64,000 nt of DNA, from the NCBI GenBank assembly GCA_035646395.1, contig DASRPK010000118.1, positions 5,920 to 69,919 of the forward strand. The letters run 5' to 3'. The translations under genes and the position numbers were made by a program. Below, one piece after another: positions 1 through 64,000 of the stretch (positions within the stretch are counted from its first letter, which is position 1; every line of letters starts with the position of its first letter). The notes beneath the pieces were generated by a model, which saw only the letters and a list, made by a program, of their open reading frames with translations, was not told the origin of the DNA and did no database searches. Origin of the DNA: Gemmatimonadaceae bacterium (GTDB taxonomy: Bacteria; Gemmatimonadota; Gemmatimonadetes; Gemmatimonadales; Gemmatimonadaceae).

Positions 1-671
1 CATTTGTCTGGCCGACTGGTGACGGCGTACACGAACAGATTCACACCCATCCGAAGCGCGGCCTCGTGAAGCGGTGGTGGATCACTGTACGTACCCGGAT
101 CCTCCCAGCCGTTACCAAGGTCGCTCTCATAGCTGTAAAACACTGCCAACCGATTCCCGATGAAGATCCCGAATCCGCGAGCTGGCTTGCCATCGTGCTC
201 GTGCACCTTCGGAAGGCCGGACGGAAAGTCGTAAACGATATGATAGATCGGATGCGTGAGAGGCACATCCACTAAGGGACGATCCGGAAAGACTCGCGCT
301 ATTTCCCGGCGAAAGCTCTCGTTCAGCCCGTAGTTGTCGTCCACATGCAGGAACCCGCCACGATTCAGGTACTCCCGGAGACGCGTGATCTCGAGATCGG
401 AGAACTTGATCTCGCCGTGACCGGTGACATGAAGAAACGGATGGTCCCACAACCGATCGTCCTTGAGACTGACGCGAGCTTCGGTCGGTTCGACCTTCAG
501 GCTCGTTCGCTCGTTGATGGCCTTTAGCAGGTTCGGAATGCTCGACGGATTCGCGTACCAGTCCCCCCCGCCGTCGTACTGTAGACGCGCGATCGTCAGG
601 TTCGCGGCAGGCGCGGGGCCGAACGAGGTAAGGACAAACGCCAGAAGCGATGCAAAGGGACGAATCGGCAT
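1..671 (-). CDS. DUF4159-family secreted protein (3' end runs off the window start)
   Basis: Absent from the ORF track because it has no stop inside the window. Manual minus-strand translation from ATG 671-669 gives MPIRPFASLLAFVLTSFGPAPAANLTIARLQYDGGGDWYANPSSIPNLLKAINERT...GFLHVDDNYG...YESDLGNGWED. That is a signal peptide plus the ARLQYxGGGDWYANP signature I associate with DUF4159. ATGA overlap with the rsmI stop. Confidence 0.6.
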   Translation of the reverse strand, partial: MPIRPFASLLAFVLTSFGPAPAANLTIARLQYDGGGDWYANPSSIPNLLKAINERTSLKVEPTEARVSLKDDRLWDHPFLHVTGHGEIKFSDLEITRLREYLNRGGFLHVDDNYGLNESFRREIARVFPDRPLVDVPLTHPIYHIVYDFPSGLPKVHEHDGKPARGFGIFIGNRLAVFYSYESDLGNGWEDPGTYSDPPPLHEAALRMGVNLFVYAVTSRPDK

Positions 672-1585
672 CAGACTTTCACCGCGATTCGATAGACAAC
701 ATTACGGGCAACTCCGGTTTCCGCGGCAACCTCGGCCGCGGCATCCCGCGCCGACCTTCCTGCCTCACGTAATGCTTTCACTCGATCTTGCAACTCTTCC
801 TGGTTGAAGGCTTTAGGCGAAGCGCCTGAAAGTAGTATCACAACCTCACCGCGGGGCGCATCATTCTCGTAGTACGCAGCGAGTTCCTCAACCGTTCCGC
901 TCCTGAACTCCTCGAAGAGTTTGGTGATCTCCCGGGCGACAACGCACAGCCGATCCGGCGCACCGGCTCTCGACAACTCGGCGAGTGTAGCGGCTACACG
1001 ATTTGGAGCTTCGTACAACACAACGGTGTGGGTCAGGCTGCTGATCAAATCAATTGCCTCGCGACGTTCGCGCCCGGCTCTTGGCAGGAATCCGAAAAAC
1101 GTGAACCGCGTTGTATCCAGACCCGCCGCGGACAGAGCTGCCGTAAGCGCTGAGGCTCCCGGAATTGGGGAGACCCGGAATCCAGCGGTCCGCACCGCCT
1201 GCACAAGTCGGCTTCCCGGATCCGAAATCAGTGGCGTACCGGCATCGGTTATTACCGCCACGTTTTTCTTCTTTCTCAGCTCGTCGAGGACGAGCGGCAC
1301 GGTGGCCGCTTCGTTATGGGCATGTGCTGCCTTGAGCCGGGACTTGATACCGAAGTGGTCGAGCAGTACCCGGCTTTTTCGCGTGTCTTCGGCGAGGATC
1401 AGGTCCACCGAGCGCAGGATTTCGATGCCTCGCTGCGTCATGTCCCCCAGGTTGCCGATGGGAGTAGCGACGATGAACAACGTCCCACCGTCATTCGGGG
1501 TCAGAGTCGGTGTCAGAGTCGGTGTCGGAGTCGGGGTCAGGTTCCGACTCTGACCCCGTCTCTGACCCCGATCATCCTTGACCAT
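671..1585 (-). CDS. rsmI: 16S rRNA (cytidine1402-2'-O)-methyltransferase RsmI
   Basis: ORF track 304 aa with GTLFIVATPIGNLGDMTQRGIEILRSVDLILAEDTR and ITDAGTPLISDPG motifs typical of RsmI. The first ~35 aa (TPTPTLTPTLTP) translate a repeat hairpin (1498-1570). The true start is probably nearer TTG at 1480. Confidence 0.85.
   Translation of the reverse strand: MVKDDRGQRRGQSRNLTPTPTPTLTPTLTPNDGGTLFIVATPIGNLGDMTQRGIEILRSVDLILAEDTRKSRVLLDHFGIKSRLKAAHAHNEAATVPLVLDELRKKKNVAVITDAGTPLISDPGSRLVQAVRTAGFRVSPIPGASALTAALSAAGLDTTRFTFFGFLPRAGRERREAIDLISSLTHTVVLYEAPNRVAATLAELSRAGAPDRLCVVAREITKLFEEFRSGTVEELAAYYENDAPRGEVVILLSGASPKAFNQEELQDRVKALREAGRSARDAAAEVAAETGVARNVVYRIAVKV
1498..1570. repeat. tandem GTCAGAGTCGGT-type repeat with hairpin (CGGGGTCAG / CTGACCCCG), 3' of trxA
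   Basis: Read directly: gggtcagagtcggtgtcagagtcggtgtcggagtcggggtcagg ttc cgactctgaccccgtctctgaccccg. Confidence 0.7.
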
Positions 1586-1621
1586 GTTTGATTGCTGCTC
1601 GCCGAACGCTGCTGGCCGCCG

Positions 1622-1948
1622 TTAAGCGGCGTGCTTCTTGAACTTCTCTTCGAGCACCGGGCGCGGGACGGCACCGATCACCTGGTCGACGACCTTCCCG
1701 TCCTTGAAGAAGATGACCATCGGGATCGAGCGCACGTTGAATCGCGTGGCCGTCCGGATGTTCGCATCCACGTCGAGCTTTGCGACCTTCGCCTTTCCGG
1801 CGTATTCCGTCGCGAGCTGATCGAGGATCGGTGCGATGATGCGGCAAGGGCCACACCACGCTGCCCAGAAATCCACGACAGCCAGTCCGGAATGCTTCTC
1901 GATCTCGCCTTCGAAGTTCTCGTCCGTTACTGCGCTTGCCAACGACAT
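1622..1948 (-). CDS. trxA: thioredoxin
   Basis: WCGPC active site (VVDFWAAWCGPCRIIAPILD). The internal ATG at 1948 is preceded by GGAGGAAAAAGC (minus strand). The ORF-track start at 2068 adds 40 non-conserved residues. Confidence 0.9.
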   Translation of the reverse strand: MSLASAVTDENFEGEIEKHSGLAVVDFWAAWCGPCRIIAPILDQLATEYAGKAKVAKLDVDANIRTATRFNVRSIPMVIFFKDGKVVDQVIGAVPRPVLEEKFKKHAA

Positions 1949-2031
1949 GCTTTTTCCTCCGCTCGGCGGGCCTACGCGCGCCGGCTTGTTGAGACTAGTT
2001 TCCGCGCGCACCAACCCGGAGCGCGTGTCTG

Positions 2032-2442
2032 ATGTCGGATACCCCTCGCCGTGGAACCCGGATCGCACACGTTGGGCTCGCGGTCAGGTCTGCTGCCGAC
2101 CTGCATTCATTCTATCGCAATGTCCTCGGAATGTCCGAGGCCGACCTCGTTGATAGCGACGGTGCCAGGATCAGCGGTTTCCGTGCGGGTGAATCCCTGG
2201 TTGAGCTCCTTGAATCGGACAAAGCCGACTCACCGATCGGAAAGTTCCTCGACAAGCGAGGACCGGGGATCCACCACATCTGTTTTGCCGTCGACGATCT
2301 CGACGGCACCCTCGCCAACTGTCGTAAAGCCGGAATGCGTCTCATCGACGAGACTCCGCGTGTCGGCGCCGAGGGCAAGCGAATTGCCTTCCTTCACCCC
2401 TCTTCGACTGGCGGAATCCTGATTGAGCTTTCCGAATACTGA
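2032..2442 (+). CDS. methylmalonyl-CoA epimerase / VOC (glyoxalase) family protein
   Basis: 136 aa. IAHVGLAVRS...GPGIHHICFAVDDL...IAFLHPSSTGGILIELSE is the typical methylmalonyl-CoA epimerase pattern. Confidence 0.7.
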   Translation: MSDTPRRGTRIAHVGLAVRSAADLHSFYRNVLGMSEADLVDSDGARISGFRAGESLVELLESDKADSPIGKFLDKRGPGIHHICFAVDDLDGTLANCRKAGMRLIDETPRVGAEGKRIAFLHPSSTGGILIELSEY

Positions 2443-2461
2443 ACGCCCGGAAGGCGCTGAC

Positions 2462-2956
2462 TCAGCGATTCGGCCGGCAGAAATCCGCCTGGACCGAATC
2501 GTAGGCCGCATCTTCGACGTACCAGCGGTTCGATGGGCCTCGCACCACCTTGAACTCGAGCGTCTTCGTCCGTGTGCCTCGGGTCAGCTGAATACGGACA
2601 AGATGTTCGGTCATCGAACTGCCGATGCGGTCATCCAGGATCTGCGCCCGATCATGCATGTAGCATGGTTGCAGGATGATGAGGCGGCGGTCCAGGACAT
2701 CACGTTCCATGTTGTCCCGCGCAGCACCCTGCGCGCTTCCCCACACCGCACCCATCGCCTGGAGATCCTGCGCCTGCGCGGCATTCACGAACATCGTCGC
2801 GGCAGCACTCGCGGACGGAGCACCGGTCAGGGAGGTTCCCATTCCCGGGTTTCTCGCGCACGCAGCGATTACGACTATCAGCAGGGCCCACTTCCTCACA
2901 GAGGTCTCCAGACCAGTTTGAAAGCGAACGTAATGGCGTCTCACCCGGGGAATCAA
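2462..2956 (-). CDS. hypothetical lipoprotein
   Basis: The ORF has a lipobox-like WALLIVVIAAC. The start is uncertain (GTG at 2899 is plausible). No family recognised. Confidence 0.45.
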   Translation of the reverse strand: MIPRVRRHYVRFQTGLETSVRKWALLIVVIAACARNPGMGTSLTGAPSASAAATMFVNAAQAQDLQAMGAVWGSAQGAARDNMERDVLDRRLIILQPCYMHDRAQILDDRIGSSMTEHLVRIQLTRGTRTKTLEFKVVRGPSNRWYVEDAAYDSVQADFCRPNR

Positions 2957-2992
2957 CTAGCGGAGTCCGCCAGCAGGACACCTGACTGAGCC

Positions 2993-3733
2993 ATGGCTGC
3001 CAAGTATCAGCGGTTATTCATCAACATCGATCACGTGGCCACGATTCGTCAGGCACGACGCGCTGACGAACCAGATCCTGTGGCGGCAGCTCTCGTTTGC
3101 GAAGGCGCCGGTGCGGACGGCATAACGGCGCACCTTCGTGAGGATCGGCGGCACATTCAGGATGCCGACATGGAGCGGCTCGCGGCCTCCATCACGACCG
3201 CGCTCAACTTCGAGATGGCGCTGAGCGATCCGATCGTCGATCTCGCCGAACGGCTCCGGCCTCGTGAGGCGACGATCGTCCCCGAGCGACGCGAAGAAGT
3301 CACGACTGAAGGCGGATTGGATGTCTCACATGATCCCGAGAGGCTTGCCCGGGCGATCGAACGCTTCCGGTCCGCTGGCGTTCGCGTCAGTCTCTTCATC
3401 GATCCCGACGCCGACACCGTGAGGCGATCTCGTGATCTGGGCGTCGACGCCATCGAGCTGCACACCGGTCGTTATGCACACCATCCCGGGGATCCTGCCC
3501 CGCTCGAGGCTCTCGTGCGCGCCGCAGAACTGGCGGCGACGCTGGGCCTCGCCGTTCACGCCGGCCACGGCCTGACACTCGCCAACGTCGGCGGGGTGTC
3601 GCGAATTCCGGAAGTCGAGGAGCTGAACATCGGCCATTCGATCGTGTCACGTTCCGTTTTTACCGGGATCGGGGCCGCCGTCCGGGAAATGCGCGTCGCC
3701 ATGGATCGGGCCCGCGGCGCTGGACCGGAGTAA
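2993..3733 (+). CDS. pdxJ: pyridoxine 5'-phosphate synthase
   Basis: LFINIDHVATIRQARR...DGITAHLREDRRHIQD...ELHTGRYA...HAGHGL motifs of PdxJ. Confidence 0.9.
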   Translation: MAAKYQRLFINIDHVATIRQARRADEPDPVAAALVCEGAGADGITAHLREDRRHIQDADMERLAASITTALNFEMALSDPIVDLAERLRPREATIVPERREEVTTEGGLDVSHDPERLARAIERFRSAGVRVSLFIDPDADTVRRSRDLGVDAIELHTGRYAHHPGDPAPLEALVRAAELAATLGLAVHAGHGLTLANVGGVSRIPEVEELNIGHSIVSRSVFTGIGAAVREMRVAMDRARGAGPE

Positions 3734-3760
3734 GAGCGAAGTCGTAACTTCACGCTCCTT

Positions 3761-5317
3761 GTGGTCCCCCACGAGCATCGAACCTCGAGCCTCGCGCCTG
3801 CAGCCAGAATGACGTCTCCCGAGTTGCTGCGATTCTTTCACGCCGAAGCCGAGGAATACCTCGATACCCTCGAGGACCTCGCCTCCCGCTCGGGATCGTT
3901 CGAGGCCGGCGCATTCGTGGGGGCCGCTCGAGCACTCCGTGGAAGCGCGACCATGGCGCGCGTTCCGCGCATCGCGGAGATCGCGCTCGTGATGGAACGC
4001 CTGGCGAACGGTGTGCGTGACGGCGAAGTCAATTGGACTTCGGACCTGCGCTACGCCTTGCTCGACACCATCACGGACCTGCGGGAGTTCGTGGGCCGGA
4101 TCGCCGACTGGTCGAGCAACGATGACCGGAAAGCGCTCGACCGTCTCGGGGCGTTGCGCGGCCGTCTTCCCGCCGGGCAGCAGACGCCGCGGACGCCGCA
4201 GGCTGCCGGCACGACGCCAATCTTCATCGCGTTGCAAGCGGCGGCGATCGCCGGTGACCTCGAGACGTACGTCGACGATCCATCGAGTCACGGCCTGGTC
4301 AACGACGTGGTCAACCGGCTGCGCAGCCTGCGGGGGATCGCTGGTGTTGCGGATTACCCGCCGCTGGGTGAAGCCGCAGACGCCGTCGAGCGCACGCTCC
4401 GCGAGCTGGCGCCCGATTCGGTGCTGCGGGACACCGACACCGAGCTGCTCCGCGCCGCCGCGGCGCTGTTCCGCCGCGCCTCCTCCGAGCTGCGCAATCG
4501 CGGCCGCTTCGATGCCACGGCGCCCGAAGTCGACCGTTTCGCCCGCGCCGCCGCCGCGGTGTCGGCGCCCGCCATGAGTGACGCGCCGGTCGTCCGCATC
4601 GAGGAGCTGTTCTTCACGGACGCCGGGCCACATCTCGTTAGGCGTGGCACGACGCCGGTGCGCAGCGCCGAAGCCCGGTTCCGGGAAGAGGTGGTCACGC
4701 GGGCCGAACATCTGCGCCGGCTGGTGGCGGAAGCGCGCGACGCGTCCGACGCGTTTTCGCGTGAACGGGTGCGTCGCGACCTCAGGGCCCACCTCGCCCA
4801 GCTGGACGAATTTGCTCGCAGCTTTGGCGCGCAGCAGGTGGCGTCGGTGGTCGGCGAAGCGGCGGCGGACCCGGCGTTCTCGGAGAGCGTCCTCGACGCC
4901 ATCGACAATGTCGCGCGGATCCTCACGACTCCCGGAATCAACCTGGCCGAGATGGAAAGCCGGTTGGCGATTGGCGAGCGGCGGCGTTGGACGCCGCAGA
5001 GTTCACCGGCAGCGCCCCCGGCTCCATCGGGACATCCGGAGCGTATCCCTGCGCCGTCGCCACGCTCAGGCCGCGCCTTGCGCCAGATGATCGACGCCAG
5101 CCTGACGCAATTGTCGTCTCTGGAAGAAGTGCCGCTCATCGAACCGGTACGCACCGACGACGACGCGATCGTACCGGTTGAGGCTCTGTTATATCGCGGA
5201 CAGGCAGCCCTGCAACGCGCGCGCGAGCTGCGCGATGAGTTGCGGCATCGCGGCACCACCGACCCCGATGCACTCCATGAGTTGTACGACCTGCTGGATC
5301 TCGCCCGCGTCGATTAA
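3761..5317 (+). CDS. hypothetical protein with HPt-like helical repeats lacking the conserved His
   Basis: 518-aa ORF. The N-terminus FFHAEAEEYLDTLEDLA...ARALRGSATMARVPRIAEIALVMERL resembles the CheA/HPt pattern (FxxEAxExLxxLE...HxLKGSA) but has Ala or Arg where the His sits. A second similar segment is RLRSLRGIAGVADYPPLGEAADAVERTL. An alternative ATG start lies at 3809. Confidence 0.5.
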   Translation: MVPHEHRTSSLAPAARMTSPELLRFFHAEAEEYLDTLEDLASRSGSFEAGAFVGAARALRGSATMARVPRIAEIALVMERLANGVRDGEVNWTSDLRYALLDTITDLREFVGRIADWSSNDDRKALDRLGALRGRLPAGQQTPRTPQAAGTTPIFIALQAAAIAGDLETYVDDPSSHGLVNDVVNRLRSLRGIAGVADYPPLGEAADAVERTLRELAPDSVLRDTDTELLRAAAALFRRASSELRNRGRFDATAPEVDRFARAAAAVSAPAMSDAPVVRIEELFFTDAGPHLVRRGTTPVRSAEARFREEVVTRAEHLRRLVAEARDASDAFSRERVRRDLRAHLAQLDEFARSFGAQQVASVVGEAAADPAFSESVLDAIDNVARILTTPGINLAEMESRLAIGERRRWTPQSSPAAPPAPSGHPERIPAPSPRSGRALRQMIDASLTQLSSLEEVPLIEPVRTDDDAIVPVEALLYRGQAALQRARELRDELRHRGTTDPDALHELYDLLDLARVD

Positions 5318-5321
5318 CTGA

Positions 5322-6341
5322 ATGAAAATCGGCTGGCGCGGACTTCTCGGGGTGGTCATCAGCGTCGCCCTGTTGTGGTGGACATTGCGGGGCGAGTCGT
5401 TCAGCGAGATCTGGACCGTCCTGCGCGACTCCAACGCCGCGTTGTTCATCCTCGCGGCAGCGGTGGCGACATTGATGTTTCCGCTGCGGGCCTGGCGCTG
5501 GCGCTACATCCTCGAGCCGACGGCGGGCAAGATCCCGTTTGGACCGTTGTGGCGTGCGACCGCGATCGGGTTCATGGTCAACAACGTCTCTCCTGCTCGA
5601 GCCGGCGAGCTCGCGCGGGCATACGTCCTTTCGCGCGAGACCGGTCGCGTTTCGTTCACTGCTTCGCTGGCATCGCTGGTTGTCGATCGCGTTTTCGACG
5701 CGCTGGTGGTCGTGCTTCTCCTCCTCGTCGTGGTTTCGCTCCCGGGCTTTCCCGCAGACGCCATGGTGGGGGGGTGGCCGATCAGCCGCCTGCTGCTCGC
5801 GGGAGCGCTCGTTGCGATGACGGCGCTCATTGCGCTGGTGCTCGCCGCATTGTTCCCGGAAACCCCGGCGCGACTCTGGGAGCGAGCGTTAGGCACCAGG
5901 GCGCCCCGCCTGATGGCCCGTGGGCGGGACATCCTGCTGTCGTTTGGTGCGGGCCTGAAGGTGCTCCGTGATGTCCGCCAATCGGCAATCGTTTTCCTGT
6001 GGGCACTACTGAGCTGGCTGGTGAACGCCGTCTCATTCTGGATCGCCTTCAAGGCCGTGGGCATCGACGCCCCGTTTACGGCAGCGCTGTTCCTTCAGAG
6101 CCTGTTGGCGGCGGCGGTGGCCGCGCCCTCCGCGCCCGGATTCTTCGGAGTGTTCGAAGCGTCAGCCAAGGTCGCGCTCAGCGTCTACGGGATCGATAAC
6201 ACGCTTGCCGTGAGTTACGCCCTCGGATACCACCTGCTCGGCTGGATCCCCATTACCGTGATCGGCTTCTGGTATCTCGGCAGGATGGGACTGCATTTGA
6301 AGGACATGAAGAACTCGCGGGACGCGACCGCGCCTCGATGA
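5322..6341 (+). CDS. UPF0104 / lysylphosphatidylglycerol-synthase-TM-region-like (flippase-like) membrane protein
   Basis: 339 aa and multi-pass. The N-terminus MKIGWRGLLGVVISVALLWWTLRG...LRAWRWRYIL is typical of this family. Confidence 0.6.
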   Translation: MKIGWRGLLGVVISVALLWWTLRGESFSEIWTVLRDSNAALFILAAAVATLMFPLRAWRWRYILEPTAGKIPFGPLWRATAIGFMVNNVSPARAGELARAYVLSRETGRVSFTASLASLVVDRVFDALVVVLLLLVVVSLPGFPADAMVGGWPISRLLLAGALVAMTALIALVLAALFPETPARLWERALGTRAPRLMARGRDILLSFGAGLKVLRDVRQSAIVFLWALLSWLVNAVSFWIAFKAVGIDAPFTAALFLQSLLAAAVAAPSAPGFFGVFEASAKVALSVYGIDNTLAVSYALGYHLLGWIPITVIGFWYLGRMGLHLKDMKNSRDATAPR

Positions 6342-7255
6342 ACGCGCAAGAAGCCCGGGTGGAAGCGCAGGCAAAAATCAACCTCCTCCTGCGTATCCTC
6401 GAACGCGAGGATTCGGGCTACCACCAGATCGAGACGCTGTTCTGTCGGATTGGCCTGGCGGATACCGTGACGGTGCGCGTCACGCCTCGGGACCACAGCC
6501 TGCTCTGTCACGGCGAGCGAGTCCCCGCAGCGGGACTGGGGCCGCCCGAAAAGAACCTGGCGTGGCGGGCGGCGGCGGCCTACGCAGAGGCCACAGGATT
6601 TCCCACCGGATTCCAGATCACGATCGAAAAGCGGATTCCGGTCGGGGCCGGCCTCGGCGGCGGCAGTGCCGACGCCGGAGCGGTCTTGCGGGCGCTGAAC
6701 GCACTCAATGCGCGTCCGGTGCCACCGGCGACCCTGCAACAGATCGCCTCCTCGTTAGGCGCGGACGTTCCGTTCCTCACGCTGGACGATGCGACGCTGG
6801 CCCTGGCCTGGGGACGCGGGGACCGGCTGGCGGCACTGCCCGGACTCCCGGCCAGCGCGGTCTGGTTGCTGGTGCCCGATGCGACAGTCAACACTGCCGA
6901 GGCGTACCGTTGGTTCGATGAGGCGGGACGCCCGTCGGGAGAATCGGTGATTCCGCGAGCCCGATTCGGCAGCTGGGAAGGGGTCGCGTCGGTAGCCGCA
7001 AATGATTTCGAGCCCGTGGTCGGCGAGAGGATCCCCAGGATAGGCCGCCTGCTGGCGACGCTTCGGAGCGATGAGTTGATGGAGTTGCTGGGTCCATCGG
7101 GCTCGATCCTCATGTCCGGGTCCGGCTCGACCATCGCGGTTGTCAGTGGCCAGCCGCGCGCCCCTCACATGAGCGCCATCCCCCCTCTAGCCGGAGTCAC
7201 CGTGATCGAGACGGAGACCGCTACTTTTGTTGAGCCGGTCGTTCTGACCCATTAG
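6338..7255 (+). CDS. ispE: 4-diphosphocytidyl-2-C-methyl-D-erythritol kinase
   Basis: AKINLLLRILEREDSGYHQIETLF and the GHMP-kinase motif KRIPVGAGLGGGSADAGAVL. ATGA overlap with the upstream gene. Confidence 0.9.
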   Translation: MNAQEARVEAQAKINLLLRILEREDSGYHQIETLFCRIGLADTVTVRVTPRDHSLLCHGERVPAAGLGPPEKNLAWRAAAAYAEATGFPTGFQITIEKRIPVGAGLGGGSADAGAVLRALNALNARPVPPATLQQIASSLGADVPFLTLDDATLALAWGRGDRLAALPGLPASAVWLLVPDATVNTAEAYRWFDEAGRPSGESVIPRARFGSWEGVASVAANDFEPVVGERIPRIGRLLATLRSDELMELLGPSGSILMSGSGSTIAVVSGQPRAPHMSAIPPLAGVTVIETETATFVEPVVLTH

Positions 7256-7272
7256 GTTGCCGCTCCCACTTC

Positions 7273-7343
7273 TGCCCCCTCGTCCAATGGCAGGACATCG
7301 GACTTTGGATCCGAGAATGGTGGTTCGAATCCACCGGGGGCAA
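7273..7343 (+). tRNA. tRNA-Gln (anticodon UUG)
   Basis: Hand-folded cloverleaf. Acceptor stem TGCCCCC/GGGGGCA, D stem GTCC/GGAC, anticodon stem TCGGA/TCCGA with loop CTTTGGA, T arm GGTGG-TTCGAAT-CCACC, discriminator A. CCA is not encoded. Confidence 0.9.
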
Positions 7344-7397
7344 TTCCGTCCGGATTGACCTAACCTCCCGTCACATCTACGTTTCAAGGCTACGGTA

Positions 7398-8351
7398 ATG
7401 GACCTTTTGCCGGGTGTGCTCCGGGGATTCAAGCTGCTTTCCGGAAACGCCAACAGAGGACTCGCCGAGGAAATCGCCCGACATCTCGGAGTTGAGCTGT
7501 GCAGGATGACGCTCACTCGCTTTGCCGACGGTGAAATCTTCGTGCGGATCGATGAGAATGTCCGCGGTGCGGACGTTTTTATTGTCCAGCCGACCAATCC
7601 GCCGGCGGAAAACATCATGGAGCTGCTGCTCCTGATCGATGCCGCCAAGCGGGCGTCGGCGGCGCGGGTGACCTGCGTCATGCCGTATTACGGCTACTCG
7701 CGGCAGGACCGGAAGGACCAGCCGCGGGTGTCGATCGGGGCGAAGCTGGTGGCAAATCTGATCCAGACCGCGGGCGCTGACCGGGTGCTGGGACTCGATT
7801 TCCACCAGCATCAATTGCAGGGGTTCTTCGACGTCCCCGTCGATCACCTCTATGCCTCCCCGGTGCTGGTATCGCACTTTCGGAAGAAGCAGTTCACCGA
7901 TCTGGTGGTCGTTGCACCGGATGTCGGGTCGGCCAAGATGGCTCGCGGCTTTGCGCGGAAGCTCGACGCGGCGCTCGCGATCATCGACAAGCGACGCACG
8001 GGGCCTAACGTGGCCGAAGTGCTGAACGTGGTTGGTGAAGTCGAAGGACGGGATTGTCTCATCCCCGATGACATGATCGATACAGCCGGCACCGTCTCGG
8101 AGACGGCGCGGGCCCTGAAAAAACTGGGAGCGCGGGACATCTACATCTGCGCAACGCATGGACTGCTGTCTGGTCCGGCGGTCCAGCGGTTGAAGGACGC
8201 CCCGATTTCCGAGGTGGTAATCACCGACTCGGTGGTCGTGACGGAAGAGAAGCGGTTCGACAGGTTACGGGTGTTGTCCGTGGGTGAGCTGCTCGCGAAG
8301 GCGATTCGCTTTACGCACAGCGAGCAGAGCGTGTCGAGTCTGTTTGATTAG
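7398..8351 (+). CDS. prs: ribose-phosphate pyrophosphokinase
   Basis: 317 aa. KLLSGNANRGLAEEIARHLG...RFADGEIFV...YYGYSRQDRK...DDMIDTAGT motifs. Confidence 0.95.
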   Translation: MDLLPGVLRGFKLLSGNANRGLAEEIARHLGVELCRMTLTRFADGEIFVRIDENVRGADVFIVQPTNPPAENIMELLLLIDAAKRASAARVTCVMPYYGYSRQDRKDQPRVSIGAKLVANLIQTAGADRVLGLDFHQHQLQGFFDVPVDHLYASPVLVSHFRKKQFTDLVVVAPDVGSAKMARGFARKLDAALAIIDKRRTGPNVAEVLNVVGEVEGRDCLIPDDMIDTAGTVSETARALKKLGARDIYICATHGLLSGPAVQRLKDAPISEVVITDSVVVTEEKRFDRLRVLSVGELLAKAIRFTHSEQSVSSLFD

Positions 8352-8465
8352 CTGCGTGCTGATTGCTGATTGCTGCGTTATGCAGCGTGCTGGTGCTGGT
8401 GTTCGTGCTGATTGCTGTTCGCTGGTCGCGTGCTGCTCGCTACTCGCTGGTCGCTATTCGCGGTC
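8352..8465. repeat. one-armed GCTGATT/GCTGGTG-type tandem tract directly after the prs stop
   Basis: ctgcgtgctgattgctgattgctgcgttatgcagcgtgctggtgctggtgttcgtgctgattgctg... The first 17 nt after the TAG stop are identical to those at 33300-33316 (20 nt counting the stop). Confidence 0.75.
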
Positions 8466-8498
8466 TTAGTCTCCCTCTCCGATCTCACATCTCGTCTC

Positions 8499-9161
8499 AT
8501 GGCTACTGCCCAACTAACCGCGATCGCGCGCAACACGAGTGGCAAGGGCGCCGCGCGCTCGCTTCGCCGCGAGGGTCGCCTGCCGGCGGTCATTTATGGA
8601 CACGCCCGCGAGCCACTCTCGTTGTCCATTCCCGAACGTGACCTCCAGCGCCTCCTCGAGCGCTTTGCCGCCGAGAATACGGTGATCGAGCTCTCCATCG
8701 ACGGCTCGATGTCGCGCACGCTCATTCGCGAGATCCAGCGCCATCCCGTGCGTCGCAACGTGCTGCACGTCGACTTCCAGGAACTGGTGGCCGGCGAGCG
8801 CATGGTCGTTCGCATCCCGATTGTGCTCCAGGGCATCCCGGAGGGCGTCCGGACGTCGGGCGGTATCCTCAGCCAGATCCTGCAGGAACTGGAGTGCCGG
8901 GTCGATCCGCTCAACATGCCGGGCAAGATCGATGTCGACGTCACCCACATCACGATCGGCCACTCGGTTCACGTGAGCGAGATTACGGCGCCCGAGGGTG
9001 TCGAAATCCTCGATGAACCTGAAGCGACGATCTGCGTCGTCGCCGCGCCGAAGGAAGAAGTGGAGGTGCCAGTTGCGGGCGTCACGCCGGAAGCACCGGC
9101 CGAGCCGGAGCTGATCCGGAAGCCGAAGGAAGGTGAGGAGGGCGAGCCCGAGGAGACTTGA
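8499..9161 (+). CDS. rplY: 50S ribosomal protein L25 / general stress protein Ctc
   Basis: Internal ATG gives MATAQLTAIARNTSGKGAARSLRREGRLPAVIYGH, the typical L25/Ctc N-terminus, with an acidic C-terminal tail. The first 29 aa of the ORF-track version translate the repeat tract. Confidence 0.9.
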   Translation: MATAQLTAIARNTSGKGAARSLRREGRLPAVIYGHAREPLSLSIPERDLQRLLERFAAENTVIELSIDGSMSRTLIREIQRHPVRRNVLHVDFQELVAGERMVVRIPIVLQGIPEGVRTSGGILSQILQELECRVDPLNMPGKIDVDVTHITIGHSVHVSEITAPEGVEILDEPEATICVVAAPKEEVEVPVAGVTPEAPAEPELIRKPKEGEEGEPEET

Positions 9162-9823
9162 GCTCGTTCGATTGGCTGAAGCGCTTCCTTGGCCGGGAAA
9201 GTGGCCGGGGCACGAGCGACGAGCCGATGAAGCTCATCGTCGGGTTAGGCAATCCGGGAAAAGAGTACGTCGATACACGGCACAACGTCGGCTGGTGGGT
9301 CATCGACCACCTGGCCGGCGTTTGGCGTTTCGAGGGATGGCGGAAGGACCAGAACTCGCTGGTCAGCGACGGGCGGGTGGGCAACCAGCGCGCACGGCTG
9401 GTCAAGCCGCAGACGTACATGAACCTGAGTGGCGGGATCCTGAGACCTTACCTCCGTCGCGAGACGTGGGAGGTGGCGAGGGACCTGCTCATCATTGTCG
9501 ACGAAGTAGCGCTACCGGTGGGGCGCTTCCGGTTGCGGGCGAGGGGGAGCGCCGGAGGACATAATGGCCTCAAATCCATTGAAGCCGCGGTGGGAGGTCA
9601 GGATTACGCTCGGTTGAGGGTTGGTGTCGGACCGGCGCCGGACCGAAAACGCGAGAGGGACCTGGCCGATTACGTGCTCGATCGAATGGGAAAAGGGGAA
9701 AGGAAGGAAGTGGAGGCTCTTTTTCCGGATCTCGTCGCGTCAGCTGAAACGTGGATTCGAGATGGGGTGGAACTCGCGATGACCCGGTTCAATCGGAAGG
9801 CGGATGTGGGAGATGGGAACTAA
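9158..9823 (+). CDS. pth: peptidyl-tRNA hydrolase
   Basis: MKLIVGLGNPGKEYVDTRHNVGWWVID...GGHNGLKSI. The ORF-track start is a TTG at 9158. The ATG at 9227 (MKLIVGLGNPG) is the more likely start. Confidence 0.9.
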   Translation: MSSFDWLKRFLGRESGRGTSDEPMKLIVGLGNPGKEYVDTRHNVGWWVIDHLAGVWRFEGWRKDQNSLVSDGRVGNQRARLVKPQTYMNLSGGILRPYLRRETWEVARDLLIIVDEVALPVGRFRLRARGSAGGHNGLKSIEAAVGGQDYARLRVGVGPAPDRKRERDLADYVLDRMGKGERKEVEALFPDLVASAETWIRDGVELAMTRFNRKADVGDGN

Positions 9824-9856
9824 CGGGATGGGGGATGTCGGATGGGGGATGGGGGA
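9801..9856. repeat. GGATGGG-type tandem tract (left arm of the inverted pair around the four-helix-bundle gene)
   Basis: cggatgtgggagatgggaactaacgggatgggggatgtcggatgggggatggggg. Confidence 0.7.
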
Positions 9857-10290
9857 GAAACTGCACGAACTCGATCCATTCTGTTGCGGGCAGGCTTCGC
9901 GTTCGCTTTTTCGAGCACCCTGACCCTGAGCGCCGTAAGCATCCCCGCTACCTGATCGATTCGGGCATCGAGTCTCGCGTAGTCAGACAGCGGCAGCAAT
10001 CCGAGGTCCTTGGCGAGGAGCACGTGGTAGTCGAGCTCGCGCACGGACCCGATCGCGATCGTTAGGTATCGCGCGAACTGTGCTGGCGTCACCTGGCCGC
10101 TACCTTCCGAGATGTTAGCCGCTATCGACATCGACGCACGACGCATCTGGTTGATCAGCGACGCGTATCGACCCCGATAAACGCGTTCGGTTACTTCGTG
10201 GATACTCAGCGTGAGTCGATGCGCGCGCTGCCAGACTGCAAGCTTTCGAAACGGGAACATGTAGAACTGTTGCTGGTCTTCAGCGAACAA
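9820..10290 (-). CDS. four-helix-bundle protein (23S rRNA intervening-sequence / S23-like family)
   Basis: FRKLAVWQRAHRLTLSIHEVT...LINQMRRASMSIAANISEGSG...FARYLTIAIGSVRELDYHVLLAKDLG is the typical TIGR02436-type pattern. The gene sits between inverted GGATGG-type repeat tracts. Confidence 0.75.
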   Translation of the reverse strand: MFAEDQQQFYMFPFRKLAVWQRAHRLTLSIHEVTERVYRGRYASLINQMRRASMSIAANISEGSGQVTPAQFARYLTIAIGSVRELDYHVLLAKDLGLLPLSDYARLDARIDQVAGMLTALRVRVLEKANAKPARNRMDRVRAVSPPSPIRHPPSR

Positions 10291-10351
10291 GCATCATCCT
10301 GGCATTGCCTGGTGGATCATTCTCCCGCAGCGGTAACCCGTGATGAAGCTG

Positions 10352-10392
10352 TCCGACCTCCGACCTCCGACATCCGCCATCCGTTGGGTTAG
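10352..10392. repeat. inverted partner tract (CCGACCT/CATCCGC units)
   Basis: The reverse complement of tccgacctccgacctccgacatccgccatccgttgggttag reads ctaacccaacggatggcggatgtcggaggtcggaggtcgga. It shares ctaac...ggatgg.ggatgtcgga with 9819-9845. Confidence 0.65.
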
Positions 10393-11060
10393 TCGACGGG
10401 AGCCATCACCCTCGCATCATCCGTTTTCGGGTCGTTCACCAGCAACCCGATCTCCCACGTTCGCATTTCGTCCGGTGAGAACGGACCAACCAGACGTCTC
10501 ACGTCTGCAATCTTCGTGGATTGGTCCAGCCACGCCTTATAGTCTCCGGGTCGAATAATGACTGGCATCCGATCATGAATCGGTTCCAGTAATTCGTTAG
10601 GCTCCGTGGTCAGAATCGCGCACGTAATCAGCCACTCGCCGCTCTCCTTCGCGCGCCACGCTTCCCAGAGCCCGCCGAGGGCAAAGATCTCGCCGTCTCG
10701 GATCGCGATCGCATAGGGCTTCCGCCGCTTCTGGCCCGGCACGTCCTGCCACTCATAAAAAACGTCGGCGGGGATAAGGCACCGGCGTTTCTGCATCGCC
10801 GCGCGAAAGGCGCCCTTTTCGAGCGCCGTATCGGACCGGACATTGGCCATCCGATTGCCAATGCTCGGGTCCTTGGCCCAGGACGGGACGAGTCCCCACC
10901 GTATCATCTCGGCCTCGGTGCCCCCCTTTCGTTCCCGCACCACCAGGATGTCGGAGCTGGGAGGGATGTTGTAACGCGGGACGAGGGGCGGGAGCTCGGT
11001 GATTCCGAAACGCTCCAGTTTCAGGGCTTCAGGGCGCGTGAGTCCGAATCGGCCGCACAT
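10389..11060 (-). CDS. SOS response-associated peptidase (SRAP/YedK, abasic-site processing protein)
   Basis: The start is set at ATG 11060 so that the protein begins MCGRFG (catalytic Cys2). WGLVPSWAKD motif is present. The ORF-track N-terminal 47 aa translate a repeat tract. Confidence 0.85.
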   Translation of the reverse strand: MCGRFGLTRPEALKLERFGITELPPLVPRYNIPPSSDILVVRERKGGTEAEMIRWGLVPSWAKDPSIGNRMANVRSDTALEKGAFRAAMQKRRCLIPADVFYEWQDVPGQKRRKPYAIAIRDGEIFALGGLWEAWRAKESGEWLITCAILTTEPNELLEPIHDRMPVIIRPGDYKAWLDQSTKIADVRRLVGPFSPDEMRTWEIGLLVNDPKTDDARVMAPVD

Positions 11061-11070
11061 GATTTGGATA

Positions 11071-11203
11071 ACGGATGGGAGATGGCGGATGGGAGACAAC
11101 GCCTCCACACTAATCTGAAGCGTGGCACTGGCCGCGATGTGGTCGTGGTTGTCCCCCCTCCCCCATCTGCCCTCCGACATCCGAGCCCTGCCATCCGCCA
11201 TCG
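11071..11203. repeat. GGATGGG-family long hairpin in the SRAP / rpsF divergent region
   Basis: Left arm acggatgggagatggcggatgggagacaac. Right arm gtcccccctcccccatctgccctccgacatccgagccctgccatccgccatc. Confidence 0.65.
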
Positions 11204-11306
11204 CGGGTCGTTACGTTTCCCGGACTCAAAACCGTTCCACAACCCCCTCCTCGCGCTCCGGCAACCAGCGCGGGGCGGCCACGACCAAAGGGAGGATTGC
11301 CGACTC

Positions 11307-11666
11307 ATGATACGCCGTTACGAGGCGGTGTACATCTTCGACTCAGCACTCGAAGACGCCGCCATCAACGAGAAGATCTCGCGGTTCCACGGTCTTCTCC
11401 AAAGTCCGGAAGACATCTCGGTCGATCACTGGGGGCGCAGGCAACTCGCCTACAAGATCGGCCCGCGCGAAACCGGCTACTACGTCATCGCAAAGTTCCA
11501 CGCGACGTCGACCGTGCTCCCCGAGTACGAGCGCGCGATGAAGCTCGACGATGGAGTCGTCCGGTACCTGATCACGTTGTTCGAGCACGAAGTCGGTGCT
11601 CCCCCCATGACCGAAGAGGAGCTCGCCCGTGCCCGTGCCCAGGAGGAAGAAGACGATGAAGACTGA
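11307..11666 (+). CDS. rpsF: 30S ribosomal protein S6
   Basis: [15 protein letters not shown]...[10 protein letters not shown]...GYYV with an acidic tail. GGGAGGA lies 11 nt upstream of ATG 11307. Confidence 0.9.
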
Positions 11667-11892
11667 TTCCATGCGGCGTCCGACGAAGAGCTGCCCCTTC
11701 TGCGAGACCCGCGTGCACTACGTCGACTACAAGGATGATCGCACGTTAGGCCGCTTCATTACGGACCACGGCAAGATCCTGCCGAGCCGGCTGAGCGGCG
11801 TCTGTGCGCGCCACCAGCGCCAGCTGTCAACCGCGATCAAGCGCGCCCGTTACCTCGCGATCATCCCCTACATCCGCGGTCAGCAGGCCTAG
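11656..11892 (+). CDS. rpsR: 30S ribosomal protein S18
   Basis: [60 protein letters not shown]. Overlaps the rpsF end. Confidence 0.9.
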
Positions 11893-12938
11893 TGAGCACG
11901 ACCCCGCCGTCGATTCCGGAAAGCGACGCCGCACCAGCGGCGGGGCGTGAGCGCGGCTGGCGACTGATCCTGCCCGCCCTCGGGCTGTTTCTCCTCGTGC
12001 CGGCGTTTGCCGCGTTGCGCGTCATCTTCCCGGTCGAGCAGACGATCCTGCTCGTCGGGCCGGCGATCGGCGTGTGTGCCCTGGTCGCCTGGGTGCAAGG
12101 CGGTCGGGTGTGGCTCGCGCTCACCTGGTTGTTGTTGTCCGCCTGGATGCTGCTCAGGCCACCGGGCGCAGGGTCGGGCTTCGAATTCCTGGCCCGGGGC
12201 TGGGCCATCGTGCTGGTGTCGATGTTCGGCATCGTGTGCATGCTTGGCGGACGGCGCCTCTTTCTCTCGCGCGCACTTTCAGCCGTGGCGGCAACATTCG
12301 TCTTCGCCGGCGCGGTGGTGCTCGTGTCCGACGTTTCGACCGGTCGTGTTCAACGCACGCTCGCCGATGAACTCGATCGACGGGCCGCGCCACTGAACGC
12401 CCAGGTGCAGGCAACGACCATGGGGCCGGAGTGGCAGAACTTCGCCGACAGCAATCCTCGCTTTGCGGCCCTGGTGGAACAGATGCTGGAAAGCTGGAAC
12501 CGCATGCCCGAAGTGACTGTCTCGTTTTTCCCCGCCCTGCTCGCGCTGGAATCGCTGGCCGCGCTCGCGCTGGCGTGGGGACTTTTTCATCGCATCAGCC
12601 GAACCCGGGTGGGTCCCCCATTGCAGCGGCTTCGGGACTTCAAGTTTGGCGACCAGCTCGTGTGGGGGTTCCTGGTCGGGATCGTCCTGGTCGTGATTCC
12701 GTCCCTTGATGCCCTGCGCGGACTTGGAGTCAACCTGATCCTCTTTTTTGGTGCGCTCTACGTGCTTCGCGGCCTTGGAGTGCTTGCCTGGTTCATGGCC
12801 GACCGCCGTCTGGCGATCGCCATGCTGATTCTTCTGGCGCTGCTTTTCACCCCCGCCGTTGGAATACTCGCGCTCGGCCTCGGTCTTGGTGACACGTGGG
12901 TCGACTGGCGCGGCCGCGCGCGGCAGCAACTGACATAA
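11892..12938 (+). CDS. DUF2232 (YybS-like) integral membrane protein
   Basis: Multi-pass membrane ORF in the conserved rpsR-yybS-rplI position. GTG start overlaps the rpsR TAG (TAGTG). The family call rests mainly on context. Confidence 0.5.
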   Translation: MSTTPPSIPESDAAPAAGRERGWRLILPALGLFLLVPAFAALRVIFPVEQTILLVGPAIGVCALVAWVQGGRVWLALTWLLLSAWMLLRPPGAGSGFEFLARGWAIVLVSMFGIVCMLGGRRLFLSRALSAVAATFVFAGAVVLVSDVSTGRVQRTLADELDRRAAPLNAQVQATTMGPEWQNFADSNPRFAALVEQMLESWNRMPEVTVSFFPALLALESLAALALAWGLFHRISRTRVGPPLQRLRDFKFGDQLVWGFLVGIVLVVIPSLDALRGLGVNLILFFGALYVLRGLGVLAWFMADRRLAIAMLILLALLFTPAVGILALGLGLGDTWVDWRGRARQQLT

Positions 12939-12957
12939 CGACTCTGGAGCTCATCTC

Positions 12958-13401
12958 ATGGAAGTCATTCTTCGGCAATCGGTGGAGAAGCTCGGTTCTC
13001 CCGGCGAGGTGGTGAAAGTCTCTAATGGATACGCGCGGAACTACCTGCTTCCACGCGGCATAGCCGTTATTGCCACCGAAGGCAACAAGAAACAGATCGA
13101 GGCGCAACGCCAGCGGCTCGAGGCGGCGGAGGACGAGCGTCGCGAGCAGGCTCAGGGAATGGCGGGCACGCTGGAACAGGTATCGCTCACATTCTCCGCT
13201 CGCGTCGGCGAAGAGGGGAAGTTGTTCGGCTCCGTCACCGCCGGCGACATCGTGCAGCAACTGGAAGCGCTTGGACACAAGATCGAGAAGCGTCAGGTCG
13301 ACCTTCACGAGCCGATCAAGGCGCTGGGCGTGTACCGCGTGCCAATTCGCCTGCACGCGGACGTGAAGCCGGAAATCAAGGTGTGGGTGATCAAGCAGTG
13401 A
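12958..13401 (+). CDS. rplI: 50S ribosomal protein L9
   Basis: MEVILRQSVEKLGSPGEVVKVSNGYARNYLLPRGIAV is the typical L9 N-terminus. Confidence 0.95.
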   Translation: MEVILRQSVEKLGSPGEVVKVSNGYARNYLLPRGIAVIATEGNKKQIEAQRQRLEAAEDERREQAQGMAGTLEQVSLTFSARVGEEGKLFGSVTAGDIVQQLEALGHKIEKRQVDLHEPIKALGVYRVPIRLHADVKPEIKVWVIKQ

Positions 13402-13404
13402 CAA

Positions 13405-13465
13405 GAGTTGAAGAGTTGAAGCGTTGAAGAGTTCCCGCTCTGCAACTGTTCAACTGTTCAACCTC
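13405..13465. repeat. GTTGAAGA 8-mer tandem hairpin directly after the rplI stop
   Basis: gagttgaagagttgaagcgttgaagagtt cccgctctgc aactgttcaactgttcaacctc. Confidence 0.7.
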
Positions 13466-13701
13466 GACCGTCGGGGAAGGTCAGCCGCGGCGTGTCGAAA
13501 GTCTGGGCTCGTTGGATCGGGATTCCCCCCGTCCCACGAGCCCTTCTGCCATTCGTACCGTCCCTTTCACCGTCTTGTAATGTCGCGACCTGTGCAGGCG
13601 CATTATGCTTTGTCGAACACGGGAGAATCGCAGGGCTCCCGGATCCGGAACAATTCTCACAGCCTCTCCTACAAAGGCGCGTTCGTGACTCACTACCGCG
13701 C

Positions 13702-14082
13702 ATGAAGTCGTCATCGGCCACACGGCCAAGTCTTGCTGCCGCACAGACGGCAGCCGCGCTCTGTCTCGACCTGAAAGCGAACGATGTTGTGATCCTGGAC
13801 CTGGAAGGTGTCACCGACATGACCGACTGTTTCGTGATCGCCAGCGGCTCGTCGGACACCCACGTCAGGGCCATCGCGGAATTCGTCGCCGAAGAGATGA
13901 AGAAGCGCGGGTTTCCAGCACATCACGTCGAAGGACTCAATCAGGGGCGCTGGGCGCTCGTTGATTTCGTGGATTTCGTGGTGCACGTCTTTCATCCCAC
14001 GTTGCGGTCGTTCTACCAGCTGGAACGACTGTGGGGGGATGCGGCGGTGGTCGCGGTGGATCCGCAAGGAGCAGGCACATGA
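13702..14082 (+). CDS. rsfS: ribosome silencing factor RsfS (iojap family)
   Basis: From ATG 13702: AAALCLDLKANDVVILDLEGVTDMTDCFVIASGSSDTHVRAIAEFV...WALVDFVDFVVHVFHP...YQLERLW. Confidence 0.85.
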   Translation: MKSSSATRPSLAAAQTAAALCLDLKANDVVILDLEGVTDMTDCFVIASGSSDTHVRAIAEFVAEEMKKRGFPAHHVEGLNQGRWALVDFVDFVVHVFHPTLRSFYQLERLWGDAAVVAVDPQGAGT

Positions 14083-17000
14083 GGCATCTCAGACAGGCAA
14101 GCCTGGTAGCGCTAGCGCTGATCCTCGTCGCGGTCGTCGCGGCACCGGTCAAAGCCCAGCAGTACTTCGGCCAGAACCAGGTCCAGTTCGACAAGTTCAA
14201 CTGGAAGGTCAAGGAAACGGCGCACTTCCTGATCCACTTCTATCCGGAAGAGCGCGACGGCATCAACGATGCCGCGCGCATGGCCGAGCGCTCGTATGCG
14301 CGCCTGTCCCGGATGCTCAAGCATGAGTTCCGCGAAAAGAAGCCGCTGATCCTGTATCGCTCCCGCGGCGACTTCGGGCAGAACAACGTGACGGGTGACC
14401 TGGGCGAAGGCGTCGGCGGTGTGACCGAGGCGCTGCGCCACCGGATCCTCCTCCCCTTCACCGGCGACTACAAGAGCTTTGAGCACGTTCTCGCGCACGA
14501 GCTCGTCCACGCGTTCCAATACGACATCTTTGCGCGCGGCCGGGCCGGCAACGGGCTGCAAACGCTGGCGCAGGTCGATCCACCGCTCTGGTTCGCGGAG
14601 GGCATGGCGGAATACCTGTCGCTCGGACCGAACCACATCCTCACGCAGTCCTGGGTCCGTGACGCGGCACTGAACGGTACGCTGCCCACCATCGAGCAGA
14701 TGACCGAGCGGCCGGACCTGTTCTTCCCCTACCGCTACGGAGAGGCGCTCTGGGAGTACATCGGTGGACGTTGGGGTGACGACGTCATCGGTGAGATCAT
14801 GAACTCCGCGCCTAACGTCGGCATCGACCGTGCCTTCAAGCGCGAGCTCGGCCTGAGCCTCGAGGAGTTGAGCGAGGAGTGGCGGGACGCGATGCAGGTC
14901 AAGCACCTGCCGCAGGTCTCCACCCTGGACCGCGCCCGCAAGTTCTCCGAGCCGTTGTTGTCCCAGCGCAAGACCGGTGGCTTCTCGCAGCTCTTCATCG
15001 CCCCCGCGCTCTCGCCGGACGGCAAGCTGATTACCTTCATCTCGCAGGGGAGTTTCCTGCGCGGTGAGGTTTTCCCCGATCTCTGGTTAGGCGATGCCGA
15101 GACGGGCAAGCGGATCAAGCGCCTCGTCCAGACGACTACGTCGCCGGACTTCGAGGAGCTGCGCCTGCTCTACTCGCAGAGCGCCTTCTCACCGGATGGC
15201 AAACTGCTCGCATTCTCCGCCCAGCGCGAAGGTCGCGACATCCTGTACGTGATGGACGTCCAGCGGCGGAAGACAATCAAGCGGTTCGACGTCGGCCTCG
15301 AATGGGTGACGTCGCCCAGCTGGAGTCCTGACGGCAAGCAGATCGTGGTGAGCGGATCGAGCACCGGCCTGACCGACCTGTTCGTGATCGACTACGAGAC
15401 GGCGGCCCTGCGCCGCCTGACGAACGACAAGAACGGCGACCTGCAGCCGGCGTGGTCCCCCGACGGGCAGCAGATCGCCTTCGTGACCGAGCGCGGTGAG
15501 ACCACCGACCTCGACATCCTGCGACTCGGGACGTGGAAGGTCGCGATCTACGACTTCCGCAACGGGAACATCGAGGTTGTCGGCGGCCAGGGCGGGCATA
15601 ACCTGAACCCGCAGTGGGCGCCCGATGGAAAGGCGATCGCCTACATCAGCGATCGCACAGGGATCGCGAACGTGTTCCTCTACGACGTGGGCAACAAGGA
15701 ACACTACCAGCTGACGAACGTGATCGGCTCGGTCAGCGGCATCACCGAGTACAGCCCCGCCATCACCTGGGCGCGTCAGGCCGACAAGCTCGCGTTCACG
15801 TACTTCGAGGACGGCGACTACACGGTCTGGATGACGAACAACCCGCGGCGGCTGCGCGACCAGCCGTTCCGGCCCAAGCCGGTGGTCGTGGCGTCGGCGC
15901 AGACACCTAACGCGGCCACCGCGGCGCAGACCATGGCCGCGCTGCGGCAGGCGGAGGCGCAGCGCGGCGAAAGCATGCGGGCAGCGATCGACGCTGCGGC
16001 ACGCGACTCAGGATCGGCAGGCGCCGATCCACGCCGGCAGTCCATCTATCGCGCGTCCACGGGCATCCGGCCATCGGCCGATATCCCGGGCATGAACGAA
16101 CGGTCGGGCGCGAGCCCGGTGAGCGTGGCGCAGTTGCTCGACAGCGTGAACCTGGCCCTCCCCGACACGACAACCTTCCGCGAATACGACTACAAGGTTG
16201 GATACCGGCCGGAATCGATTTACCGGCCGAGCATCGGCTACGCGCAGGACAATTACGGTCGTGGCCTGTATGGCGGCGCGGGCGTGATCCTGGCCGACCT
16301 GCTGGGCAACAACCAGATGATCGTTGCCGGCCAGGTGAATGGCCGGTTGAGCGAGGCCTTCCTCCTCGGCGCCTACACCAGCCTCGGGAATCGCCTGCAG
16401 TACACCCTGGGCGTGTCCCAATCGCCCTATTTCTTCGTGCAGGACTATGGATGGACCCCGTTCGGTGACGGCAGCGCGAATTTTCTCGAGGAGTACGTCG
16501 TTGCGCGCTACATCGTGCGTGAGGCTTTTGCCATCGGCATGAGACCATCCAACCGCTTCAACCGGATGGAGCTCGGTGTTTCTGCCAATAACGTGTCACG
16601 CTCCATCGCGGTGTATAGCCGCGCGGTGGATGGGTACACTGGCTACGGCACGCAATGGCTCGTGGACAGCATCATCAACTTCCCTGGCCTGAATTACATC
16701 GCGCCATACGTAGCGTACGTGTCGGACAATTCATTGTTCGGATATACCGGCCCGATCGCCGGCCGGCGCTATCGCGTACAGGTGCAACCGGTCGTGGGCG
16801 GACTGCGCTGGACGGAATTTTCGGCGGACTACCGTCGTTATGTGCCCCTGCTCTTCAATTTCCTCACGGTCGCCTGGCGGACCCAGACCAGCATCGGCGT
16901 CGGACCCGACGAGATGATGTTCCCGAAGTACCTCGGTCGCGCGGACTTTGTGCGCGGATACGACCGTGAACAGTATGCCGCCCAGTTCTGCGGCGGAATC

Positions 17001-17366
17001 TTCTCCGATCAGACGGCCTGTAACGTGACCGAGCTTCTGGGGAGCCGGTTCCTGCTCGGCAATGTCGAGTTGCGGTTCCCGCTCGTCAGGCGGTTCGATC
17101 TCGGCGTCATTCCGATTTCGCTGCCGCCGGTCGATGGTTTGTTCTTCTTCGACGCCGGCGTCGCGTGGTCGAAAGGCCAGAAAGTTTCGTTGTCGAAGCC
17201 CGAGGATTACGACCAGGACTTCCAGCGTTACCTGCTGCGCAGCTACGGTATGGGCGTGCGACTGAATCTCTTCGGCTACGCACTCCTGCGCGCGGACTAC
17301 GCAATTCCGCTCGATCGAGGCACGCGACGCGGATACTGGGTGTTGACGCTCGGACCGAGTTTCTGA
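14079..17366 (+). CDS. outer-membrane fusion protein: HExxH peptidase-like domain + TolB-like (PD40) beta-propeller + Omp85/D15-type beta-barrel
   Basis: ATG 14079 (ATGA overlap with rsfS) gives the signal peptide MRHLRQASLVALALILVAVVAAPVKAQ. HELVHAFQYDIF provides HExxH. Five PD40-type repeats are present (LSPDGK, FSPDGK, SWSPDGK, AWSPDGQ, QWAPDGK). The C-terminal barrel ends ...GYWVLTLGPSF with a terminal aromatic residue. Confidence 0.7.
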   Translation: MRHLRQASLVALALILVAVVAAPVKAQQYFGQNQVQFDKFNWKVKETAHFLIHFYPEERDGINDAARMAERSYARLSRMLKHEFREKKPLILYRSRGDFGQNNVTGDLGEGVGGVTEALRHRILLPFTGDYKSFEHVLAHELVHAFQYDIFARGRAGNGLQTLAQVDPPLWFAEGMAEYLSLGPNHILTQSWVRDAALNGTLPTIEQMTERPDLFFPYRYGEALWEYIGGRWGDDVIGEIMNSAPNVGIDRAFKRELGLSLEELSEEWRDAMQVKHLPQVSTLDRARKFSEPLLSQRKTGGFSQLFIAPALSPDGKLITFISQGSFLRGEVFPDLWLGDAETGKRIKRLVQTTTSPDFEELRLLYSQSAFSPDGKLLAFSAQREGRDILYVMDVQRRKTIKRFDVGLEWVTSPSWSPDGKQIVVSGSSTGLTDLFVIDYETAALRRLTNDKNGDLQPAWSPDGQQIAFVTERGETTDLDILRLGTWKVAIYDFRNGNIEVVGGQGGHNLNPQWAPDGKAIAYISDRTGIANVFLYDVGNKEHYQLTNVIGSVSGITEYSPAITWARQADKLAFTYFEDGDYTVWMTNNPRRLRDQPFRPKPVVVASAQTPNAATAAQTMAALRQAEAQRGESMRAAIDAAARDSGSAGADPRRQSIYRASTGIRPSADIPGMNERSGASPVSVAQLLDSVNLALPDTTTFREYDYKVGYRPESIYRPSIGYAQDNYGRGLYGGAGVILADLLGNNQMIVAGQVNGRLSEAFLLGAYTSLGNRLQYTLGVSQSPYFFVQDYGWTPFGDGSANFLEEYVVARYIVREAFAIGMRPSNRFNRMELGVSANNVSRSIAVYSRAVDGYTGYGTQWLVDSIINFPGLNYIAPYVAYVSDNSLFGYTGPIAGRRYRVQVQPVVGGLRWTEFSADYRRYVPLLFNFLTVAWRTQTSIGVGPDEMMFPKYLGRADFVRGYDREQYAAQFCGGIFSDQTACNVTELLGSRFLLGNVELRFPLVRRFDLGVIPISLPPVDGLFFFDAGVAWSKGQKVSLSKPEDYDQDFQRYLLRSYGMGVRLNLFGYALLRADYAIPLDRGTRRGYWVLTLGPSF

Positions 17367-17370
17367 CGGG

Positions 17371-17481
17371 CAACAAGCAAGAAGCAAGAAGGGAAGGAAC
17401 GAAACGGTTGAAATCTGAGGGCCCGAGCGTGTTAGCGCCGGGCCCTCAGTCGTTCCCTTCTTGCTTCTTGCTTCTTGCTTT
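17371..17481. repeat. GCAAGAA-armed nested hairpin with GAGGGCCCG core, 3' of the OMP fusion gene
   Basis: aacaagcaagaagcaagaagggaaggaacg...ctgagggcccg agcgtgttagcgc cgggccctcag tcgttcccttcttgcttcttgcttcttgctt. Confidence 0.85.
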
Positions 17482-17515
17482 TACTCTTTGTTTCCCCGCT
17501 TGCCCCGCCTAACTT

Positions 17516-19012
17516 ATGCGGGTGCGGGGCCGACTCCTTCTGCTTTCATTTTTTGCCCTGGCCGCCTGCTCCGATTCGCGCGGCTCTTCAGGGACTGATG
17601 TCGCCGCGTTTGGTGCCGCGTACGGCCAGGACCCTATTGCCCTTCGCGTAGGTCGTGGTGGCGGTCGCGTGCGCGCCTATCAGTATCCGCGCCTCGATTC
17701 CATGATCTGGACTTCGACGCAGTCTATCGGCAGCCAGGCGCGCATCCTTGCGTTTGACCCGGAAAACGGCCTCGAGGCGTACGTCGATCGCGCTGGTGTC
17801 CCGGGCTGGGTGGATCTCCGCGTCGGCACGGTCAAGCCGAGCAGGACGTCGAAGATGACGATGCTGACGTCCGTCGACGCCTGGTCGATCTTCAGCGTCG
17901 TCCGCGATACGCTGGTTCATAGGTCGACACCGAGCGGCGAGTGGGAACTGCGCGTGGCCGAGCCGGTGCGTGCGCTCTTCCCGGTCGCGGACGGCGGCTT
18001 GATCGTGTTGTCGACAGCTGACGACCGGTCGATGTTGCGCCGTCTCCGTCCACCGGAGCGCACGGTGCTGGATTCCGCGTCCATCGCCACACCAACGCAT
18101 ACGGTGGTCTCGCCATTAGGCGACCGCATCTACCTCGCCTACGGCCGTGACGTCGCCGCGCTGAACGCCACCACGTTTGCAGAGGTGGGCCGGGTGCAAT
18201 TCGACGGGCCGATCGTCGCCCTCACCACGACACCTTCCGGTGACCGCGTTTTTGTCGCCATCGAAGGCTCGCTCGAATTGGCCATACTCGACCGCTACAG
18301 CGGCGAGCGGACGGACGCGGTGCGCCTGCCGGGGCGGGTCAAGGGACTGCGCGTCGACCCGTTAGGCAGGCTTTTGCTCGCCCGCCCCGACACCGGGGAC
18401 TCGGTGTGGGTCATCGACGTCGGCACGAATCGCCGGGTGACCACCCTGGCCACTCCGTGGCGTGACGACCTGCCGAATGTCGCGCCGGACGGGGCGGTGG
18501 CGACGATCAGCGGCAACGATGTTCACTTCACGGTCCCCGGGCACGAGCGGCCGCGCATCATCGTGCGCGACGGTGCGAGGGAAATCTGGCACTTCGTGTT
18601 CTGGAACGGCTTCCGGCCGAGAGCCTCGGGACTGGACCTGCCCGTCGTCTTCCCCGTTGACACGCTCTATTACGCCGAACCGCTGAGCGACTCGCTGTCG
18701 ACACTGCCACCGGTTCCCCTCGACACAACGGCGGAGCGCCCACAGGTGGTGCTGCCTGACACGACGGTCCGCAGGCCGCCGGTGACGACCGTGTGGAGCG
18801 TGCAACTTGCGGCGGTCCTTTCCGAGGATCGAGCGCGTGAAATCGCGGCCACCATCCGGGTCGATGGTGCGACGCCCCGGGTTGTTGTCGCCACGGTCGA
18901 CGGCACGCGTGTCTACCGGGTCGTGATGGGGCCGTTCAACTCGCGCGCGGAGGCCGACCGCGTCGGGCGGGAATCGGGCCGGGATTACTGGGTTTTCGAG
19001 GGAGTGCCGTGA
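17516..19012 (+). CDS. SPOR domain-containing lipoprotein
   Basis: Lipobox LLSFFALAAC. The central region looks beta-propeller-like. C-terminal VWSVQLAAVLSEDRAREIAATIRVDG...YRVVMGPFNSRAEADRV is a SPOR domain. Confidence 0.65.
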   Translation: MRVRGRLLLLSFFALAACSDSRGSSGTDVAAFGAAYGQDPIALRVGRGGGRVRAYQYPRLDSMIWTSTQSIGSQARILAFDPENGLEAYVDRAGVPGWVDLRVGTVKPSRTSKMTMLTSVDAWSIFSVVRDTLVHRSTPSGEWELRVAEPVRALFPVADGGLIVLSTADDRSMLRRLRPPERTVLDSASIATPTHTVVSPLGDRIYLAYGRDVAALNATTFAEVGRVQFDGPIVALTTTPSGDRVFVAIEGSLELAILDRYSGERTDAVRLPGRVKGLRVDPLGRLLLARPDTGDSVWVIDVGTNRRVTTLATPWRDDLPNVAPDGAVATISGNDVHFTVPGHERPRIIVRDGAREIWHFVFWNGFRPRASGLDLPVVFPVDTLYYAEPLSDSLSTLPPVPLDTTAERPQVVLPDTTVRRPPVTTVWSVQLAAVLSEDRAREIAATIRVDGATPRVVVATVDGTRVYRVVMGPFNSRAEADRVGRESGRDYWVFEGVP

Positions 19013-20295
19013 GGGATGCCGACCGGGCCGTCCCCGTTCCGGGTGGGCCCTTCGGCGACCGGTCTGCCGTAGCCATCGTCGGTGAAAGCCTGGCCGACGT
19101 TGCTCGTGAGGCGCTGAAGATGGCCCGCGTGGAGTCGAAGTCGCGGCCGGTGCTGCTGGTCGACCTCCTCGGCCAGGGGAGTGCGCTGGACGAAATGTTC
19201 GGCGACGATGATCCGCATGGCGTTTCTGACGCCGCGCGATACGGGATCTCGCTGAACCGTGTTGCCCGCGAAGTGCCTGACGCCGACAGCCTTTTTGTGG
19301 TGTCGGGCGGTGCGGAATCGCCATTCGCCGACGACGTGCTGTCGAATCGCATCTGGGGATCGTGGTCCGATCAATGTCGAAGAGCCGGCGCGTTGCTGGT
19401 GGTCGCCGCTCCCGCAGACCTGCAGGACGTGGAAAAGGCGATCGACCAGCTCGATGGCCTCTTCATGATCGGGGATGCCGCGGCGCCGTCCACCCACGTG
19501 CCGCTGATCGGTCGAGTGTCCGGAACACTTCCGGTTCCGACGGTGGAAGCGCCGTCGGAAGTCGTGCTGCCGGCCGCCGAGCAGGCGGCTGTCGACGTCA
19601 CGCCGATCACCCCGAAGCGCGTCAATCGGGCAATGCAGGTCGCAGTTGCCGCAGTGGCGCTCGCGGGAGTGGCGGCGGGTGCGTGGTGGGCGAACGGCAA
19701 GATCCAGGAACAGCGGAGCGGTTCCACTCCGCAGGTCGCTGCTGTCGGTGAGCCGATCATCATGCCGGGAGACCCGACGTCGGACAGTGCGCGTGGTGTC
19801 GCGGCAGGCCTGCCGGTCGGCGCGGTCCCGTGGTCCGTGGAACTGGCGAGCGTCAACACGATCAATGGCGCCATGGCGCGTGTTCGTCAGGCGCTCGATT
19901 CCCTGCCCGTTCCGACCTTCGCGGCCACGCAACCTGGCGGCGGCGCGATCTGGTATCGCCTTCGGGCCGGCGCCTTCACCACCAGCGAACAGGCGGATTC
20001 GCTCCTGGCTTCCTTACGCGAACGCGGAGCGATCGAACCAGCGGCAGGTCGTGTCGTGCAGGCGCCGTTGGCGTGGTTGCTCGAGGAAAACGTGCTCGAG
20101 GAGCAGCTTTCGGTGCGATTGTTCCTCTGGCGGCAGCAAGGACTGCCGGCGTATGCGCTTTTCGACCGGAATGGCACGACACGGATCTATTTTGGTGCGT
20201 TCGAAAACGAGGCGGAGGCGCGCCTGCTGACGCCCATGCTCGACAGTCTCAACCTTTACGCGACCCTCGTGACGAGGATCGGGAGTGTTCGTTAG
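19009..20295 (+). CDS. SPOR domain-containing membrane protein with a degenerate P-loop-like N-terminal domain
   Basis: GTGA overlap with the upstream gene. One TM segment (AVAAVALAGVAAGAWWA). C-terminal WSVELASVNT...WYRLRAGAFTTSEQADSLLASL is SPOR-like. The N-terminal AIVGESLADVA...RPVLLVDLLGQGSALDEMFG resembles MinD/BY-kinase folds but has no intact Walker A. Confidence 0.55.
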   Translation: MRDADRAVPVPGGPFGDRSAVAIVGESLADVAREALKMARVESKSRPVLLVDLLGQGSALDEMFGDDDPHGVSDAARYGISLNRVAREVPDADSLFVVSGGAESPFADDVLSNRIWGSWSDQCRRAGALLVVAAPADLQDVEKAIDQLDGLFMIGDAAAPSTHVPLIGRVSGTLPVPTVEAPSEVVLPAAEQAAVDVTPITPKRVNRAMQVAVAAVALAGVAAGAWWANGKIQEQRSGSTPQVAAVGEPIIMPGDPTSDSARGVAAGLPVGAVPWSVELASVNTINGAMARVRQALDSLPVPTFAATQPGGGAIWYRLRAGAFTTSEQADSLLASLRERGAIEPAAGRVVQAPLAWLLEENVLEEQLSVRLFLWRQQGLPAYALFDRNGTTRIYFGAFENEAEARLLTPMLDSLNLYATLVTRIGSVR

Positions 20296-23200
20296 GTGCG
20301 CCTGACCAGGCTCGAGATGCATGGCTTCAAGTCGTTCGCGGACCAGACCTCGATGCTGTTCGACGACGGCGTCACCGCTATCGTCGGTCCCAACGGCTGC
20401 GGAAAGTCCAACGTGTCAGATGCCGTACGGTGGGTGCTGGGCGAGCAGCGAGCGCGCGTGCTTCGCGGAGCCAAGATGGAAGAGGTGATCTTCCAGGGCT
20501 CCTCGGCGCGGCGCGCCGTGAACGTCTCCGAGGTGTCGCTGGTCTTCTCGAACGATGAAGGCGTGCTCCCGACACCGTTCCGCGAAGTTGTCGTCACGCG
20601 ACGGCTCTCGCGGTCCGGGGAGAGCGAATACCTGCTGAACGGCGCCGCCTGCCGCCTGCGTGACATTCACGACATGATGCGCGGAACTGGACTGGGCGCC
20701 GATGCCGGCGTGGTGATCGAGCAGCGGATGATCGATGCCCTGCTCTCCGACCGCCCCGACGACCGGAGAGAACTCTTCGAGGAAGCGGCAGGCGTGGGAC
20801 TCTACCGGGATCGCCGGCGCAACACGGAACGCCGGCTGGAGGAGACCGCGCAGGACCTGGCGCGTCTCGACGACCTGCTCGGCGAGGTTCAGAGCCAGGT
20901 GCGGTCGCTGTCCCGCCAGCGGAAACGTGCGGAACGGCACTCGGAGCTCATGGAGCGTCGATTTGCCGTCGACCTCACGCTCGCCTCGCGCGACATGGCG
21001 TCCTGGCGCGAGGAACTGGCCCAGCTCGAAGTGAAGCTCGTGGAGCTGCGCGAGGCGGTGCCGCAGGTCGAGGAGCGCGTCCGGCAGTCCGAGCGTTCTC
21101 GCGACGAGGCGCATACCGAGCGTGCGGCCAGCGACACCACTCGCAACGAGCTCTCCCGCCAGGCCGGTTTTGTGCGCGAGGCGGTCCAGGCGTTGCGCGC
21201 GGAAATCGCCGTCGCCAGCGAGCGGCATCGCAACGCGATGGAGCGACGCCATCGCGCGGAAGATGAACGACGCGAGGGGACCGAGACGGGCAGCCGGCTG
21301 GATCGCGAACTCGCCGCCGCCGCCGCGGAATGCGCGGAGCTGGAACGGATCCTCGGCGAAGCGCGGACTGAAGCCGAGGCACGTGCCAGGGCGGAGTCGG
21401 AAGCCCGGGAAGCCGTGCGCATGGCGCGGGAAGACGCCGAACAGTCGGAGCGCATGTCGCGTGAGGCGCGCGACCAGATGCGAACCATCGTCGCGGACCG
21501 CGAATCCGCGCAGCGCGAGCTCACCGAGCTGGAAACGCGCACGCGCGCGCTGGATGCAGAGCGCGGACAGTTGAACGAGGCCGCCGAAGTTCTCGCACGT
21601 GAGATTCGCAGCGCCCGCGAAACGGCCGATGCGGCCCGCGCCAGCGTCGAACGGGCGCAGGCCGCCCTCGACGAAGCCCGCCTTGCCGCGCTTGCCGCAC
21701 GCGAGGGCGATGCCACTGCACGAGCGGAGCTGGGGCGCATTGAGGACCTGTACACGGCCGTCGAAGGTCGTGTCTTTGGCCTGGAGCGCCTGGAGCGCGA
21801 GCGTGTCGGACTTGCTCCAGCCGCCGCCCGACTGCTCGAAGAGCGCGACACGTTTGGCCAGGGCGCGATTATCGGACCGCTCTCGGACTTTGTGACGGCG
21901 ACCGCCAACGCGGCGGCGTCGATCGAGCGGTTCCTTGGCATGACCGTACATGCAGTGCTCGTGCGCGACCGCGCCGTTGCGGACGCCATCCGTGAATGGC
22001 ATGCGGCCACCGGCCCCGGTCCGCTGCTCCTCCTTCCGCTTGACGCAGTGAACGTCAGGCCCCGGGTGGATTCCGATGATCTTGTTGACCAGCTCCAGCT
22101 CGCGCCGGAAGCAGCGGGATGGGCGCGCATCCTTCTCGAGCGTGTGAAATCACTCGAGGACGGATCGTTCATCGACAAGCGAGGAGCGGTCTGGCTTCCG
22201 GGTCCGTCAGCCGGCCCGGGACCACTGCGTCGCCGCGCCGAGTTGGCGACGTTGCGCGAAGAACTCGCCGCTGCCGATGAATCGCGCCGGGCCGCCGCTG
22301 CTGCAACGGAAGTAGCCCGTGCCCGTCTTCAGGAGGCGGAAGCCGCCGTGGTGGCGGCAGCTGACGCATCGCACGCCGCGCATAACGTGGAACGCCACGA
22401 CCGCGAAGCGCTCGCTGAACTCGAGCGCCGTCATGCACGCTACGAGCGCGAACTGTACGAGTCGCGTTCACAATCGGCGCAGCTGTCGAGCCGCATCGAG
22501 GCGCTCGAAGCCCACGTCCGCATGATCGACGATTCGGAAGCGCACGCGCGGTCGGCGGCCGCCGGCCACGACGCGCGGGCCACGCAGTTGCGCGACGGAC
22601 TCGCGTCGGCGGAAGCGCGGATGGACGCCGCACGCGACCGCCGGAGTGACAGCCAGGTGGCGCTGGCGCAGGCGCAGGCGCGGTTGCAGGTCGCCCTTGA
22701 CCGGAAACAGCGTTTCGCCGAAGAGCGCGATTCGGCAAACAGCCGGCTCGCGACGTTGAACTCGGAACTGACCCAGATCGAGGAGGCAGATCGCGAGCTC
22801 GCCGCGCAGATGAACACGTGGCAGCTCGACCTGGAGGCGCGGGTAGGCGAGCTCGCGGCCGCGGATGCGCGTCTCGCCGCCGCCGAAGCCGCGGTGGCCG
22901 AGGCGAACGACCGGGTAGCGCGTTCGGAGCATGAGCTCGACGCCGCGCGCGCCGCATCGCAGCACCACGGCGAAAGCCTGCATAACGCGCAGCTCCGGTT
23001 CACCGAACTGTCAGGTCGTCGCACGGCGATCCGGGAACGGCTCGAGGCCGAGTGGCGGCGTCCGCTGGACGAACTGATGTCGACGGTCCAGCCGCTGGAC
23101 CTCGACGACGATGCCCTGCGGGCCGAGGCGATGGCGTTGCAACAGCAGGTCGACGCGTTAGGCCCCGTGAATCCGCTGGCGATCGAGGAGCACGACGAAG

Positions 23201-23853
23201 AGGTCAAGCGGTTCGACTTCCTGTCGAACCAGCGCGCGGACCTGAACGACGCGAAGAATTCGCTGCAGACCGCCATTCGCGAAATCGACGCGACGGCACG
23301 GGACATGTTCCTGTCGACGTTCACGCAGGTGCGCGAGAATTTCCGGCACATCTTCATGACGCTGTTCGGCGGCGGCGAGTGCGACCTTCGCCTCGAGAAT
23401 CCCGACCTGCCACTCGATTGCGACATCGAAGTGCACGCGTCTCCGCGTGGCAAGCGCACGCAGCGCATCCACCTGCTCTCGAGCGGTGAACGCGCGCTGG
23501 TCGCATTGTCGCTGCTGTTCGGCATCTTCCTGACCAAACCGAGCCCGTTCTGCCTGCTGGACGAGGTCGACGCCCCGCTCGACGACGCGAACATCGGCCG
23601 GTTCGTGCGGATGCTCAACGAGTTCAAGCAGAAGACGCAGTTCATCGTGATCACGCACAACCCGCGGACCACGACCGAAGCCGCCGACGCGGTGTACGGC
23701 ATCACGATGCAGGAGCCGGGTGTGTCGTCGGTGGTCAGCGTGCGCATGCGGGGGCCGAATCTCGATGATACGAGCCGGGATGAGGATGAACCGGCTGACA
23801 GCGCTATCGCACTCGACCCACCTCCGTCAGCGGAAGTATTGACGTCGCTATGA
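20296..23853 (+). CDS. smc: chromosome segregation protein SMC
   Basis: 1185 aa. N-terminal MRLTRLEMHGFKSFADQT...IVGPNGCGKSN (Walker A), long coiled coils, hinge, C-terminal LSGGERALVALSLLFGIF...FCLLDEVDAPLDDAN. GTG start directly after the upstream TAG. Confidence 0.95.
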   Translation: MRLTRLEMHGFKSFADQTSMLFDDGVTAIVGPNGCGKSNVSDAVRWVLGEQRARVLRGAKMEEVIFQGSSARRAVNVSEVSLVFSNDEGVLPTPFREVVVTRRLSRSGESEYLLNGAACRLRDIHDMMRGTGLGADAGVVIEQRMIDALLSDRPDDRRELFEEAAGVGLYRDRRRNTERRLEETAQDLARLDDLLGEVQSQVRSLSRQRKRAERHSELMERRFAVDLTLASRDMASWREELAQLEVKLVELREAVPQVEERVRQSERSRDEAHTERAASDTTRNELSRQAGFVREAVQALRAEIAVASERHRNAMERRHRAEDERREGTETGSRLDRELAAAAAECAELERILGEARTEAEARARAESEAREAVRMAREDAEQSERMSREARDQMRTIVADRESAQRELTELETRTRALDAERGQLNEAAEVLAREIRSARETADAARASVERAQAALDEARLAALAAREGDATARAELGRIEDLYTAVEGRVFGLERLERERVGLAPAAARLLEERDTFGQGAIIGPLSDFVTATANAAASIERFLGMTVHAVLVRDRAVADAIREWHAATGPGPLLLLPLDAVNVRPRVDSDDLVDQLQLAPEAAGWARILLERVKSLEDGSFIDKRGAVWLPGPSAGPGPLRRRAELATLREELAAADESRRAAAAATEVARARLQEAEAAVVAAADASHAAHNVERHDREALAELERRHARYERELYESRSQSAQLSSRIEALEAHVRMIDDSEAHARSAAAGHDARATQLRDGLASAEARMDAARDRRSDSQVALAQAQARLQVALDRKQRFAEERDSANSRLATLNSELTQIEEADRELAAQMNTWQLDLEARVGELAAADARLAAAEAAVAEANDRVARSEHELDAARAASQHHGESLHNAQLRFTELSGRRTAIRERLEAEWRRPLDELMSTVQPLDLDDDALRAEAMALQQQVDALGPVNPLAIEEHDEEVKRFDFLSNQRADLNDAKNSLQTAIREIDATARDMFLSTFTQVRENFRHIFMTLFGGGECDLRLENPDLPLDCDIEVHASPRGKRTQRIHLLSSGERALVALSLLFGIFLTKPSPFCLLDEVDAPLDDANIGRFVRMLNEFKQKTQFIVITHNPRTTTEAADAVYGITMQEPGVSSVVSVRMRGPNLDDTSRDEDEPADSAIALDPPPSAEVLTSL

Positions 23854-23860
23854 GCACAGC

Positions 23861-23936
23861 GGACGTGGGAGATGGGACGTGGGAGGAAGCTGATCACGTC
23901 TGATCAGGTTTCTCCCACATCCCACGTCCCACGTCC
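23861..23936. repeat. GGGACGT/GGGAGAT heptamer-armed hairpin, 3' of smc
   Basis: ggacgtgggagatgggacgtgggaggaagctgatca cgtc tgatcaggtttctcccacatcccacgtcccacgtcc. About 30 of 36 arm positions pair by hand alignment. Confidence 0.8.
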
Positions 23937-23939
23937 AGC

Positions 23940-24707
23940 ATGAAAATCACGACGATCGGTACCGGCACCGCCGCCCCGCATGCAAAACGCGCGCAGGCCG
24001 GCACGCTGATCGAAATCGGGGACGTTCGTCTGCTGATCGACTGCGGCAGCGCCGTGGTGCTGCGGATGGCGGAACTGGGACTCCCGTGGCAGCGGATCAC
24101 GCATGTCGCGATCACGCACTTTCATGCGGATCACACCACCGACCTGGCGAACCTCATCTACGCCTGGCGCCATGGGCAACTGCCGCCGAGACCTGAACCG
24201 GTCGAATTGATCGGCCCCCCGGGGTTTGCGAAACTCGTCGACTCCATGAAGGTGACGTTTGGAGATTCCCTCCTGGACAATCCACCGCCCATTTCGATCA
24301 TCGAATTGCCGATGGGCGTGAATCGATCACTGGCGGATGACGTGGTGTTGCACCGTCACAAGGTTCCGCACACCGACGAGAGTGTGGCATATTCCGTCAG
24401 CGGACGCGGCCGGCGGGTGGTTGTTTCAGGTGACACGGGATTCCATCCGGGGCTGGGCGTGTGGGCGGAAGGCTCTGACGTGCTGCTGTGCGAGTGCTCG
24501 TTGCCCGATGCAATGGCCCTGCCCACGCACCTGACGCCTCGCCAGTGCGGTCTCATCGCGGCGATCGCACAGCCGAAGCATCTGGTGCTCACGCATTTTT
24601 ATCCGCCGGTGGAAGCTGAGGACATCCTGGCGCAGGTCGCCGAACATTTCGGTGGACCGGTGGTGTGCAGCCACGATGGGTGGTCACTGGAACTCGAGGA
24701 GACGTAA
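23940..24707 (+). CDS. MBL-fold metallo-hydrolase (RNase Z-like)
   Basis: [12 protein letters not shown] (HxHxDH) and the downstream SGDTG / LTHFYP motifs. Confidence 0.7.
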
Positions 24708-25759
24708 TGCTTGTCGTTATGCATCACGGGGCGACTGGGGCGGAGATCGAAACCGTCTGCCAGGCGATCCGCGACATGGGGTTTCAGCCGGTGCCGATGC
24801 CGGGGGAACAGCGCACAGCCGTCGGGTTGATCGGGAACGACGGACCGGTTGATGACTCGAACGTCGTGGGACTGCCGGGCGTCGCGCAGGTGCTCCACGT
24901 GTCGAAACCGTACAAGCAGGTTTCGCGCGAGTGGAAAGCCGACACGACCCTGGTGAACCTCGGTCGTGGTGTCGTCGTTGGCGGCAAGGATGTCGTCGTA
25001 ATTGCCGGCCCCTGCTCGGTAGAGTCCGAGGAGCAGATCATCGCCTCCGCGCGCGCGGTGCGTGCCGCGGGAGCCACGGCGCTGCGCGGTGGCGCGTTCA
25101 AGCCGAGGAGTTCTCCCTACTCGTTCCAGGGGCTGGGCAAGCGAGGGCTGGAACTGCTGGCCCTCGCCAGGCAGGAAACCGGGCTTCCGATCGTGACCGA
25201 GGCGATGGACGAAGCGGGTGCGGAGCTCGTCGCCGAATACGCGGATTGTATCCAGCTCGGCGCGCGCAACATGCAGAACTACTCGCTGCTCCGGGCGGTG
25301 GGGCGGATGAAAAAACCCGTCCTGCTCAAGCGTGGGCTCGCCGCCACCATCACCGACCTCCTGCTCAGCGCGGAGTACATCCTCGCCGCCGGCAATTCAC
25401 AGGTGATCCTGTGCGAACGCGGCGTGCGCACGTTCGATAGCGCAGCGCGAAACATGTTCGACCTGAACGCCATCCCGATCGTGCAACGGCTTTCACACCT
25501 GCCGATCATTGCCGATCCGAGTCACGGCACGGGGCTGCGCGAAAAGGTCACGCCGATGGCGCGCGCCGCGGTCGCCGCCGGCGCGGACGGCATCATCGTG
25601 GAAGTGCACCCGAATCCCGACCGGGCCAAGTCGGATGGTGCGCAGAGTTTGTTCCCGGAACAATTCGCACAACTCATGGAGGCCTTGCGCCTCATCGCCG
25701 GTGCGATCGACCGGAACATCGCCGCCAGCCCTGCGCAGGTGGAACTGGGAGTGGCCTGA
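24707..25759 (+). CDS. 3-deoxy-7-phosphoheptulonate (DAHP) synthase, type I-beta with N-terminal regulatory domain
   Basis: TAATG overlap and GGAGGAG upstream. [26 protein letters not shown] is the ACT/FL-like domain. Then [12 protein letters not shown]...[23 protein letters not shown]...ADPSHGTG. Confidence 0.85.
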
Positions 25760-25820
25760 GGAATACCATTTTCAGGCCGGTTCGCAGACGAGCCGGCCAT
25801 CTCCCAAGCAAGCGCTGAAC

Positions 25821-26444
25821 ATGCTGCTACTTCCAATGCTGGTTTCCGTTGTGCTGCAGTCTCCCGCTGATCATGCGATCGACGCGGCGGTGAAGGCGTA
25901 CGCCAACGTGCGGACGGCCAAGGCGTCATTCGAGCAGACGATCACGAACCCGTTGCTCGGCTCCACGTTGCGCTCGAAGGGCGAGTTCGAGCAGTCGCGG
26001 CCGAACCGCTTTGCGTTCCGATTCACGGATCCGAAAGGCGACGTCATCATCTGTGATGGCAAGTATGTGTGGGCCTACCTGCCAACCTCCGCGCCGGGGC
26101 GGGTGAACCGCATGCCGTGCGGCGCAGGGTCTCTGGACCTGATCGGTGAGTTTTTCACGAACCCGAAGGATCGCTACACCATCGGTGATGGGGGGGCTGC
26201 AACGCTTGGCGATCGCAAGGCGCACGTGGTCCTGCTCACGCCCAAATCGAAGGACGCTGCCTTCACACGCGCCAAGGTATGGGTCGAGCCCACGACCGGC
26301 GCGCTGGTACAATTCGAGGCAGTGGAGCCTAACGGGGTGACACGGCTGGTCCGCATCACGAAGTTCACGCCGAACGCCGCGGTGAACGAGAGCGCGTTCA
26401 AGTTTACGGTACCGCGCGGCGTTCAGGTCGTGGATATCAAGTAG
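25821..26444 (+). CDS. LolA-like outer-membrane lipoprotein carrier protein
   Basis: From ATG 25821: ANVRTAKASFEQTITNPLLGSTLRSKGEFEQSRPNRFAFRFTDPKGDVIICDGKYVWAYLP follows the LolA pattern. The upstream 104 aa of the ORF-track version overlap the DAHP synthase gene and are discarded. Confidence 0.65.
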   Translation: MLLLPMLVSVVLQSPADHAIDAAVKAYANVRTAKASFEQTITNPLLGSTLRSKGEFEQSRPNRFAFRFTDPKGDVIICDGKYVWAYLPTSAPGRVNRMPCGAGSLDLIGEFFTNPKDRYTIGDGGAATLGDRKAHVVLLTPKSKDAAFTRAKVWVEPTTGALVQFEAVEPNGVTRLVRITKFTPNAAVNESAFKFTVPRGVQVVDIK

Positions 26445-26594
26445 ACGAGGAAGCAGGAAGCAGGAAGCAGGAAGCAGGGAAGGATTGAGGGCCCGCGGCT
26501 ATCGCTCGCGGGCCCTCGAATTTTCACGTTTCGTTCCTTCCTGCTTCCTGCTTCCTGCCTCTGCCTCCTGCTTCCTGCTTTCTGCTTCCTGCTT
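26445..26594. repeat. GCAGGAA-armed nested hairpin with GAGGGCCCG core, filling the LolA-like / S41 protease convergent spacer
   Basis: acgaggaagcaggaagcaggaagcaggaagcagggaaggattgagggcccgcg gctatcgct cgcgggccctcgaa...ttccttcctgcttcctgcttcctgcc... Confidence 0.85.
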
Positions 26595-28175
26595 CTATTT
26601 CTTACCCAGGAGGTCGGCTGGAGACGTCGCCGCGGACGCCCGCCGCACCGCCTCCTGAATCACCCGGTCGTCGGCGATCGCCCGTTCGGCCTCGGCATCT
26701 GGTCCGAACACGAAGCGGGCGATCTCGCGCGCCAGAAGGCTCGACACGAGCGGGCGGGCGCCGTCGAACGTGGAGCGGCTGAACTGGAATCCGCGCCCTC
26801 GCATCGCCCTCCAGAGATCGTCCAGCATCTGCTGCGTCACCACGAAATCGCGTGACCGCACCACGCCGCGCGACCGCAGGTTGATCGCCACGTCGACCAT
26901 CGCGTCGCGGAACTGGATCACCTGGCTGCCTAACGCGTCCTCCAGCGCCTGGTCGCCCGGCGCCAGCGCGGTATCACCGGCGAGCACGTCCGGCACGATC
27001 CCGCCGCCGCCGGCCACGCGGCGGCCTCCTTCGGTGCGGAACGTGTCGACCGGTGCATCTTCATCCGCCACCTGCTCCGTGCGCGGCCGGTCGATGGAGC
27101 GGCCGGAGGGGGTGAACCAGCGGGCGGTCGTGATCCGGACGCCGCCGCCTGACGACACCGCGAAAATTCCCTGCGCGCTCCCCTTGCCGAAGGTCGGACG
27201 TCCCATGATCAGCGCGCGATCGTGATCCTGCAGCGCACCGGCCACAATTTCCGACGCGCTGGCGCTGCCCGCGTCAACGAGCACGATGAGCGGTAACTGC
27301 GCCCACGGCTGCGCCGCGGAATCCATCACGCGCTCGTTGGCCCCGGGGCTCCGTCCCCGCATCGACACGATCAGGTCGCCCGCGTCGAGGAACATGTCCG
27401 CGACACCGACACCCTGGTTCAGTACACCACCCGGGTTCCCCCGCAGGTCCATGACCAGGGAGCGCATGCCGGCGCTCTGCAGCGAGTCGATCGCCTTGCG
27501 CAGTTCGATCGCGGAGGAGTCGTTGAAGATGTTGACGTCCACATATCCGACGTTGCCGGCAAGAAGTGCCGTGCGTCCCACCGCGCGCCGATGCACACCC
27601 CCACGTTTCAGGCGGAACGTCATTCGCGTCGGATCGCCGGGCCGTTCGATCACGATGGTCACGGCGCTATCCGGCGGACCGCGCAGTGCCTTAATGACTT
27701 CGTCGTTCAACCAGCCACGCGTCTTCATCCCGTCGATCTCCACCACCCGGTCACCAGTCCGCAATCCGGCCCGTTCGGCGGGAGAACCGGGGAATGGGGC
27801 GATGATCATCGGGTAGTCGTCGCGACGCTGGATCTGCGCGCCGATGCCGATGTAATTGCCGGTGGTCTGCTCCGTGAGCCGTCGCAACCGGTTAGGCGGC
27901 AGGTACAGCGTATACGGATCGTCGAGCTCCCGCAGCATCCCGATCATCGCATGTTCGTAGAGCGAGGAATCGGCGATCGAATCCACGAAGTAATGCTTGA
28001 CGTGCTCGAAGACCGTGTCGAACAGGCGCGCGTTCGAGAAGTCGGATTCGCGCACGTTGAGACCGCGCCCAATGACCCAGCCTCCCCCGACGAGGGAAGT
28101 GCCGAGTGCGGCGGCGACTGTCAGTGTGCGCGGATTCATTGAAGAAGGGTTGTTGTCAGGAGTTTGACCCCGCAA
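26595..28175 (-). CDS. S41-family C-terminal processing peptidase
   Basis: PDZ segment (AGLRTGDRVVEIDG), DLRGNPGG, and LVDAGSASASEIVAGALQD with the catalytic Ser. An alternative start lies at 28139. Confidence 0.9.
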   Translation of the reverse strand: MRGQTPDNNPSSMNPRTLTVAAALGTSLVGGGWVIGRGLNVRESDFSNARLFDTVFEHVKHYFVDSIADSSLYEHAMIGMLRELDDPYTLYLPPNRLRRLTEQTTGNYIGIGAQIQRRDDYPMIIAPFPGSPAERAGLRTGDRVVEIDGMKTRGWLNDEVIKALRGPPDSAVTIVIERPGDPTRMTFRLKRGGVHRRAVGRTALLAGNVGYVDVNIFNDSSAIELRKAIDSLQSAGMRSLVMDLRGNPGGVLNQGVGVADMFLDAGDLIVSMRGRSPGANERVMDSAAQPWAQLPLIVLVDAGSASASEIVAGALQDHDRALIMGRPTFGKGSAQGIFAVSSGGGVRITTARWFTPSGRSIDRPRTEQVADEDAPVDTFRTEGGRRVAGGGGIVPDVLAGDTALAPGDQALEDALGSQVIQFRDAMVDVAINLRSRGVVRSRDFVVTQQMLDDLWRAMRGRGFQFSRSTFDGARPLVSSLLAREIARFVFGPDAEAERAIADDRVIQEAVRRASAATSPADLLGKK

Positions 28176-28842
28176 GGGATGCCGCGGTTTGCGGCCACCG
28201 CCTTGCGACCTCCCTCGTCACGCGTTCAGCGACAGCGGCTTCGTCGCCATCGGCATTGATCAGGACGATCGGCCCCGCCTCGGGGTGGGTCCGATGCCAA
28301 TCCGGCGTCGCGAACTGGACGAATGCGTCACGGACGCGACCATAAAACGCGGCGCCCGACTGTTCGATGCGATCCTGCGCGCTGCGACGGGCCGCGCGGG
28401 AGAGGGCCGCATCTGCGGGCAGGTCAAGAAGCAGCGTGAGATCGGGGACCAATCCACCCGTGGCCAGGGCATTCGCGCTTCTCACCTCGTCCTCCGGAAG
28501 GCCACGACCGAACACCTGGTACGCATAGGTAGACAGGAAGAAACGGTCGAGCAGCACGAACTCGCCACGGGACAGGGACGGCCGGATAACATCAGCGACG
28601 AGCTGAGCTCGGGACGCCATGAACAACAGGGCCTCGGTTCGCTGGTCCACCTGGTTGCCGGGATCCAGCACCAGTTTCCGGATCACGTCCCCGGCGGATG
28701 TTCCTCCGGGTTCACGGAGGACAGTCGCCACAAAGCCGCGACGCTCGAGGTGGCGGCGCAGGTGCTGCAGTTGCGTCGACTTGCCGACGCCCTCGATGCC
28801 CTCCAGCACCACCAGGCCCCCCCCGCCGCCGCGGCCGCCCAT
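28156..28842 (-). CDS. tmk: dTMP kinase
   Basis: LVVLEGIEGVGKSTQLQHLRRHLERRG P-loop. The start is set at ATG 28842, just downstream of the preceding stop. Confidence 0.85.
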   Translation of the reverse strand: MGGRGGGGGLVVLEGIEGVGKSTQLQHLRRHLERRGFVATVLREPGGTSAGDVIRKLVLDPGNQVDQRTEALLFMASRAQLVADVIRPSLSRGEFVLLDRFFLSTYAYQVFGRGLPEDEVRSANALATGGLVPDLTLLLDLPADAALSRAARRSAQDRIEQSGAAFYGRVRDAFVQFATPDWHRTHPEAGPIVLINADGDEAAVAERVTREVARRWPQTAASLAGSNS

Positions 28843-28844
28843 CG

Positions 28845-29198
28845 TCAGCCTAACGTGATGATGGGGCTCGCCGCCCCACTCTTGATCCCCTCGGCGATCC
28901 ACCCGTTCACCTGCATCATCAGCTTGTCGAAGTTGCTCTGGGCCACGAGGGCGCGCTGGTAGGCAGGACTGACCTGCACCTTCGACAGAAGGTCATCCAG
29001 TTCCTGTTCCATCGCGTCGGTGGGACTGCCACCGTTGTCGATCATGGCCTGCGCGGTTCCGCGCAACTCCTCCATGCGACGCAGCAGCTTCACCGCCTCC
29101 TGGTCCTCGCCAAGCGCCTCGTTGGAGCGCTTGAGCGCCTGGTACTCAGCGCTCTGCCCGATGAGCCGGCCCAGTTCCCGTCCTTTCTGGTCTAGCAT
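28845..29198 (-). CDS. YlbF/YmcA-family protein
   Basis: 117 aa, helical. GRLIGQSAEYQALKRSNEAL...AVKLLRRMEEL...VQVSPAYQRALVAQSNFDKLMMQVN matches the YlbF pattern as I recall it. Confidence 0.55.
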   Translation of the reverse strand: MLDQKGRELGRLIGQSAEYQALKRSNEALGEDQEAVKLLRRMEELRGTAQAMIDNGGSPTDAMEQELDDLLSKVQVSPAYQRALVAQSNFDKLMMQVNGWIAEGIKSGAASPIITLG

Positions 29199-29218
29199 GT
29201 TGATGTCCGGAGTTCTCG

Positions 29219-30097
29219 TTATGCAGCACGTGTCGCCAGCACGAAGCGATCGCGACCCGCCAGGTCCTGGAACACACCGACGTCACGGAAGTGGCCGCTC
29301 GACGCCGCCAGGTCCGCAACCACGGTTGCGCGCCGGCTATCGACTTCGAGCGCCAGCAGGCCACCGGTGGAAAGTATCCCCGGAGCGTCACCGATGATTC
29401 GGCGCGTAGCGTCGAGCCCGTGACTCCCCGAGTACAGGGCATGCCCCGGCTCCCAGTTCCGGACCGACTCCGGCAGCTCCACGGCCTCCTCGAAGGCGAT
29501 GTACGGAGGGTTCGAGACGAGCAGGTCAAACGATTCACCGGCCAGTGGCGCGAGGAGGTCGCCGGTGCGGAAGAAGACCGGCGCTCGCAACTGCGGACCG
29601 AGCGCTTTGGCGTTGCGGCGCGCGAGCGTGATGGCGCCAGTGTCGATGTCCGTTGCGACGATCCGCTCGAACCTGCCTTCGGCGGCCAGTGCGAGGGCGA
29701 TTGCACCCGAGCCGGTGCCAATATCGGCACACGTCCCGGTCCGCCGCCGCTCCAGCACCAGGTCGATCAGGACTTCTGTTTCCTGGCGAGGAATCAACAC
29801 GCGCTCGCTGACCTGAAGCGTTAGGTGCCGAAAGGCGGTGCGGCCCACGGCGTAAGCGAACGGCATGCCGGACCTCCGGCGCTCCGCCACCGCGAACGCG
29901 CGATCCGCCACTTCGCGCGGGATAACCGTATCGGCGTGCACGCGTGGCCAGAACCGGTTCTCATCGAGCACGGCAGCGACGATGTCTCGCGCCTCGGCGG
30001 ACGCGTCGGCGATCCTGTACTCCGCGAGTCGCCCGGCGATCGTGTCGACGACCTGACCCACGGCGAGTGCCGTGTCGTGAACGCCGATTGCGGTCAC
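29219..30097 (-). CDS. prmC: release factor N5-glutamine methyltransferase
   Basis: Contains DIGTGSGAIALALA (SAM motif) and LVSNPPYI (NPPY). Overlaps prfA in the usual prfA-prmC arrangement. Confidence 0.9.
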   Translation of the reverse strand: MTAIGVHDTALAVGQVVDTIAGRLAEYRIADASAEARDIVAAVLDENRFWPRVHADTVIPREVADRAFAVAERRRSGMPFAYAVGRTAFRHLTLQVSERVLIPRQETEVLIDLVLERRRTGTCADIGTGSGAIALALAAEGRFERIVATDIDTGAITLARRNAKALGPQLRAPVFFRTGDLLAPLAGESFDLLVSNPPYIAFEEAVELPESVRNWEPGHALYSGSHGLDATRRIIGDAPGILSTGGLLALEVDSRRATVVADLAASSGHFRDVGVFQDLAGRDRFVLATRAA

Positions 30098-31164
30098 AAC
30101 TCCTCCCGGAGCCTTTCCTCCGTGTCGGCGATCTTCATCGCTTCGATCAGGCGACCGATATCGCCATCCATGATGCGCGGAAGGTCGTGCAACGTGAGGT
30201 TGATCCGGTGATCCGTCACGCGGCTCTGGGGGAAGTTGTACGTCCGGATCTTCGCCGAGCGATCGCCGGTTGAAACCTGCGATTTCCTCAGGCGTGCCCG
30301 TTCGGCCTGGAGCGCCTGAAGCCGGGCGTCGAGGATCTTGGCGCGCAGGACGCCCATGGCCTTGATCTTGTTCTGCAGCTGTGAGCGTTGGTCCTGCTGG
30401 GTGACGACAATCCCGGTCGGGTTATGGGTGATCCGCACGGCGGAGTCGGTCGTGTTCACGCCCTGCCCACCGGGACCCGAGGCGCGATATACGTCGATGC
30501 GCAGGTCCTTCTCGTCGATCTCGACGTCGACCTCTTCGGCTTCGGGGAGGACGGCAACGGTGGCCGCCGACGTGTGAATACGACCCTGGGCCTCGGTTTC
30601 CGGGACTCGCTGCACGCGATGGACGCCGGACTCGTAATGCATTTCGCCGAAAGCGCCATTCCCGTCGACCTTCATCACCGCTTTCGTCACGCCACCCTTC
30701 ACGCCGTCCGAATACTCGAGCATCTCGATCTTCCAGCCTTTGCGTTCGATGTACCGCGTGTACATCCTCAGGAGTTCGGCGGCAAACAGCGCGGCTTCGT
30801 CGCCGCCGGTCCCGGCGCGGATTTCCATGATGCACGCTCGCTCATTGAGCGGATCCTGCGGAATCAGGAGCGGCATGGCCTGCTCCTCGAGTTGCGCGAT
30901 CGCCTGCGTTATGCGCTCAACTTCCGCGCGCGCTTCGGTGGCGAGTTCTTCGTCGTCCGACGAGAGGAGCTCCTGCGCGTCCGCAAGCTCCTTGTCACTG
31001 CGCGCGAGCTTCTGGGAGAGTGCTACGACCTCCTGCAGGCGCTGGTGCTCACGACCCAACGAAGCGCGCAACTTGGAGTCACGCAGCGTCAGCGGGTCAC
31101 TTAACTCCTGCTCAACGGCGGCGGCCCGTTCGACCGCCGCCGCGAGACGTGCTCGGACGCTCAG
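30094..31164 (-). CDS. prfA: peptide chain release factor 1
   Basis: [18 protein letters not shown] (GGQ) and a PET tripeptide ([15 protein letters not shown]) at the RF1 tripeptide-anticodon position (PxT; canonical PAT/PVT). The ORF-track start (TTG 31071) gives 325 aa. My manual in-frame translation upstream reads [31 protein letters not shown], a typical RF1 N-terminus, with no ATG/GTG/TTG before the upstream stop at 31204-31206. The 5' end is therefore set at CTG 31164, giving 356 aa. Confidence 0.85.
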
Positions 31165-31373
31165 GTGGTCTTCTTCCCTACGGCGTACTTCTGACGGAAG
31201 CGCTCAACGCGACCGGCCGTGTCGACCAGCTTCTGCTTGCCCGTATAGAACGGGTGGCAGGCGGAACAGATGTCGAGATGGAGCTCGCCGACGGTGGAGC
31301 GTGTCTGCCAGGTGGCGCCGCAGGCGCACTTGACCGTCGCCGTTGCGTATTCTGGATGGATACCGGACTTCAC
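31161..31373 (-). CDS. rpmE: 50S ribosomal protein L31 (Zn-ribbon type)
   Basis: [19 protein letters not shown]...[16 protein letters not shown]. Confidence 0.95.
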
Positions 31374-31696
31374 TTTAGGACCTCTTTGGAGCGATTGGAC
31401 AGCCGGTAAAGCTAATCGGTACGGGAGCTAAGACACAAGATGGCATGGACTTGCTGGAAGTGAATGTAGCCTTTGAAGCCTCAGGAGCCACGCTGCCGGC
31501 GGGTGGATTACGCCTGATCGTCTTCCTCATCGCCAATTATCGGTTTTGTATCAAGCTGCTGTAATCAGTAGGCACCCACCTCTCAGCAAGGCTGTGACCT
31601 CGCCCGGTGGGGGGCGTCATCAGTGGCGGGCGTGATCGTCGTCGAGACGGGGCGCTCCTGTCTTCCCAAAGCGAACCCTCGCACGATCTTACGCGC

Positions 31697-32371
31697 ATGG
31701 AAACCGCCAATTTTCTCAGAACCGTTCCGCTGTTCTCGAAGCTCGATGACTCCGAGCTCGTTCGGTTCACTGAACTGACCCGTGAGAAGGCCTACCCGAA
31801 GGGCAGCGTCATTGTCTTCGAGGACGATCCGGGTGACTCCCTCTTCGTCGTAAGGCAGGGCCGCGTAAAAGTTGTCCTCATCGGCGAAGATGGCCGCGAG
31901 GTCATCCTGGGCGTGCTTGGCGTGGGCGAACATTTCGGCGAGCTGTCGCTCATCGATGACATGCCGCGCTCGGCTCACGTCATTGCGATGGAGGACACGA
32001 ACCTCCTCGTGTTGCGTCGCGATGATTTCCGTCGCCGCGTAGAATCGAATCCCGCGGTTGCGTGGGCGTTGCTTGCCGAACTCGCCAGGCGCCTGCGTCG
32101 TGCCGACTCGAAGATTCACGGTCTCGCGCTGCTCGATGTTCCGGGGCGCATTGCGAAGCTGCTGCTCGATTTCGCGCAGGAGGGCGCGTCGGAAACCATC
32201 GAGAAGCCACTCACGCACCAGACGATCGCGCACATGATCGGCGCGAGTCGCGAAACCGTGTCCCGCACGGTTCGCGATTTCCAGAACCAGGGTTTGATCC
32301 GTGTCGAGCGCCGCCGTATCTCGGTGGCCAATCGACCGGCGTTGAAGCAACTGGCGCAGACCAGGCTCTAG
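31697..32371 (+). CDS. Crp/Fnr-family transcriptional regulator
   Basis: From ATG 31697: LRTVPLFSKLDDSELVRFTELT...FGELSLID (cNMP-binding domain), then TIAHMIGASRETVSRTVRDF (HTH). Confidence 0.85.
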   Translation: METANFLRTVPLFSKLDDSELVRFTELTREKAYPKGSVIVFEDDPGDSLFVVRQGRVKVVLIGEDGREVILGVLGVGEHFGELSLIDDMPRSAHVIAMEDTNLLVLRRDDFRRRVESNPAVAWALLAELARRLRRADSKIHGLALLDVPGRIAKLLLDFAQEGASETIEKPLTHQTIAHMIGASRETVSRTVRDFQNQGLIRVERRRISVANRPALKQLAQTRL

Positions 32372-32432
32372 GTCCCTAACGGGACGGGCCACCGGTCACC
32401 GCGACGACTGGGGCCGTACACGAGCTTCCGGA

Positions 32433-33299
32433 ATGCGCCTACGGCTCTGGGGAACCCGTGGATCGTGCCCTTCACCGGGCCCGTCTACTGTCAGGTACGG
32501 TGGCAACACCACCTGCGTGGAGGTCCGTAGCGACGACGGTCATCTCGCCATCCTCGACGCGGGAACAGGCATCCGCGAACTCGGCCGGTCGCTGGTCGAG
32601 AGCGCCGATGGGCGGCCGATTCACGGCGACCTGTTCTTCAGCCACGCGCACTGGGACCACATCCAGGGACTCCCGTTTTTTACGCCGGCGTTCCAGTCGG
32701 GAAACCACTTCCGCTTGTTCGGCGCGCCCACGCTGCTGCAGAGTCTCGAGGTCGTCCTGCGTCAGCAGATGAGTCCCGTGGTGTTTCCCGTAGCGTTCGA
32801 TGACCTCCACGCCCACATCGAGTTCCGTGAGCTGACTGGCTACCGTGCCGTCCAGAACGGGATCGAGATCAACGCGATCAGCGTCAGGCACCCGGGCGGC
32901 GCGTTAGGCTTCCGGCTTTCCCCGTCGGGTGCGACGGGGCGCTGCGTGGTGTTCATTCCCGACAATGAGCTCGACCAGTTCGGCGATTCCGCTCCGGGCG
33001 CCCCGACGCGCGAGGAGCTGATCCGCTTCGCCCATGGCGCGAAGGTGCTGATTCACGACGCCATGTACACCGGCGCCGAATACATGGACCATCGCGGCTG
33101 GGGCCATTCCTCGTACCGCGATGCAGTCGACTTCGCGATCGCCGCCGAAGTGCAGGCGCTGGTGCTCTTTCACCATGAGCCCGACCGATCGGATGACGCG
33201 CTCGAGACGCAGCTCGCCATGGTGCGGGACATGGTCCGGGAGCGGAACGGCGCGGTGGAAGTCGTGGCGGCTGCGGAAGGGATGGAAATAGACATCTAG
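32433..33299 (+). CDS. MBL-fold metallo-hydrolase
   Basis: LRLWGTRGS...YGGNTTCVEV...FFSHAHWDHIQGLPFF...LFHHEPDRSD. Confidence 0.7.
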   Translation: MRLRLWGTRGSCPSPGPSTVRYGGNTTCVEVRSDDGHLAILDAGTGIRELGRSLVESADGRPIHGDLFFSHAHWDHIQGLPFFTPAFQSGNHFRLFGAPTLLQSLEVVLRQQMSPVVFPVAFDDLHAHIEFRELTGYRAVQNGIEINAISVRHPGGALGFRLSPSGATGRCVVFIPDNELDQFGDSAPGAPTREELIRFAHGAKVLIHDAMYTGAEYMDHRGWGHSSYRDAVDFAIAAEVQALVLFHHEPDRSDDALETQLAMVRDMVRERNGAVEVVAAAEGMEIDI

Positions 33300-33407
33300 C
33301 TGCGTGCTGATTGCTGCTGCATGTGCATCGTGCTTGTGCTAGAGCACCAGCACCAGCCACGTAGCAGTTACGCAGTAGCAATCAGCAATCAGCAATCAGC
33401 ACGCAGC
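33300..33407. repeat. GCTGATT/AATCAGC-armed long hairpin filling the MBL / hyuB convergent spacer
   Basis: ctgcgtgctgattgctgctgcatgtgcatcgtgcttgtgct agagc accagcaccagccacgtagcagttacgcagtagcaatcagcaatcagcaatcagcacgcagc. Confidence 0.85.
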
Positions 33408-34931
33408 CTAGGCCTTCCCCCAGCCTCCTCCCCCCGGCGTCATCACCGTCACCACATCGCCGGGATTGAGTTCGATCCGGCACTTGGCGGGAATCGGCTG
33501 GCCGTTCAACAGGTTCTGGCCCGCGGCCCCGGGACCGCCGCCTAACGCCCCCTGCGGCCGATGCCGGCGCCGCTCGGTCACCAGTGTGACGGTGCAACGC
33601 TCGAGCACGCGATACCGGCGGATCACGCCGTCGCCACCGCGATGGCGCCCCGCACCACCCGAGCCGCGCCGAATGGCATATTCGTCGATCCGGATGGGAT
33701 AGGCCTGTTCGAGCGACTCGATCGGCGTATTCCGCGTGTTGCTCATGCCGACGTGGACCGCGTCCGGCCCGGGGCCGCGTGTACTGGCTCCCTGCCCGCC
33801 GCCTAACGTTTCATAGAAGGTCCAGCCGGGGCCGCCGAAGGTAATGTTGTTCATCGTCCCCTGCCCCTGCGCCGGTACCTCGACACCGGCGTTGGCCAGC
33901 GCTGCAAAGATGGTGTCCGTGATCCGCGTCGACATCTCGACATTCCCCGCCGCGACGGCCGCCGGCCAGCGGGCGTCGATCGCACAGCCCGGCGGGATGC
34001 GGAGGTCGAGGGCTCGGGCGATGCCGTCATTGGTCGGCACGTCATCATCGAGCAGCGTGCGCAACACGAACACCGCCGCGGCGCGAACCACAGCTTTCGG
34101 GCAGTTGACATTCCCACGGACGATGGGCGACGTCCCGGCGAAATCCAGCTCGAGCCGGTCTCCGAGCGACTGCACGGAAACCGCCACGACGACATCGTCC
34201 TCGGTGACACCATCACCCTCGAGCGCGTCGCGGGCACTGCCGGACACGGGGCCCAGTTGGGCGATGCGCGAACGCGCTCTTCGTTCGGTGTAGTCGAGCA
34301 GGGCCGCCCCCGCCGCCTTCATGTGTTCGACGCCTTCCCGCTGCAACAGCGCCACCCACCCATCACGCCCGGCCGCACACGCCGCGCGCTGCGCCTTGAG
34401 GTCACCCATCCGCTCGTCAGGCGTTCGCACATTCGCCAGCACGAGCGCCAGAATGTCGGGATCGAATACCTCACCGCGCGCGATGCGAACCGGCGGCACG
34501 ATGAGGCCTTCCTGAACCAGCTCGGTTGCGCCACGCGGCATGCTGCCCGGAGATATGCCTCCGACATCCGCATGGTGCGCCCGGACCGCCGAAAATCCCA
34601 CCAGTGACCCGGCGAGCCCAATCGCCTCGACCATCGTGAGGTCAGGCAGGTGCGATCCGCCGCGATACGGGTCGTTCAGGAGAAACACCTCGCCCGGTAC
34701 CGGCTTGCGCTCGAGCACTGCGCGCACGGACTCGGGCATGGCGCCCAAATGCACCGGAATGTGCGCGGCCTGGGCGATCATCCGGCCCTCGTCGTCGAAT
34801 AGCGCCGAGGATGCATCGCGACGCTCCCTGATATTCGGCGACAAGGCGCCCCGTTCGAGCACGGTGCCCATTTCCTCCGCGATCATGGAAACCGCGTGGG
34901 ACATGACGCTGAGGGAGAGGGGGTCAAACAC
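33408..34931 (-). CDS. hydantoinase B / oxoprolinase family protein
   Basis: VFDPLSLSVMSHAVSMIAEEMGTVLERGALSPNIRERRDASSALFD is the typical HyuB N-terminus. The start is set at GTG 34931. The ORF-track extension translates the GGGGCAC repeat tract. An ATG at 34985 is the alternative. Confidence 0.8.
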   Translation of the reverse strand: MFDPLSLSVMSHAVSMIAEEMGTVLERGALSPNIRERRDASSALFDDEGRMIAQAAHIPVHLGAMPESVRAVLERKPVPGEVFLLNDPYRGGSHLPDLTMVEAIGLAGSLVGFSAVRAHHADVGGISPGSMPRGATELVQEGLIVPPVRIARGEVFDPDILALVLANVRTPDERMGDLKAQRAACAAGRDGWVALLQREGVEHMKAAGAALLDYTERRARSRIAQLGPVSGSARDALEGDGVTEDDVVVAVSVQSLGDRLELDFAGTSPIVRGNVNCPKAVVRAAAVFVLRTLLDDDVPTNDGIARALDLRIPPGCAIDARWPAAVAAGNVEMSTRITDTIFAALANAGVEVPAQGQGTMNNITFGGPGWTFYETLGGGQGASTRGPGPDAVHVGMSNTRNTPIESLEQAYPIRIDEYAIRRGSGGAGRHRGGDGVIRRYRVLERCTVTLVTERRRHRPQGALGGGPGAAGQNLLNGQPIPAKCRIELNPGDVVTVMTPGGGGWGKA

Positions 34932-34955
34932 TCGGTAAATGGGTGACCAGGTTGA

Positions 34956-34992
34956 GGGGCAGACGGGGCACGGGGCACGGGGCATGGGGCAA
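34956..34992. repeat. GGGGCAC heptamer tract between hyuA stop and hyuB start
   Basis: ggggcagacggggcacggggcacggggcatggggcaa. Confidence 0.75.
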
Positions 34993-35007
34993 AAGGGCGT
35001 TAGGCTC

Positions 35008-36930
35008 TCAACTCCTGCGCTCAAGGAACCATCCACCAAGCGGAAGCGAGCTGGCACGCCAGCCGTGGGGAATCAGCAGCGTTGCGTCAGGCAGCGCGAT
35101 CACGGCTCGACCCGAAACGGTGACGTCGAGCGCTCCGCCGTTGTCGACCGACATTTCGTCGGACCAGGCGTTAGGTCCCGTGCGCGCGAGTGCCACGGTG
35201 CGCGTCTCACCGGATCGAACAGACCGGGCCGACACCACCTCCACCGGGACGGGAAGTTCGAAGCCGTACCGGCGCAGATGCATGGCCGCGAAACGATCGG
35301 CGAGAGTCGACGGCGCCATCCCGGGTTCGTACGACACCTCGAGCTCGTGTCCCTGGCCGCGATACCGCATGCGCGCCACGTGCAGCACGTTAGGCGCGGA
35401 GCCGGTGCGCAACGCCAGGCCTTCGAACAGGGACGCCAGCGCGGCGCCGCTCATCTCGTCCAGGCGATTCATGACACTGCCGATCGCCGTGCGGCGTTCC
35501 GGCGCCACGGCCAACCCGAGCGCGCTCAGCACACCGGCATGTGGCGGCACCAGCACCCGCGTCATGCCCAGGCGATCGGCCAGGCCGCAGGCGTGGAGTG
35601 GCCCCCCGCCCCCGAACGCGACCAGCACGCACGCGCGCGGATCGATGCCACGCTCCACACTCACCCGCCGAAGCGCGCGCGCCATGGCGGCGTCAGCGGC
35701 GGCGATGATCGCTTCGGCCGTCTTCTCAGTCGTGCTGCCAACCCGGGTGGCGAGAGCGGCGACCGACTCGCGGGCAGCACATGCGTCCAGTTGCACCGCG
35801 TCACTGACGTGCGCCGCGGCAATGTTGCCTAACGCAACGTGGGCGTCGGTGACGGTGGGCTGCGTGCCGCCGCGGCCGAAGGCCACCGGGCCAGGCACCG
35901 CCCCCGCACTCCGCGGGCCGGCGCGCAGGGCGCCACCCTCGTCGACCCAGCCGATGCTGCCCCCGCCCGCCGATACCGTTTCCACCAGGACGCGCGGCAG
36001 CGCAATCGGAACGCCGGCGACCATCCCTCCCGACTCCACCAACGGCTCGCCATCGAGAATCAGTCCGACGTCGGCACTCGTACCGCCGATGTCGATGGAC
36101 AGCGCCTTATCAAAACCTGCCATGCGCGCGACCAGTGCCGCCCCGGCAACTCCTCCGGCAGGTCCGGACAATGCCAGCGATGCCGCCGAGCGTGCGGCAT
36201 CCGCTGCGTCGGCCATTCCGCCACCCGAGCCAACGACGCCCGGTGATGGGAGCCCAATCGCCTCGAGCCGATCGGCCAGCCGTTGCAGGTACACACCTAC
36301 ACCGGGCCGCGCGTACGCCTCGCAGCACGTCGTGGCGGTACGCTCGTACTCCCTGATCTCCGGCAGGACGTCGCTCGAGCACACGACGTCGACGCCCGGT
36401 AGGCGTCGAGCAATCGCCGCGGCGAGACGACGCTCGTGCGTGGCGTCCTTGTAGCTGTGCAGGAGCGAGATCGCGACGATCTCGGGAGCACATTGGGCGA
36501 CCAGCTCGGCTGCGCTTGCCGCGGACTCGTCAGGCAGATCCTGCAGCATGCCTTCGGGTGCGAGCCGGCCGGCAACCGCCACAACGCGGTCCGGTGCAAC
36601 GAGGGGATCCGGATGTTGCGCGGCGAGGTCGTAGAGGGACGCTCGCTCCTGTCGCCGGAGCTCGAGCAGGTCAGTGGCCCCGGCGGTGGCACACAGGACA
36701 ACGCGCGCTCCGCGCCGTTCCAGCAACATGTTCGTCACAACGGTCGTGCCGTGAACGATGCGGGACACGCTGCCCGGCCTGGCTCCAGCTTCGCGCAACG
36801 ATCGTTCGACGCCCTCGCTCTGGTCGGCCGGAGTACTCAGGACCTTCCCCGTGCGAACGGAACCGTCGTCGCGTACGCCGACGAGGTCCGTGAATGTGCC
36901 GCCGACATCGATACCGATGGACTCCGTCAT
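35008..36930 (-). CDS. hydantoinase A / oxoprolinase family protein
   Basis: IGIDVGGTFTDLVGV N-terminus and LSIDIGGTSADV second ATPase motif. Confidence 0.85.
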   Translation of the reverse strand: MTESIGIDVGGTFTDLVGVRDDGSVRTGKVLSTPADQSEGVERSLREAGARPGSVSRIVHGTTVVTNMLLERRGARVVLCATAGATDLLELRRQERASLYDLAAQHPDPLVAPDRVVAVAGRLAPEGMLQDLPDESAASAAELVAQCAPEIVAISLLHSYKDATHERRLAAAIARRLPGVDVVCSSDVLPEIREYERTATTCCEAYARPGVGVYLQRLADRLEAIGLPSPGVVGSGGGMADAADAARSAASLALSGPAGGVAGAALVARMAGFDKALSIDIGGTSADVGLILDGEPLVESGGMVAGVPIALPRVLVETVSAGGGSIGWVDEGGALRAGPRSAGAVPGPVAFGRGGTQPTVTDAHVALGNIAAAHVSDAVQLDACAARESVAALATRVGSTTEKTAEAIIAAADAAMARALRRVSVERGIDPRACVLVAFGGGGPLHACGLADRLGMTRVLVPPHAGVLSALGLAVAPERRTAIGSVMNRLDEMSGAALASLFEGLALRTGSAPNVLHVARMRYRGQGHELEVSYEPGMAPSTLADRFAAMHLRRYGFELPVPVEVVSARSVRSGETRTVALARTGPNAWSDEMSVDNGGALDVTVSGRAVIALPDATLLIPHGWRASSLPLGGWFLERRS

Positions 36931-38177
36931 GCGTCGGCTGTCACCGGTGCGACGCGCGATGCATCAGGCTTCGCCCGCTCGCGGAACATCCATGCCGCGA
37001 CCAGCGCAGCCGGCGCGACGAGTGCGATCACGGCAAAGCTTCCCTGCCGCAGCCCGGGGAGGACCGGAGCGATCAGCCCGAACGCGGTAAGCGCGCCGAC
37101 AATGGTGGCGAGCCAGAACACCACACGGCGTCCCTGCATGCTTCGCGATCCGACCGCCATCGCAAGGAGTACGACGAGCCAGAGGGGATTGTAGGCGAAC
37201 ACGTTGGTGTTCTGGTACGCGGCGAGGTGCGGCGTCAGGAACCGCAGGTAGAGCAGCACCAACCCGAATACACTCAACAGCACCGTAATGCCGATTGCCA
37301 GTGGCATTGCGGCGCGTTTCCCCTGCCTCCAGAGAAGAAACAGGCCGCCGCCTAACGCCAAGCCAATGAGCCCAAGCGGAATCACGAGCAGCGGCGGCGA
37401 CGATCGCTCCGGCGCTCGCTGCGCCAGGTACAGCGTCCGCTCCGACAGCACGAATGGCACCAGCGCCCCGGTCTCGTCAGGCACGCGAAGCTCGCGAACG
37501 CGATCGCGGACCTTCATCGGGATGAACATCTCTTCCCACGCCGAGATCTCGCGATCCGTCGGCCGCCCCAGGCCGATATCGATCCCGACAACCGCCAGGC
37601 GGTCTTCGGCCATGAGCCGCAGCGCGTGCCAGCGATACGACGTCCCCGTCATCAACGAATCCGTCGCCGTCTTCAGCGCCCCGCCAATGACGCCATTGAG
37701 GGCGTCACGGACGCGCGTGGAACAATTGTCGCGGAAGTAATCGTACCGGTAATACTTGTTCTCTTCCTTCAGGTTGAACTGGATGAAGTCACGCAACGCG
37801 ATCCGCTGCGGCGGCGAAAGGTTCAACTCCTGCACTTCGACGGTCCGATTGGACGCGCGATAATCTGCGAGCGTGGACGCAGCGTCCTGCCCGCCCATCC
37901 AGTACAGCAGTTCGCCGCGCAGGAACTTGCCAATGAAGCCTTCCTCGAACGCAAACAATCCCCAGTTATAGACGATATCGCGGCCAGTGCTGTTGTCGCG
38001 GATGCCGATCGCGTTATGCCCGTACGCCTCCCAGACCATGTCCCCCTGGCCCATGGTCATCAGGTAGACCGTCAACTCGCTGCCCGGCACCGACGCCGAG
38101 TCCGCGACCTGGGCACCGCCTGACGAGGACGCAGCGATGAGCGCTGCCACGGCACGGATCAGAGTCTGACTTCGCAC
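36927..38177 (-). CDS. DUF4105 (Lnb-like N-terminal) domain membrane protein
   Basis: Signal peptide, then YLMTMGQGDMVWEAYGHNAIGIRD...VYNWGLFAF, then C-terminal TM helices. ATGA overlap with the hyuA-like gene. Confidence 0.55.
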   Translation of the reverse strand: MRSQTLIRAVAALIAASSSGGAQVADSASVPGSELTVYLMTMGQGDMVWEAYGHNAIGIRDNSTGRDIVYNWGLFAFEEGFIGKFLRGELLYWMGGQDAASTLADYRASNRTVEVQELNLSPPQRIALRDFIQFNLKEENKYYRYDYFRDNCSTRVRDALNGVIGGALKTATDSLMTGTSYRWHALRLMAEDRLAVVGIDIGLGRPTDREISAWEEMFIPMKVRDRVRELRVPDETGALVPFVLSERTLYLAQRAPERSSPPLLVIPLGLIGLALGGGLFLLWRQGKRAAMPLAIGITVLLSVFGLVLLYLRFLTPHLAAYQNTNVFAYNPLWLVVLLAMAVGSRSMQGRRVVFWLATIVGALTAFGLIAPVLPGLRQGSFAVIALVAPAALVAAWMFRERAKPDASRVAPVTADA

Positions 38178-39163
38178 TTTTCGTCGGCTGAACGGTACGC
38201 TGCTTCGAGAATGCGGTGCAGTGTGAGCTGGTCCGTGGGCGCTTCATACGCAGAATCCCCGCGCACGATCGCCACGAAGTGCGCCAGCTCGGCGCGATAC
38301 GACTGGATGAACGTGCTCTCCCGTCCCGCGGCGCCCATCGGTGAGACGTCCACCGGCCGTCCGTTCAACTCCTTGACCACGCGCAGCGGCGCCAGGCGCG
38401 CACTCCCGCGCGACGAAATCGACTCGAACCACCAGCGGTCATCATCTCCCACGTACGACCACGACAGGTCGAACGTACACGCCATCCCGTTGGCGCATTC
38501 GAGCGTTACCAGCGCGGTCTCCTCGACCGAGTTCGGGCCAAGCGGTCGATTGACATGCGCCCAGACACGGCGTGGCGGCGGATAGTCGGCGAGCCACAAC
38601 GCCAGGTCGAGCAGCGACAATCCAAGGTCGAACAGTGCGCCACCGCCGGATTCCGCGCGATTGAGCCGCCATCCACTCACGGTGCCGTGCAGCTTGTACG
38701 CGCCGGCACGAAATCCGGTCAGGGTGCCGAGTTCACCACCGCGCAGGAACCGGTCGAGCGCTTGAACGTCGCTGCGAAATCGGTGGTTGTTGGCAGTGAC
38801 CACCTTTCGGCCGGCCACGGTCGCTGCGTCGAGTATCGTCTGGACGCCGCGTGCCGTGAGCGCCAGCGGCCGCTCGCACAACACGTCGACGCCTGACGCG
38901 AGCGCCTCGAGGACGTACGGCTGATGCAGCAGCGACGGCGTACTGATGATGATCGCGTCGAGCGCACTGCCGCTGAAAAGGTCCTCGAGGTCCGTGTACA
39001 CGTCCGCAACCTCGAAGCGGTCGGCGAGCGCGCGGGCCTTGGCCCGATCGATGTCGCATAACGCGACGACGTTCACGCCCCGCATGTTCCGGAGGACCGG
39101 AAGGTGCGCAACCTGCGCGATGGCGCCGGTCCCAACCACCGCGATTCGAACGTCCGGCCTCAT
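38159..39163 (-). CDS. Gfo/Idh/MocA-family oxidoreductase
   Basis: IAVVGTGAIAQVAHLPVL Rossmann N-terminus plus VLCERPLAL. Confidence 0.75.
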   Translation of the reverse strand: MRPDVRIAVVGTGAIAQVAHLPVLRNMRGVNVVALCDIDRAKARALADRFEVADVYTDLEDLFSGSALDAIIISTPSLLHQPYVLEALASGVDVLCERPLALTARGVQTILDAATVAGRKVVTANNHRFRSDVQALDRFLRGGELGTLTGFRAGAYKLHGTVSGWRLNRAESGGGALFDLGLSLLDLALWLADYPPPRRVWAHVNRPLGPNSVEETALVTLECANGMACTFDLSWSYVGDDDRWWFESISSRGSARLAPLRVVKELNGRPVDVSPMGAAGRESTFIQSYRAELAHFVAIVRGDSAYEAPTDQLTLHRILEAAYRSADEKCEVRL

Positions 39164-39187
39164 GGACCTCGCTGGAGCAGCGTCAGT

Positions 39188-40441
39188 TCAGGGAGCGCGC
39201 GTGATATCCGCGCCCGGATAATATGCCTTGAGGATCGCCCGGAAGTCGTCACCGGCGCGTGCCCTTGCGATCGCTCCCCACTGGCACATTCCGACGCCGT
39301 GGCCATTCCCTTGCCCACGGACCACCACCGCCTGCAGCACGCCGGACGGATTTCGCTCGGCGGCGACCGTGAACGCGGTACTTGGCAGCAGCTCCCCGGC
39401 CGCGGGGCGCAGGACGTAGCGAACGTCATTGGTGCGCAGCGTCACGTCGCCGGCGCCGGTTGCGATCACGATGGTCCCGGCGCGCCCGCTCCGAGTCCGA
39501 CTCTCCACGCGCACATCGCGAATTGAACCGGCCGCGCCTGCGGGCACGGTGGTGTAGTTACGCGCGTGACGCTCGATCGAAACGGCCAGGTCCGCGGCAC
39601 TGAGGCGGCGCTCCCACTGGGCGCGCGGCGAAAGCGCGCACCAGGGACGCCCTGTTGCTGGATTGGTGTCACTGACGGCCCGAAGGAAACCGTCCTGTCC
39701 TCCGCGCCACACTTCGCTCGGCGGCGCTGTGTGACCTCCGCACGCGGAATGGTATGGACCGCTGACGACCTGGCCCCGATAGCTGAGCACCCAGCCGGCG
39801 GTCGCGGCAACAGCGAGGTCGCCCCAGAACGTTTCCGCGCCCACGCCACCATAGACCTGGTCGACGTCCGTCGCGCGAACATCGAAGTCCCTTCGTCCGG
39901 CGGCAAGCATCCGCGTGTACGTGTAGCTGCGCGCTGCGACGGCCTGCGCCTCGACGGCGGCATGATCACTCGTCAGGCGCGCGCCGATTTCAAGCGGAAC
40001 CACGGCGCGCAGATAATCTTCCACGTCAACACGATTGACGATAAGCAGCGCCGTGTCCGTCGGCACGAACGCCAGTGCTCCGCGATACGTCTTCTGCAGC
40101 CACGGGACGTCACCACCGGTCTCCAGCGTAAGAGACCCCTCGACCCACGGCGACGAGGGTGCATCCGCATAAATCACGCGAAGGCGGCGGCCCTCGCGGA
40201 ATACCGACCAACGATCGCTCGTCTCGCCGCTGGCAATCACCCGGCGTCCTGCATCGATCAGCTTCCACTTCGTGGCTTGCGGCAGGGCCGCCTCACGAGG
40301 GACCGAGGCGAGGAGGACGCGAACCGGCCGGCTCGAGGGTGTTTGTGCTGGACGCGCAGCAACAATCGCAGCCAGCGCACCGCACAGCGCCAGCAGGCTT
40401 CCGCGCCCCGCCCGGCGCCTCAGGTCAGCGCCCAAACGCAC
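39188..40441 (-). CDS. SpoIID/LytB domain-containing protein
   Basis: VNRVDVEDYLRAVVPLE...AQAVAARSYT...YHSACGGHT...GHGVGMCQWGA motifs. Confidence 0.8.
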   Translation of the reverse strand: MRLGADLRRRAGRGSLLALCGALAAIVAARPAQTPSSRPVRVLLASVPREAALPQATKWKLIDAGRRVIASGETSDRWSVFREGRRLRVIYADAPSSPWVEGSLTLETGGDVPWLQKTYRGALAFVPTDTALLIVNRVDVEDYLRAVVPLEIGARLTSDHAAVEAQAVAARSYTYTRMLAAGRRDFDVRATDVDQVYGGVGAETFWGDLAVAATAGWVLSYRGQVVSGPYHSACGGHTAPPSEVWRGGQDGFLRAVSDTNPATGRPWCALSPRAQWERRLSAADLAVSIERHARNYTTVPAGAAGSIRDVRVESRTRSGRAGTIVIATGAGDVTLRTNDVRYVLRPAAGELLPSTAFTVAAERNPSGVLQAVVVRGQGNGHGVGMCQWGAIARARAGDDFRAILKAYYPGADITRAP

Positions 40442-41816
40442 CTGCCGTCGACATGACGGGAAGGACCCGTGGCTTTGTCACCACGTGCGCGACTCGTTCA
40501 CTCAGCCGCCTGACGAGAGTCGCCTCGAAGTCGACGTCATTGACCACGGCAACGAGCGTCACTTCGACGATGTCCCCGGGTCCGATCCCTGCCGTGCGAT
40601 TGAGCCATGTCACGCCGTCGATCTCGTCGGCCTGTCCGTCCGTTCGGGCCTGTACGCGTCCGTCGGCCGTAATCCTGTCGACGATCGCGCTGACCGTCCG
40701 GCCCAGCTCACTCTCATACCCCTCCGTCGTCACGAGGCGCTGGACCTCGTTGACGCGTTCGAGACGTTCCCGTTTCACGTCGTCAGGCACGTCATCGGGG
40801 AGGTCGAATGCCCTCGTGCCTTCCTGCGCCGAATAGGTGAACACGCCGACGCGGTCGAGGCGCACCTCGGCGAGGAAATCGAGGAGTTGCTGCACGTCCT
40901 CTTCCGTTTCGCCCGGGAAGCCGACGATGACGGTCGACCGGATGGCCACATTGGGGACGGCCTCGCGAATCAGCCGCAGCTTTTCGCGCTGGCGTGCCTG
41001 CCGCTCCGGCCGGCGCATGCGTTCGAGGACGGCATCGGACGCATGCTGCATCGGGATGTCCAGATACCGCAGGATCCGCGGCTCCCGGGCCATGAGGTCG
41101 AGCATGCGCGGCGTTAGGCCGGCGCTATAGATGTACAGGAGTCGAAACCAGGGAATTCCGGTTTCAGCCACCAGCGTGCTGAGAAGGTCGGGCAAGCCGC
41201 GTCCGTCGCGCACATCGCGACCATAATGGGCCAGATCCTGCGCCACGAGGTTGATCTCGCGCGCCCCCTGCAGCTCGAGCAGCTGTGCCTCGCGCACGAC
41301 CTCGTCCATGGCAAACGAGCGGTGCCGGCCCCGCATGAGCGGGATCGCGCAGAAGGCGCACCCGTGATCGCACCCTTCGCTGATCTTGAGGTAGCGAACG
41401 TGCGGAAGGTCGCCCGTATACAGCCGGACGCCGGGATGCACGAGGGCCGGTGCGTCGTCGAAGAGTCCGCGCGACGACACTTCACTGATCAGGCGATCGG
41501 TCTCACGCGTTCCGAGGAAGACATCGACTTCGGGAAGTGAGTCGCGAAGCTCGCCGGCGTGACGCTCGACCATGCAGCCCACGGCCGCGATCATACGGCA
41601 ATTGCCCGACGACTTGAACCGCGTGGCCTCGATGATCGCCTCGAGGGACTCCTCCTTGGCGGCGTCGATGAAGCCGCAGGTGTTGACGACGATGAGGTCC
41701 GCCTCGTCCGCGTCCGGCGTGGACTGCGCACCGAGCGCCGTCAACTCGGCGACGTAGCGTTCCGAGTCAACGGTGTTTTTGTCGCAGCCCAGGGTGACGA
41801 CGTGGAAGCGCATCAA
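40425..41816 (-). CDS. rimO: ribosomal protein S12 methylthiotransferase
   Basis: FHVVTLGCDKNTVDSE (MTTase N domain), ISEGCDHGCAFCAIP (radical SAM CxxxCxxC), C-terminal TRAM-like region. Confidence 0.85.
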   Translation of the reverse strand: MMRFHVVTLGCDKNTVDSERYVAELTALGAQSTPDADEADLIVVNTCGFIDAAKEESLEAIIEATRFKSSGNCRMIAAVGCMVERHAGELRDSLPEVDVFLGTRETDRLISEVSSRGLFDDAPALVHPGVRLYTGDLPHVRYLKISEGCDHGCAFCAIPLMRGRHRSFAMDEVVREAQLLELQGAREINLVAQDLAHYGRDVRDGRGLPDLLSTLVAETGIPWFRLLYIYSAGLTPRMLDLMAREPRILRYLDIPMQHASDAVLERMRRPERQARQREKLRLIREAVPNVAIRSTVIVGFPGETEEDVQQLLDFLAEVRLDRVGVFTYSAQEGTRAFDLPDDVPDDVKRERLERVNEVQRLVTTEGYESELGRTVSAIVDRITADGRVQARTDGQADEIDGVTWLNRTAGIGPGDIVEVTLVAVVNDVDFEATLVRRLSERVAHVVTKPRVLPVMSTAGAFGR

Positions 41817-41958
41817 CGCACGGTGAGAGCCAGCGGCGGTTCTGTTTCATGAGAATGACCAAAGGAACCTAACATTTGCGCGCGGTCGGCGGTCACGGCA
41901 TCTCATGAACTGGCGGACTATCGGACGGTTCCCTAGCTTCGCGTTGGGCGGTCCTGAC

Positions 41959-44463
41959 ATGAGTACGAGCACCGAAGTTCTGAGCGGGTTGTTCGCCGGT
42001 CGATATTCGATCGAGCGGGAGATCGGGCGCGGGGCGACGGCAATAGTCTACCTCGCCCGAGACGGGCACACCGGCCGCATGGTGGCGCTGAAAGTGCTGC
42101 GCGACGCACTCTTGGAATCCAGGAGCGTCGTCCAGTTCCTGCGCGAGATCGAGCACCATCAGGGGTTGACGCACCCGTCAATCGTGCCGGTGCTGAATTC
42201 CGGCGAAGCGGATGGCCGGCCATTCATCGTCCTTCCGTACATGGAAGGCGGTACGCTTCGCACTCGATTAACCCGCGAGCGTCAACTGCCGTATGCGGAG
42301 GTCATCGCCATCGGTACGGCGGTCTGCGAGGCCCTCGCCCACGCGCACGCGCGCGGCCTGATCCACCGTGACGTCAAGCCGGAAAATATTCTTTTCGCCA
42401 ATGGCCAGGCGCACCTCAGTGACTTCGGCATCGCGCGCGCGCTGGAGCGGATGGTCGGCGACGCCACGACATCAACCGGCATCATTCGCGGCACTCCTGC
42501 GTACGTAAGCCCCGAGCAGGCTGGCGGCCTCATTGAATACGATGGGCGTACCGACGTCTACTCGCTCGGCTGCGTGCTGTACGAAATGATTGCCGGTGTC
42601 CAGCCATTTGTCGGTCCGACGCCGCAATCCGTGATCGCGCAGCGGTTGTCGTATCGCCCAACGGCCGTATCGCAATTTCGTGAGACGGTGCCCTTCGATC
42701 TCGAAGCAGTGGTGGCTCGATCGATGATGGTGACGCCGGCGGACCGTTACCAATCCGCCGCCGAGATGCTCGAGGCGCTCCAGTCGGCAGGGACCGAACC
42801 CTCGGACCCCACCGAACGCACGCGGGTGAGACACGGCGACCGCAGGAAGACAGCGGCTCTGGCGGTTGCCGCTTTCGTCGCGATCGCGGCGCTCGTCATT
42901 TCGTTATGGCCGGATGCGGAAACCCCGGCAGTCATCCCGGAAGGAGATCCACGGCGCGTTGCCGTGCTGTACATGAACTCGACGACGCCCGACGTGCTGC
43001 CTGAATACGTCGCGGACGGAATCACCGAAGACCTGATCGACCAACTCGGCGGTGTGGATGCGTTACATGTCATCTCACCCGATGGCGTTAGGCAATTCCG
43101 CAACAGCTCCCCGCCAGTCGACAGCATTCAGCGCAGCTTGAAAGTCGGGACCATCGTCAGCGGCAGCATACGGCGTTCGGGAAACACACTTCGCGCTACA
43201 GTTCGCCTGACTGACGCGAAGACGGGTCAGCAGATTGAGAGCTGGACACAGGACCAGCCGTGGACCGAACTCTTTACCCTGCAGGACCTGCTCGCACAAC
43301 AAGTGCAGTTCTGGTTGCGACAGCGCATTGGTGAGGTGATTGCGCTGCGCAGGAATCGCGCGGCAACGAGATCGGTCCCTTCGTGGGAGGCCGTGCAACT
43401 GGCCAGCCGGGAGGTGCGCCGAGCCGTCCAGGCGGCGGCCACGCGCGGCGACACCTCAGTGCGCCTCTTCCTGCGGGCGGACTCACTTTACGCGCGCGCA
43501 AGCGAGCTCGATCCGGGGTGGACGCTTCCCCTCGTCAGGCGGGGGAACCTGGCCTTGCTCGCGCTGGCCGCGCGCTCCCCGGTACCGCCTAACGCGGCCG
43601 ACAGCGTACGCTACCAGGCCATGCCGATTCCAGAGCGAAGCCGGCTCTGGATCGAACGTGCGCGCGAACTGGCAACCCAGGCGCTCGCAAAGGATCCAGG
43701 AGATGCCCTGGCGCTGGCGCTTCTCGGACAAGCTGACCTTTCCCTGGCATCCGCAACGCCCGACCTGCGCGATTCGCTCCTCGCGAGCGCTGAGCGCAAT
43801 CTGCGGACCGCGCTCGAAGAACGCCCCGACAATGCGCCGACCTGGTCCGCGCTTGCCGAACTGCTCGTCCAACGCGGGCGTTACGGGGACGCGGCGACCG
43901 CTGCGCGGAACGCGATCGAGGCCGATGCCTGGTTCGAAGTTCGTCGAGTCCTCGCGACCGCATTTTCAGCGTCGCTGGCGGCCGAACAGTTCGAGGATGC
44001 CCGAAAGTGGTGCCGCTTGGGGCTCTCGTATTACCCCGGTGATCCCCGGTTCACCGAGTGCAACCTGCGCATCCTCGGCTCCAGCGCTCAATCCCGTGCA
44101 GCGGTGCCTGACGCGTGGGCGGAAGTTGCACAAATCGAGGCGGCTGACAGCCTCCGCCGACTCGATGCGACCTGGGGCTACCGGCGACTCATGGTGGCAG
44201 CAATTCTGGCCCAGAGTGGATTACAGGACAGCGCTCGCGCGGTGATGGAAGTGGTCACGCGCCAGCAGCCGGAAATCGCGGAGCAGCCATCCCGCCCGGC
44301 AGAGGCATACCTGCACCTGCTGCTGGGCGACCGCGACGCGGCCGTGCAGACCCTGGTCGACTACCTGCGCGCGTTGCCGCCGGGGAGCGGCACCCAGATC
44401 CTGATGCATCCCTGGTTTGTCACCGTGCGTGACGATCCCCGGCTTGCTTCGCTATCGCGTTAG
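41959..44463 (+). CDS. Ser/Thr protein kinase with TolB-N-like and TPR domains
   Basis: From ATG 41959: GRYSIEREIGRGATAIVYLARD...VALKVL...HRDVKPENILF...DFGIAR...GTPAYVSPEQ. One TM segment follows, then RVAVLYMNS...ITEDLIDQLG and C-terminal TPR-like helices. Confidence 0.85.
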   Translation: MSTSTEVLSGLFAGRYSIEREIGRGATAIVYLARDGHTGRMVALKVLRDALLESRSVVQFLREIEHHQGLTHPSIVPVLNSGEADGRPFIVLPYMEGGTLRTRLTRERQLPYAEVIAIGTAVCEALAHAHARGLIHRDVKPENILFANGQAHLSDFGIARALERMVGDATTSTGIIRGTPAYVSPEQAGGLIEYDGRTDVYSLGCVLYEMIAGVQPFVGPTPQSVIAQRLSYRPTAVSQFRETVPFDLEAVVARSMMVTPADRYQSAAEMLEALQSAGTEPSDPTERTRVRHGDRRKTAALAVAAFVAIAALVISLWPDAETPAVIPEGDPRRVAVLYMNSTTPDVLPEYVADGITEDLIDQLGGVDALHVISPDGVRQFRNSSPPVDSIQRSLKVGTIVSGSIRRSGNTLRATVRLTDAKTGQQIESWTQDQPWTELFTLQDLLAQQVQFWLRQRIGEVIALRRNRAATRSVPSWEAVQLASREVRRAVQAAATRGDTSVRLFLRADSLYARASELDPGWTLPLVRRGNLALLALAARSPVPPNAADSVRYQAMPIPERSRLWIERARELATQALAKDPGDALALALLGQADLSLASATPDLRDSLLASAERNLRTALEERPDNAPTWSALAELLVQRGRYGDAATAARNAIEADAWFEVRRVLATAFSASLAAEQFEDARKWCRLGLSYYPGDPRFTECNLRILGSSAQSRAAVPDAWAEVAQIEAADSLRRLDATWGYRRLMVAAILAQSGLQDSARAVMEVVTRQQPEIAEQPSRPAEAYLHLLLGDRDAAVQTLVDYLRALPPGSGTQILMHPWFVTVRDDPRLASLSR

Positions 44464-44464
44464 G

Positions 44465-44884
44465 TCAGCGCGCGGCGACGTCCTTGATCGTGGCAAGCTT
44501 GCGCGTCAGGGCTTCCGCCTTGCCCTTGTTCGTTGCCCAGTAGTAGGAGACGAGAAACTTCTCCGTGGCGTCCCTGGTCAGGAATATCGCGTCGATGCCT
44601 GCGGGGAGTTTGGTGGTGGTACGCTTGCCATCCTTCGTTTCGACGGTGATTGAAACGCTGGTCACGTAGTCGGCACTTTGTACTGCCATCATCGAGTCAG
44701 GACACGTCCAGTCGGAAACGCCGACATGCCAGCAGGGGCCGGACATCATCACCGCCGTTCGACTGCTTGGTTGCGCTGCGTTCGCAGAGGCGGCCGAGTC
44801 GTCGGAGAGCACATAGGCAACTCCAAGAGTGGCCGCGACGAGGCCGAGAACAACGATCGAATTGCGAAGTCTTGAGCCAGCCAT
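44465..44884 (-). CDS. hypothetical secreted/membrane-anchored protein
   Basis: From ATG 44884: MAGSRLRNSIVVLGLVAATLGVAYV signal or anchor. No family recognised. The stop abuts the kinase stop. Confidence 0.4.
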   Translation of the reverse strand: MAGSRLRNSIVVLGLVAATLGVAYVLSDDSAASANAAQPSSRTAVMMSGPCWHVGVSDWTCPDSMMAVQSADYVTSVSITVETKDGKRTTTKLPAGIDAIFLTRDATEKFLVSYYWATNKGKAEALTRKLATIKDVAAR

Positions 44885-45073
44885 GGTTCGTTCTCCGTTG
44901 GTGAACACGATCCCGCCGTCCGCTTTGTCCACACGACGATACCGGTGACGGTCGCCTTGTCAAATCCAGCGCCGGGGCGGCCTGCTGAAGGGAGCCACTG
45001 GGCGGTCCTGACTCCCTCCAGCGTGCGACGGACTGAAACTCAAGCCCGACGCGGCCTCACTCGCGGTCCCGGA

Positions 45074-45601
45074 CTAACGGGACTGAGCCCCGGCAATGAC
45101 GCCGAGCTGTACGTCGGTGCGGTCTTCGAATCCCACGACCCAGATCCTGGCGCCGAGATATGCCTCGCACTCCCACGTCAGCCCGGGCATGACCCGGTAC
45201 GACCCGTCGTTCAACCGCAGAGCTAATCCGGCATCCGACTGCTCCAGCACACCATCGAGCGCCGGACGACCATGCATTCCGGTAACCGTGAACTTCTGAA
45301 CCACGAAACCGGGATTGGCGTCCCACGTCCCCCAGACCACCGCATCCCCACCATCCACATTCGCCAACGCGATCGTCTCGATTCCAATCAGACGAAACAC
45401 GTCGCCATGATCGTCGCGGAGCTCTACGATGCGATCGGCCCCGATCCCACTCACCAGAATCCGGCCTGAAAGCGCGGCCGTTGATGGGACAGGGACGACC
45501 GGATACTTCCCCACATCCACCGTGCCCGGATTCGCCGTCGGCTTATCGGTGCAGGCCACCATCATGGCACAAGCCATGACGAAAAGGTGAGCACGCTTCA
45601 T
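45074..45601 (-). CDS. hypothetical lipoprotein
   Basis: From ATG 45601: MKRAHLFVMACAMMVACTDK lipobox. No family recognised. Confidence 0.45.
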   Translation of the reverse strand: MKRAHLFVMACAMMVACTDKPTANPGTVDVGKYPVVPVPSTAALSGRILVSGIGADRIVELRDDHGDVFRLIGIETIALANVDGGDAVVWGTWDANPGFVVQKFTVTGMHGRPALDGVLEQSDAGLALRLNDGSYRVMPGLTWECEAYLGARIWVVGFEDRTDVQLGVIAGAQSR

Positions 45602-45750
45602 ACCGATCCTCCCGTTTGCGACTCCTTCCGCGCAGAAGGTTACCGGTAACGGGTTCCGGGCTCGTTCAATTGGGGTTCGCCAGCCGTTCTTTTCGCGTTC
45701 CTTCCCTGTTGAACGACGATACGGCACTCTAGCTTGGCCTTCGCCTCCCC

Positions 45751-46506
45751 ATGCGATCCGATCACCGTCAACCGGCAGGACCTGCGCTCTTCCTCCTCGG
45801 CGGAGTGGCGCTCGAAGGCGTCCCCCCCGAAGGCGCAGACCAACTCGTCAGGCAGTCCAAGGTCGTCGGGCTGCTGGCGTGTCTGGCACTCGCGCCCGCC
45901 GGGGCGTTTACGCGCCGCGATCGCCTCGTCGGCCTGCTCTGGCCGGAGCTCGACCAGGTGCATGCGCGAGCCTCACTGCGAAAGGCCATTCACTACGCCA
46001 GGTCGGTGCTGGGCGACGAGGCCCTCGTGAGCCGTGGCGACGAAGAGCTGGCGCTGAGCGAATCGATCTGGTGCGACGCCATCGAATTGCGTGCGTCGAT
46101 CGATCGGGACCGGCTGGCGCGGGCGGTGGAGCTGTATCGCGGCGACCTGATGCCGGGATTCTACCTCCCCGAATGCCACGACTTCGACGCCTGGCTCGAG
46201 GAGCAGCGGACGGCGCTCCGTGAGACGGCGGTCGCGGCCTGCTGGGCGCTGGCCCAGCACCTCGAGGCGGGCCAGAACGGCACCGAGGCGTCGAGGTACG
46301 CCCGCCGCCTAACGCGCCTCGATCGCACCAACGAACGGCTCCTGCGCCGTTCGATGCAGATGCTCGACCGGCTCGGCGACCGCGCGGGGGCCCTGGCGGT
46401 GTACGAGGATTTCGCGAAGCGCCTCAGGAAGGAGCTGGATACCGATCCTTCCCCGGACACGACGCGATTGGCGCAGTCGATTCGCACCGGCCAGCCGCTG
46501 CCCTGA
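45751..46506 (+). CDS. SARP/AfsR-DnrI-type regulator (winged-helix + BTAD domain)
   Basis: RSKVVGLLACLALA...RRDRLVGLLWPE...ASLRKAIHYARSVLG, then LYRGDLMPGFYLPECHDFDAWLEEQR...ALAVYEDFAKRLRKELDTDPSPDT (BTAD). Confidence 0.7.
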   Translation: MRSDHRQPAGPALFLLGGVALEGVPPEGADQLVRQSKVVGLLACLALAPAGAFTRRDRLVGLLWPELDQVHARASLRKAIHYARSVLGDEALVSRGDEELALSESIWCDAIELRASIDRDRLARAVELYRGDLMPGFYLPECHDFDAWLEEQRTALRETAVAACWALAQHLEAGQNGTEASRYARRLTRLDRTNERLLRRSMQMLDRLGDRAGALAVYEDFAKRLRKELDTDPSPDTTRLAQSIRTGQPLP

Positions 46507-46513
46507 GGGCAGG

Positions 46514-47443
46514 TCAGCCGAGGAAGGACTCCAGCGCCCTGGCGCGAGACACGTGACGGAGGCGGGAGAGCGCCTTCTCCTTGATCTGCCGCACCCGCTC
46601 GCGCGTGATGCCCAGCAGCGCGCCGATCTCCTCGAGCGTCATCGCCTCGCTGCCGTCCAGCCCGAAGTAGAGCCGGAGGATCTTCGCCTCGCGTTCCTTC
46701 AGGCTGCCTAACGCCGCCTCGATCGATTCCGTCAACGCCTTCTCGAACGTCTGCTCGTCCGGCGTCGGGTTCAGGTTGTCGGGCAGGTAATCGAGGAGCT
46801 TGTTGTCCTCACCCGGCGAGAGCGGCGCGTCCAGCGAGAGGTGCGCCTGCGAGATGGACATCGTCTTGGCGACTTCCTCTTCCGTGATGTCCATGCCGTC
46901 GGCGATTTCGGCGTGCGTTGCTTCGCGCCCGAGCTCCTGCAGCAGCACGTTGGCCCGCTTGCCGATCCGGTGCAGCGTACCGGCACGGTTGAGCGGCACG
47001 CGCACGATGCGCGACTGCTCGGCCAGCGCCTGGAGGATCGCCTGGCGGATCCACCACACCGCATACGAGATGAACTTGATCCCTTTCGTCTCGTCGAATT
47101 TGTGGGCGGCGCGGATGAGGCCAAGGTTCCCTTCGTTGATCAGGTCGGAGAGGGAAACGCCCTGGTTCTGGTACTTCTTCGCGACCGAAACGACGAAACG
47201 GAGGTTGCTCCGTACGAGCTTATCCAGCGCTTCCTGGCTGCCGTCGCGGATCAGTCGCGCCAGGTCGACTTCGTCTTCACGCGTGATCAGGGGATAGGCA
47301 CTGATGTCACGGAGGTACTGGTCCAGTGAGCCTTCGTCGTAGGCACCCTTCTTTCCCGGGACACGTCCCACGCGGGGAGCGCGTTCACGCCGGAATCTGG
47401 GATAGACGCCCGACGGGGAATCTTCGTCGTGCTCAGTGGACAC
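46514..47443 (-). CDS. RpoD/SigA-family RNA polymerase sigma-70 factor (short form, no region 1.1)
   Basis: YLRDISAYPLITREDEVDLA...NLRFVVSVAKKYQNQGVSLSDLINEGNLGLIRAAHKFD...ISYAVWWIRQAI...TLEEIGALLGITRERVRQIKEKAL. Confidence 0.9.
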   Translation of the reverse strand: MSTEHDEDSPSGVYPRFRRERAPRVGRVPGKKGAYDEGSLDQYLRDISAYPLITREDEVDLARLIRDGSQEALDKLVRSNLRFVVSVAKKYQNQGVSLSDLINEGNLGLIRAAHKFDETKGIKFISYAVWWIRQAILQALAEQSRIVRVPLNRAGTLHRIGKRANVLLQELGREATHAEIADGMDITEEEVAKTMSISQAHLSLDAPLSPGEDNKLLDYLPDNLNPTPDEQTFEKALTESIEAALGSLKEREAKILRLYFGLDGSEAMTLEEIGALLGITRERVRQIKEKALSRLRHVSRARALESFLG

Positions 47444-48209
47444 GGCTGCCTAACCGCTGCCAGCGAACCCGGGACAGCCACGCCGATTGCGTGCCGGAAT
47501 CAGGCTCGAAACTGTAGTACACCACGAGCGGTTGCCCGCGAATCAGCGAATCGGGGACGAAGCCCCAGTACCGGCTATCGAGCGAATTGTCGCGATTGTC
47601 ACCCAGCATGAAGTATTGCTTGTCCGGCACGACGATCGGCCCCCAGTTGTTCCGCGACGGGTGATAGCCGACAAACGCCTGCGCCGTCTTGACCAGGTAG
47701 TTCCGCTGCCAGCGGAACTCTTCGCCCGAGGGGTCCATTCCGGGATCAGTGTGCACGACGTAATGCTCACGTACCTCGCGCCCGTTGCGGATCAGCTTCC
47801 CCTGCTCCATCGCCAGTGTGTCGCCGGGCATGCCAACGAGCCGCTTGACGAAGTTCTTCGTGGGATCCTGAGGCCACTGAAATACGACCACGTCGCCGAG
47901 CCGCGGCTCACGCAGCGCCGGGAGTCGCTTGCCTGTGAACGGCACTTCCGCGCCGTACACGAGCTTGTTCACCAGGAGGAAGTCACCGACCAGCAGCGTA
48001 CGCTCCATGCTGCCGCTCGGGATCTTGAACGCCTCGACGATGAACGCGCGGACGAACAGGAAGACGAGGATCGCGACCTGAAACGACTTTGCCCACTCCC
48101 ACATAACGCGAATCACGCGGCCACGTGACTTGTTCACGCGACGAAGCGCCTGCGCGCGCTCTTCGACGGAAATGGTTGCCGAGGGAGTTGTCTGGGTAGG
48201 ATCGCTCAT
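47433..48209 (-). CDS. lepB: signal peptidase I
   Basis: IPSGSMERTLLVGDFLLVNK and GDNRDNSLDSRYWGFVP boxes. Confidence 0.9.
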   Translation of the reverse strand: MSDPTQTTPSATISVEERAQALRRVNKSRGRVIRVMWEWAKSFQVAILVFLFVRAFIVEAFKIPSGSMERTLLVGDFLLVNKLVYGAEVPFTGKRLPALREPRLGDVVVFQWPQDPTKNFVKRLVGMPGDTLAMEQGKLIRNGREVREHYVVHTDPGMDPSGEEFRWQRNYLVKTAQAFVGYHPSRNNWGPIVVPDKQYFMLGDNRDNSLDSRYWGFVPDSLIRGQPLVVYYSFEPDSGTQSAWLSRVRWQRLGSRVH

Positions 48210-48366
48210 GCTTCAATCACGATCGCAGTGCTGTCGATGACGCGCACTCTCGTTTGAAAGTCGCGTAAGTATTGGGAACGACTCACCTTCGACAGCTGCA
48301 TCTGCGGGCAATTAAGCCGGTACCAAAGACGGCCGCAAGTGAGCGCCAGGGAGGGCACGATTTGCC

Positions 48367-49860
48367 TCAATCCGCAGTGTATGTGTCGAGTTGCGCACGT
48401 TGTAGTACTCCGGAGTAATCCACGTATCCCACCTTGGTCTCTGAATAGAACTCGTACACCTCCCAACCACCTTCACGATGGCCATTCCCCGTCTGCTTGA
48501 CCCCACCGAACGGCAGGTGCGCTTCAGCGCCAATCGTCGGTGCGTTGACGTAGGTGATGCCGTTGTCGAGCTCCTGTAAGGCACGGAAGGCTACCTGCAC
48601 GTTTTTCGTGTATATGGACGACGACAAGCCGTAACGAACGTCATTGTTTACCCTGAAGGCCTCGTCCACCGATCCCACGCGAATCACAGAGAGAACGGGA
48701 CCAAAGATCTCCTCCTGCTCGAGCCGACTCCCTGGTTGTACGCCGGTGAAAATGGTTGGGTCGTAGAAGTGACCCTTGTCGAGCCCCTTCCCAGCCGGCC
48801 GTTGACCACCACACGTCAGCGTCGCACCCTCGGAGTGACCGAGTTCCACGTAGTACTCGACCTTTGCCAGCGCATCACCGTGGATGAGGGGACCGACGTC
48901 CGTGTTCGCCTGCCGTCCGTCGCCCAACCGCAACGACTGTGCCCGCGACTGCAGGCTGTTCACGAATTCGTCGTGGATGCCGTCCTGAAGGATCAGCCGG
49001 CTCGTCGCCGTGCAGCGTTGTCCTGTCGTGCCAAATGCGCCCCACAACACGCCGTCGAGTGCCAGGTCCAGGTCCGCGTCGTCGAGCACGATCTGCGCGT
49101 TCTTCCCTCCCATTTCGAGCGACAGCCGCTTGTGCATCCGGCCACAGGTTTCTCCTACACGTCGTCCCGTTTCGGTTGAGCCGGTGAACGAAACGATGGG
49201 CACGTCAGGGTGATCAACGATTGCCGCGCCCGCGACCTCGCCCCGGCCGTGGACGAGTTGGATGACTTCGGGGGGGAGTCCAGCCTCGAGCAGGATTTCG
49301 ACAAATACGGTCCCCGTATGCGGCACGTCTTCAGCCGGCTTGAACACGCACGCGTTTCCGCACACCAGCGCCGGGAACATTTTCCAGGTCGGTATCGCCA
49401 GCGGAAAATTGAACGGCGTGATGATCCCCGCGACGCCGATCGGCCGCCGGAAACTCATCGCCCACTTGCTGCGCAGCTCACTGGGCACCGTGTGCCCAAA
49501 AAGCCGGCGCCCTTCGGTAGCCGCGTAATACGCGGTATCGATTCCTTCCTGCACATCGCCGCGCGTCTCAGCCAATGGCTTACCCATTTCGCGCGTCATC
49601 AGGGCTGCAATCTCTTCCTTCCGCGCGGCGAGCAGGTCGCCGGCCCGGCGCAGGATGTCACCGCGCAGTGGCGCGGGAGTCGCTCGCCAGACCTCGAATC
49701 CTTTCCGCGCGGACGCCACCGCACGCGCAACATCCTCGGAGTTCGAGAGTGGAAAGGTCCCGATGACGTCCGACGTGTCCGCGGGATTGACGTTATCGAA
49801 GGTTTCGCCTGACGAGGCGGGGACCCACGCGCCGGCGATGAAGTTCCTGAACTCGGGCAT
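48367..49860 (-). CDS. NAD(P)-dependent aldehyde dehydrogenase family protein
   Basis: From ATG 49860: MPEFRNFIAGAWV...FTGSTETGRRV...LEMGGKNAQIV...GQRCTA...EEIFGPV. Confidence 0.85.
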   Translation of the reverse strand: MPEFRNFIAGAWVPASSGETFDNVNPADTSDVIGTFPLSNSEDVARAVASARKGFEVWRATPAPLRGDILRRAGDLLAARKEEIAALMTREMGKPLAETRGDVQEGIDTAYYAATEGRRLFGHTVPSELRSKWAMSFRRPIGVAGIITPFNFPLAIPTWKMFPALVCGNACVFKPAEDVPHTGTVFVEILLEAGLPPEVIQLVHGRGEVAGAAIVDHPDVPIVSFTGSTETGRRVGETCGRMHKRLSLEMGGKNAQIVLDDADLDLALDGVLWGAFGTTGQRCTATSRLILQDGIHDEFVNSLQSRAQSLRLGDGRQANTDVGPLIHGDALAKVEYYVELGHSEGATLTCGGQRPAGKGLDKGHFYDPTIFTGVQPGSRLEQEEIFGPVLSVIRVGSVDEAFRVNNDVRYGLSSSIYTKNVQVAFRALQELDNGITYVNAPTIGAEAHLPFGGVKQTGNGHREGGWEVYEFYSETKVGYVDYSGVLQRAQLDTYTAD

Positions 49861-49958
49861 GAAGGAAGTTGCTGAGTTGCTGAATTGCCAAGGACAGCTG
49901 AAAGGTAGCGTGTTCGTTGACGCCTTCACGCCCTTATCAACCTGGCAACTCTTTCAAC

Positions 49959-50402
49959 TCATCCACACATCCATGCCGCGGGGTGCGCTTCCGTAGGAAT
50001 CGCATATCCGATGCGTGGCAGGATTTCGGTCGCTGCCAGCGTGCCGCCCCAGAGCGTAAGGAGCAGCGACAAGATGTGTGCCTTCGCCGAGCGATGTTTC
50101 CATGTCCACACAGCGCTCCACACACCAGCTGCCATCAGGACGCCGACCGCGGCAAGATATCCAAACAGCCCTGCGCCACAACGCGCCGAGTAGGGCCAGA
50201 ACACCATACCCACACCGAGCGCGGTCGCCAGTAACAACCGCATCATGACGCCAAACGTCGTGGTTTCCCGCTGGATCGTCTGCGCGGCGACCTTTTCCGT
50301 CGGACTGGCGTTCGGCTTCGCCGGAAGCAACGCCTCGTCCGACATCGACTCGAGCTGTTTGTCGATCTTGGCGAGTTCTTTATCCCAGTTAGATGGAGGC
50401 AT
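49959..50402 (-). CDS. hypothetical membrane protein
   Basis: 147-aa ORF with about three predicted TM helices after a charged N-terminus. The start codon is directly preceded by the GGATGGC repeat tract. No family recognised. Confidence 0.4.
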   Translation of the reverse strand: MPPSNWDKELAKIDKQLESMSDEALLPAKPNASPTEKVAAQTIQRETTTFGVMMRLLLATALGVGMVFWPYSARCGAGLFGYLAAVGVLMAAGVWSAVWTWKHRSAKAHILSLLLTLWGGTLAATEILPRIGYAIPTEAHPAAWMCG

Positions 50403-50431
50403 GGGATGGCGGATGGCGGATGACGGATGGG
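50403..50431. repeat. GGATGGC heptamer tract between the NtrC-like stop and the next start codon
   Basis: gggatggcggatggcggatgacggatggg. Confidence 0.75.
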
Positions 50432-50440
50432 CGAAACATC

Positions 50441-51805
50441 TCAGCTTTCCCTCGCCAGACCATAACGTTCGATCTTCTTGTAGAGATTCGAGCGGGGCAT
50501 GTCGAGCACCCTCGCTGTTTCACTCACGTTCCAGTCCATCTCACGCAGCTTGTGCAACAGGAACGCCCGCTCGGCTGCGTTCTTGAATTCCTCGTACGTT
50601 TTGATTTCCAGCAGCGAGCCGAGACCCGACGCATCCGGCGGCCTCGTGCCCGTAAGCCGCGAGACATCAGCCGCGGTAATGCGCGGACCCGACGACAGGA
50701 TGAGCACACGCTCGATCGCGTTGCGCAACTCCCGAACGTTTCCAGGCCAATCGTAACGCTGAAGAGTTTCGAGCGCGGAGCTATCGAGCATCCGGGGCGC
50801 AATCCCGTCCCGCTGCGTCAACACATTGACGAAATGCTGCGCCAGAAGGGGGATGTCCTCGCGGCGGTCGCGCAGCGGCGGCACGTGTAACGGCACGACG
50901 TTGAGCCGGTAGTACAGGTCCTCACGAAAGCGACCACCGGCAAGCTCCTCCTCGAGCATCTTGTTGGTCGCGGCCAGCACACGCACGTCCACACGATACG
51001 ACTTGGTGCCGCCGATGCGGGTGACTTCACCGTCCTGCAGCACGCGCAACACCTTCGCCTGCGCGGCCAGGCTCATGTCGCCGATTTCATCGAGAAAGAG
51101 TGTTCCCTTGTCGGCCTGCTCGAACTTTCCGGCGCGATCGCTCACGGCGCCGGTGAACGACCCCTTCATGTGGCCGAACAATTCGCTCTCGATCAGTTCC
51201 GACGGAATCGCCGCGCAGTTCACCTCGACAAACGGCTTGTTCGCCCTCGGCGAGAGACGATGAATCGCGCGGGCCACGAGCTCCTTGCCCGTACCGTTCT
51301 CGCCCGTGATGAGCACCCGGGCCGGCGTGACCGAGACCTTCTCGATCTGGTTCGTGAGTGCGCGAATCGCATACGACTTCCCCACGATCTCGAACCGCGA
51401 CTCGATCGTCTCGCGCAGGCGAGCATTCTCTTCCTGCAGCGATTGCGTCTGCAACGCATTCCTGAGCAGGACGAGAATGCGGTCGGTGTCGAGCGGCTTC
51501 TCGAGAATGTCGTACGCGCCCAGCTGGGTGGCCTCGACCGCGGTCTGAATCGTCGCATGACCACTGATCATGACCACGGTCGCGGTCGAGTCGATCTGGC
51601 GGATGCGCTTCAGTCCTTCCAGCCCGTCCATTCCGGCCATCTTCACATCCAGAAAGACGAGATGTGGGCGCCACTTCTCGAACGTCGCGATGCCGGCAGG
51701 AGCACTCGACTCCGAGCGCACCTCGTATCCTTCGTACTCGAGCAGCTGGCCGAGCGCGGCGCGAATGCCCTGCTCGTCGTCGACCACCAGGATGCGGTGG
51801 CTCAC
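50441..51805 (-). CDS. sigma-54-dependent response regulator (NtrC family)
   Basis: ILVVDDE...DVKMAGMDG receiver, [15 protein letters not shown] Walker [16 protein letters not shown] (GAFTGA variant), TLFLDEIG, C-terminal Fis-type HTH. GTGA overlap with the upstream gene. Confidence 0.9.
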
Positions 51806-52452
51806 CGGCCGCGGCGGTAGAGGGTGATTTCGCCCCGGGACACGCGGACGTCGCCGATATACTCGGGAATGGAGATCGCGATCCCGTTAGGCGCGACCCC
51901 TTCCGGCCTGACACTGGCGTCCAGGCGCGCCAGCAATCGCGGAATCGCCGCGCGCGGGAGCGAAAGGTCGGCAATCTTCACCGACGCCACCCGGAATTCG
52001 CCGAGTCCGGGGCGCAGGACCCCCATCGTGCCGGTGAACTCGATGCGCTCGCGTTTGTCGAGGATGCTCGCCAGCGGACCTAACGCGTCGAGCCCGCGCA
52101 GGTCCTCGAGTTCCACGAGCGCACGAACGCGCACGGTTTCACTGTCGACCGCCGCCTCCACCGAATCGAGATTCGCCGGCAGCCTGTGCCCGGAACTCGC
52201 CACCATGAGCTCCGCCAGTTCGGCGGCGGATACCGTGACATAGGCCGGCCCATTGGGCCGACCGAGAGACGCAATGTCGTCACCGGTCTTCTGCGTGCCG
52301 GCACCGGGTTCCTTGACCGTTTCCCAGGTCACCGGCGCGGGCTCTCCACGACCGAGCACACGCGGCATCCACCGGTCGCGCATGAGGAACGCGACCGCGC
52401 CCGCCAGCACGAGCAGGAGAAGACACCCGAGTCGACCAAGACAGGAGAACAC
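51802..52452 (-). CDS. hypothetical membrane-anchored protein
   Basis: N-terminal anchor LGCLLLLVLAGAVAFL. Coupled to the NtrC-like gene. No family recognised. Confidence 0.45.
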   Translation of the reverse strand: MFSCLGRLGCLLLLVLAGAVAFLMRDRWMPRVLGRGEPAPVTWETVKEPGAGTQKTGDDIASLGRPNGPAYVTVSAAELAELMVASSGHRLPANLDSVEAAVDSETVRVRALVELEDLRGLDALGPLASILDKRERIEFTGTMGVLRPGLGEFRVASVKIADLSLPRAAIPRLLARLDASVRPEGVAPNGIAISIPEYIGDVRVSRGEITLYRRGR

Positions 52453-52496
52453 GACGTTCCTTACGGTTCGGAAGTGGGGAACGATTCGGCGGGAAT

Positions 52497-53057
52497 CTAA
52501 GAGCCGCCGAGCGGAAACGATGCGAGCACTGAATACTCCGAGCCTGCCGGGCGTAGCACGCTCCGCATGAGCAATACCCGCGAGACGTCAAACGGGTACG
52601 TGTCATGTTTGTGAAGTGCCAGCGCCTTGCTCAGGCTCACCTTCTGCTCCGCGGACAACGGGCCGGTTGTACGCCCGATCGTCAGGTGGGCGCGAAACGG
52701 ACGCTGAGGAAAACCCAGCGTGGCGCACGTTTCTCCGATGTCCCCGCCCAATCGGATGAGCGCTCCTTCATCACGAAGGCCGAGCCACACGACACGGATC
52801 CTGCGCCAGTCGGGGAACACGCCGACTCCGGTGATCACCGCGGGAAAGGGGGAATGCCGAAGGGCGACAGCTTCGGTGGCGACAGAAATTTCCGCTACGC
52901 GCGACTCGTCCACTTCCCCGAGGAATGCCATCGTGAAGTGGAAATGACTCTCGCCCACCCAGCGAATCCCGCTGGTGGTCGCGCGAACACTGTCCACGGT
53001 GCCGGCGACGCGGCGCCGGCACGGATCGCCTGGATCAATTGCCAGGAAGAGCCGCAC
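52497..53057 (-). CDS. thpR: RNA 2',3'-cyclic phosphodiesterase (2H family, ThpR/LigT)
   Basis: The start is set at GTG 53057 (VRLFLAIDPG). Two HxT motifs are present (HFTMAFLGE and AHLTIGR). Confidence 0.8.
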   Translation of the reverse strand: MRLFLAIDPGDPCRRRVAGTVDSVRATTSGIRWVGESHFHFTMAFLGEVDESRVAEISVATEAVALRHSPFPAVITGVGVFPDWRRIRVVWLGLRDEGALIRLGGDIGETCATLGFPQRPFRAHLTIGRTTGPLSAEQKVSLSKALALHKHDTYPFDVSRVLLMRSVLRPAGSEYSVLASFPLGGS

Positions 53058-53235
53058 CGTCCGGATCCAGTTCCAGCGCGAGGTGCGTGAAGCCCTCTTC
53101 CTTTGCAAGGCGCAGCACGTCGGCACGCACCGCCGCTGTCAGGTAACCCGGGGCCGCGACTATTATTGCCAGGCGATCCCGCACTTCAATGCGGCACGTG
53201 ATGCCCTCCTGCGCAAGGCGAGACGTTAGGTTCAC
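53035..53235 (-). CDS. small hypothetical protein (66 aa)
   Basis: GTG 53235 overlaps the larE-like stop (GTGA). The product is VNLTSRLAQEGITCRIEVRDRLAIIVAAPGYLTAAVRADVLRLAKEEGFTHLALELD... It is supported only by coupling geometry and plausible composition. Confidence 0.35.
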   Translation of the reverse strand: MNLTSRLAQEGITCRIEVRDRLAIIVAAPGYLTAAVRADVLRLAKEEGFTHLALELDPDGAALPGN

Positions 53236-54074
53236 GCCGCCGCCACGCCTTCGAGCACGTTCAGGGAACCGGAACGGAAGCCTCGCAAGTCGATCGCCAC
53301 ACGACGGAACCCCGCGGCGCGGACGGCCTGCACCAGCCGCTGCGCATTGTCCGGCAACAACCACTCGTCGATCAGTCGCGATTCGAGCTCGATCCGGGCG
53401 AGGTCATCATGATGCCTGACGCGGAGGTCGCCGGTGACCCCGAGTGCCCGAAGCCCCCGCTCGGCACGATCGATCTGTTGCAGGCGTTCTGGCGTTACTG
53501 GGGTGCCGTAGGGAATCCGCGACGCCAGGCATGGAGCAGACGGTTGCGACCATGTCGCCAGTCCGCGCGCGCGCGAAAGTTCGCGAATCTCTGCCTTGGT
53601 GAGCCCTGCCAGGGCCAGCGGCGACTGGACGCCATGCTCCGCGGCCGCCCGAGAGCCAGGACGATGACCCGTAAGGTCATCGGCATTGGTCCCGTCGACG
53701 ACGGTCGTCATCCCCTGGTCGCGGGCCATGGGACACAACACGGCCCAGAGCACACTCTTGCAGAAATAGCAGCGATTCACGGGATTTGCGGCGTAGCGCG
53801 GATCGTCCACTTCATCCGTAGCGACGATCCGGAGCTCGATATCCCACTGGGCGGCGAACGCGAGCGCCTTGTCCGATTGATCGTTAGGCACGGAAGGGCT
53901 GCGGCCGAACACCGCCAGGACGTTCCGTCGCCCGAGCACCTCACGAGCGACCACGGCCAGGTACGTGGAATCGACGCCACCGGAATACCCGATCAGCACC
54001 GATCGCTGCTCGCGCAGCCACTCGGCGAGACGGCTTTCCTTGAGCCTGGCAGTGTCGATCGAGGGTGACTCCAT
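53232..54074 (-). CDS. PP-loop ATP pyrophosphatase, LarE-like (TIGR00268-type)
   Basis: VLIGYSGGVDSTYLAVVA (SGGxDS PP-loop) plus a conserved CYFCK motif. Confidence 0.75.
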   Translation of the reverse strand: MESPSIDTARLKESRLAEWLREQRSVLIGYSGGVDSTYLAVVAREVLGRRNVLAVFGRSPSVPNDQSDKALAFAAQWDIELRIVATDEVDDPRYAANPVNRCYFCKSVLWAVLCPMARDQGMTTVVDGTNADDLTGHRPGSRAAAEHGVQSPLALAGLTKAEIRELSRARGLATWSQPSAPCLASRIPYGTPVTPERLQQIDRAERGLRALGVTGDLRVRHHDDLARIELESRLIDEWLLPDNAQRLVQAVRAAGFRRVAIDLRGFRSGSLNVLEGVAAA

Positions 54075-54109
54075 GCGCGAAACGTAGCGCAGTCACCACC
54101 GCAACACAG

Positions 54110-54895
54110 TTACTTCGGCTTCTGCGCCGCGCGACTGGCGAGCGCCCAGGCAAACGCCTCCTGCATGAGATCCGGAGGCACCGTGTGACCACCCACGAAA
54201 GTCTTGAGCGTCACCTCATAGCCGGCCCGGCTCAGCATTGGCGCAATGCGCTCGCTCGTGTCCTCGAACGGCAGGATGGGATCGTTATTGCCGTGCGTGA
54301 TGTACACCTCGGGCTTTCCCGCCGCTGTACTGGGAGGGATGAATCCCGGAGAGAACGCCACGATGCGCGTGAACAGGTCGCCATTCATTCTGCCGATTGC
54401 CAATGCGTACGATGCGCCGTCGGAAAACCCCGACACAATCACGCGCGACGGATCGATCGACACGCGCGAAAATACGATTCTCAACGCGCTGTCCAGGAAC
54501 GCGATATCGGGGCCATACATGCCGCGGATGGCGTCCCAGGTTGGACCTCGCGAATCGGGAATGAGCAGGGCGAAGTCGAGACTGTCGGAGGCGCCGAACA
54601 GGCGGCGACGGATTCCCTGCGCTGACCCGCCGGCACCGTGAAGCATCACGACGAGCGGAACCGGTCCCCTCGCGGCCGCGCGCGGAACGAACAGCAGGCC
54701 GTCGCGCTCGCGGCCCAGGCGCAGCTGCACAAAGCCGGAGACTGGTGTGCCAGTGACCGTGCGCGGCCTGGCTTTCAGCCGGCCATCCCGCCACACCAGG
54801 TCCTGCGACTGACCTAACGAGCAGGCAGCAATGGCTGCGACAGATGCCAGCGTGAGCAGGCGTTTGTGGCGTGATGGCGTGAGCGGGAGGGTCAC
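54110..54895 (-). CDS. alpha/beta hydrolase (phospholipase/carboxylesterase-type)
   Basis: Lipobox-like LASVAAIAAC, VVMLHGAGGSA, nucleophile elbow GFSDGAS, C-terminal GGHT. Confidence 0.7.
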   Translation of the reverse strand: MTLPLTPSRHKRLLTLASVAAIAACSLGQSQDLVWRDGRLKARPRTVTGTPVSGFVQLRLGRERDGLLFVPRAAARGPVPLVVMLHGAGGSAQGIRRRLFGASDSLDFALLIPDSRGPTWDAIRGMYGPDIAFLDSALRIVFSRVSIDPSRVIVSGFSDGASYALAIGRMNGDLFTRIVAFSPGFIPPSTAAGKPEVYITHGNNDPILPFEDTSERIAPMLSRAGYEVTLKTFVGGHTVPPDLMQEAFAWALASRAAQKPK

Positions 54896-54945
54896 GCATG
54901 GAAAATGTCACGGCCTGTCGCGCTTTGCAGGGCGTGGGCTGACCC

Positions 54946-55022
54946 GGGGCATGGGGTACAGGGCATGGGGTCTGGGATTGCAGCCCCATGCCCTATGCCC
55001 CATGCCCCATTGCCCCATGGGG
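54946..55022. repeat. GGGGCAT-armed hairpin in the esterase / NMO divergent region
   Basis: ggggcatggggtacagggcatggggtctggg attgca gccccatgccctatgccccatgccccattgccccatgggg. Confidence 0.8.
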
Positions 55023-55361
55023 CTGGTGTTGCTAAGTCGGTCCTGGATCGCGATTCTTTGCGGAGTGACAGCGTTGTTCGTCCTTCTTCTGGGCCGCTGC
55101 GAGCGGCCCGGACCCCATCAAAGTCTCGGGGTGGACTGCCAGTCAGTCCTCCTCATGAACAGCGTGGCGCGTGGGCTGGGAGGGGGTGTTTTTCCAGATC
55201 AGTCGTCGACAAGAAGTACTCCGGCCCGGGCCGCTGGCGGGCGCTTCCTGAGAGATCCTTAAGTCGCAAATGGGTGTGGGAAACTCGATCAGGCCGGTAG
55301 ATTACATGGCTTGATCTCCGACGAGTGCGTCGTCAAGCTGGTCCACCGAGCTAATACGCGA

Positions 55362-57068
55362 ATGACCACACACGAGAACTACGGAAACTCGGACGACCTG
55401 CCATTGATCATCCAGGGCGGGATGGGTGTCGGCGTTTCCAACTGGGTTCTCGCGAAGGCAGTCTCGATGCGTGGCCAGTTAGGCGTTGTATCCGGGACCT
55501 GTGTCGACTCGATTCTCGTGCGCCGGCTGCAGGACGGAGACATTGGTGGACACGTGCGTCGCGCGATGGCGCACTTTCCGATTCCGCACGTCGCAGAAGC
55601 GGTACTGAGCAAGTTCTTCATCGCCGATGGCCGACCGCCGCGCACGCCGTACAAGGCGCTCCCGATGTACAAGCAGACGGTGAGCCTGGCGCGGCAGCAG
55701 ATCACCATGATCGCGGCATTCGTGGAGGTCTGGCTGGCGCGTGAGGGGCACTCCCGCCCAGTCGGCATTAACCTGCTGACGAAAGTACAAATGCCCAACC
55801 TGCCGACGCTGTATGGCGCAATGCTGGCCGGCGTCGGCTACGTCCTCATGGGCGCCGGCATCCCGCGTGAGATTCCGGGGGTGCTCGACAACCTCGCGAA
55901 CCACGATTCCGTTTCCATCAAGTTCGACGTCGAAGGTCTCGCGGCAGGTGAGACCGAATATCTCCGCTTCGATCCCCGCGAGCACTGGTCTCCGGGTGAC
56001 CTGCTCTATCGTCCGCGATTCCTGGCCATCATCTCGGCGAATTCGCTGGCCACATCGCTCGCTCGTAAGGCAACGGGTCGGGTCGATGGCTTCGTCATTG
56101 AAGCGCCGACGGCGGGTGGACATAACGCACCGCCGCGCGGAGAGCTCAAGCTCAATGAGCAGGGCGAGCCGGTCTACGGTGAGCGCGACATCGTCGATCT
56201 CGACAAGATGATCGAGCTGGGATTGCCGTTCTGGCTCGCCGGTGGCGCCGGATCCCCCGAGCGACTCCAGGCGGCTCGCGCCGCCGGCGCCGCAGGGATC
56301 CAGGTCGGCACGTTGTTCGCGTATTGCGAAGAGTCCGGTTTCACGTCGGCACTCAAGAACCAGGTGCGGGACGGCGTTATGCAGGGACGCGTTGGCGTGC
56401 GAACGGATCCGCGCGCTTCGCCCACGGGCTACCCGTTCAAGATCGTCGAGATCGAAGGCGTGAACTCACGGGCCGAGGGTCGCAAACGATGCTGCGACCT
56501 GGGCTACCTCCGAACGGCGTATCGCGAGGAAAGCGGACGGCTCGGATACCGATGCGCGGCCGAGCCCATCGATACATACGTGAAGCGCGGTGGACAGATC
56601 GAGGACACGGAAGGGCGGAAATGCCTGTGTAACGGCTTGTTCGCGAACATCGGGCATGCCCAGGTTCGCAACGATGACGTGGATGAACGCCCGATCATTA
56701 CGAGTGGCGATGAACTCGCCTGCCTCGGCGCCTTCTTCGGCGAACATCCGCAATACACCGCCGGCGACGTGATCGAACACCTGCTCAGTCTCCACGTGGC
56801 GTCGAACGGACATGTCGCCTCCAACGGCGCTGCGTCATCCAATGGCCACGGATCACTCAATGGCGATCACGAGTCGAATGGGCATGCGCCCGTCAACGGT
56901 CAGGTTGCGCTCCTGAACGGTCAGCACGCGAATGGCAATGGGTCGGCCAATGGCAACCGATCGCGGAGCGCTCGCGACGCGGAGGACGCTGATCCGGCCG
57001 ACGCAGTCGGGCGGAATGGCAAAGGCGTGGCGAACCCGGCGCACGTTCATTCGCGAGTCATCGCATAA
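55362..57068 (+). CDS. nitronate monooxygenase-like (NMO/2-nitropropane dioxygenase family) protein with Asn/Gly-rich C-terminal tail
   Basis: From ATG 55362: LPLIIQGGMGVGVSNWVLAKAVS...GFVIEAPTAGGHNAPP...WLAGGAGSP. The last ~90 aa are SNGHVASNGHVASNGAASSNGHGSLNG... low complexity. Confidence 0.65.
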   Translation: MTTHENYGNSDDLPLIIQGGMGVGVSNWVLAKAVSMRGQLGVVSGTCVDSILVRRLQDGDIGGHVRRAMAHFPIPHVAEAVLSKFFIADGRPPRTPYKALPMYKQTVSLARQQITMIAAFVEVWLAREGHSRPVGINLLTKVQMPNLPTLYGAMLAGVGYVLMGAGIPREIPGVLDNLANHDSVSIKFDVEGLAAGETEYLRFDPREHWSPGDLLYRPRFLAIISANSLATSLARKATGRVDGFVIEAPTAGGHNAPPRGELKLNEQGEPVYGERDIVDLDKMIELGLPFWLAGGAGSPERLQAARAAGAAGIQVGTLFAYCEESGFTSALKNQVRDGVMQGRVGVRTDPRASPTGYPFKIVEIEGVNSRAEGRKRCCDLGYLRTAYREESGRLGYRCAAEPIDTYVKRGGQIEDTEGRKCLCNGLFANIGHAQVRNDDVDERPIITSGDELACLGAFFGEHPQYTAGDVIEHLLSLHVASNGHVASNGAASSNGHGSLNGDHESNGHAPVNGQVALLNGQHANGNGSANGNRSRSARDAEDADPADAVGRNGKGVANPAHVHSRVIA

Positions 57069-57136
57069 CGCGAAGCCTCTTCGCATAGCCATTCACGACC
57101 CTTCCCTTTCATGGGTGGGGCGCGCCAGCTTGCGGC

Positions 57137-58048
57137 ATGACGGCAATACGACTGATCGGCGTCCCGATGGACCTGGGCGCGTCGCGGCGCGGGGTCGACA
57201 TGGGCCCCTACGCCGTGCGCTACACCGACCTGCGCGAGCGCCTCGAGCGTATGGGTCACGAGGTCGATGACCTCGGCAACGTGGCGGTCCCGTTTCGTGA
57301 GGATGCCGAGCGCGGAGCCCAGCGCGGGGCGCGCTACCTTGGCGCCATAACGAGTGTCTGTCGTGATGTCGCGAACCTGACGAGGGCCGCACTGGAGCTG
57401 GGACGCTTTCCGATCCTGCTCGGCGGTGATCACTCACTCGCGGCCGGATCCGTCGCCGGCGCCGCCGCGTATCACGCCGCTCGCAACGAGCGCATCGGGG
57501 TTATCTGGATCGACGCACATGCCGACCTGAACACGCCCGGAAGCTCCAAGTCAGGGAACGTCCACGGTATGCCGCTGGCGCACCTGCTCGGCCACGGCGA
57601 TACCGCACTCGCCACCGCCGGCGGCATCCGTCCCGCGGTCAAGCCGAACAACGTCGCACTGGTTGGACTGCGCGATGCTGATGACGCGGAACGAGAGCAC
57701 ATCGGCAAGTGGAAGATCCGTGCCCTGACGATGCGGGCAATCGACGAACGCGGGGTGCGCAGTGTGATGGAAGAAGCGATCGCCGTGGCTTCGGACGGTA
57801 CGGCCGCCATCTGGGTCTCCTTCGACCTCGATGCGCTGACGCCTGAGGCCGCGCCAGGCGTAGGCACTGCGGTTCCGGGTGGAATGACGTACCGCGAGGC
57901 GCATCTCGCGATGGAAATGCTGGCCGATACGAAGCGCGTGATCGGCATCGACCTGGTCGAGGTGAATCCGGTGCTCGACAAGTTCAATCGGACGGCGGGG
58001 ATCGGGACGGACCTGCTGTTGAGCGCGATGGGGAAGCAGATCGTGTAA
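57137..58048 (+). CDS. arginase
   Basis: IGVPMDLGASRRGVDMGP...LGGDHSLAAGS...IWIDAHADLNTP...SGNVHGMPLAHLLG...SFDLDAL...DLVEVNP are the ureohydrolase Mn-binding motifs in the arginase pattern. Confidence 0.85.
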   Translation: MTAIRLIGVPMDLGASRRGVDMGPYAVRYTDLRERLERMGHEVDDLGNVAVPFREDAERGAQRGARYLGAITSVCRDVANLTRAALELGRFPILLGGDHSLAAGSVAGAAAYHAARNERIGVIWIDAHADLNTPGSSKSGNVHGMPLAHLLGHGDTALATAGGIRPAVKPNNVALVGLRDADDAEREHIGKWKIRALTMRAIDERGVRSVMEEAIAVASDGTAAIWVSFDLDALTPEAAPGVGTAVPGGMTYREAHLAMEMLADTKRVIGIDLVEVNPVLDKFNRTAGIGTDLLLSAMGKQIV

Positions 58049-58053
58049 ACAGA

Positions 58054-58088
58054 GCAAGAAGCAAGAAGCAAGAAGCAAGAAGCGAGAT
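58054..58088. repeat. GCAAGAA heptamer tract (4 units plus a degenerate one) directly after the arginase stop
   Basis: gcaagaagcaagaagcaagaagcaagaagcgagat. No inverted partner was seen. Confidence 0.8.
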
Positions 58089-58122
58089 GACAAACTGCGG
58101 CGGCACTTAATCGAAGCCTAAC

Positions 58123-59217
58123 GTGACCGAGGAACTGCAGTACACGCCACCTGACTTCGATTCGCCGCACCTCCGCGCGGCTCCACCGGCGCGCGTGGTG
58201 ACCTGCGAAGCGGACGGTGTCTTGCCCGAGGGCTTTTTCGCGACGACGAACCTGCCTTCCTACGTGAAAGGCGAAGATGGCCTGTGGCGCATGCCCCGCG
58301 AGCCCCGCATGGACGGCTGTCTCGTCAGGGATGAGAAGGGAGGTTGGTGGGTTCGCGAGGGACGTCGCGTGCGTCACGGCGACGCGGTCGTGGTGGGCAA
58401 GGCTGAAGATGGCAGTGAAGGCGTCCTGGTGCACGCGCACGGCTTCGAGCCACCGGGAAGCGTCACCGGTGACTTCCACTTCATGTCGAGCCAGGTCTCA
58501 CGCGAGAAGCCCATCGACTATGGGATGCTGGCGCGGATGCTCGTCGCCGAGCGACGGCGCGGGGGCTACGTCCTGTGGGTAACCGGCCCGGCGCTCGTGC
58601 ACTCCCGGGCGCGGGACAACCTGGTCTGGTTCATCCGTCACGGGTTCGTGCAGGCGTTGCTGGCGGGGAATGCGGTGGCCGTCCACGACATCGAGGCCGC
58701 GGTGGTGGGTACCACGTTAGGCATGACGGAACAGGGGATGCCCACCGAGGGTGGTCACTCCGCGCACATGCGCGCAATTAATTCAGTGCGGCGATCGGGT
58801 TCGATCGCCGCTGCCGTGCGGGATGGATTGATCGCCGAGGGTATCATGCACGCGTGCGTGATCGAGGAAGTGCCGTTCGTGCTGGCTGGATCGATCCGCG
58901 ATGATGGCCCTTTGCCGGACGTGTTCACCGATGCGGTCGCGGCACAGGACGCGATGCGAGCACACACGGTGAAGGCGACGATGGCGGTGATGGTCGCGAC
59001 CGCGCTGCACTCGATTGCGGTCGGCAACATGCTGCCGGCCTATTACGAGGATCCGGAGCGCGGAATTGTGGAGCTGCCGACGATCTGTGTGGATGCAAGC
59101 GAGTTTCTGGTCAGCAAGTTGAAGGATCGGGGGACGCACCAGGCGGTAGGCGTGGTGACGAATGCGCAGGATTTCATGAGCATTTTGAGGGCGGCGGTGG
59201 AGGAGGAGATGAGTTGA
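58123..59217 (+). CDS. TIGR00300-family (LOR/SDH conserved-region) protein, possible ornithine cyclodeaminase-type enzyme
   Basis: 364 aa, GTG start. The family call is from memory of this family's pattern (…WVTGPALVHSRARDNLVWFIRHGFVQALLAGNAVAVHDIE…), together with its position directly after arginase. Confidence 0.5.
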   Translation: MTEELQYTPPDFDSPHLRAAPPARVVTCEADGVLPEGFFATTNLPSYVKGEDGLWRMPREPRMDGCLVRDEKGGWWVREGRRVRHGDAVVVGKAEDGSEGVLVHAHGFEPPGSVTGDFHFMSSQVSREKPIDYGMLARMLVAERRRGGYVLWVTGPALVHSRARDNLVWFIRHGFVQALLAGNAVAVHDIEAAVVGTTLGMTEQGMPTEGGHSAHMRAINSVRRSGSIAAAVRDGLIAEGIMHACVIEEVPFVLAGSIRDDGPLPDVFTDAVAAQDAMRAHTVKATMAVMVATALHSIAVGNMLPAYYEDPERGIVELPTICVDASEFLVSKLKDRGTHQAVGVVTNAQDFMSILRAAVEEEMS

Positions 59218-59230
59218 GGGTCGAACGGGG

Positions 59231-59283
59231 GGCAGTCCGCGGCATATGGCAGTTCGCGGTGTACGGCAGTCTGCGCTTTTTTT
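59231..59283. terminator. three tandem ~17-nt GGCAGTNCGCGG units followed by a T7 run in the TIGR00300 / comM convergent spacer
   Basis: ggcagtccgcggcatat ggcagttcgcggtgtac ggcagtctgcgc ttttttt. The T-run suggests an intrinsic terminator for the plus-strand gene. The stem was not rigorously folded. Confidence 0.4.
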
Positions 59284-60805
59284 ACTCGCGCTGATCCGTC
59301 CGATAATGCAACGCCTCAGCCACATGCCGCTGTGTGATTCCGGGATCGGCATCGAGGTCTGCGATCGTTCGCGCCACCTTGAGGACGCGATGATATCCGC
59401 GGGCTGAGAGCGCGAGCCGCGTCGCGGCTGTGGCAAGCAATTCCCGCGCCGATGCGTCGATTCCACCATTCGCATCCAGCCAGCGGCCGTGCACGTGTGC
59501 ATTGCACGTCACCGACGCAAATGATCTGTAGCGGAGGGCCTGTCGAGCCCGAGCCAGTTCCACACGCTCGCGAATGACGCAGGACGCCTCCGCCCGCGAC
59601 GACTCGGCCAGCACCCGCAGCGGAACGGCCGGAACCCGCACGGTCATGTCGATCCGGTCGGCCAGCGGACCGGAGACTTTCGAGCGATGGCGAGCAACGT
59701 CGAGCGCAGAGCAGGTACAGCTCGTGCCGTTCGGGCTACCGAGCCGGCCGCATGGGCAGGGATTCATGGCGCCAACCAGCGTGAAGCGCGCGGGAAACGC
59801 GACTGACCGCGCCGCCCTGGCAATGACGACGCGCCCTTCCTCCAACGGCTGGCGCAGGGCATCCAGCACGTGACGCGGCATCTCCTGGAGCTCATCGAGA
59901 AAGAGGACGCCGTGGTGTGCGAGGCTTACCTCCCCCGGGCGCGGTCCGCTGCCTCCGCCGATCAGCGCCGCCGCCGACAACGTGTGATGTGGCGCGCGAA
60001 ACGGTCGACGGCCGGAGGGTGCTTCGCCAGGCGTCACCAGTCCCGCCACCGAGTGGATCGCCACCACATCGAGCGCTTCCGCTTCGCCTAACGCGGGAAG
60101 GATCGTGGGCAGCCGGCGGGCGAGCATCGTCTTGCCGGTCCCGGGCGGGCCGATCATCAGGACCGCATGGCCGCCGGCGGCCGCGATCTCGAGGGCCCGC
60201 TTGGCCAGTGGCTGACCGGCCACGTCCGCCATGTCCGCGGCGTCCTCCGGCTCATTCACCAGCGCAGCCACCGCCGGCGGTGCGGACAACGCGTCGCGGC
60301 GAAGGGCGTCCACCAGCATCGCCAGCGACTCGGCTGCACTGATTTTGATGGATGACACGAGAGCCGCTTCGGGAACGTTCGGCAGCGGGAGGATGAGGGT
60401 CGGATCCGTCGGTGCGCGGGCGAGCAGTCTGGCAACGGGCAGTACGCCCCGCACTGGTCGAAGTGACCCATCGAGCCCCAGTTCGCCGAGTGCGACGATG
60501 CCGTCGGTGGCACCATTGCGAAGTTGTCCGGTCGCCACGAGAAGCCCTAACGCGATCGGCAGGTCGAAGGCGGTGCCGTCCTTACGGGTATCGGCTGGGG
60601 CGAGATTAATAGTGACCCGCCTGGGAGGCACCTGGAAACCCGAATTGACGACCGCCGCCGATACGCGTTCCCGGCTCTCGCGAACCGCACCCGCCGGTAG
60701 ACCAACTATGGTCCATTGAGGTAGTCCGGCGGCGACGTCTACCTCGACCACAACGTGGTACGCGTCAATCCCTACGACGGCGGCCGATGCGATCGCGGCG
60801 AGCAT
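59282..60805 (-). CDS. YifB/ComM-family Mg-chelatase-like AAA+ ATPase
   Basis: N-terminal Lon-like domain (VVEVDVAAGLP...IVGLP), Walker A GPPGTGKTMLARRL, GVLFLDELQE, C-terminal ChlI-type region. Confidence 0.9.
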   Translation of the reverse strand: MLAAIASAAVVGIDAYHVVVEVDVAAGLPQWTIVGLPAGAVRESRERVSAAVVNSGFQVPPRRVTINLAPADTRKDGTAFDLPIALGLLVATGQLRNGATDGIVALGELGLDGSLRPVRGVLPVARLLARAPTDPTLILPLPNVPEAALVSSIKISAAESLAMLVDALRRDALSAPPAVAALVNEPEDAADMADVAGQPLAKRALEIAAAGGHAVLMIGPPGTGKTMLARRLPTILPALGEAEALDVVAIHSVAGLVTPGEAPSGRRPFRAPHHTLSAAALIGGGSGPRPGEVSLAHHGVLFLDELQEMPRHVLDALRQPLEEGRVVIARAARSVAFPARFTLVGAMNPCPCGRLGSPNGTSCTCSALDVARHRSKVSGPLADRIDMTVRVPAVPLRVLAESSRAEASCVIRERVELARARQALRYRSFASVTCNAHVHGRWLDANGGIDASARELLATAATRLALSARGYHRVLKVARTIADLDADPGITQRHVAEALHYRTDQRE

Positions 60806-60909
60806 GCGGTACGATCAGTCCACGCGCGCTGCGTGTCTTCATCGTCACAATGCGCATCGAAGCATTGGAACGCATCGAAGGCCGCGACTAGCGACCCGCA
60901 ACCTGTTTT

Positions 60910-60969
60910 CACGACTCACGATTCACGATTCACGAATCACGAATCACGAATCACGAATCACGAGTCACC
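60910..60969. repeat. CACGAAT heptamer tract (about 8.5 units) between the GGDEF-EAL stop and the comM start
   Basis: cacgact cacgatt cacgatt cacgaat cacgaat cacgaat cacgaat cacgagt cacc. Confidence 0.85.
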
Positions 60970-60980
60970 GGACCCCGCCT

Positions 60981-63344
60981 TCACGCCGCGGTGGCCGCTC
61001 GAATCAGGCCGACATCGGAGACAAGCAATTCCTCGATCGTCGCGCTCGACACGGGACGGCTGAAAAGAAACCCCTGCACCGCCTCACAGCCAAGCGACGC
61101 CAGTACCTCGAACTGCTCCCACTGTTCCACGCCTTCGGCAATGGTCCGCAAGTCGAGCGCCTCGGCGAGCGATACGATCGTGCGCACGAACGCCGCATCG
61201 TGATCGCCGCGCTGAAGACCCTCGGTGAACGATCGATCGATCTTGAGAATGTCGACCGGGAAGCGCTGCAAATAGGAGAGCGAGGAGTACCCTGTGCCGA
61301 AATCATCGATGGCCAGTCGCACGCCCAGTTGCTTGAGCTCCCGCAGCCGCGCCAATGTCGCTTCGGTCTCCTGCATGATCACGGTCTCGGTGATCTCCAG
61401 CACAAGGTTTTCTGGCGCCAGCCCGGAAGCCGACAGCGCGCCTTCCACAATAGCCGGCAGACCGGGGTCGGGAAGCTGGCGACCGGAAATGTTGACGGTC
61501 ACAGTGATCGGCTGGCGAGGACGGGCGGCATTCCATCCTGCTGCGCGGCGGCACGCCTCGCCTAACACGCGCGCACCTAACGGGATGATCATGCCGCTTT
61601 CTTCGGCAACGGGGATGAACACCGATGGCGGCACCGTGCCTCGGTCGATGTGCGACCACCGCAACAGCGCTTCGGCGCCGATGATCAGGCCGGTCGCGAC
61701 ATCGACGATCGGCTGGTAGGCCAGACCGAGCTCATTCCCGTCGCCTTCGATGGCACGGCGCAGGTCGGCTTCCAGAGACACGCGTTCGACGATCGCTTCA
61801 TGCATCCGCGGATCGTAGTGCACCCAGCCTCCGCGGGCCTGTGCCTTCGCCGCATACATGGCGACGTCGGCATTACGCAGCAGCTCGTCCGGCGACTCTC
61901 CGCCATGCCATGTCGCTATCCCGACGCTCGCCGACGCCACCACCTCACGTCCGGGGTCGATCTCGATCGGCCTTTCAAGCGCTCGCGTTATGCGCTGAGC
62001 CACGATCTCGACTCCCTCCCGACCATTCGGACTGTCAAGGAGCACCGCGAATTCGTCGCCACCGAGGCGTGCCACCGTATCGCAACCGCGCGTAGCGCTC
62101 AACAAACGGTCGCCGACGATGCTGAGCAAACGATCTCCAGCGCTGTGCCCCTGCGTGTCGTTTACCGCCTTGAAATTGTCCAAATCGAGGAACAACACCG
62201 ACAGCAGTTCGCGGTCACGCGCCAGGCGCGCCATCGCGTGGCCGAGCCGGTCAAGGAAGAGCGTACGATTGGCCAGCCCCGTCAAATGATCGTGGAACGC
62301 CTGATGGAGCAGCTGCGCCTCGAGTGTCTTTCGTTCGCTGATGTCCTGCACCATTGCGATCAGCCGGAATTCGTTGCGGTCTTCGGCTCGAGAGAGCGTG
62401 ACCGTACCCCAGCCGACACGGCCGTCCCCGCGAACGAACCGCAGCTCTGCGCTGCCGTTCTCGCGGGCTCCTGAACCGACATCGTGGAGGAGTTCCGCCA
62501 TCAGGTCGGCGTGCTCGGGCGGTGTGAAGTCCGTCAGACGTCGATCCCTCAGCTCCTCCTGACTCGCGCCGAGGAACTGTTCGAACGCAGCATTCGTGTC
62601 GCGTATGGTGGAATCGGCTCCCAGGACGACGATGCCTGTCGCCGAATGCTCGAACACGGCGCGGAAACGTTCATCGGCAGAGCGTGACGCCTCGATCGCG
62701 CGGCGTAGCGTACGTTCGTTCCACGCGGTCGCGTACGTGATGACTACGCCGCCGACAATGAGAAGCAGCACCTTCGCGGTTTCGTCGAGCCACGACGTGC
62801 CGGTCGTGACGACCGACTCCAGCGGTGACGGCAGCAACGATACCCGCGCCGTGAGCAGGAAGAAGAGCGCAACGACCGCGTATTGCACGGCGACCGTGGC
62901 CGACGCCGCCGCTGCACGCCGTGGCGAACCGGTAAAGGGTCGGGCAGCGAGGATGATGAAGTAGGCTGTCCAGATGGGTGACTTGACCGCGAGATCGGGA
63001 AGGCCTTGCAGTCCGTAGCCGAAGAGCAGCGTCGATACGGCCGTTATGTCGACGTACGTATTGATCGCCGACAGCGGCTGCCAGGGATATCGCTTGCGAT
63101 GAAAGCGGAAATGCTGAAAGACCGCCCAGGTGAGCATGGGCGTGAGCACGCCCACGTTCACAAGGTTCAGCTCACGCGTCAGTGCCGGCGCCCAGAGGGC
63201 GGCGACGAAGGCCAGCGAAATCAGGACACCGAGACGCACCACGTTCACGGTGCGCTCGGCCGCGATGTACTGCGCCTGAAGCACCGCGGCGGTCGCGGAC
63301 TCGAAGGGAGATTGTCCCGAAGAAGTGGAGTGGCGCATTGGCAC
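60981..63344 (-). CDS. membrane-bound PAS-GGDEF-EAL c-di-GMP signalling protein
   Basis: N-terminal multi-TM region, PAS (FRAVFEHSATGIVVL), RLGGDEFAVL (GGDEF), EALLRW and DDFGTGYSSLSYL (EAL). Confidence 0.9.
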   Translation of the reverse strand: MPMRHSTSSGQSPFESATAAVLQAQYIAAERTVNVVRLGVLISLAFVAALWAPALTRELNLVNVGVLTPMLTWAVFQHFRFHRKRYPWQPLSAINTYVDITAVSTLLFGYGLQGLPDLAVKSPIWTAYFIILAARPFTGSPRRAAAASATVAVQYAVVALFFLLTARVSLLPSPLESVVTTGTSWLDETAKVLLLIVGGVVITYATAWNERTLRRAIEASRSADERFRAVFEHSATGIVVLGADSTIRDTNAAFEQFLGASQEELRDRRLTDFTPPEHADLMAELLHDVGSGARENGSAELRFVRGDGRVGWGTVTLSRAEDRNEFRLIAMVQDISERKTLEAQLLHQAFHDHLTGLANRTLFLDRLGHAMARLARDRELLSVLFLDLDNFKAVNDTQGHSAGDRLLSIVGDRLLSATRGCDTVARLGGDEFAVLLDSPNGREGVEIVAQRITRALERPIEIDPGREVVASASVGIATWHGGESPDELLRNADVAMYAAKAQARGGWVHYDPRMHEAIVERVSLEADLRRAIEGDGNELGLAYQPIVDVATGLIIGAEALLRWSHIDRGTVPPSVFIPVAEESGMIIPLGARVLGEACRRAAGWNAARPRQPITVTVNISGRQLPDPGLPAIVEGALSASGLAPENLVLEITETVIMQETEATLARLRELKQLGVRLAIDDFGTGYSSLSYLQRFPVDILKIDRSFTEGLQRGDHDAAFVRTIVSLAEALDLRTIAEGVEQWEQFEVLASLGCEAVQGFLFSRPVSSATIEELLVSDVGLIRAATAA

Positions 63345-63429
63345 GGATCTTTACTGCAGACGTGTCCGTGCCGCCTCCGTCACATTCGCGGGTTCGTCCC
63401 GGGCGCCGTTGGCGCGGGACTGGATGACG

Positions 63430-64000
63430 TTAGGGGTTTCTTGCCGGAACGGCGGCTTTCAGCGCCTGTTCGCGTACGTTCTCGGGCTCCGGCGTGAAAT
63501 CCTCACCGGGGTTGATGAACCGGTCGTGCTCAAACCCGTATTGCCGGTCGTACAGCTCTCGATACCGGCCACCTAACGCCATCAACTGGGGGTGGGTTCC
63601 GCGCTCGACGATCCGGCCTTCTTCCATGACCAGGATCTGGTCAGCGGTCACGATCGTCGACAACCGGTGGGCAATGACAAACGTCGTCCGGCCGGTGCGC
63701 AGCGACCGGAGTCCGTCGCGGATCATCGCCTCACTCTCGCTGTCGAGGCTCGATGTCGCTTCGTCGAGGATCAGGATGCGGGGATCGGCCAGAATCGCCC
63801 GGGCGATCGCCACGCGCTGGCGCTGGCCGCCGGAGAGCTTCACGCCGCGTTCGCCGACAATCGTGTCGTACTGCTTTTCCCACTTCTCGACGAATTCATC
63901 GACGTGAGCGATGCGCGCCGCGCGGCGCACCGCTTCGTCCGTCGCGTCCGGATGCGCGTAGGCGATGTTCTCCCTGATCGTCCCGTCGAACAGGAAATTG
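63430..64000 (-). CDS. ABC transporter ATP-binding/permease protein, MsbA-like exporter (5' part outside window)
   Basis: [16 protein letters not shown] signature and [12 protein letters not shown] Walker B. The frame stays open upstream of the ORF-track Met to the window end (…[24 protein letters not shown]…). Confidence 0.85.

Follow-up and report, generated by a model that had tools for sequence, protein, structure and literature searches.

Tandem heptanucleotides are widespread in bacteria, and as Mrazek (2007) is cited in PMC4679880 they are the commonest long class of simple-sequence repeat in most prokaryotic genomes examined. In Xanthomonas, Rehm et al. (2015) described 70-75 inverted pairs of GGGAATC heptamer arrays, preferentially <=50 bp from stop codons (PMC4692102). 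The 23S rRNA intervening sequence (IVS) of Coxiella is an element bounded by terminal inverted repeats, within which tandem heptamers (GACAGAT, two to three copies) precede the S23p ORF; RNase III cleaves the IVS stem in vitro, the intervening-sequence protein (IVP) is a toroidal pentamer, and the study suggests that S23p is not synthesised in vivo (PMC4990558). A sequence-only reading of the stretch analysed here had held that no described repeat family has microsatellite arms, which is incorrect given the Xanthomonas arrays; these lie near stop codons, like the tracts described below. Heptanucleotide repeats are a known bacterial class. The new point is that the same repeat arms enclose a PF05635 IVP gene, a link that spans Gemmatimonadaceae, cyanobacteria and proteobacteria.

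The window, a stretch of 64,000 nucleotides from a soil Gemmatimonadaceae genome, holds 18 period-7 arrays (Tandem Repeats Finder, overlapping rows removed) versus 1.8 per dinucleotide shuffle, about 10-fold over chance. Among periods that are not multiples of three, period 7 alone is so enriched against these shuffles, and its arrays are intergenic except for two weak ones at 3772 and 20644. Tandem Repeats Finder detects an array at each of the fifteen loci that had been claimed, while the statement that almost every sizeable spacer is built of repeats was exaggerated, since some 14 further spacers of at least 44 nt have no array. The features are listed below, with a strand where one is assigned (those starting at 1495, 13403, 17370, 58053 and 60909 are loci 1498, 13405, 17371, 58054 and 60910 of the text).

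1495..1572: trx/rsmI hairpin of 12-nt units, TCGGGGTCAGAG x3.8 / CCGACTCTGACC x2.3, located on the - strand after the trx stop (1622) and before the rsmI start (~1493); fold of 1490-1575, dG -54.7, z -8.1; no such hairpin in the orthologous spacer of L007.
8352..8465, + strand: one-armed prs-rplY tract of degenerate heptamers (CTGCGTG / CTGATTG / CTGGTCG...), from the prs stop to ~33 nt ahead of the rplY ATG (8499); no hairpin (z +1.1); first 17 nt in common with 33300; L007 has another heptamer tract at this site.
9801..9856: IVP-element arm 3' of the gene, (GGATGGG/GGGAGAT)n, overlapping the pth stop codon (9821-9823).
9823..10260, - strand: IVP / S23p gene for a four-helix-bundle '23S rRNA intervening-sequence protein', between both arrays.
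10352..10392: IVP-element arm 5' of the gene, (TCCGACC/CATCCGC)n, the reverse complement of the 9801 family, ending exactly at the SRAP stop codon (10389-10391).
11071..11203: gene-less SRAP/rpsF hairpin in a divergent region, GGATGGGAGATGG... / ...CCCATCTGCCCTCCGACATCC, of the 9801 arm family; z -3.1; the L007 orthologue is a perfect (GGGAGAT)n/(ATCTCCC)n hairpin.
13403..13465: rplI/rsfS hairpin of 8-nt units, AAGAGTTG x3.9 / CAACTGTT x2.5, beginning 3 nt past the rplI stop with rsfS downstream; fold of 13402-13466, z -5.7; absent in L007.
17370..17480: hairpin with (GCAAGAA)n / (CTTCTTG)n arms and a GC-rich core, GAGGGCCCG...CGGGCCCTC, beginning 4 nt past the stop of a PD40 protein gene; fold of 17367-17485, dG -76.6, z -10.7.
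23861..23936: smc hairpin, (GGGACGT/GGGAGAT)n / (TCCCACG)n, between the smc stop (23853) and the next start (23940); fold of 23856-23938, dG -61.5, z -12.3.
26445..26595: lolA / S41-peptidase hairpin, (AGGAAGC)4.4 / (CTTCCTG)8.6 around the GC-rich core that it has in common with 17371; fold of 26445-26594, dG -96.5, z -10.5.
33300..33407: convergent MBL-hydrolase / hyuB hairpin, CTGCGTGCTGATTGCTG... / (AGCAATC)3.6; z -5.6.
34956..34992, - strand: one-armed (GGGGCAC)x4 array in the hyuA-hyuB operon spacer, 16 nt past the hyuA stop, G-rich on the + strand and C-rich in the transcript; z -0.3.
50403..50431, - strand: one-armed (GGATGGC)x3.9 array, 9 nt past the stop of a sigma-54 activator gene and abutting the start of the next ORF.
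54946..55022: hairpin in a long divergent region, (GGGGCAT)n / (GCCCCAT)n; dG -62.3, z -5.6.
58053..58087, + strand: one-armed (AGCAAGA)x5 array, 5 nt past the arginase stop and 34 nt ahead of an argZ-like start.
59231..59283: 17-nt unit x2.6 in the argZ-like / comM convergent spacer, ending in T7; a weak member of the set, if a member at all (Tandem Repeats Finder score 55, fold z -1.5, invariant in 5 contigs).
60909..60968, - strand: one-armed (TCACGAA)x8.6 array, 11 nt past the stop of a GGDEF-EAL gene and 104 nt ahead of the comM start.

When each locus was folded as RNA and compared with 100 shuffles, eight folded better than the shuffles, seven of them strongly (z -5.6 to -12.3) and 11071 more weakly. 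Together with one long-range pair (9801/10352), these eight self-contained hairpins make the description of "most" of the fifteen as hairpins just about right. One-armed loci exist as had been said, with no hairpin formed alone by 8352, 9801, 10352, 34956, 50403, 58054 or 59231; 60910 is partly self-complementary (z -3.2 on the + strand, -4.2 on the - strand). Distances measured against Pfam-anchored gene ends agree that thirteen of fifteen lie near stop codons, at 0-16 nt from the nearest (8352, 9801, 10352, 13405, 17371, 23861, 26445, 33300, 34956, 50403, 58054, 59231 and 60910). The exceptions are 1498, 50 nt from the trx stop and abutting the rsmI start, and 11071 and 54946, which do lie in divergent regions as reported. 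Convergent spacers are completely occupied, stop to stop, by 26445 and 33300. Heptamer arrays hug stop codons and keep away from start codons: in 73 related lineages the prs-rplY spacer contains an array in 30; the units are unrelated, the median distance to the stop is 5 nt, and no array comes within 10 nt of the rplY start region.

These placements had suggested selected U-tract-less ("I-shaped") intrinsic terminators or mRNA-stabilising 3' structures, for which repeats are merely an easy route to long stems. The efficiency of U-tract-less terminators is disputed, and this reading is possible but doubtful. It draws on the position just after stops, the wholly filled convergent spacers and the great stability of the stems, and on the ordinary hairpin-plus-T7 terminator that L007 has at the position of 17371. 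Further points are the A9 and T7 that flank a heptamer stem in L059, the T-rich stretch after the GC core of 26445, the CTTTT end of 17371, and a purine-first polarity like that of A-tract/T-tract bidirectional terminators. The window shows no enrichment of canonical hairpin-plus-T-run terminators, so that U-tract-less 3' structures are plausible. However, most 3' arms are not followed by a T-run, one-armed arrays could not terminate, a hairpin also lies directly upstream of a start codon (1498), and a terminator makes little sense in the divergent promoter regions of 11071 and 54946. Nor would termination explain arms around IVP genes or inside 23S rRNA.

The 9801-9856 and 10352-10392 arrays are inverted arms around a PF05635 gene, the arrangement found in 23S rRNA intervening sequences that carry an ORF. 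The gene product matches PF05635 (E 1e-28), TIGR02436 (E 6e-28) and PDB 2GSC, Xanthomonas XCC0516 (E 1e-12); we know of no enzymatic activity for IVP. The inverted partner of 9801-9856 is 10352-10382 (31 nt, 77% complementary), and in the minimum-free-energy fold of the 611-nt element the arms pair across ~500 nt by 26 pairs, the arm duplex amounting to -45 kcal/mol; the L007 orthologue has 43-nt arms that are 84% complementary. The same arm family occurs in gene-less hairpins nearby, and GGGACGT at 23861, formerly listed as a singleton, belongs to the family of 9801, 11071 and 50403. The earlier reading had missed that 9801 and 10352 form a pair of arms with a gene between them. The tracts are mostly non-coding, though not wholly so as had been stated: 9801-9823 comprises the final pth codons and the complement of the array is the tail of the IVP ORF.

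Association of IVP genes with such arms extends beyond the window. In a flank-versus-flank inverted-repeat score, 10 of 16 tested IVP genes exceed the 99th percentile of 1126 control genes, which were delimited slightly differently with total flank length equal; the window's gene scores 15.0, a value reached by 1.3% of controls. The third-best "control" proved to be another IVP gene, and with it and the window's gene included the count becomes 11/17 (Fisher p 8e-17). A period-7 array adjoins 12 of 17 IVP genes versus 11.7% of 1172 control genes (p 4e-8). Of 80 metagenome IVP loci sampled independently, 57 carry a period-7 array in the flank, and 29 of the 66 evaluable loci lie above the 99th percentile of the controls, in nearly all cases with heptamer arms. 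Purine-rich arrays flank 10 of 11 IVP genes in named genomes, the array-flanked cases being found in Nostoc, Trichormus, Aulosira, Pseudanabaena, Picosynechococcus, Geminocystis, Leptolyngbya, Gemmatirosa and Azospirillum; the Azospirillum case is a true 23S IVS, and cyanobacterial plasmids are among the carriers. The downstream array is the inverted complement in nine, and in Pseudanabaena the two arrays share one orientation. In Xanthomonas, the start codon of XCC0516 is overlain by a GGGAATC array.

Such co-location across phyla might mean that the arrays are periodic protein binding sites in a 7-nt register, bound by IVP itself or by a ribosome-associated or RNA-binding factor, and serve as operators or translation elements. 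Nostocales arrays reach the IVP start codon and their units contain a Shine-Dalgarno-like AGGAG, and IVP is a ring-shaped pentamer and a relative of the nucleic-acid-binding Avd protein. Yet units differ almost wholly between loci and between species, so that recognition by sequence would call for a separate specificity for each unit; the proposed sites are putative, and Coxiella S23p is apparently not made in vivo. Protein binding is distinctly improbable on this evidence. Still more so are G-quadruplex-forming regulatory repeats of the kind proposed for the GGGNATC repeats of Xanthomonas and Nostoc, which we judge very improbable. Tracts of three to four G in at least four copies are present in GGGGCAC (34956), GGGGCAT (54946), GGATGGG (9801) and GGGACGT (23861), and placement agrees with the rules of Rehm et al. 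(PMC4692102), but there is no G-tract in GCAAGAA, GCAGGAA, GCTGATT, TCACGAA or GTTGAAGA of the window, or in most units of relatives (CAGAATT, GGAAAAT and AGTGCTT, for example). In addition, copy number is not centred on four, and a duplex competes with the quadruplex wherever an inverted arm is present.

The reading that we favour, with moderate confidence, is that the loci are slippage-prone, IVS-like hairpin elements, mostly without a gene, belonging to a lineage-wide population of heptanucleotide simple-sequence repeats. Slippage is visible among assemblies of the same species, which differ at the tracts by entire 7-nt units only. Whole-unit polymorphism occurs at 33300 (3 versus 2 AGCAATC units among 7 assemblies), 58054 (perfect copies numbering 4, 5 or 6 in three strain contigs whose flanks are otherwise identical), 60910 (L088 short by one unit) and 26445 (three strain alleles with one-unit differences in the left or right arm, contigs breaking within the array); the sole other difference in the compared stretches is one SNP, at 33300. 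Locus 23861 is of equal length in 7 strain contigs, with one SNP in its loop. Of the generative mechanism proposed earlier, the slippage-type process thus stands, while nothing points to template-switch homogenisation, since at 26445 strains vary in one arm independently of the other. Comparison of orthologous spacers shows turnover, with copy number varying between strains and units replaced completely between species. The trait is family-wide in Gemmatimonadaceae, and position persists through this turnover. A survey of 1.27 Mb, drawn from the window and 80 Gemmatimonadaceae species, found an inverted partner within 250 nt for 63 of 156 period-7 arrays, 11 of 80 at period 8, 7 of 319 at period 9 and none at periods 10 and 11. 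In two-armed elements the G-rich arm almost always comes first (28 of 29, with none C-first; binomial p 7e-9).

Assembly artefact can be dismissed with near certainty. Several contigs do terminate within the 26445 array, as short-read metagenome assembly might produce, but the same tracts are carried by independent metagenome assemblies of the same species (ENA, JGI and Logan), and such tracts occur in relatives' complete genomes and long-read MAGs as well as on finished plasmids from cultured strains.

Strain polymorphism and complete turnover would also suit a pure mutational by-product, in which the replication machinery prefers 7-nt slips, 7 nt being the polymerase contact length in a published hypothesis (Mrazek 2007, as cited in PMC4679880 and PMC4692102). 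Arrays would arise anywhere, without function, and be purged from coding and regulatory DNA, which would pile them up against stop codons; inverted arms would come about by chance or template switching, and IVP would land in spare non-coding DNA, its tie to the arrays unreal. That arrays halt at coding borders and avoid start regions, and that one-armed arrays exist, fits this. It is nevertheless unlikely, as it leaves unexplained the 28:0 G-first polarity, the inverted partners of 40% of period-7 arrays as against <=14% at periods 8-11, and the 18-fold array enrichment at IVP genes relative to the remaining genes of the same DNA. It also leaves unexplained a pair of loci 3.4 kb apart in L064, a gene-less hairpin and an IVP element, which match over 44 nt at 97.7%, down to their non-repeat termini and the order in which variant units follow one another.

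As IVS-like hairpin elements, the loci would arise by tandem amplification of a 7-nt unit (occasionally 8 or 12 nt), the array usually opposing its own reverse complement, G-rich arm 5', with a 25-50 bp imperfect stem possible on each strand; replication slippage adds or removes whole units in each arm independently. The short-loop hairpins may be gene-less relatives of the IVS-like element, as MITEs are to full-length elements, or alternatively the sites where IVP genes lodge. Elements may spread by copying and later drift by slippage: the same arm sequence is found at several loci of one genome, with unrelated units at the orthologous spacers of other species, and IVP arms recur elsewhere within the same ~20-kb locus in 8 of 11 genomes, and do not recur in other genomes. 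Against copying, gene conversion between arrays could also yield shared arms within a genome, and the analysis turned up no transposase, target-site duplication or other means of copying. Only one of the 15 window loci carries the gene, and the GCAAGAA, GCTGATT and GGGGCAN arm families have no IVP partner within the 64 kb. A small hairpin base (CGGCG...CGCCG) is conserved across the Gemmatimonas-like group around a variable interior, which fits growth in place as well as insertion.

On transcripts, the stems probably act, we infer, as RNase III and/or terminator-like 3' structures. Long stems would behave like IVS stems, as double-stranded RNA cut by RNase III, and, their 3' arm being rich in pyrimidines, may also serve as U-tract-poor terminator or 3'-end structures that define mRNA ends between genes. 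One-armed arrays in operon spacers may be such repeats lacking a partner, and are probably filler that varies in length and is nearly neutral. The tracts also affect gene calling, the suspected spurious N-terminal ORF extensions being real for rplY (true ATG 8499), SRAP (MCGRF ~11060), hyuB and rsmI.

Tandem Repeats Finder calls an array at every locus that a sequence-only reading of the window had listed, and with overlapping rows collapsed, 18 period-7 arrays are observed in this DNA of 60-69% G+C, against 1.8 per dinucleotide-preserving shuffle. No comparable excess over the shuffles occurs in the window at other periods outside multiples of three, and all of the period-7 arrays except two weak ones are intergenic. 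Head-to-tail 7-nt copies beyond chance and whole-unit instability of copy number, the properties that define heptanucleotide simple-sequence repeats (SSRs), are both found here, and the phenomenon belongs to that known class. With gene ends anchored by Pfam, 13 of the 15 loci do lie 0-16 nt from a stop codon, and the convergent spacers at 26445 and 33300 (loci are named by their start coordinates) are filled from stop to stop, both as first described; the assertion that "almost every sizeable spacer" carries an array is too strong, since about 14 other spacers of at least 44 nt have none. The tracts are also present in independent same-species assemblies from ENA, JGI and Logan, and an assembly artefact is therefore excluded. 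The window derives from a soil member of the Gemmatimonadaceae; its Prs is 96% identical to Prs of MAG DATCIJ010000063, and 74-91% identical to that of 79 other Gemmatimonadaceae/Gemmatimonadales species.

Whole units are gained and lost within the species. Arrays aside, a single SNP at 33300 is the sole difference over the compared stretches of same-species contigs, and the arrays themselves differ by whole units only: AGCAATC at 33300 is present in 3 or 2 units, GCAAGAA at 58054 in 4, 5 or 6, one contig has one unit fewer at 60910, and at 26445 (where contigs were found with a 202-aa LolA protein) one allele lacks a left-arm unit and another a right-arm unit. The 23861 hairpin and the 17-mer array at 59231 show no length variation among the contigs compared. 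Replication slippage, one half of the mechanism initially suggested for the repeats, acts on each arm separately, and a stem of tandem units can shift its pairing register and so survive the gain or loss of a unit in one arm. The other half, template switching, finds no support; homogenisation of the arms by this route is rejected on the independent variation of the 26445 arms and on the order of variant units in the 23861 arms, which is not mirrored. Three independent short-read contigs (L100, L101 and L102) terminate within the (AGGAAGC)n array at window ~26445-26555, and the repeats therefore act as assembly breakpoints; besides breaking short-read assemblies, the tracts yield false N-terminal ORF extensions, just as had been noticed. 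The 526-aa peptidase ORF beside 26445 is longer than the recorded gene. Unit-number alleles are also ready-made strain markers for uncultured soil Gemmatimonadaceae.

When the window and 80 related loci (1.27 Mb in total) were compared, an inverted two-unit partner was found within 250 nt of 63 of 156 period-7 arrays, 11 of 80 period-8 arrays and 7 of 319 period-9 arrays, and of none at periods 10 and 11. The units are lineage-specific (GGAAAAT, AGGGTTC, CAGAATT, GAGTAGG, GGATATG and others), and very few matches to the window's units occur in the other genomes; they are therefore not a conserved vocabulary. Comparison of orthologous spacers, as the earlier reading had proposed, reveals unit turnover between species. 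The closest species (L007) is ~75-80% identical to the window in coding DNA. Its prs-rplY spacer holds a heptamer tract with units different from the window's, while tracts with related units surround its SRAP gene and its gene for the "23S rRNA intervening-sequence protein" (IVP; S23p, PF05635); the elements at the 1498 and 13405 sites are absent, and the 17371 position has an ordinary hairpin-plus-T7 terminator. Across lineages, the prs-rplY spacer contains an array in 30 of 73, with 7 as the best period in 14 of those. These arrays lie a median of 5 nt from the prs stop, and in none of the 30 array-bearing lineages does one lie less than 10 nt from the rplY start region. Position therefore persists while sequence gets replaced.

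RNA folding, scored against 100 shuffles per locus, bears out the initial description of long hairpins for about half of the loci:

1490-1575, 13402-13466, 17367-17485, 23856-23938, 26445-26594, 33300-33407 and 54946-55022: seven strongly folding loci, z -5.6 to -12.3
11071-11203: weaker fold, z -3.1
8352, 9801, 10352, 34956, 50403, 58054 and 59231: seven loci with no self-structure

Among the 15 loci there are 8 hairpins and one long-range pair. An Rfam gathering-threshold scan of the window matched none of the repeat hairpins, and permissive scans of related hairpins returned nothing but sub-threshold resemblances to microRNA precursors, which amount to generic long hairpins. Among clean two-armed elements, 28 of 29 have their G-rich arm, usually also rich in purines, on the 5' side, and none has the opposite order (p 7e-9); this "G-first" polarity reads alike on both strands. 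A-tract/T-tract bidirectional terminators have the same polarity. The RNA-DNA hybrid formed by a pyrimidine-rich 3' arm would be weak, and A9 and T7 flank the heptamer stem in a related locus (L059). The stems may act as terminator-like 3' structures. A simple terminator role is opposed by the missing T-run after most stems, by the placement of two hairpins in divergent regions, and by arrays that are one-armed, the last two features being present as originally reported. Most stems are not the GC-rich stem-loop directly before a U-tract that defines an intrinsic terminator; T-rich tails occur only at 17371, the 26445 core and 59231, and a consensus scan for canonical terminators shows no enrichment over shuffles in the window and flags none of the hairpins. 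On RNA, stems of 25-50 bp would be substrates for RNase III, by analogy with the stems of 23S rRNA intervening sequences (IVSs). The G-quadruplex is rejected as a general explanation because the majority of units lack G-tracts; at least four G3 tracts are found by sequence only at 34956, at 54946 and in parts of 9801 and 23861, and not at the others. A CRISPR array is likewise rejected, because the units are contiguous and spacers are absent.

One of the 15 loci bears an IVP gene, in an element placed between pth and the SRAP gene:

9823-10260, minus strand: IVP ORF (PF05635, E 1e-28; TIGR02436, E 6e-28)
9801-9856 and 10352-10392: arms of the IVP element, reverse complements over 31 nt at 77%

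The sole PDB relative of this IVP is 2GSC, the crystallised homologue XCC0516 of Xanthomonas campestris. The predicted minimum-free-energy structure of the 611-nt element has its arms paired across ~500 nt (26 pairs, arm duplex -45 kcal/mol), and L007 has an equivalent arrangement with 43-nt arms of 84% complementarity. Of the features that define an IVS, 9801-10392 has the S23p/IVP ORF and terminal inverted repeats predicted to close a stem of at least ~20 bp; it is not located in an rRNA helix, and rRNA is absent from the window. The tracts had been called non-coding, which is mostly so; the exception is the array at 9801-9823, which encodes the last pth codons (...ADVGDGN, then stop). On the other strand, at 9823-9860, the array supplies the proline-rich tail of the IVP ORF (...SPPSPIRHPPSR, then stop). 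In L008, a relative with 91% Prs identity, the IVP gene (3597-4025) likewise lies between pth and SRAP, is reversed in orientation and has no clear repeat arms, an arrangement that could reflect inversion or independent insertion.

The association between IVP genes and heptamer arms was measured with a flank test, which scores how well the left flank of each gene matches its reverse-complemented right flank. The 1126 control genes have a median score of 9.5, with the 99th percentile at 15.4; ten of 16 IVP genes in related loci score 19-37, and the window IVP scores 15.0, which 1.3% of controls equal or exceed. The gene ranked third among the "controls" is itself another IVP gene. A period-7 array adjoins 12 of 17 IVP genes versus 11.7% of 1172 other genes (p 4e-8). 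Metagenomes scanned with a 5-sequence IVP alignment gave an independent set of 80 IVP loci, of which 57 have a flanking period-7 array; of the 66 that could be evaluated, 29 lie above the 99th percentile of the controls, nearly all of those 29 with heptamer arms of locus-specific units.

Arms are also shared between loci of the same genome. The arm enclosing the IVP gene has a strong second match within its own ~20-kb locus in 8 of 11 genomes, and no strong match in other genomes. In L064, a further related locus, the IVP element and a hairpin 3.4 kb away in the prs-rplY spacer have 44 nt in common at 97.7%; variant units come in the same order, and the non-repeat ends (CGGCAAAGATGA) also belong to the match. 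One arm family in the window comprises 9801, 10352, 11071, 23861 and 50403; the GGATGG[GC] grouping of four of these stands, and 23861, previously called a singleton, belongs with them. The 17371 and 26445 loci have units of one family and a common GC-rich core (GAGGGCCCG...CGGGCCCTC), and the first 17 nt of 8352 and 33300 are identical. From their sequence, such loci look like paralogous copies that later drift by slippage. In one group of relatives, however, a small hairpin base is conserved and the interior variable, which growth in place would explain equally well. As regards copying of the MITE or REPIN type, the comparison spanned ~20-64 kb per genome; visual comparison of occupied and empty sites (window versus L007) shows no target-site duplication, and no RAYT or transposase was found at the elements in the part of the window's proteins that was screened. 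It is established that slippage-prone heptamer arrays, often G-first inverted pairs, are set against stop codons, and that arm families common within a genome are also common to the IVP-carrying, IVS-type element.

A homologue search with the IVP matched only close Gemmatimonadaceae-like relatives; named genomes were reached by a tblastn search of plasmids, which placed IVP homologues in 20 plasmid records, 17 of them cyanobacterial and mostly from Nostocales. This is reportedly the group in which the heptamers termed STRR were first described. Flanks were read for 11 named IVP examples, including the following:

Nostoc punctiforme (two plasmids), Trichormus variabilis and Aulosira: (CAGGAGT/CAGAATT)n up to the IVP start codon, inverted complement directly after the stop
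Pseudanabaena plasmid (L188): IVP between cas6 and cas4, heptamer arrays on both sides in the same direction, not complementary
Picosynechococcus plasmid (L193): IVP between cas10 and cmr3, purine-rich array upstream, complementary array downstream
Geminocystis, Leptolyngbya and Gemmatirosa kalamazoonensis: purine-rich arrays upstream of IVP, complementary arrays downstream
Azospirillum lipoferum: IVP in a genuine 23S rRNA intervening sequence, its arms being CAGAGGA CGGATGA CAGAGGA

Among the 11, arrays beside IVP are absent only in Calothrix PCC 7716. In Xanthomonas campestris, GGGAATC repeat #15 lies 6 nt from bccP and over the start codon of XCC0516 (Rehm et al. supplementary table, PMC4692102), although these authors make no IVP connection. 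"23S rRNA IVP" has been listed among CRISPR-array-associated proteins (PMC10910872). The presence of IVP with its arrays inside CRISPR-cas operons, or the misreading of arrays as CRISPR repeats, may explain that listing. No paper on heptamer arrays in Gemmatimonadota, or on a general link between IVP and heptamers, was found in the searchable literature (subscription-only papers lie outside this search); the cross-phylum link of IVP genes with heptamer arms is the addition to prior knowledge.

Non-coding tandem heptamers of bacteria have reportedly been on record since about 1990, the year in which Mazel et al. are said to have described the cyanobacterial STRR sequences. Canonical STRR units are CCCCAGT, TTGGTCA and CAACAGT, and these match none of the window's units. 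Heptamers were later recorded in Xanthomonas (PMC4692102) and Beggiatoaceae (PMC4679880), and according to both papers no functional role is established. The supposition that no described family has microsatellite arms fails, in that inverted array pairs of GGGAATC are already described from Xanthomonas (PMC4692102), which is the closest described parallel. Like the window's repeats, those of Xanthomonas (GGGAATC) and Nostoc (GGGGA(C/T)T) are tandem 7-nt units, over-represented in non-coding DNA, with a preference for sites at most 50 bp from a stop codon and few cases between divergently oriented genes; Xanthomonas further has 70-75 convergent array pairs per genome as potential stem-loops, with position kept and length variable between species (PMC4692102). 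Unlike the window, these genomes use a single consensus unit, based on G-tracts, with four copies preferred and the emphasis on quadruplexes (PMC4692102), whereas the window belongs to another phylum and has many unrelated units per genome, most of them quadruplex-incapable, in 3 to 9 copies. Neither GGGAATC nor GGGGA(C/T)T is among its units (GCAAGAA, GCAGGAA, GGATGGG, GGGGCAC, GCTGATT, TCACGAA and others). The intergenic TAACTGA direct repeats of Beggiatoaceae, of 2-6 copies, are similar tandem heptamers, but with one unit per genome, 1 of 170 inverted, and placed just upstream of start codons (MacGregor 2015, PMC4679880); repeats of this type occur in scattered phyla including cyanobacteria and Bacteroidetes (PMC4679880). 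Prokaryotic heptanucleotide SSRs, in the account of Mrazek et al. 2007 as cited in PMC4679880, resemble the window in the dominance of period 7 among 5-11 nt and in being non-coding and slippage-prone, with a patchy distribution across phylogeny. Inverted pairing, G-first polarity and stop-codon hugging lie outside the SSR and STRR descriptions as relayed there.

ORF-bearing 23S IVSs of Coxiella, Leptospira and Brucella resemble 9801-10392 in having terminal inverted repeats and a long stem around a PF05635 ORF (Warrier et al. 2016, PMC4990558). The ORF is preceded by tandem heptamers, GACAGAT being present two or three times in Coxiella burnetii depending on the strain, and the terminal stem of the C. 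burnetii IVS is cut by RNase III in vitro (PMC4990558), such excision being shown for Coxiella only. The architecture is identical at 9801-10392 and in the Azospirillum 23S IVS; the window element differs in lying between protein-coding genes and not in an rRNA helix, and most window loci have no ORF. REP/BIME, REPIN-RAYT and MITE families and intrinsic terminators share with the window short, many-copy intergenic palindromes, often at gene 3' ends, and REPINs and MITEs also share a possible full-length versus miniature relation. In the window, unlike in the mobile families, the arms consist of tandemly repeated microsatellite units that are replaced quickly, and a four-helix-bundle protein that is not an enzyme is the candidate "cargo"; the stems, unlike intrinsic terminators, are mostly without a T-run.

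The gene-less hairpins are probably relatives or derivatives of the IVP-carrying element. It is conceivable, if rather doubtful, that heptamer hairpins and the PF05635 protein form one widespread element system, in which a purine-rich array, IVP gene and complementary array make up the full-length form, the abundant gene-less hairpins and arrays are derivatives or substrates, and IVP propagates, generates or uses the repeats. The full-length form would then occupy rRNA helices, cas operons and spacers of housekeeping genes, and gene-less members would include STRR-type repeats of cyanobacteria, the GGGAATC repeats of Xanthomonas and the Gemmatimonadaceae tracts. For the 7-nt length, the sole published idea, as cited in PMC4679880 and PMC4692102, is a guess on polymerase contact length (Mrazek 2007), and both the S23p/IVP family and how rRNA intervening sequences arose are described as unexplained (PMC4990558). 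If co-location does mean one system, three separate puzzles merge into one testable problem, with cultured Gemmatimonas, Gemmatirosa, Nostoc and Xanthomonas, the solved structure 2GSC and RNase III assays as handles.

Several observations concern annotation. A tRNA-Gln (anticodon TTG, 7273-7343), just upstream of prs, is the sole Rfam or ARAGORN match in the window. A weak, degenerate CGAGCCT-like x4 tract at 3772-3799, in the spacer between pdxJ and an Hpt-protein gene, may be a sixteenth, decayed locus; the true start nearby is probably the ATG at 3810. The divergent region from 54896 to ~55361 is unusually long (~466 nt), includes the 54946 hairpin and lacks any recognised gene; Pfam gives no match for ORF 54905-55300, and a small gene or RNA could be hidden here. 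The rsfS ORF (13492-14082) is over-called at its 5' end, the Pfam match beginning at residue 86, and it overlaps, in a different frame, the start of the large PD40 protein ORF (14031-17366); gene starts at 13492-17366 need curation. Upstream of rplY, many Gemmatimonadaceae have two conserved motifs, CATGGTAGGGAGGACGCAGCCTCCTGAGAGTAG and GGCCGGGaCGACCATTTCCGGTTACTCCCGAACCAC (e.g., at ~11070-11110 in the related locus L075 and ~11010-11050 in L076). Neither occurs in the window or has an Rfam match, and they may represent an undescribed ribosomal-protein L25 leader.

Follow-up and report, generated by a model that had tools for sequence, protein, structure and literature searches.

An asymmetric octamer, CGTTAGGC, is scattered at far above chance frequency through the window (the whole 64-kb stretch of DNA analysed here, from an uncultured soil member of the Gemmatimonadaceae), and it recurs in some relatives of this bacterium and in some phages, with an overall excess over chance of ~30-70 times. 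We tentatively propose that it may be a lineage-specific uptake or kin-recognition signal, accumulated by molecular drive and akin to the DUS of Neisseriaceae (GCCGTCTGAA and its dialects) or the USS of Pasteurellaceae (Hin-USS AAGTGCGGT, Apl-USS). Until now a comparable pattern was known solely in a few other groups of bacteria, where it forms the "passwords" for DNA uptake, and we found no earlier description of this motif.

Abundance of the motif

On its plus strand the window carries 15 copies of CGTTAGGC and 14 of GCCTAACG, together 29, each exactly where the original prediction had placed it; the hexamer core likewise lies at the sites predicted (26 GTTAGG and 26 CCTAAC), with C preceding 43 of the 52 cores and coming next in 36. 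The consensus is CGTTAGGY, a non-palindromic double-stranded DNA word used in either orientation, in which all 8 positions are informative. Apart from a slight bias towards purines at positions -1 and +1 the flanks of the copies are unconserved, in keeping with the predicted lack of conservation beyond 8 nt.

With both strands counted, dinucleotide-preserving shuffles (n = 100) yielded 0.99 +/- 1.04 copies (maximum 6), Markov models of order 1-3 yielded 0.9-1.55 (order 3, 1.55), and codon shuffles (n = 300), which left all protein sequences and the codon usage as a whole unchanged, yielded 2.33 +/- 1.13 (maximum 6). By z-score the word ranks first among the 8-mers of the window. Depending on the null, the enrichment is ~13-30-fold, so the "order of magnitude" estimated beforehand understated it. 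Nor is it confined to the window, as it extends to population contigs, ~17 other Gemmatimonadaceae species and phages.

The counts might in principle reflect no biological signal and arise from the base composition, from codon usage, from a recurring peptide or from a dispersed repeat, and Markov models of order 4-6 indeed predict 18-30 copies. However, this fit is circular because the sub-words consist almost wholly of motif copies, and the codon-aware null gives 2.3 copies against 29. Use of four frames and two strands, unconserved flanks, and only 3 copies in 987 kb of 62 related species with equal GC and proteins likewise refute this explanation, to which we give practically no credence.

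Sequence context of the copies

Ordinary housekeeping genes harbour 28 of the 29 copies (17 sense and 11 antisense to transcription), which occupy all four non-stop frames on both strands, and the signal is one of DNA. About half of all copies read xCG-TTA-GGC, TTA being the rarest leucine codon. As GCG-TTA-GGC this sense form lies on the + strand in an LPG_synthase_TM gene (copy 5887-5894, Ala-Leu-Gly; gene 5322-6341 +), smc (23156-23163; 20296-23853 +) and a metallo-beta-lactamase-fold gene (32902-32909; 32433-33299 +), and on the - strand in genes for an S41 peptidase (CtpA-like; 26928-26935; 26595-28175 -), hydantoinase B/oxoprolinase (33540-33547; 33408-35057 -), hydantoinase A (35827-35834; 35008-36930 -), an Lnb-domain membrane protein (37350-37357; 36927-38177 -) and a sigma-70 family member (46706-46713; 46514-47443 -), and in comM (Mg-chelatase-like; 60086-60093; 59282-60805 -). 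ACG-TTA-GGC occurs in rpsR/S18 (11744-11751 +, Thr-Leu-Gly; 11656-11892 +), a second time in the hydantoinase B gene (33801-33808 -) and in an ArgZ-like gene (58715-58722 +; 58123-59217 +), TCG-TTA-GGC in ispE (6753-6760 +, Ser-Leu-Gly; 6338-7255 +), and CCG-TTA-GGC in a SPOR-domain protein gene (18360-18367 +; 17516-19012 +). The other sense copies read C-GTT-AGG-C (Val-Arg) in an Hpt-like gene (4636-4643 +; 3809-5317 +), CAC-GTT-AGG-CTG (His-Val-Arg-Leu) in the thymidylate kinase gene (28848-28855 -; 28156-28902 -) and GGC-GTT-AGG-CAA in a Ser/Thr kinase gene (43086-43093 +; 41905-44463 +).

Antisense copies, given here by the coding strand of their genes, mostly contain CCT-AAC: GGG-CCT-AAC-GTG (Gly-Pro-Asn-Val) in prs (8003-8010 -; 7398-8351 +), GAG-CCT-AAC-GAA in a SRAP-domain gene (10595-10602 +; 10389-11180 -), GCG-CCT-AAC-GTC in a PD40 beta-propeller protein gene (14810-14817 -; 14079-17366 +), GAG-CCT-AAC-GGG in a lolA-like gene on the + strand (26327-26334 -), GCG-CCT-AAC-GTG in the hydantoinase A gene (35388-35395 +), CCG-CCT-AAC-GCG in the Ser/Thr kinase gene (43587-43594 -), GCG-CCT-AAC-GGG in a hypothetical gene (51885-51892 +; 51802-52452 -) and GTG-CCT-AAC-GAT in an NAD-synthase-like gene (53882-53889 +; 53232-54074 -). 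In another frame lie AGC-CTA-ACG (Ser-Leu-Thr) in the hydantoinase B gene (34998-35005 +), GGC-CTA-ACG in a MiaB-like radical-SAM gene (41112-41119 +; 40425-41816 -) and CGC-CTA-ACG in a BTAD-domain gene (46307-46314 -; 45751-46506 +). Only one copy is intergenic (58116-58123 -), and its last base coincides with the initial G of the GTG start codon of the ArgZ-like gene. Among the genes named in the original prediction, prs, ispE, rpsR, smc, the sigma-70 gene and comM do bear the 8-mer, whereas lepB holds only the hexamer core.

The density is 1 copy per 2.2 kb in the window and reaches 1 per 0.7 kb in one related locus (L027). Gaps between copies range from 261 to 5179 bp, and their CV of 0.75 compares with 0.97 for random placement (p ~0.07). 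Copies are thus evenly placed, and in density and evenness they compare with DUS and USS. Motif orientation tracks neither replichore nor, strongly, transcription: the 15:14 split rejects a Chi-like skew of 75% (p = 0.006), division by gene strand leaves no residual polarity in the window, and pooled host loci have a majority-strand fraction of ~0.62, near the no-skew expectation. The even split argues against Chi or KOPS. Non-palindromic, flankless and spread over unrelated housekeeping genes in equal orientations, the word is unlike these two and like the iterated motifs of the DUS, USS and HIP1 type, which supports the likeness originally suggested. With KOPS and related architecture-imparting sequences (AIMS), the FtsK-orienting polar octamers, it shares a non-palindromic octamer found across the chromosome, but not the strong replichore polarity that defines them.

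Gain of copies against codon bias

Among the 45 TTA codons of the window, 14 lie within an exact motif and 24 are followed by GG; the motif accounts for 14 of the 54 [ATSP]-Leu-Gly sites and for 8 of the 20 Pro-Asn-[VADEG] sites. At orthologous sites non-bearer species have the synonymous CGCTSGGC. For instance, the ispE copy at 6753 is found in L007, L010, L050 and L085, with CGTTAGGT in L008 and CGCTCGGC or CCCTCGGC in most remaining species shown. L007, L008, L010 and L050 share the prs copy at 8003, which elsewhere is GGCGAACG or GGCCAACG (Ala-Asn); the PD40 copy at 14810 is common to L007, L011, L022 and L085, and the L007 ortholog of the Hpt-like site at 4636 reads CGTCAGGC. The rpsR site at 11744 carries the motif in L085 and L027, while closer relatives of the window have CGCTSGGS or CCCTCGGC, so this gain was parallel. 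Such same-site gains in separate clades affect S18, ispE and Pth, with no sign of recent gene transfer as their source.

The routes to the motif differ: CTS to TTA requires two transitions, whereas GGCSAACG to GCCTAACG requires transversions and an Ala to Pro change. This diversity among precursors indicates that the end product is favoured and not one mutation type; a directional force builds the motif at permissive sites despite codon bias. A simple by-product of VSP-type single-mismatch repair is disfavoured by these routes, by an enrichment of ~37-fold in pooled bearers, and by the transition neighbour CGTTAGGT being enriched instead of depleted. Of the three mechanisms first considered, the mismatch-repair by-product thus loses ground, while uptake or recognition appears to fit best.

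Distribution among relatives

Among the 80 related species compared, the motif is an all-or-nothing trait. Pooled bearers have 122 copies in 251 kb against 3.3 expected (37-fold), and the 62 non-bearers 3 in their 987 kb against 7.1 expected. Bearers fall into at least two well-supported clades (bootstrap 100 and 90) with non-bearers interspersed, and the nearest relatives of two separate bearer clades have zero copies. DUS and USS, by comparison, are family-wide, and such mixing of bearers and non-bearers within one family speaks against an uptake signal.

This patchiness looks as if a mobile determinant had been acquired and lost, as for methyltransferase or restriction-modification genes. 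A bearer-only modification enzyme could mark CGTTAGGC or a sub-word, with a repair or restriction ratchet favouring the marked strand or allele; new copies would be shielded in any resident replicon, phages included, and the motif might then also gate incoming DNA once taken up. One 8-mer shared by two separate clades and its build-up in phages of different types agree with this, and HIP1 (GCGATCGC), a highly iterated palindrome of cyanobacteria, offers a precedent with 15-300-fold enrichment, synonymous retention, cognate orphan methyltransferases and an influence on transformation that depends on methylation (PMC5861425, PMC4390886, bioRxiv 10.64898/2026.06.24.733823). Like HIP1 and other such palindromes of cyanobacteria, our motif is an octamer enriched tens- to hundreds-fold, spread via point substitution and not insertion, held in all frames against codon preference, and polyphyletic and patchy, with variant words in some lineages and some positional conservation between genomes. 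Unlike HIP1, it is an AT-rich word in a GC-rich genome, is not palindromic, and has no cognate methyltransferase identified. Contiguous 8-bp asymmetric methyltransferase sites, which this fully informative word would require, are, to our knowledge, rare, and the window encodes no DNA methyltransferase or restriction gene (the methyltransferases RsmI and PrmC act on rRNA and protein). We therefore consider a modification-based origin unlikely, albeit worth keeping in view.

One-off variants are enriched in bearers only (CGTTAGGT 11-fold, CGTTATGC 9-fold, GGTTAGGC 5-fold, CGTCAGGC 3-fold), and in L068 the excess of CGTCAGGC (12 observed, 0.8 expected) looks like a dialect of the motif. Graded enrichment of this kind is also expected from an affinity landscape, and the copies could form a binding-site array for an abundant, bearer-only chromosome-organising or nucleoid-associated protein, under weak selection for folding or segregation. 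The signal is orientation-independent and even across all gene classes, and HIP1 was once proposed for such a role owing to its periodicity (PMC5861425). However, ~1 site per kb is too dense for known arrays such as those of parS, matS, Noc and SlmA, with tens of sites in a genome; unrelated phages, one of them transposable, have no obvious need for 10-20 sites per 10 kb; and patchy loss among close relatives would be odd for a core architectural function. Such an array seems to us improbable.

Occurrence in phages

At least three unrelated phage contigs (L207, L163, L257) hold 8-20 copies per 10 kb, ~70-fold above expectation; L207 is a Mu-like temperate phage, and a related phage, L208, has zero copies. 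In Pasteurellaceae, USS accumulate in temperate phages and not in large lytic ones (PMC6776037), a pattern that the phage contigs here mirror. Strand bias is marked in single contigs (18:6 in L163, 7:1 in L260), and in L207 the orientation flips between two divergent arms. A bias this strong could hint at an orientation-dependent function, contrary to an uptake signal.

The flip is the geometry expected with nucleases entering from both genome ends, and would suit a Chi-like self marker, up to which a RecBCD/AddAB-type helicase-nuclease or a defence system degrades DNA; chromosomes would need the word at short intervals and phages would copy it to escape degradation. Like Chi, an asymmetric word of 5-8 nt (8 in E. 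coli), the motif is lineage-specific, strongly over-represented and abundant in some phages, Chi-rich phages being known (PMC3784561, PMC12315714), and its spacing is somewhat evener than random. Unlike Chi, it is unskewed over 64 kb of chromosome, and its density and fold-enrichment exceed those of E. coli Chi. Phage polarity is also inconsistent relative to genes (mostly antisense in L207 and L163, mostly sense in L260 and L257), and part of the bias stems from TTA avoidance and use at TAA stop junctions. A Chi-like role thus strikes us as doubtful.

Discussion

Returning to an uptake or kin-recognition word, we infer that it is read by a component of uptake or transformation. Some step in DNA exchange would be sequence-specific and favour word-bearing fragments, most likely through binding of the word by the DNA-uptake machinery in natural transformation or through a closely linked post-uptake acceptance. 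Word-bearing alleles would displace wordless ones via homologous recombination (molecular drive, possibly with weak selection), and the word would therefore accumulate wherever protein coding permits, chiefly at X-Leu-Gly and Pro-Asn-X sites. Temperate phages with time in the chromosome would accumulate it too, and lineages no longer possessing the specificity would shed it fast, since the AT-rich codons that make it up are disfavoured. There is also precedent: of the short motifs that are hyper-abundant and unskewed, all those whose function is known or emerging act in natural transformation, namely DUS, USS and, according to bioRxiv 10.64898/2026.06.24.733823, HIP1.

In the literature searched we found no report of natural competence in Gemmatimonadota and none tying this phylum to uptake sequences; within the window comM, itself widespread, is the only competence gene. 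The motif differs from DUS and USS in its patchiness within one family and in a host phylum without demonstrated competence or a known receptor. At only 8 bp, without flanking AT tracts or an extended consensus, it also falls short of the 10-12 bp of DUS and of USS with its 9 bp core and AT tracts, which counts against an uptake role, and unlike DUS it is enriched neither in terminators nor as inverted pairs. In common with both it is a hyper-abundant short word, ~1 per 1-2 kb, with equally frequent orientations, one-off variants and a possible dialect, and it is common to related species. As with USS, it lies mostly within ordinary genes at coding-permissive positions and reaches host-like density in temperate phages (PMC6776037).

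Abundance of the word in the window

A direct count bore out every position named by the original prediction: the plus strand of the window carries the non-palindromic 8-mer CGTTAGGC (hereafter the word) 15 times and its reverse complement GCCTAACG 14 times, and GTTAGG and CCTAAC, the two orientations of the hexamer core, are found 26 times each. At the window's G+C content of 64.5%, these 29 copies compare with 0.99 ± 1.04 (maximum 6) expected on both strands from 100 dinucleotide-preserving shuffles, and with 0.9–1.55 under Markov models of order 1–3. The claimed enrichment also survived a codon-aware null in which synonymous codons were permuted with proteins and codon usage unchanged (2.33 ± 1.13, maximum 6, in 300 shuffles), an expectation that is itself inflated because the word's own rare codons are already in the codon pool. 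Markov models of order 4–6 expect 18–30 copies in the window, a prediction that is circular because GTTAGG is preceded by C in 43 and followed by C in 36 of its 52 occurrences. Among all 8-mers of the window, the word has the highest z-score. The consensus reads CGTTAGGY, with information at all eight positions and a weak preference for purines at −1 and +1 outside them, and the copies are evenly spaced (gaps of 261–5179 bp; CV 0.75, compared with 0.97 when copies are placed at random; p about 0.07). The variant CGTCAGGC, one substitution away, occurs 24 times against about 6–7 expected.

Artefact is thus excluded as a reading of the word, since a product of composition or codon usage is ruled out by the dinucleotide, Markov order 1–3 and codon-shuffle nulls as well as by 62 word-free relatives of equal GC content and proteins. 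The hallmarks of REP/MITE-type dispersed repeats are likewise absent from the 29 copies in the window, which are almost all intragenic (28 of 29) and show no conserved sequence past the core, their flanks being unconserved; such repeats are ruled out. The HIP1 octamer GCGATCGC was rejected as a signal in the window, being only about 2-fold above expectation, which is ordinary in a GC-rich genome.

Gene context and codon cost

By its gene content the window is ordinary chromosome, with rsmI, pdxJ, ispE, prs, rplY, pth, rpsF, rpsR, rplI, smc, a DAHP synthase gene, lolA, ctpA, tmk, prmC, prfA, crp, hydantoinase genes, miaB, and genes for a Ser/Thr kinase, a sigma-70 factor, LepB (lepB), an aldehyde dehydrogenase, an NtrC-type regulator, arginase, ComM and a GGDEF-EAL protein; some of these calls were checked against Pfam, and the remainder were made with a self-trained codon model. 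The 64 kb hold neither a DNA methyltransferase nor a restriction gene nor a mobile element, and comM (59282–60805) is the sole competence gene.

Within genes, the word is read in sense as xCG-TTA-GGC (Ala/Thr/Ser/Pro-Leu-Gly) in 14 copies and as C-GTT-AGG-C (Val-Arg) in three, while the antisense copies give coding strands of G-CCT-AAC-G (Pro-Asn) in eight cases and GC-CTA-ACG (Leu-Thr) in three. As four frames and two strands are in use, the signal lies at the level of DNA and not of peptide or RNA, and a peptide motif is ruled out. Furthermore, the word is written against codon preference: CTA (28/2053) and TTA (45/2053) are the two rarest leucine codons in the window, yet the word spells 26% of its [ATSP]-Leu-Gly and 40% of its Pro-Asn-[VADEG] tripeptides. 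The exact word contains 14 of the 45 TTA codons and 24 of the 45 are directly followed by GG, so that local use of this rare codon is largely a by-product of the motif.

A patchy trait of Gemmatimonadaceae

In an exact-protein look-up, the only matches to the locus were contigs from soil metagenomes (L001–L006) of 99.2–99.9% nucleotide identity, which have the same word copies as the window. A Prs-based scan, limited to a single genome for each species, gave 80 loci (74–96% Prs identity), nearly all from MAGs of Gemmatimonadaceae or the broader Gemmatimonadota and one labelled 'uncultured bacterium'; the analysis covered 64 kb for the source genome and 3–21 kb for each relative. The enrichment reaches well beyond the window, as about 17 Gemmatimonadaceae species, together with phages, have the word. 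In the bearers, that is, 17 loci and the window (251 kb), 122 copies were observed against 3.3 expected, a 37-fold excess, whereas the other 62 species (987 kb) hold three against 7.1 expected, so that presence or absence among the 80 species is nearly binary. Densities per 10 kb are 14 copies in L027, 13 in L024, 10 in L025 and L085, 4.8 in L022 and 4.5 in the window, and 1–3 in the relatives of the window's own clade (L007–L012, L014, L015); bearers of low density were identified from 1–4 copies each (for instance, four vs 0.2 expected in L007). The MAGs of bearers include DATEKK01 (L027), JAICUE01 (L085), DASUGD01 (L022), JAJKIV01 (L024), DATCIJ01 (L007) and CAWAGQ01 (L010, on a 1.1-Mb contig), and non-bearers include OY970320, which is a complete chromosome, CAVSYH01 and JBOHTO01. 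Variants are enriched in bearers only, namely CGTTAGGT 11-fold, CGTTATGC 9-fold, GGTTAGGC 5-fold and CGTCAGGC 3-fold. The 9.8-kb locus L068 (DATKDD010000155.1) contains CGTCAGGC 12 times vs 0.8 expected and CGTTAGGC twice, possibly a dialect with C at position 4.

In a neighbour-joining tree of 11 concatenated proteins (100 bootstraps), the window's clade comprises nine taxa (bootstrap 100), each with at least one copy, including L008, which with one copy in 10 kb falls slightly below the bearer threshold. This clade is nested in a larger one (bootstrap 100) that holds the bearers L085 and L022 as well as the non-bearers L081, L052 and L069, and the bearers L027, L064 and L068 fall in a separate clade (bootstrap 90) with 11 non-bearers. 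Since bearers are mixed with non-bearers in two clades, the trait is patchy, reflecting either an old trait with several losses or a determinant that moved between lineages; the tree, built from 5–11 linked genes and with short deep branches, does not fix the number of events.

Parallel gains by different routes

Codon alignments of 14 orthologous genes, supplemented by a blastn comparison, indicate how copies arise. Sites that hold the word in a bearer spell the same amino acids in GC-rich form in most non-bearers, for example as CGCTCGGC or CGCTGGGC (X-Leu-Gly). The majority of the 22 motif positions in the alignments are private to a single lineage. Among the others, prs position 605 has the word in common within a clade, S18 position 88 has it in the window, L085 and L027 and not in L007–L012, and at ispE position 439 and Pth position 469 separate clades share it while nearer relatives lack it. 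Because per-gene identities track the species tree, such shared sites are parallel gains, and recent gene transfer between bearers is unsupported as their source.

The word is reached along different routes, two transitions leading from CTS to TTA and transversions from GGCSAACG to GCCTAACG, the latter with an Ala-to-Pro exchange in the conserved enzyme Prs; it is therefore the finished word that is favoured and not one kind of mutation, and these varied substitutions rule out a single mutational signature. One of the candidates in the original prediction, a by-product of VSP-like repair, is disfavoured in its simple form by the same diversity of routes and by the transition neighbour CGTTAGGT, which is enriched and not depleted. 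Of the window's sites, 3 of 7 are conserved in L007, which is about 76% identical in nucleotide sequence, compared with 17.5% for all 8-mers (p = 0.11), and in the reverse direction 3 of 3 aligned sites are (p = 0.005). Conservation is thus only weakly to modestly above background, and turnover is high. CTAG is strongly depleted in the window (26 observed vs 69 or 131 expected at order 2 or 1), and the candidate intermediate CGCTAGGC is absent from bearers (0 vs 6.6 expected), from which it follows that CTG probably passes to TTA via TTG.

The word in phages

A total of 2.9 million IMG/VR contigs were scanned for two word copies 40–90 bp apart, and about 95% of the viral contigs picked up held either chance pairs or repeats, tandem or dispersed, that include the word. 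Unrelated contigs of 32–58% G+C, in which CGTTAGGC lies in longer repeats with conserved flanks, were rejected as scattered-motif carriers (L210, 1023–2240; L256, 614–3654; L182, 3756–6173; L106, 7–108; L126, 43–137; L149, 2555–2761), and any census of motif density must filter such repeat-borne copies.

A few contigs of 62–67% G+C carry the word scattered and at very high density: L111/L207 has 21 copies in 18 kb (0.30 expected), L163 has 24 in 11.8 kb (0.35 expected), and L257 and L260, of 7.8 kb each, have six and eight. With genes for a large terminase, portal, head protein, holin, repressor-like regulators and Mu-type transposition proteins, L207 (IMGVR_UViG_3300037261_000237) is a temperate transposable (Mu-like) phage, and its host is probably a member of the Gemmatimonadaceae, phage hosts being assigned from motif and G+C content only. 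L163 (IMGVR_UViG_3300049057_000028) encodes both large and small terminase subunits, and L257 terminase, portal and head-morphogenesis proteins; L260 gave no PHROG matches. There is no nucleotide similarity between L163 and L207, a TerL-based search around L207 found one distant relative, and the viral contig L208 (60% G+C, terminase 38% identical) has 0 copies.

Copies in L207 and L163 are antisense to sense 30:8, vs 43:59 in hosts (Fisher p = 1e-4), and the TTA frame is avoided in both. Eight of their copies sit exactly at gene junctions, where they read as a GCC-TAA stop, in many cases with CG-ATG, the start of the next gene, immediately after it, and 18 of the 21 copies in L207 read TCGTTAGGC. 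The tendency is reversed in L260 (seven sense, one antisense) and L257 (4:2), and phages therefore have no common polarity. A proven uptake signal is known to behave in this way: the USS of Pasteurellaceae has built up in all known phages that lysogenise the family and in most of its prophages, reaching roughly the density of the host, but not in large phages, which are probably lytic (PMC6776037).

Possible readers of the word

A lineage-specific, orientation-independent force at the DNA level writes a single word of 8 bp into chromosomes, and into the phages resident in them, despite codon bias. It acts repeatedly and in parallel, and in related lineages the word is lost altogether. What reads the word is inferred. 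Sense and antisense copies in the window stand at a mild 17:11, equal in plus- and minus-strand genes and with no residual strand effect, and plus and minus copies in host loci at 14:8 (L027), 15:6 (L085), 3:7 (L022) and 4:5 in a further locus. Such polarity is unlike that of Chi, KOPS or AIMS. Leading-strand skew is the hallmark of Chi, whereas the window is at 15:14, which rejects a Chi-like skew of 75% (binomial p = 0.006), with the proviso that GC skew here follows gene orientation, leaving replication direction unreadable and an ori or ter in the middle of the window conceivable. The third-ranked reading, a Chi-like self-marker of a nuclease or defence system, would suit the phage densities and the strand bias of individual phages, but the chromosome is unskewed, and we consider it improbable. 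KOPS and AIMS are replichore-polar, with more than 80–90% of copies in one orientation per arm, unlike the word in the window and in relatives. The reading of the copies as sites bound by a chromosome-organising protein ranks fourth and is the least probable of the four.

Of the known systems, DUS/USS and HIP1 come closest. As with DUS/USS, a single short word stands far above the expectation from composition and codons (in 64 kb and in loci of 3–21 kb) and is unpolarised in the window, occurring in both orientations; it is common to related species, with a possible dialect in L068, and has accumulated in phages such as the temperate L207, although here the distribution is patchy and not family-wide. 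The reader of DUS/USS is the uptake machinery, and molecular drive can explain their accumulation. Tentatively, we rank first the reading of the word as a signal for uptake or kin recognition when DNA is exchanged. Like HIP1-type motifs, the word spreads by substitution and uses all frames, but those motifs are palindromic octamers, whereas CGTTAGGC differs from its reverse complement. A HIP1-like ratchet linked to DNA modification, in which a mobile enzyme would account for the patchiness, comes second and seems rather unlikely; it may also be the uptake reading seen from the other side. Recent work links HIP1 (for background, PMC5861425, PMC4390886) to methylation-dependent transformation efficiency and proposes it as an uptake sequence (bioRxiv 10.64898/2026.06.24.733823).

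More speculatively, and as a long shot, the word might be not an uptake tag but an orientation-independent "self password" of a putative mobile nuclease or defence module, with phages mimicking self. Chromosomes acquiring such a module would have to maintain CGTTAGGC at roughly one copy per kb, even where this entails rare TTA codons or altered amino acids, and phages would copy the word to 10–20 per 10 kb and so pass as self. If true, self/non-self discrimination would gain a new class, one that resembles Chi in principle but lacks its replication polarity.

Full-text literature searches found no earlier description of the 8-mer, of Gemmatimonadetes uptake sequences or of Gemmatimonas competence. 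The word is best filed with the hyper-abundant, unskewed genomic password motifs, in a new phylum, its unusual features being a short, asymmetric, flankless form, a patchy phylogeny and a very high density in phages. To our knowledge, genome-wide unskewed password words are known only from Neisseriaceae, Pasteurellaceae and cyanobacteria, in all three of which they are linked to natural transformation. Gemmatimonadota, an abundant and mostly uncultured soil phylum for which we know of no competence, would be a fourth, independent case, for which the motif leads one to expect that DNA is exchanged sequence-specifically or that self is recognised by some other system. Sister lineages with and without the word, parallel gains at identical codons and a measurable codon cost also offer a natural experiment on how such a word originates, spreads and decays. 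Having picked a handful of phage contigs from 2.9 million, the 8-mer could serve as a marker that ties phages, plasmids and metagenomic contigs to hosts and flags recently acquired DNA.

Short tandem arrays

The window also contains many short tandem arrays of 7-bp units in 3–9 copies, the unit differing per site (9825–9856, 10352–10383, 17457–17480, 23913–23936, 26448–26478, 26537–26595, 33377–33407, 34963–34991, 50404–50430, 54983–55019, 58053–58087 and 60909–60968); those compared with the gene table lie between genes. Those at 26448 (AGGAAGC) and 26537 (CTTCCTG), between the convergent lolA and ctpA, are mutual reverse complements and would therefore form a long hairpin. The arrays may be terminators or regulatory spacers.

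In related loci, TCTCCCAT, AGACGGGA, CCCATTCC, CTCCCTAC and AGAATTCA were rejected as alternative passwords, as they belong to intergenic 7-bp tandem arrays, and the enrichment of ACTGCAGT is spurious, a product of a tandem array of 18–20-bp units (ACTGCAGTTGATGTACCC...) at the contig start of L033 (1–230). Apparently intergenic 7-bp arrays occur in L007 (11059–13737), L012 (978–7739), L054 (9907–13804), L076 (10938–19776), L083 (8115–19463) and L064 (10053–13965), and in these loci several sites share one unit that is specific to the lineage (ATGGGAG, AGACGGG, CCCATTC, CTCCCTA/ACTCAGT or AGAATTC). The 7-bp arrays thus look like a family-wide feature separate from the 8-mer.

Follow-up and report, generated by a model that had tools for sequence, protein, structure and literature searches.

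The window analysed here is a stretch of 64,000 nt from a soil Gemmatimonadaceae bacterium, along which a short DNA word recurs, both in spacers and in genes, pth, smc and comM among them. Its main form is the 8-mer CGTTAGGC, compact and strand-symmetric (C-GTTAGG-C), and in general terms it can be written Y-GT[T/c]A[G/t]G-Y. In the window there are 56 TTAGG (30 on the plus strand, 26 on the minus strand), 52 GTTAGG and 43 CGTTAGG; under an order-2 Markov model 5.9 would be expected for GTTAGG, and 0.9 for CGTTAGGC, of which 29 are observed. The copies below were found by word search and framed by crude in-house gene calls, which left short genes (rpsR) and the ORF at 26328 uncalled. Positions are those of the whole window, and "assigned earlier" marks a reading or gene name from an earlier note on this DNA.

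4636..4643, +, CGTTAGGC: GTT-AGG (Val-Arg), + gene
5887..5894, +, CGTTAGGC: GCG-TTA-GGC, Ala-Leu-Gly
6753..6760, +, CGTTAGGC: Ser-Leu-Gly
7358..7365, -, GGTTAGGT: spacer between tRNA-Gln and prs
8003..8010, -, CGTTAGGC: CCT-AAC (Pro-Asn) for + gene
9243..9250, +, GGTTAGGC: Gly-Leu-Gly, pth (IVGLGNPG)
10060..10067, +, CGTTAGGT: DNA without called gene
10595..10602, +, CGTTAGGC: CCT-AAC for - gene
11744..11751, +, CGTTAGGC: ACG-TTA-GGC, Thr-Leu-Gly; rpsR (assigned earlier), too short for the caller
14810..14817, -, CGTTAGGC: CCT-AAC, + gene
15085..15092, +, GGTTAGGC: Trp-Leu-Gly; CTC/CTG in relatives G009, G002, G004
15905..15912, -, CGTTAGGT: CCT-AAC, + gene
17507..17514, -, AGTTAGGC: spacer
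18360..18367, +, CGTTAGGC: Pro-Leu-Gly
20290..20297, +, CGTTAGGT: ends the gene upstream of smc with TAG (20293-20295)
23156..23163, +, CGTTAGGC: Ala-Leu-Gly, smc; kept in L001-L004 and three distant word-bearing lineages
26327..26334, -, CGTTAGGC: CCT-AAC (assigned earlier); ORF uncalled here
26928..26935, -, CGTTAGGC: Ala-Leu-Gly, - gene
27890..27897, +, GGTTAGGC: CCT-AAC, - gene
28848..28855, -, CGTTAGGC: Thr-Leu-Gly, - gene; two-gene overlap region
29819..29826, +, CGTTAGGT: CTA-ACG (Leu-Thr), - gene
32374..32381, -, CGTTAGGG: spacer
32902..32909, +, CGTTAGGC: Ala-Leu-Gly
33540..33547, -, CGTTAGGC: Ala-Leu-Gly
33801..33808, -, CGTTAGGC: Thr-Leu-Gly
34998..35005, +, CGTTAGGC: CTA-ACG, - gene
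35169..35176, +, CGTTAGGT: CCT-AAC, - gene
35388..35395, +, CGTTAGGC: CCT-AAC, - gene
35827..35834, -, CGTTAGGC: Ala-Leu-Gly
37350..37357, -, CGTTAGGC: Ala-Leu-Gly
41112..41119, +, CGTTAGGC: CTA-ACG, - gene
41867..41874, -, TGTTAGGT: spacer
43086..43093, +, CGTTAGGC: GTT-AGG (Val-Arg)
43587..43594, -, CGTTAGGC: CCT-AAC, + gene
44458..44465, +, CGTTAGGT: gives TAG stop (44461-44463) of an 852-aa gene
46307..46314, -, CGTTAGGC: CTA-ACG, + gene
46706..46713, -, CGTTAGGC: Ala-Leu-Gly; sigma factor (assigned earlier)
47448..47455, -, GGTTAGGC: Arg-Leu-Gly; lepB (assigned earlier)
51885..51892, +, CGTTAGGC: CCT-AAC, - gene
52078..52085, -, CGTTAGGT: Ala-Leu-Gly
53224..53231, +, CGTTAGGT: spacer, immediately after a stop codon
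53882..53889, +, CGTTAGGC: CCT-AAC, - gene
54812..54819, -, CGTTAGGT: Ser-Leu-Gly
55477..55484, +, AGTTAGGC: Gln-Leu-Gly
58116..58123, -, CGTTAGGC: spacer
58715..58722, +, CGTTAGGC: Thr-Leu-Gly
60086..60093, -, CGTTAGGC: Ala-Leu-Gly, comM
60545..60552, -, CGTTAGGG: Ala-Leu-Gly, comM
61560..61567, -, TGTTAGGC: Val-Leu-Gly; EAL protein (assigned earlier)
61575..61582, -, CGTTAGGT: Pro-Leu-Gly; 15 bp from the copy at 61560..61567
63428..63435, +, CGTTAGGG: for a - gene, TTA serves as TAA stop (63430-63432)
63571..63578, -, CGTTAGGT: Ala-Leu-Gly

The codon pairs TTA-GGN, CCT-AAC, CTA-ACG and GTT-AGG all come from one double-stranded DNA word, read in-frame in four different ways. The 26 TTA-GGN copies counted in the earlier note were recovered (25 in called genes plus the rpsR copy at 11746), as were its 11 CCT-AAC copies (10 in called genes plus 26328 in the uncalled ORF); CTA-ACG was counted four times, not five, a further CTA-ACN pair being CTA-ACC and not a copy of the word, and GTT-AGG three times, not twice. 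Across the genome (G000, 4.65 Mb) the 8-mer is read 1,545 times as TTA-GG, 646 as CCT-AAC, 139 as CTA-AC and 106 as GTT-AGG, and it also forms 101 TAG and 52 TAA stops; spacers carry it proportionally, uncalled DNA making up 23.7% of the bases and holding 24.5% of the copies.

All four codons are disfavoured in G000, as had been supposed: TTA and CTA supply 2.6% and 1.3% of Leu, CCT 9.7% of Pro, AGG 5.3% of Arg. The called genes of the window contain 43 TTA among 18,697 codons, and over the whole window GGN follows 25-26 of ~44 TTA codons. The claim that TTA is used almost only as TTA-GGN was overstated, as 18 of the 43 (42%) are not followed by GG, but the preference is real: genome-wide, 1,575 of 2,956 TTA codons (53%) precede GGN, against a background of 8.7%. 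It also holds that very few TTA lie outside the motif in the window, those 18 standing among ~1,930 Leu codons. A genome-wide codon-pair table revealed Leu-Gly to be strongly TTA-enriched, with TTA at 15.7% of Leu within Leu-Gly and 1.3% elsewhere; TTA-GGC occurs 1,313 times, TTA-GGG 51 times and TTA-GGA 26 times, and NCG precedes 52% of TTA codons. On the antisense reading, CCT makes up 32% of Pro in Pro-Asn, above its overall share, and CCT-AAC is found 648 times (31% of Pro-Asn) with CCT-AAT only 10 times. The earlier view that the word, not a peptide, is favoured is borne out by its presence in all frames, stops and spacers, by flanks that show no signal in G000 beyond C at -1 and C or T at +6 (90% of copies), by a Leu-Gly observed/expected ratio of 1.01, i.e., no inflation, and by synonymous recoding at a conserved SMC x-Leu-Gly column, which reads NCG-TTA-GGY in word-bearing lineages and CTC, CTG or CTT in the others.

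CGTTAGGC ranks first among the 8-mers of G000, with 1,991 exact copies (983 forward, 1,008 reverse) where order-0, order-1 and order-2 models expect 183, 83 and 68; core copies number 3,431, and the excess is 24-29-fold over Markov expectation. Per kb this makes ~0.4 copies of the 8-mer and 0.7 of the core, maintained against codon bias. Enrichment extends to only a few one-letter variants. A second word, CGTCAGGC, matches CGTTAGGC in abundance (1,910 copies) and puts the rare codons TCA, AGG and CCT into genes, so that TTA is only half the story in the host genus. Spacing between copies is more regular than in a random arrangement (CV 0.90; 238 gaps below 200 bp vs 485 expected), and from the lowest to the highest GC3 decile the density climbs from 0.35 to 0.94 per kb while the TTA-GG share of Leu-Gly rises from 7.8% to 23.4%; a frame-free check by window GC gave 0.55 to 0.92 per kb as TTA trinucleotides fall. 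An 18-kb block around dnaA is free of any copy, with identical boundaries in G006 and an extension to 30 kb in G001, and six other genera were sampled, in four of which the dnaA-holding gap (3-6.3 kb) is among the three largest of its sample. A tailed-phage structural module (L222), with 10 core copies in 13.5 kb, is as dense in the word as the host. The word is not polarised by strand with respect to GC skew or contig, and we found no paper on it.

Among 193 Gemmatimonadaceae genomes the counts are bimodal, 5-60 vs 400-7,800 copies. On the SMC tree, the word is present in nearly all of one 24-row clade and missing from its 57-row sister clade, except for a subclade of 3 rows that has 4 core copies per 7.5 kb. 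There is also a dialect, each of the ten host-genus genomes having 840-1,930 copies of CGTCAGGC vs ~200 elsewhere. In word-rich congeners, 38 of 76 aligned G000 sites are kept, whereas any 6-mer is kept at about half that rate (22-27%). Gains specific to G000 place TTA-GG where CTC/CTG-GG stood, a two-base change.

A translational effect, with TTA as a bldA-like regulatory rare codon or TTA-GGN as a favoured codon pair, can hardly be credited. TTA is rare, a single tRNA-Leu(UAA) gene is present, and sense copies outnumber antisense ones ~2:1; but this excess follows from dipeptide supply, because G000 has 10,043 Leu-Gly and 2,061 Pro-Asn. NCG before and C after are fixed as well, and the word also fills spacers, is read as CCT-AAC, CTA-ACG, GTT-AGG, TAG and TAA, and sits in housekeeping pth, smc and comM. 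The multi-frame, spacer and antisense copies already contradict both versions, in line with the earlier remark that TTA here is no bldA-like switch. The share of usable dipeptides that bear the word is, if anything, higher antisense (Pro-Asn 31%) than sense (Leu-Gly 16%), which makes an RNA-level cause unlikely as well; of the "DNA or RNA word" proposed before, DNA stands. We also consider it very improbable that the copies are secondary sites or remnants left by an integron integrase, even though GTTAGGC fits the core site GTTRRRY, the C or T at +6 matches its final Y, CGTTAGGC is the exact R' core in the ~90-nt attC hairpins of a word-poor relative's cassette array (G027, where 20 kb hold 23 copies in one orientation), and G000 encodes an IntI above the family cut-off (C138:58817-59755). 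IntI occurs in 135 of 193 family genomes, but by uncorrected counts word-rich G048, G051, G141 and G143 are without it and the word-poor genera g27, g40 and g42 have it. The co-word CGTCAGGC violates the invariant GTT triplet, and precise integron insertion and excision leave no scar. A scan of G000 for inverse-core and core pairs with a palindromic interior found none, so that the copies are bare words and an attC array is rejected.

Two other readings are unlikely, albeit with more to recommend them. One is that biased repair or gene conversion directed at the word writes or protects it within the cell, with no need of uptake; this could be short-patch mismatch correction resolving near-cognate heteroduplexes towards the word, maybe coupled to methylation. 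The GC3 trend is as GC-biased gene conversion would give, the phage module is at host density, and two-base gains occur with one-letter variants at those two positions unenriched genome-wide. The reverse complement GCCTRACG resembles in shape MmeI-type sites (TCCRAC), and G000 encodes an Eco57I/MmeI-like N6-adenine methyltransferase of ~1,055 aa; this enzyme, however, is found in 39 of 41 relatives, word-poor ones included, and its tree tracks taxonomy, not the word. HIP1 has been linked to methylases (PMC13756078). No Vsr, C5-cytosine methylase or N4/N6 (PF01555) methylase was found in G000, and a Vsr-driven origin is rejected on that ground. The Vsr effect in E. coli is, in any case, far weaker than a 24-29-fold excess. 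The other reading, about equally doubtful, takes the word as the site of an abundant chromosomal protein, either a nucleoid organiser kept off the origin or a non-canonical, unpolarised Chi-like "self" signal restraining a nuclease in lineages without AddAB and RecBCD. Even spacing and the word-free dnaA block are consistent with it, and phage DNA carries the word as self-signal mimicry would predict. Strong AddAB-like PDDEXK_1 helicase-nuclease matches are rare in word-rich genomes (1 of 39, vs 43 of 154 word-poor genomes; in genus g49, 0 of 5 vs 5 of 5), but this may reflect one or few ancestral losses, and the word-richest genome, G210, has AddAB. No candidate binding protein was identified. 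A canonical Chi site is rejected: there is no polarity, RecC occurs in 1 of 41 relatives, and no RecC or AddAB-type (PDDEXK_1) nuclease was found in G000.

Our tentative preference, with a probability of roughly 0.4, is that the word may serve, in the manner of DUS, USS or HIP1, as a self-DNA tag linked to recombination, and is probably upheld at the DNA level by a force that grows with homologous recombination. Such a force would explain the peak in the most GC3-rich, long-resident genes, the even spacing and conserved orthologous sites, and the restriction to certain clades together with the dialect. Much as in Neisseria and Haemophilus with their "own-DNA" uptake tags, the word is kept about once per kb on both strands, at a density close to that of DUS (Neisseriaceae) and USS (Pasteurellaceae); unlike these, it is scarce in close inverted pairs (14 opposite-strand pairs <50 bp apart in G000) and shows no terminator use. 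DUS and USS show frame bias within genes (bioRxiv 10.1101/2025.10.24.684340), DUS dialects are documented (PMC3630211), and HIP1 of cyanobacteria is reported to boost transformation in a way that depends on methylation (PMC13756078). G000 encodes ComEC, ComEA-like HHH_3 proteins and ComM; PilQ and DprA were not detected in this 90% complete genome, and among relatives PilQ-like secretins occur in 39 of 41 and DprA in 36 of 41. No receptor gene for the word was found. Several observations count against the tag: competence genes are equally frequent in word-poor relatives, one-letter CTS-GG/TTA-GG intermediates are not enriched genome-wide in G000, the word-free dnaA block has no obvious reason under an uptake model, and an uptake drive accounts for L222 only if the phage is temperate.

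If the word is a self-DNA tag, natural transformation would favour the uptake or integration of fragments carrying it, and alleles with the word would gain ground more quickly than they are erased by point mutation and codon selection. TTA-GGC would be the winning frame, because Leu-Gly is common and a single rare codon suffices. Whatever upholds it, this is a genome-wide DNA word that forces rare codons into genes.

The word CGTTAGGC, i.e., the core GTTAGG with one C on either side, is far too frequent in the window (64.5% GC) for its composition: TTAGG occurs 56, GTTAGG 52, and CGTTAGG 43 times with an even strand split, and an order-2 Markov model built on the window predicts 5.9 copies of GTTAGG (observed, 52) and 0.9 copies of CGTTAGGC (observed, 29). 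Reading frames were taken from our own crude gene calls, which gave 2,979 genes spanning 76% of the whole assembly of the source genome, G000 (4.65 Mb, 335 contigs, 63.5% GC, 90% completeness), in which the window corresponds to G000:C118:5920-69919. In the called genes of the window, 25 copies are read as TTA-GGN (Leu-Gly) and 10 as CCT-AAC (Pro-Asn); with one copy in rpsR, a gene too short for the caller, and one in an uncalled ORF, these become the 26 and 11 of an earlier sequence-only note. We count four CTA-ACG and three GTT-AGG readings, where that note had five and two. Further copies supply stop codons:

20293-20295, TAG stop formed by the word (own gene calls)
44461-44463, TAG stop formed by the word (own gene calls)
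63430-63432, minus strand, TAA stop formed by the word (own gene calls)

The copies beyond these coding and stop readings lie in spacers. The earlier statement that TTA is confined almost entirely to TTA-GGN goes too far, since 18 of the 43 TTA codons in the window are found outside this pair; these 18 represent less than 1% of the leucine codons, so the accompanying remark that TTA is otherwise very rare stands.

The preference holds for the whole of G000. GGN follows 1,575 of the 2,956 TTA codons (53%, against a background of 8.7%), 1,313 of these pairs being TTA-GGC, and NCG precedes 52% of TTA codons. TTA takes 15.7% of leucine codons within Leu-Gly and 1.3% elsewhere; CCT takes 32% of proline codons in Pro-Asn as compared with 9.7% overall, with CCT-AAC used 648 times and CCT-AAT 10 times. 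Smaller excesses are seen for CTA-ACG (147) and GTT-AGG (106, about twice the expectation), and 113 of the 858 TAG stops (13%) and 54 of the 567 TAA stops lie inside the word. Sorted by reading, the core copies comprise 1,545 TTA-GG, 646 CCT-AAC, 139 CTA-AC, 106 GTT-AGG, 101 TAG stops, and 52 TAA stops; uncalled DNA holds another 842, i.e., 24.5% of the copies in 23.7% of the genome, and spacers are thus not enriched. The tRNA genes of G000 include Leu(UAA), whose presence the earlier note had left to be checked, Leu(UAG), Arg(CCU), and Pro(GGG).

Selection on the encoded peptide is ruled out, as the observed/expected ratio is 1.01 for Leu-Gly and 1.19 for Pro-Asn, the latter not above the 1.25 of Pro-Asp. 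The same 8-mer fills several frames, stops, and spacers without any dipeptide excess, which bears out the earlier proposal that the DNA or RNA word itself, and not a peptide, is selected or mutationally generated: the codon anomalies are the product of a DNA-level word. The 2:1 excess of sense copies reflects dipeptide supply (10,043 Leu-Gly versus 2,061 Pro-Asn) rather than an RNA function, because the word-bearing share of usable dipeptides is in fact highest in antisense, 31% of Pro-Asn versus 16% of Leu-Gly; we regard a translational explanation as a minor one. The situation resembles the bldA-dependent TTA codons of Streptomyces in having a rare TTA, a GC-rich genome, and a single tRNA-Leu(UAA). 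It differs in that housekeeping genes contain TTA here, and in that this TTA is just one reading of a DNA word that also fills other frames and spacers. A bldA-type switch, already rejected from the window, is ruled out by TTA-GGC in pth, smc, and comM (and in rpsR, by the earlier annotation) and by the five other readings and the spacers that carry the word.

In G000 as a whole, CGTTAGGC is the most over-represented 8-mer, with 1,991 copies (983 forward, 1,008 reverse) against 183, 83, and 68 expected under Markov orders 0, 1, and 2, an enrichment of 24-29 times the Markov expectation; the core has 3,431 copies in 4.65 Mb. Chance or composition is ruled out by these three models together with word-poor relatives of similar GC. 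A logo of ±30 nt gives a compact C(80%)-GTTAGG-C(76%)/T(14%) with codon periodicity alone around it, and, lacking conserved flanks or a hairpin past the core, the word is not a REP/MITE-type element. Four of the 24 one-letter variants are enriched as well: CGTCAGGC (1,910 copies), CGTTATGC (688), CGTTAGGT (448), and TGTTAGGC (347). CGTCAGGC fills all frames, even where this brings in the rare codons AGG and CCT; for CGTTATG, an excess is seen both in G000 and in the SMC loci of the relatives closest to it.

The word has persisted through speciation. The SMC column to which window position 23157 belongs has a conserved x-Leu-Gly in 81 sequences; it is written NCG-TTA-GGY in word-bearing lineages (nine sequences), and most others use CTC, CTG, CTT, or TTG. 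Clade members have SMC word sites in common, and distant lineages again carry the word at the same columns. In syntenic DNA with 72-79% identity to G000, the sites of G000 also carry the word in 7 of 9 cases for G006, 18 of 30 for G002, 10 of 30 for G009, and 3 of 7 for G004, in total 38 of 76, as compared with 22-27% for the identity of any 6-mer; in G001, a genome with fewer copies, 3 of 18 are kept. Gains are still ongoing in G000. Sites unique to it mostly stand opposite GCTSGG (CTC/CTG-GG), two substitutions off, and they greatly outnumber sites found only in the relative (20 versus 2 for G009). Synonymous TTA-GG versus CTS-GG swaps of this kind, as an orthologue comparison suggested in the earlier note might reveal, are seen at 9244, 11745, and 15086, where two or three relatives agree on CTS, indicating that the word was gained in G000.

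Across 40 relatives the copy number of CGTTAGGC ranges from 6 to 6,360. In a tree of 81 SMC loci, nearly all members of one 24-row clade, the window included, carry the word at 0.3-2 per kb, and the 57-row sister clade is without it save one 3-row subclade (four core copies per 7.5 kb). We further surveyed 193 Gemmatimonadaceae genomes, each at least 95% complete, and found a bimodal distribution: about 39 word-rich genomes have 400-7,821 copies and most others 5-60. One genus (g49) is split five to five, with 3,244-4,141 copies (G140-G143 and G145) versus 9-66 (G144 and G146-G149); further independent rich-poor contrasts are G013 versus G011 and G038/G040 versus G026/G034. Among the word-rich genomes, G121 has a 5.31-Mb chromosome of 72% GC with 4,469 copies. 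CGTCAGGC follows a different pattern, since it has 840-1,930 copies in 10 of 10 genomes of the genus of G000 (g1), including the CGTTAGGC-poor G005, and a baseline of about 200 elsewhere; its enrichment is confined to g1. This genus thus has two co-words, together CGTYAGGC, of whose effect TTA accounts for only half. No alternative hyper-abundant word was found in 100-kb samples of four word-poor relatives (G005, G011, G034, and G035). The sample of the congener G005 (G005:C2:100001-200000, loci L098-L102) has heptamer tandem-repeat units of the GGGAAGC/GCGGGAA type as its top k-mers.

The copies in G000 are spaced more evenly than random (CV 0.90), with 238 gaps below 200 bp where 485 are expected and 1,773 gaps of 400-1,600 bp where 1,436 are expected. 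Inverted close pairs are nearly lacking, just 14 opposite-strand neighbor pairs below 50 bp being present among 3,176 gaps. Word density climbs with the GC3 of the gene: the bottom decile has 0.35 per kb and the top decile 0.94, and the TTA-GG share of Leu-Gly goes from 7.8% to 23.4%; the trend persists in genes of at least 500 aa (rho 0.30). Frame-free 5-kb windows behave alike, with 0.55 to 0.92 words per kb as GC increases (rho 0.27) and TTA trinucleotides falling from 5.8 to 3.7 per kb. An AT-containing word is therefore commonest in the otherwise GC-richest DNA.

The longest word-free stretch of G000 (18 kb, G000:C288:39295-57303; 61% GC, GC3 about 0.69) holds mnmE, yidC, dnaA, and dnaN. 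It is also free of the variant words, TTA trinucleotides are normal in it, and it is syntenic and old, with 74-78% identity to three congeners; its boundaries are identical in G006, and in G001 it extends over 30 kb. In six other genera the gap that holds dnaA measures 1.7-6.3 kb, and in four of the six it ranks in the top three by size within the sample. A broad word-free origin zone as a family rule is therefore ruled out, the 18-30 kb being specific to g1. We infer that the force behind the word grows with recombination or residence time. Replication polarity is absent from G000 in a per-contig analysis corrected for gene strand (variance of z 1.41; GC skew rho 0.05), and both orientations are intermixed over 60-100 kb in G049, G048, G121, and G210. 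Other long word-free stretches of G000, the entire 15.6-kb contig C164 and C260:13423-24348, have a reduced GC3 (0.71-0.80) and might stem from recent acquisition or mis-binning.

To our knowledge, very few groups have hyper-abundant genomic words, the known cases being DUS, USS, HIP1, and Chi. DUS of Neisseriaceae has the core GCCGTCTGAA and is read by the minor pilin ComP, USS of Pasteurellaceae has the core AAGTGCGGT, and HIP1 of cyanobacteria is the palindrome GCGATCGC; each of them, like Chi, revealed machinery that tells own from foreign DNA. The word described here closely resembles DUS and USS: it is short and non-palindromic, occurs about once per kb on both strands equally, lies inside genes in few tolerated frames with conserved orthologous sites, and is clade-restricted with dialects (CGTCAGGC in g1, CGTTATG). 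Such frame bias in genes has been documented for DUS and USS (bioRxiv 10.1101/2025.10.24.684340), as have dialects for DUS (PMC3630211). However, the Gemmatimonadota word is 8 bp without a flank signal, belongs to another phylum, has neither spacer enrichment nor inverted terminator pairs, leaves a word-free dnaA block, and is all-or-none even within g49. HIP1 is likewise an octamer imposed on coding DNA (15-300-fold over-represented) and patchy across its phylum; it has been described as conserved beyond neutral expectation and quasi-evenly spaced (PMC5861425), and its long obscure function is now tied to transformation (PMC13756078). In contrast to HIP1, which is a palindrome with known methylases (DmtA, DmtC), the Gemmatimonadota word is asymmetric and its sole candidate methylase does not co-vary with it. 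Chi of RecBCD/AddAB is comparable as an over-represented 5-8-mer marking own DNA, and the density per orientation of our 8-mer, about one per 4.6 kb, is near that of Chi in E. coli; the enrichment is far stronger than that of known Chi sites, and there is no orientation bias.

Among known models, a self-DNA tag of the DUS/USS type fits best, to which we give a probability of about 40%; such a tag would spread by biased uptake or integration of word-bearing DNA. Word-directed repair or gene conversion is an unlikely source of the word. C5 methylase (PF00145), Vsr (PF03852), and the PF01555 methylase had no match in G000, and a word driven by Vsr repair together with a C5 methylase is thereby ruled out. 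The candidate methylase is the following:

G000:C300:16886-20053, Eco57I/MmeI-like N6-adenine methyltransferase, about 1,055 aa, with an MmeI helicase spacer and a TaqI-like specificity domain

We find this enzyme conserved in 39 of the 41 Gemmatimonadales genomes examined, word-poor ones included, and its tree follows taxonomy. Taken as a whole, it does not co-vary with the word and is rejected as the determinant. Its near-universal, taxonomy-following conservation is unusual for a restriction-modification type. Competence genes are also rejected as the determinant, and no candidate for a ComP-type receptor came to light: ComEC, ComEA-like proteins, and ComM are present in G000, and a PilQ-like secretin and DprA, undetected in G000 (90% complete), occur in 39 and 36 of 41 relatives, respectively, near-universally in the order and irrespective of the word. 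VirB4, the sole type IV secretion marker that we searched, is found in just 2 of 193 family genomes, which sets the word apart from HIP1, for which type IV secretion was reported, and rules this system out.

A protein-binding site or a non-canonical Chi-like self signal is about as improbable as repair. RecC occurs in 1 of 41 relatives, and a PDDEXK_1 helicase-nuclease had no match in G000 (90% complete). Strong matches to adjacent AddAB-like PDDEXK_1 pairs (about 1,050 aa) are present in 43 of 154 word-poor versus 1 of 39 word-rich genomes, with a Fisher p of 2e-4 that carries no phylogenetic correction, related genomes not being independent. The same direction is seen in g49 (5 of 5 poor versus 0 of 5 rich) and in the relatives set (8 of 25 versus 0 of 16). 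The absence of these genes from nearly all word-rich genomes rules out a canonical Chi, and the lack of replication polarity speaks against Chi and KOPS-type polar words alike. Many word-poor genomes are also without AddAB-like genes, the richest genome, G210, has them, and we treat the anti-correlation as a lead only. An origin from integrons is highly improbable, even though the letters agree. The integron core site is GTTRRRY, which GTTAGGC fits, and in the word-poor genome G027 the copies are clustered and co-oriented, about every 550 bp. Locus L309 (G027:C95:1-20000) has 23 co-oriented attC hairpins of about 90 nt in 20 kb, GCCTAAC...CGTTAGGC, with exactly the word as the R' end; since these 20 kb contain neither an ORF of at least 400 aa nor a tandem repeat, they represent a cassette array, i.e., a large chromosomal integron. 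G000 itself encodes an integrase:

G000:C138:58817-59755, integron integrase, 430 bits, above the TIGR02249 cut-off, at a contig end

However, attC-like pairs (inverse core RYYYAAC and core GTTRRRY around an imperfect palindrome) are absent from G000, its copies have no attC structure, and GTT is replaced by GTC in the co-word. Integrases above the TIGR02249 cut-off are widespread (135 of 193 family genomes), and their presence is uncorrelated with the word; IntI is ruled out as its determinant. RecBCD, AddAB, Vsr, type IV secretion, and IntI are therefore all excluded as determinants.

The word is also found in phage DNA. When IMG/VR was scanned for two word copies within 30 nt, GC-matched contigs of host-like density were recovered, namely L222 (IMGVR_UViG_3300020577_001838), with 10 cores in 13.5 kb, and L215 and L229, with six 8-mers each. 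All are tailed-phage contigs of 66% GC, and among the proteins of L222 are a tail terminator, a minor tail protein, and a tape-measure protein.

A bolder reading, which we hold to be less likely than not, is that CGTYAGGC serves as the recognition word of a new Gemmatimonadota self-DNA system; the word would then accumulate only in lineages without AddAB and be kept off the dnaA region. Two versions are conceivable: a tag for uptake or transformation, which would be the first one outside Proteobacteria and cyanobacteria, or an unpolarized Chi-like signal for a new end-processing machine. We found no paper naming the word or describing such a word in Gemmatimonadota. New here are the codon-pair quantification, the genus-level co-word, the even spacing, the exclusion of candidate determinants, and the AddAB anti-correlation; the GC3 gradient, the dnaA block devoid of the word, and the near-absence of AddAB-like genes among word-rich genomes are new clues to the mechanism. 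The word adds a fourth group to those with a hyper-abundant genomic word, in a poorly studied soil phylum, and overrides codon usage in more than half of the TTA codons, a third of the Pro-Asn pairs, and 13% of the TAG stops. Its density could flag recently acquired DNA, and the natural on/off contrasts, such as that within g49, where five genomes exceed 3,200 copies and five stay below 70, make the reader gene findable by comparative genomics.
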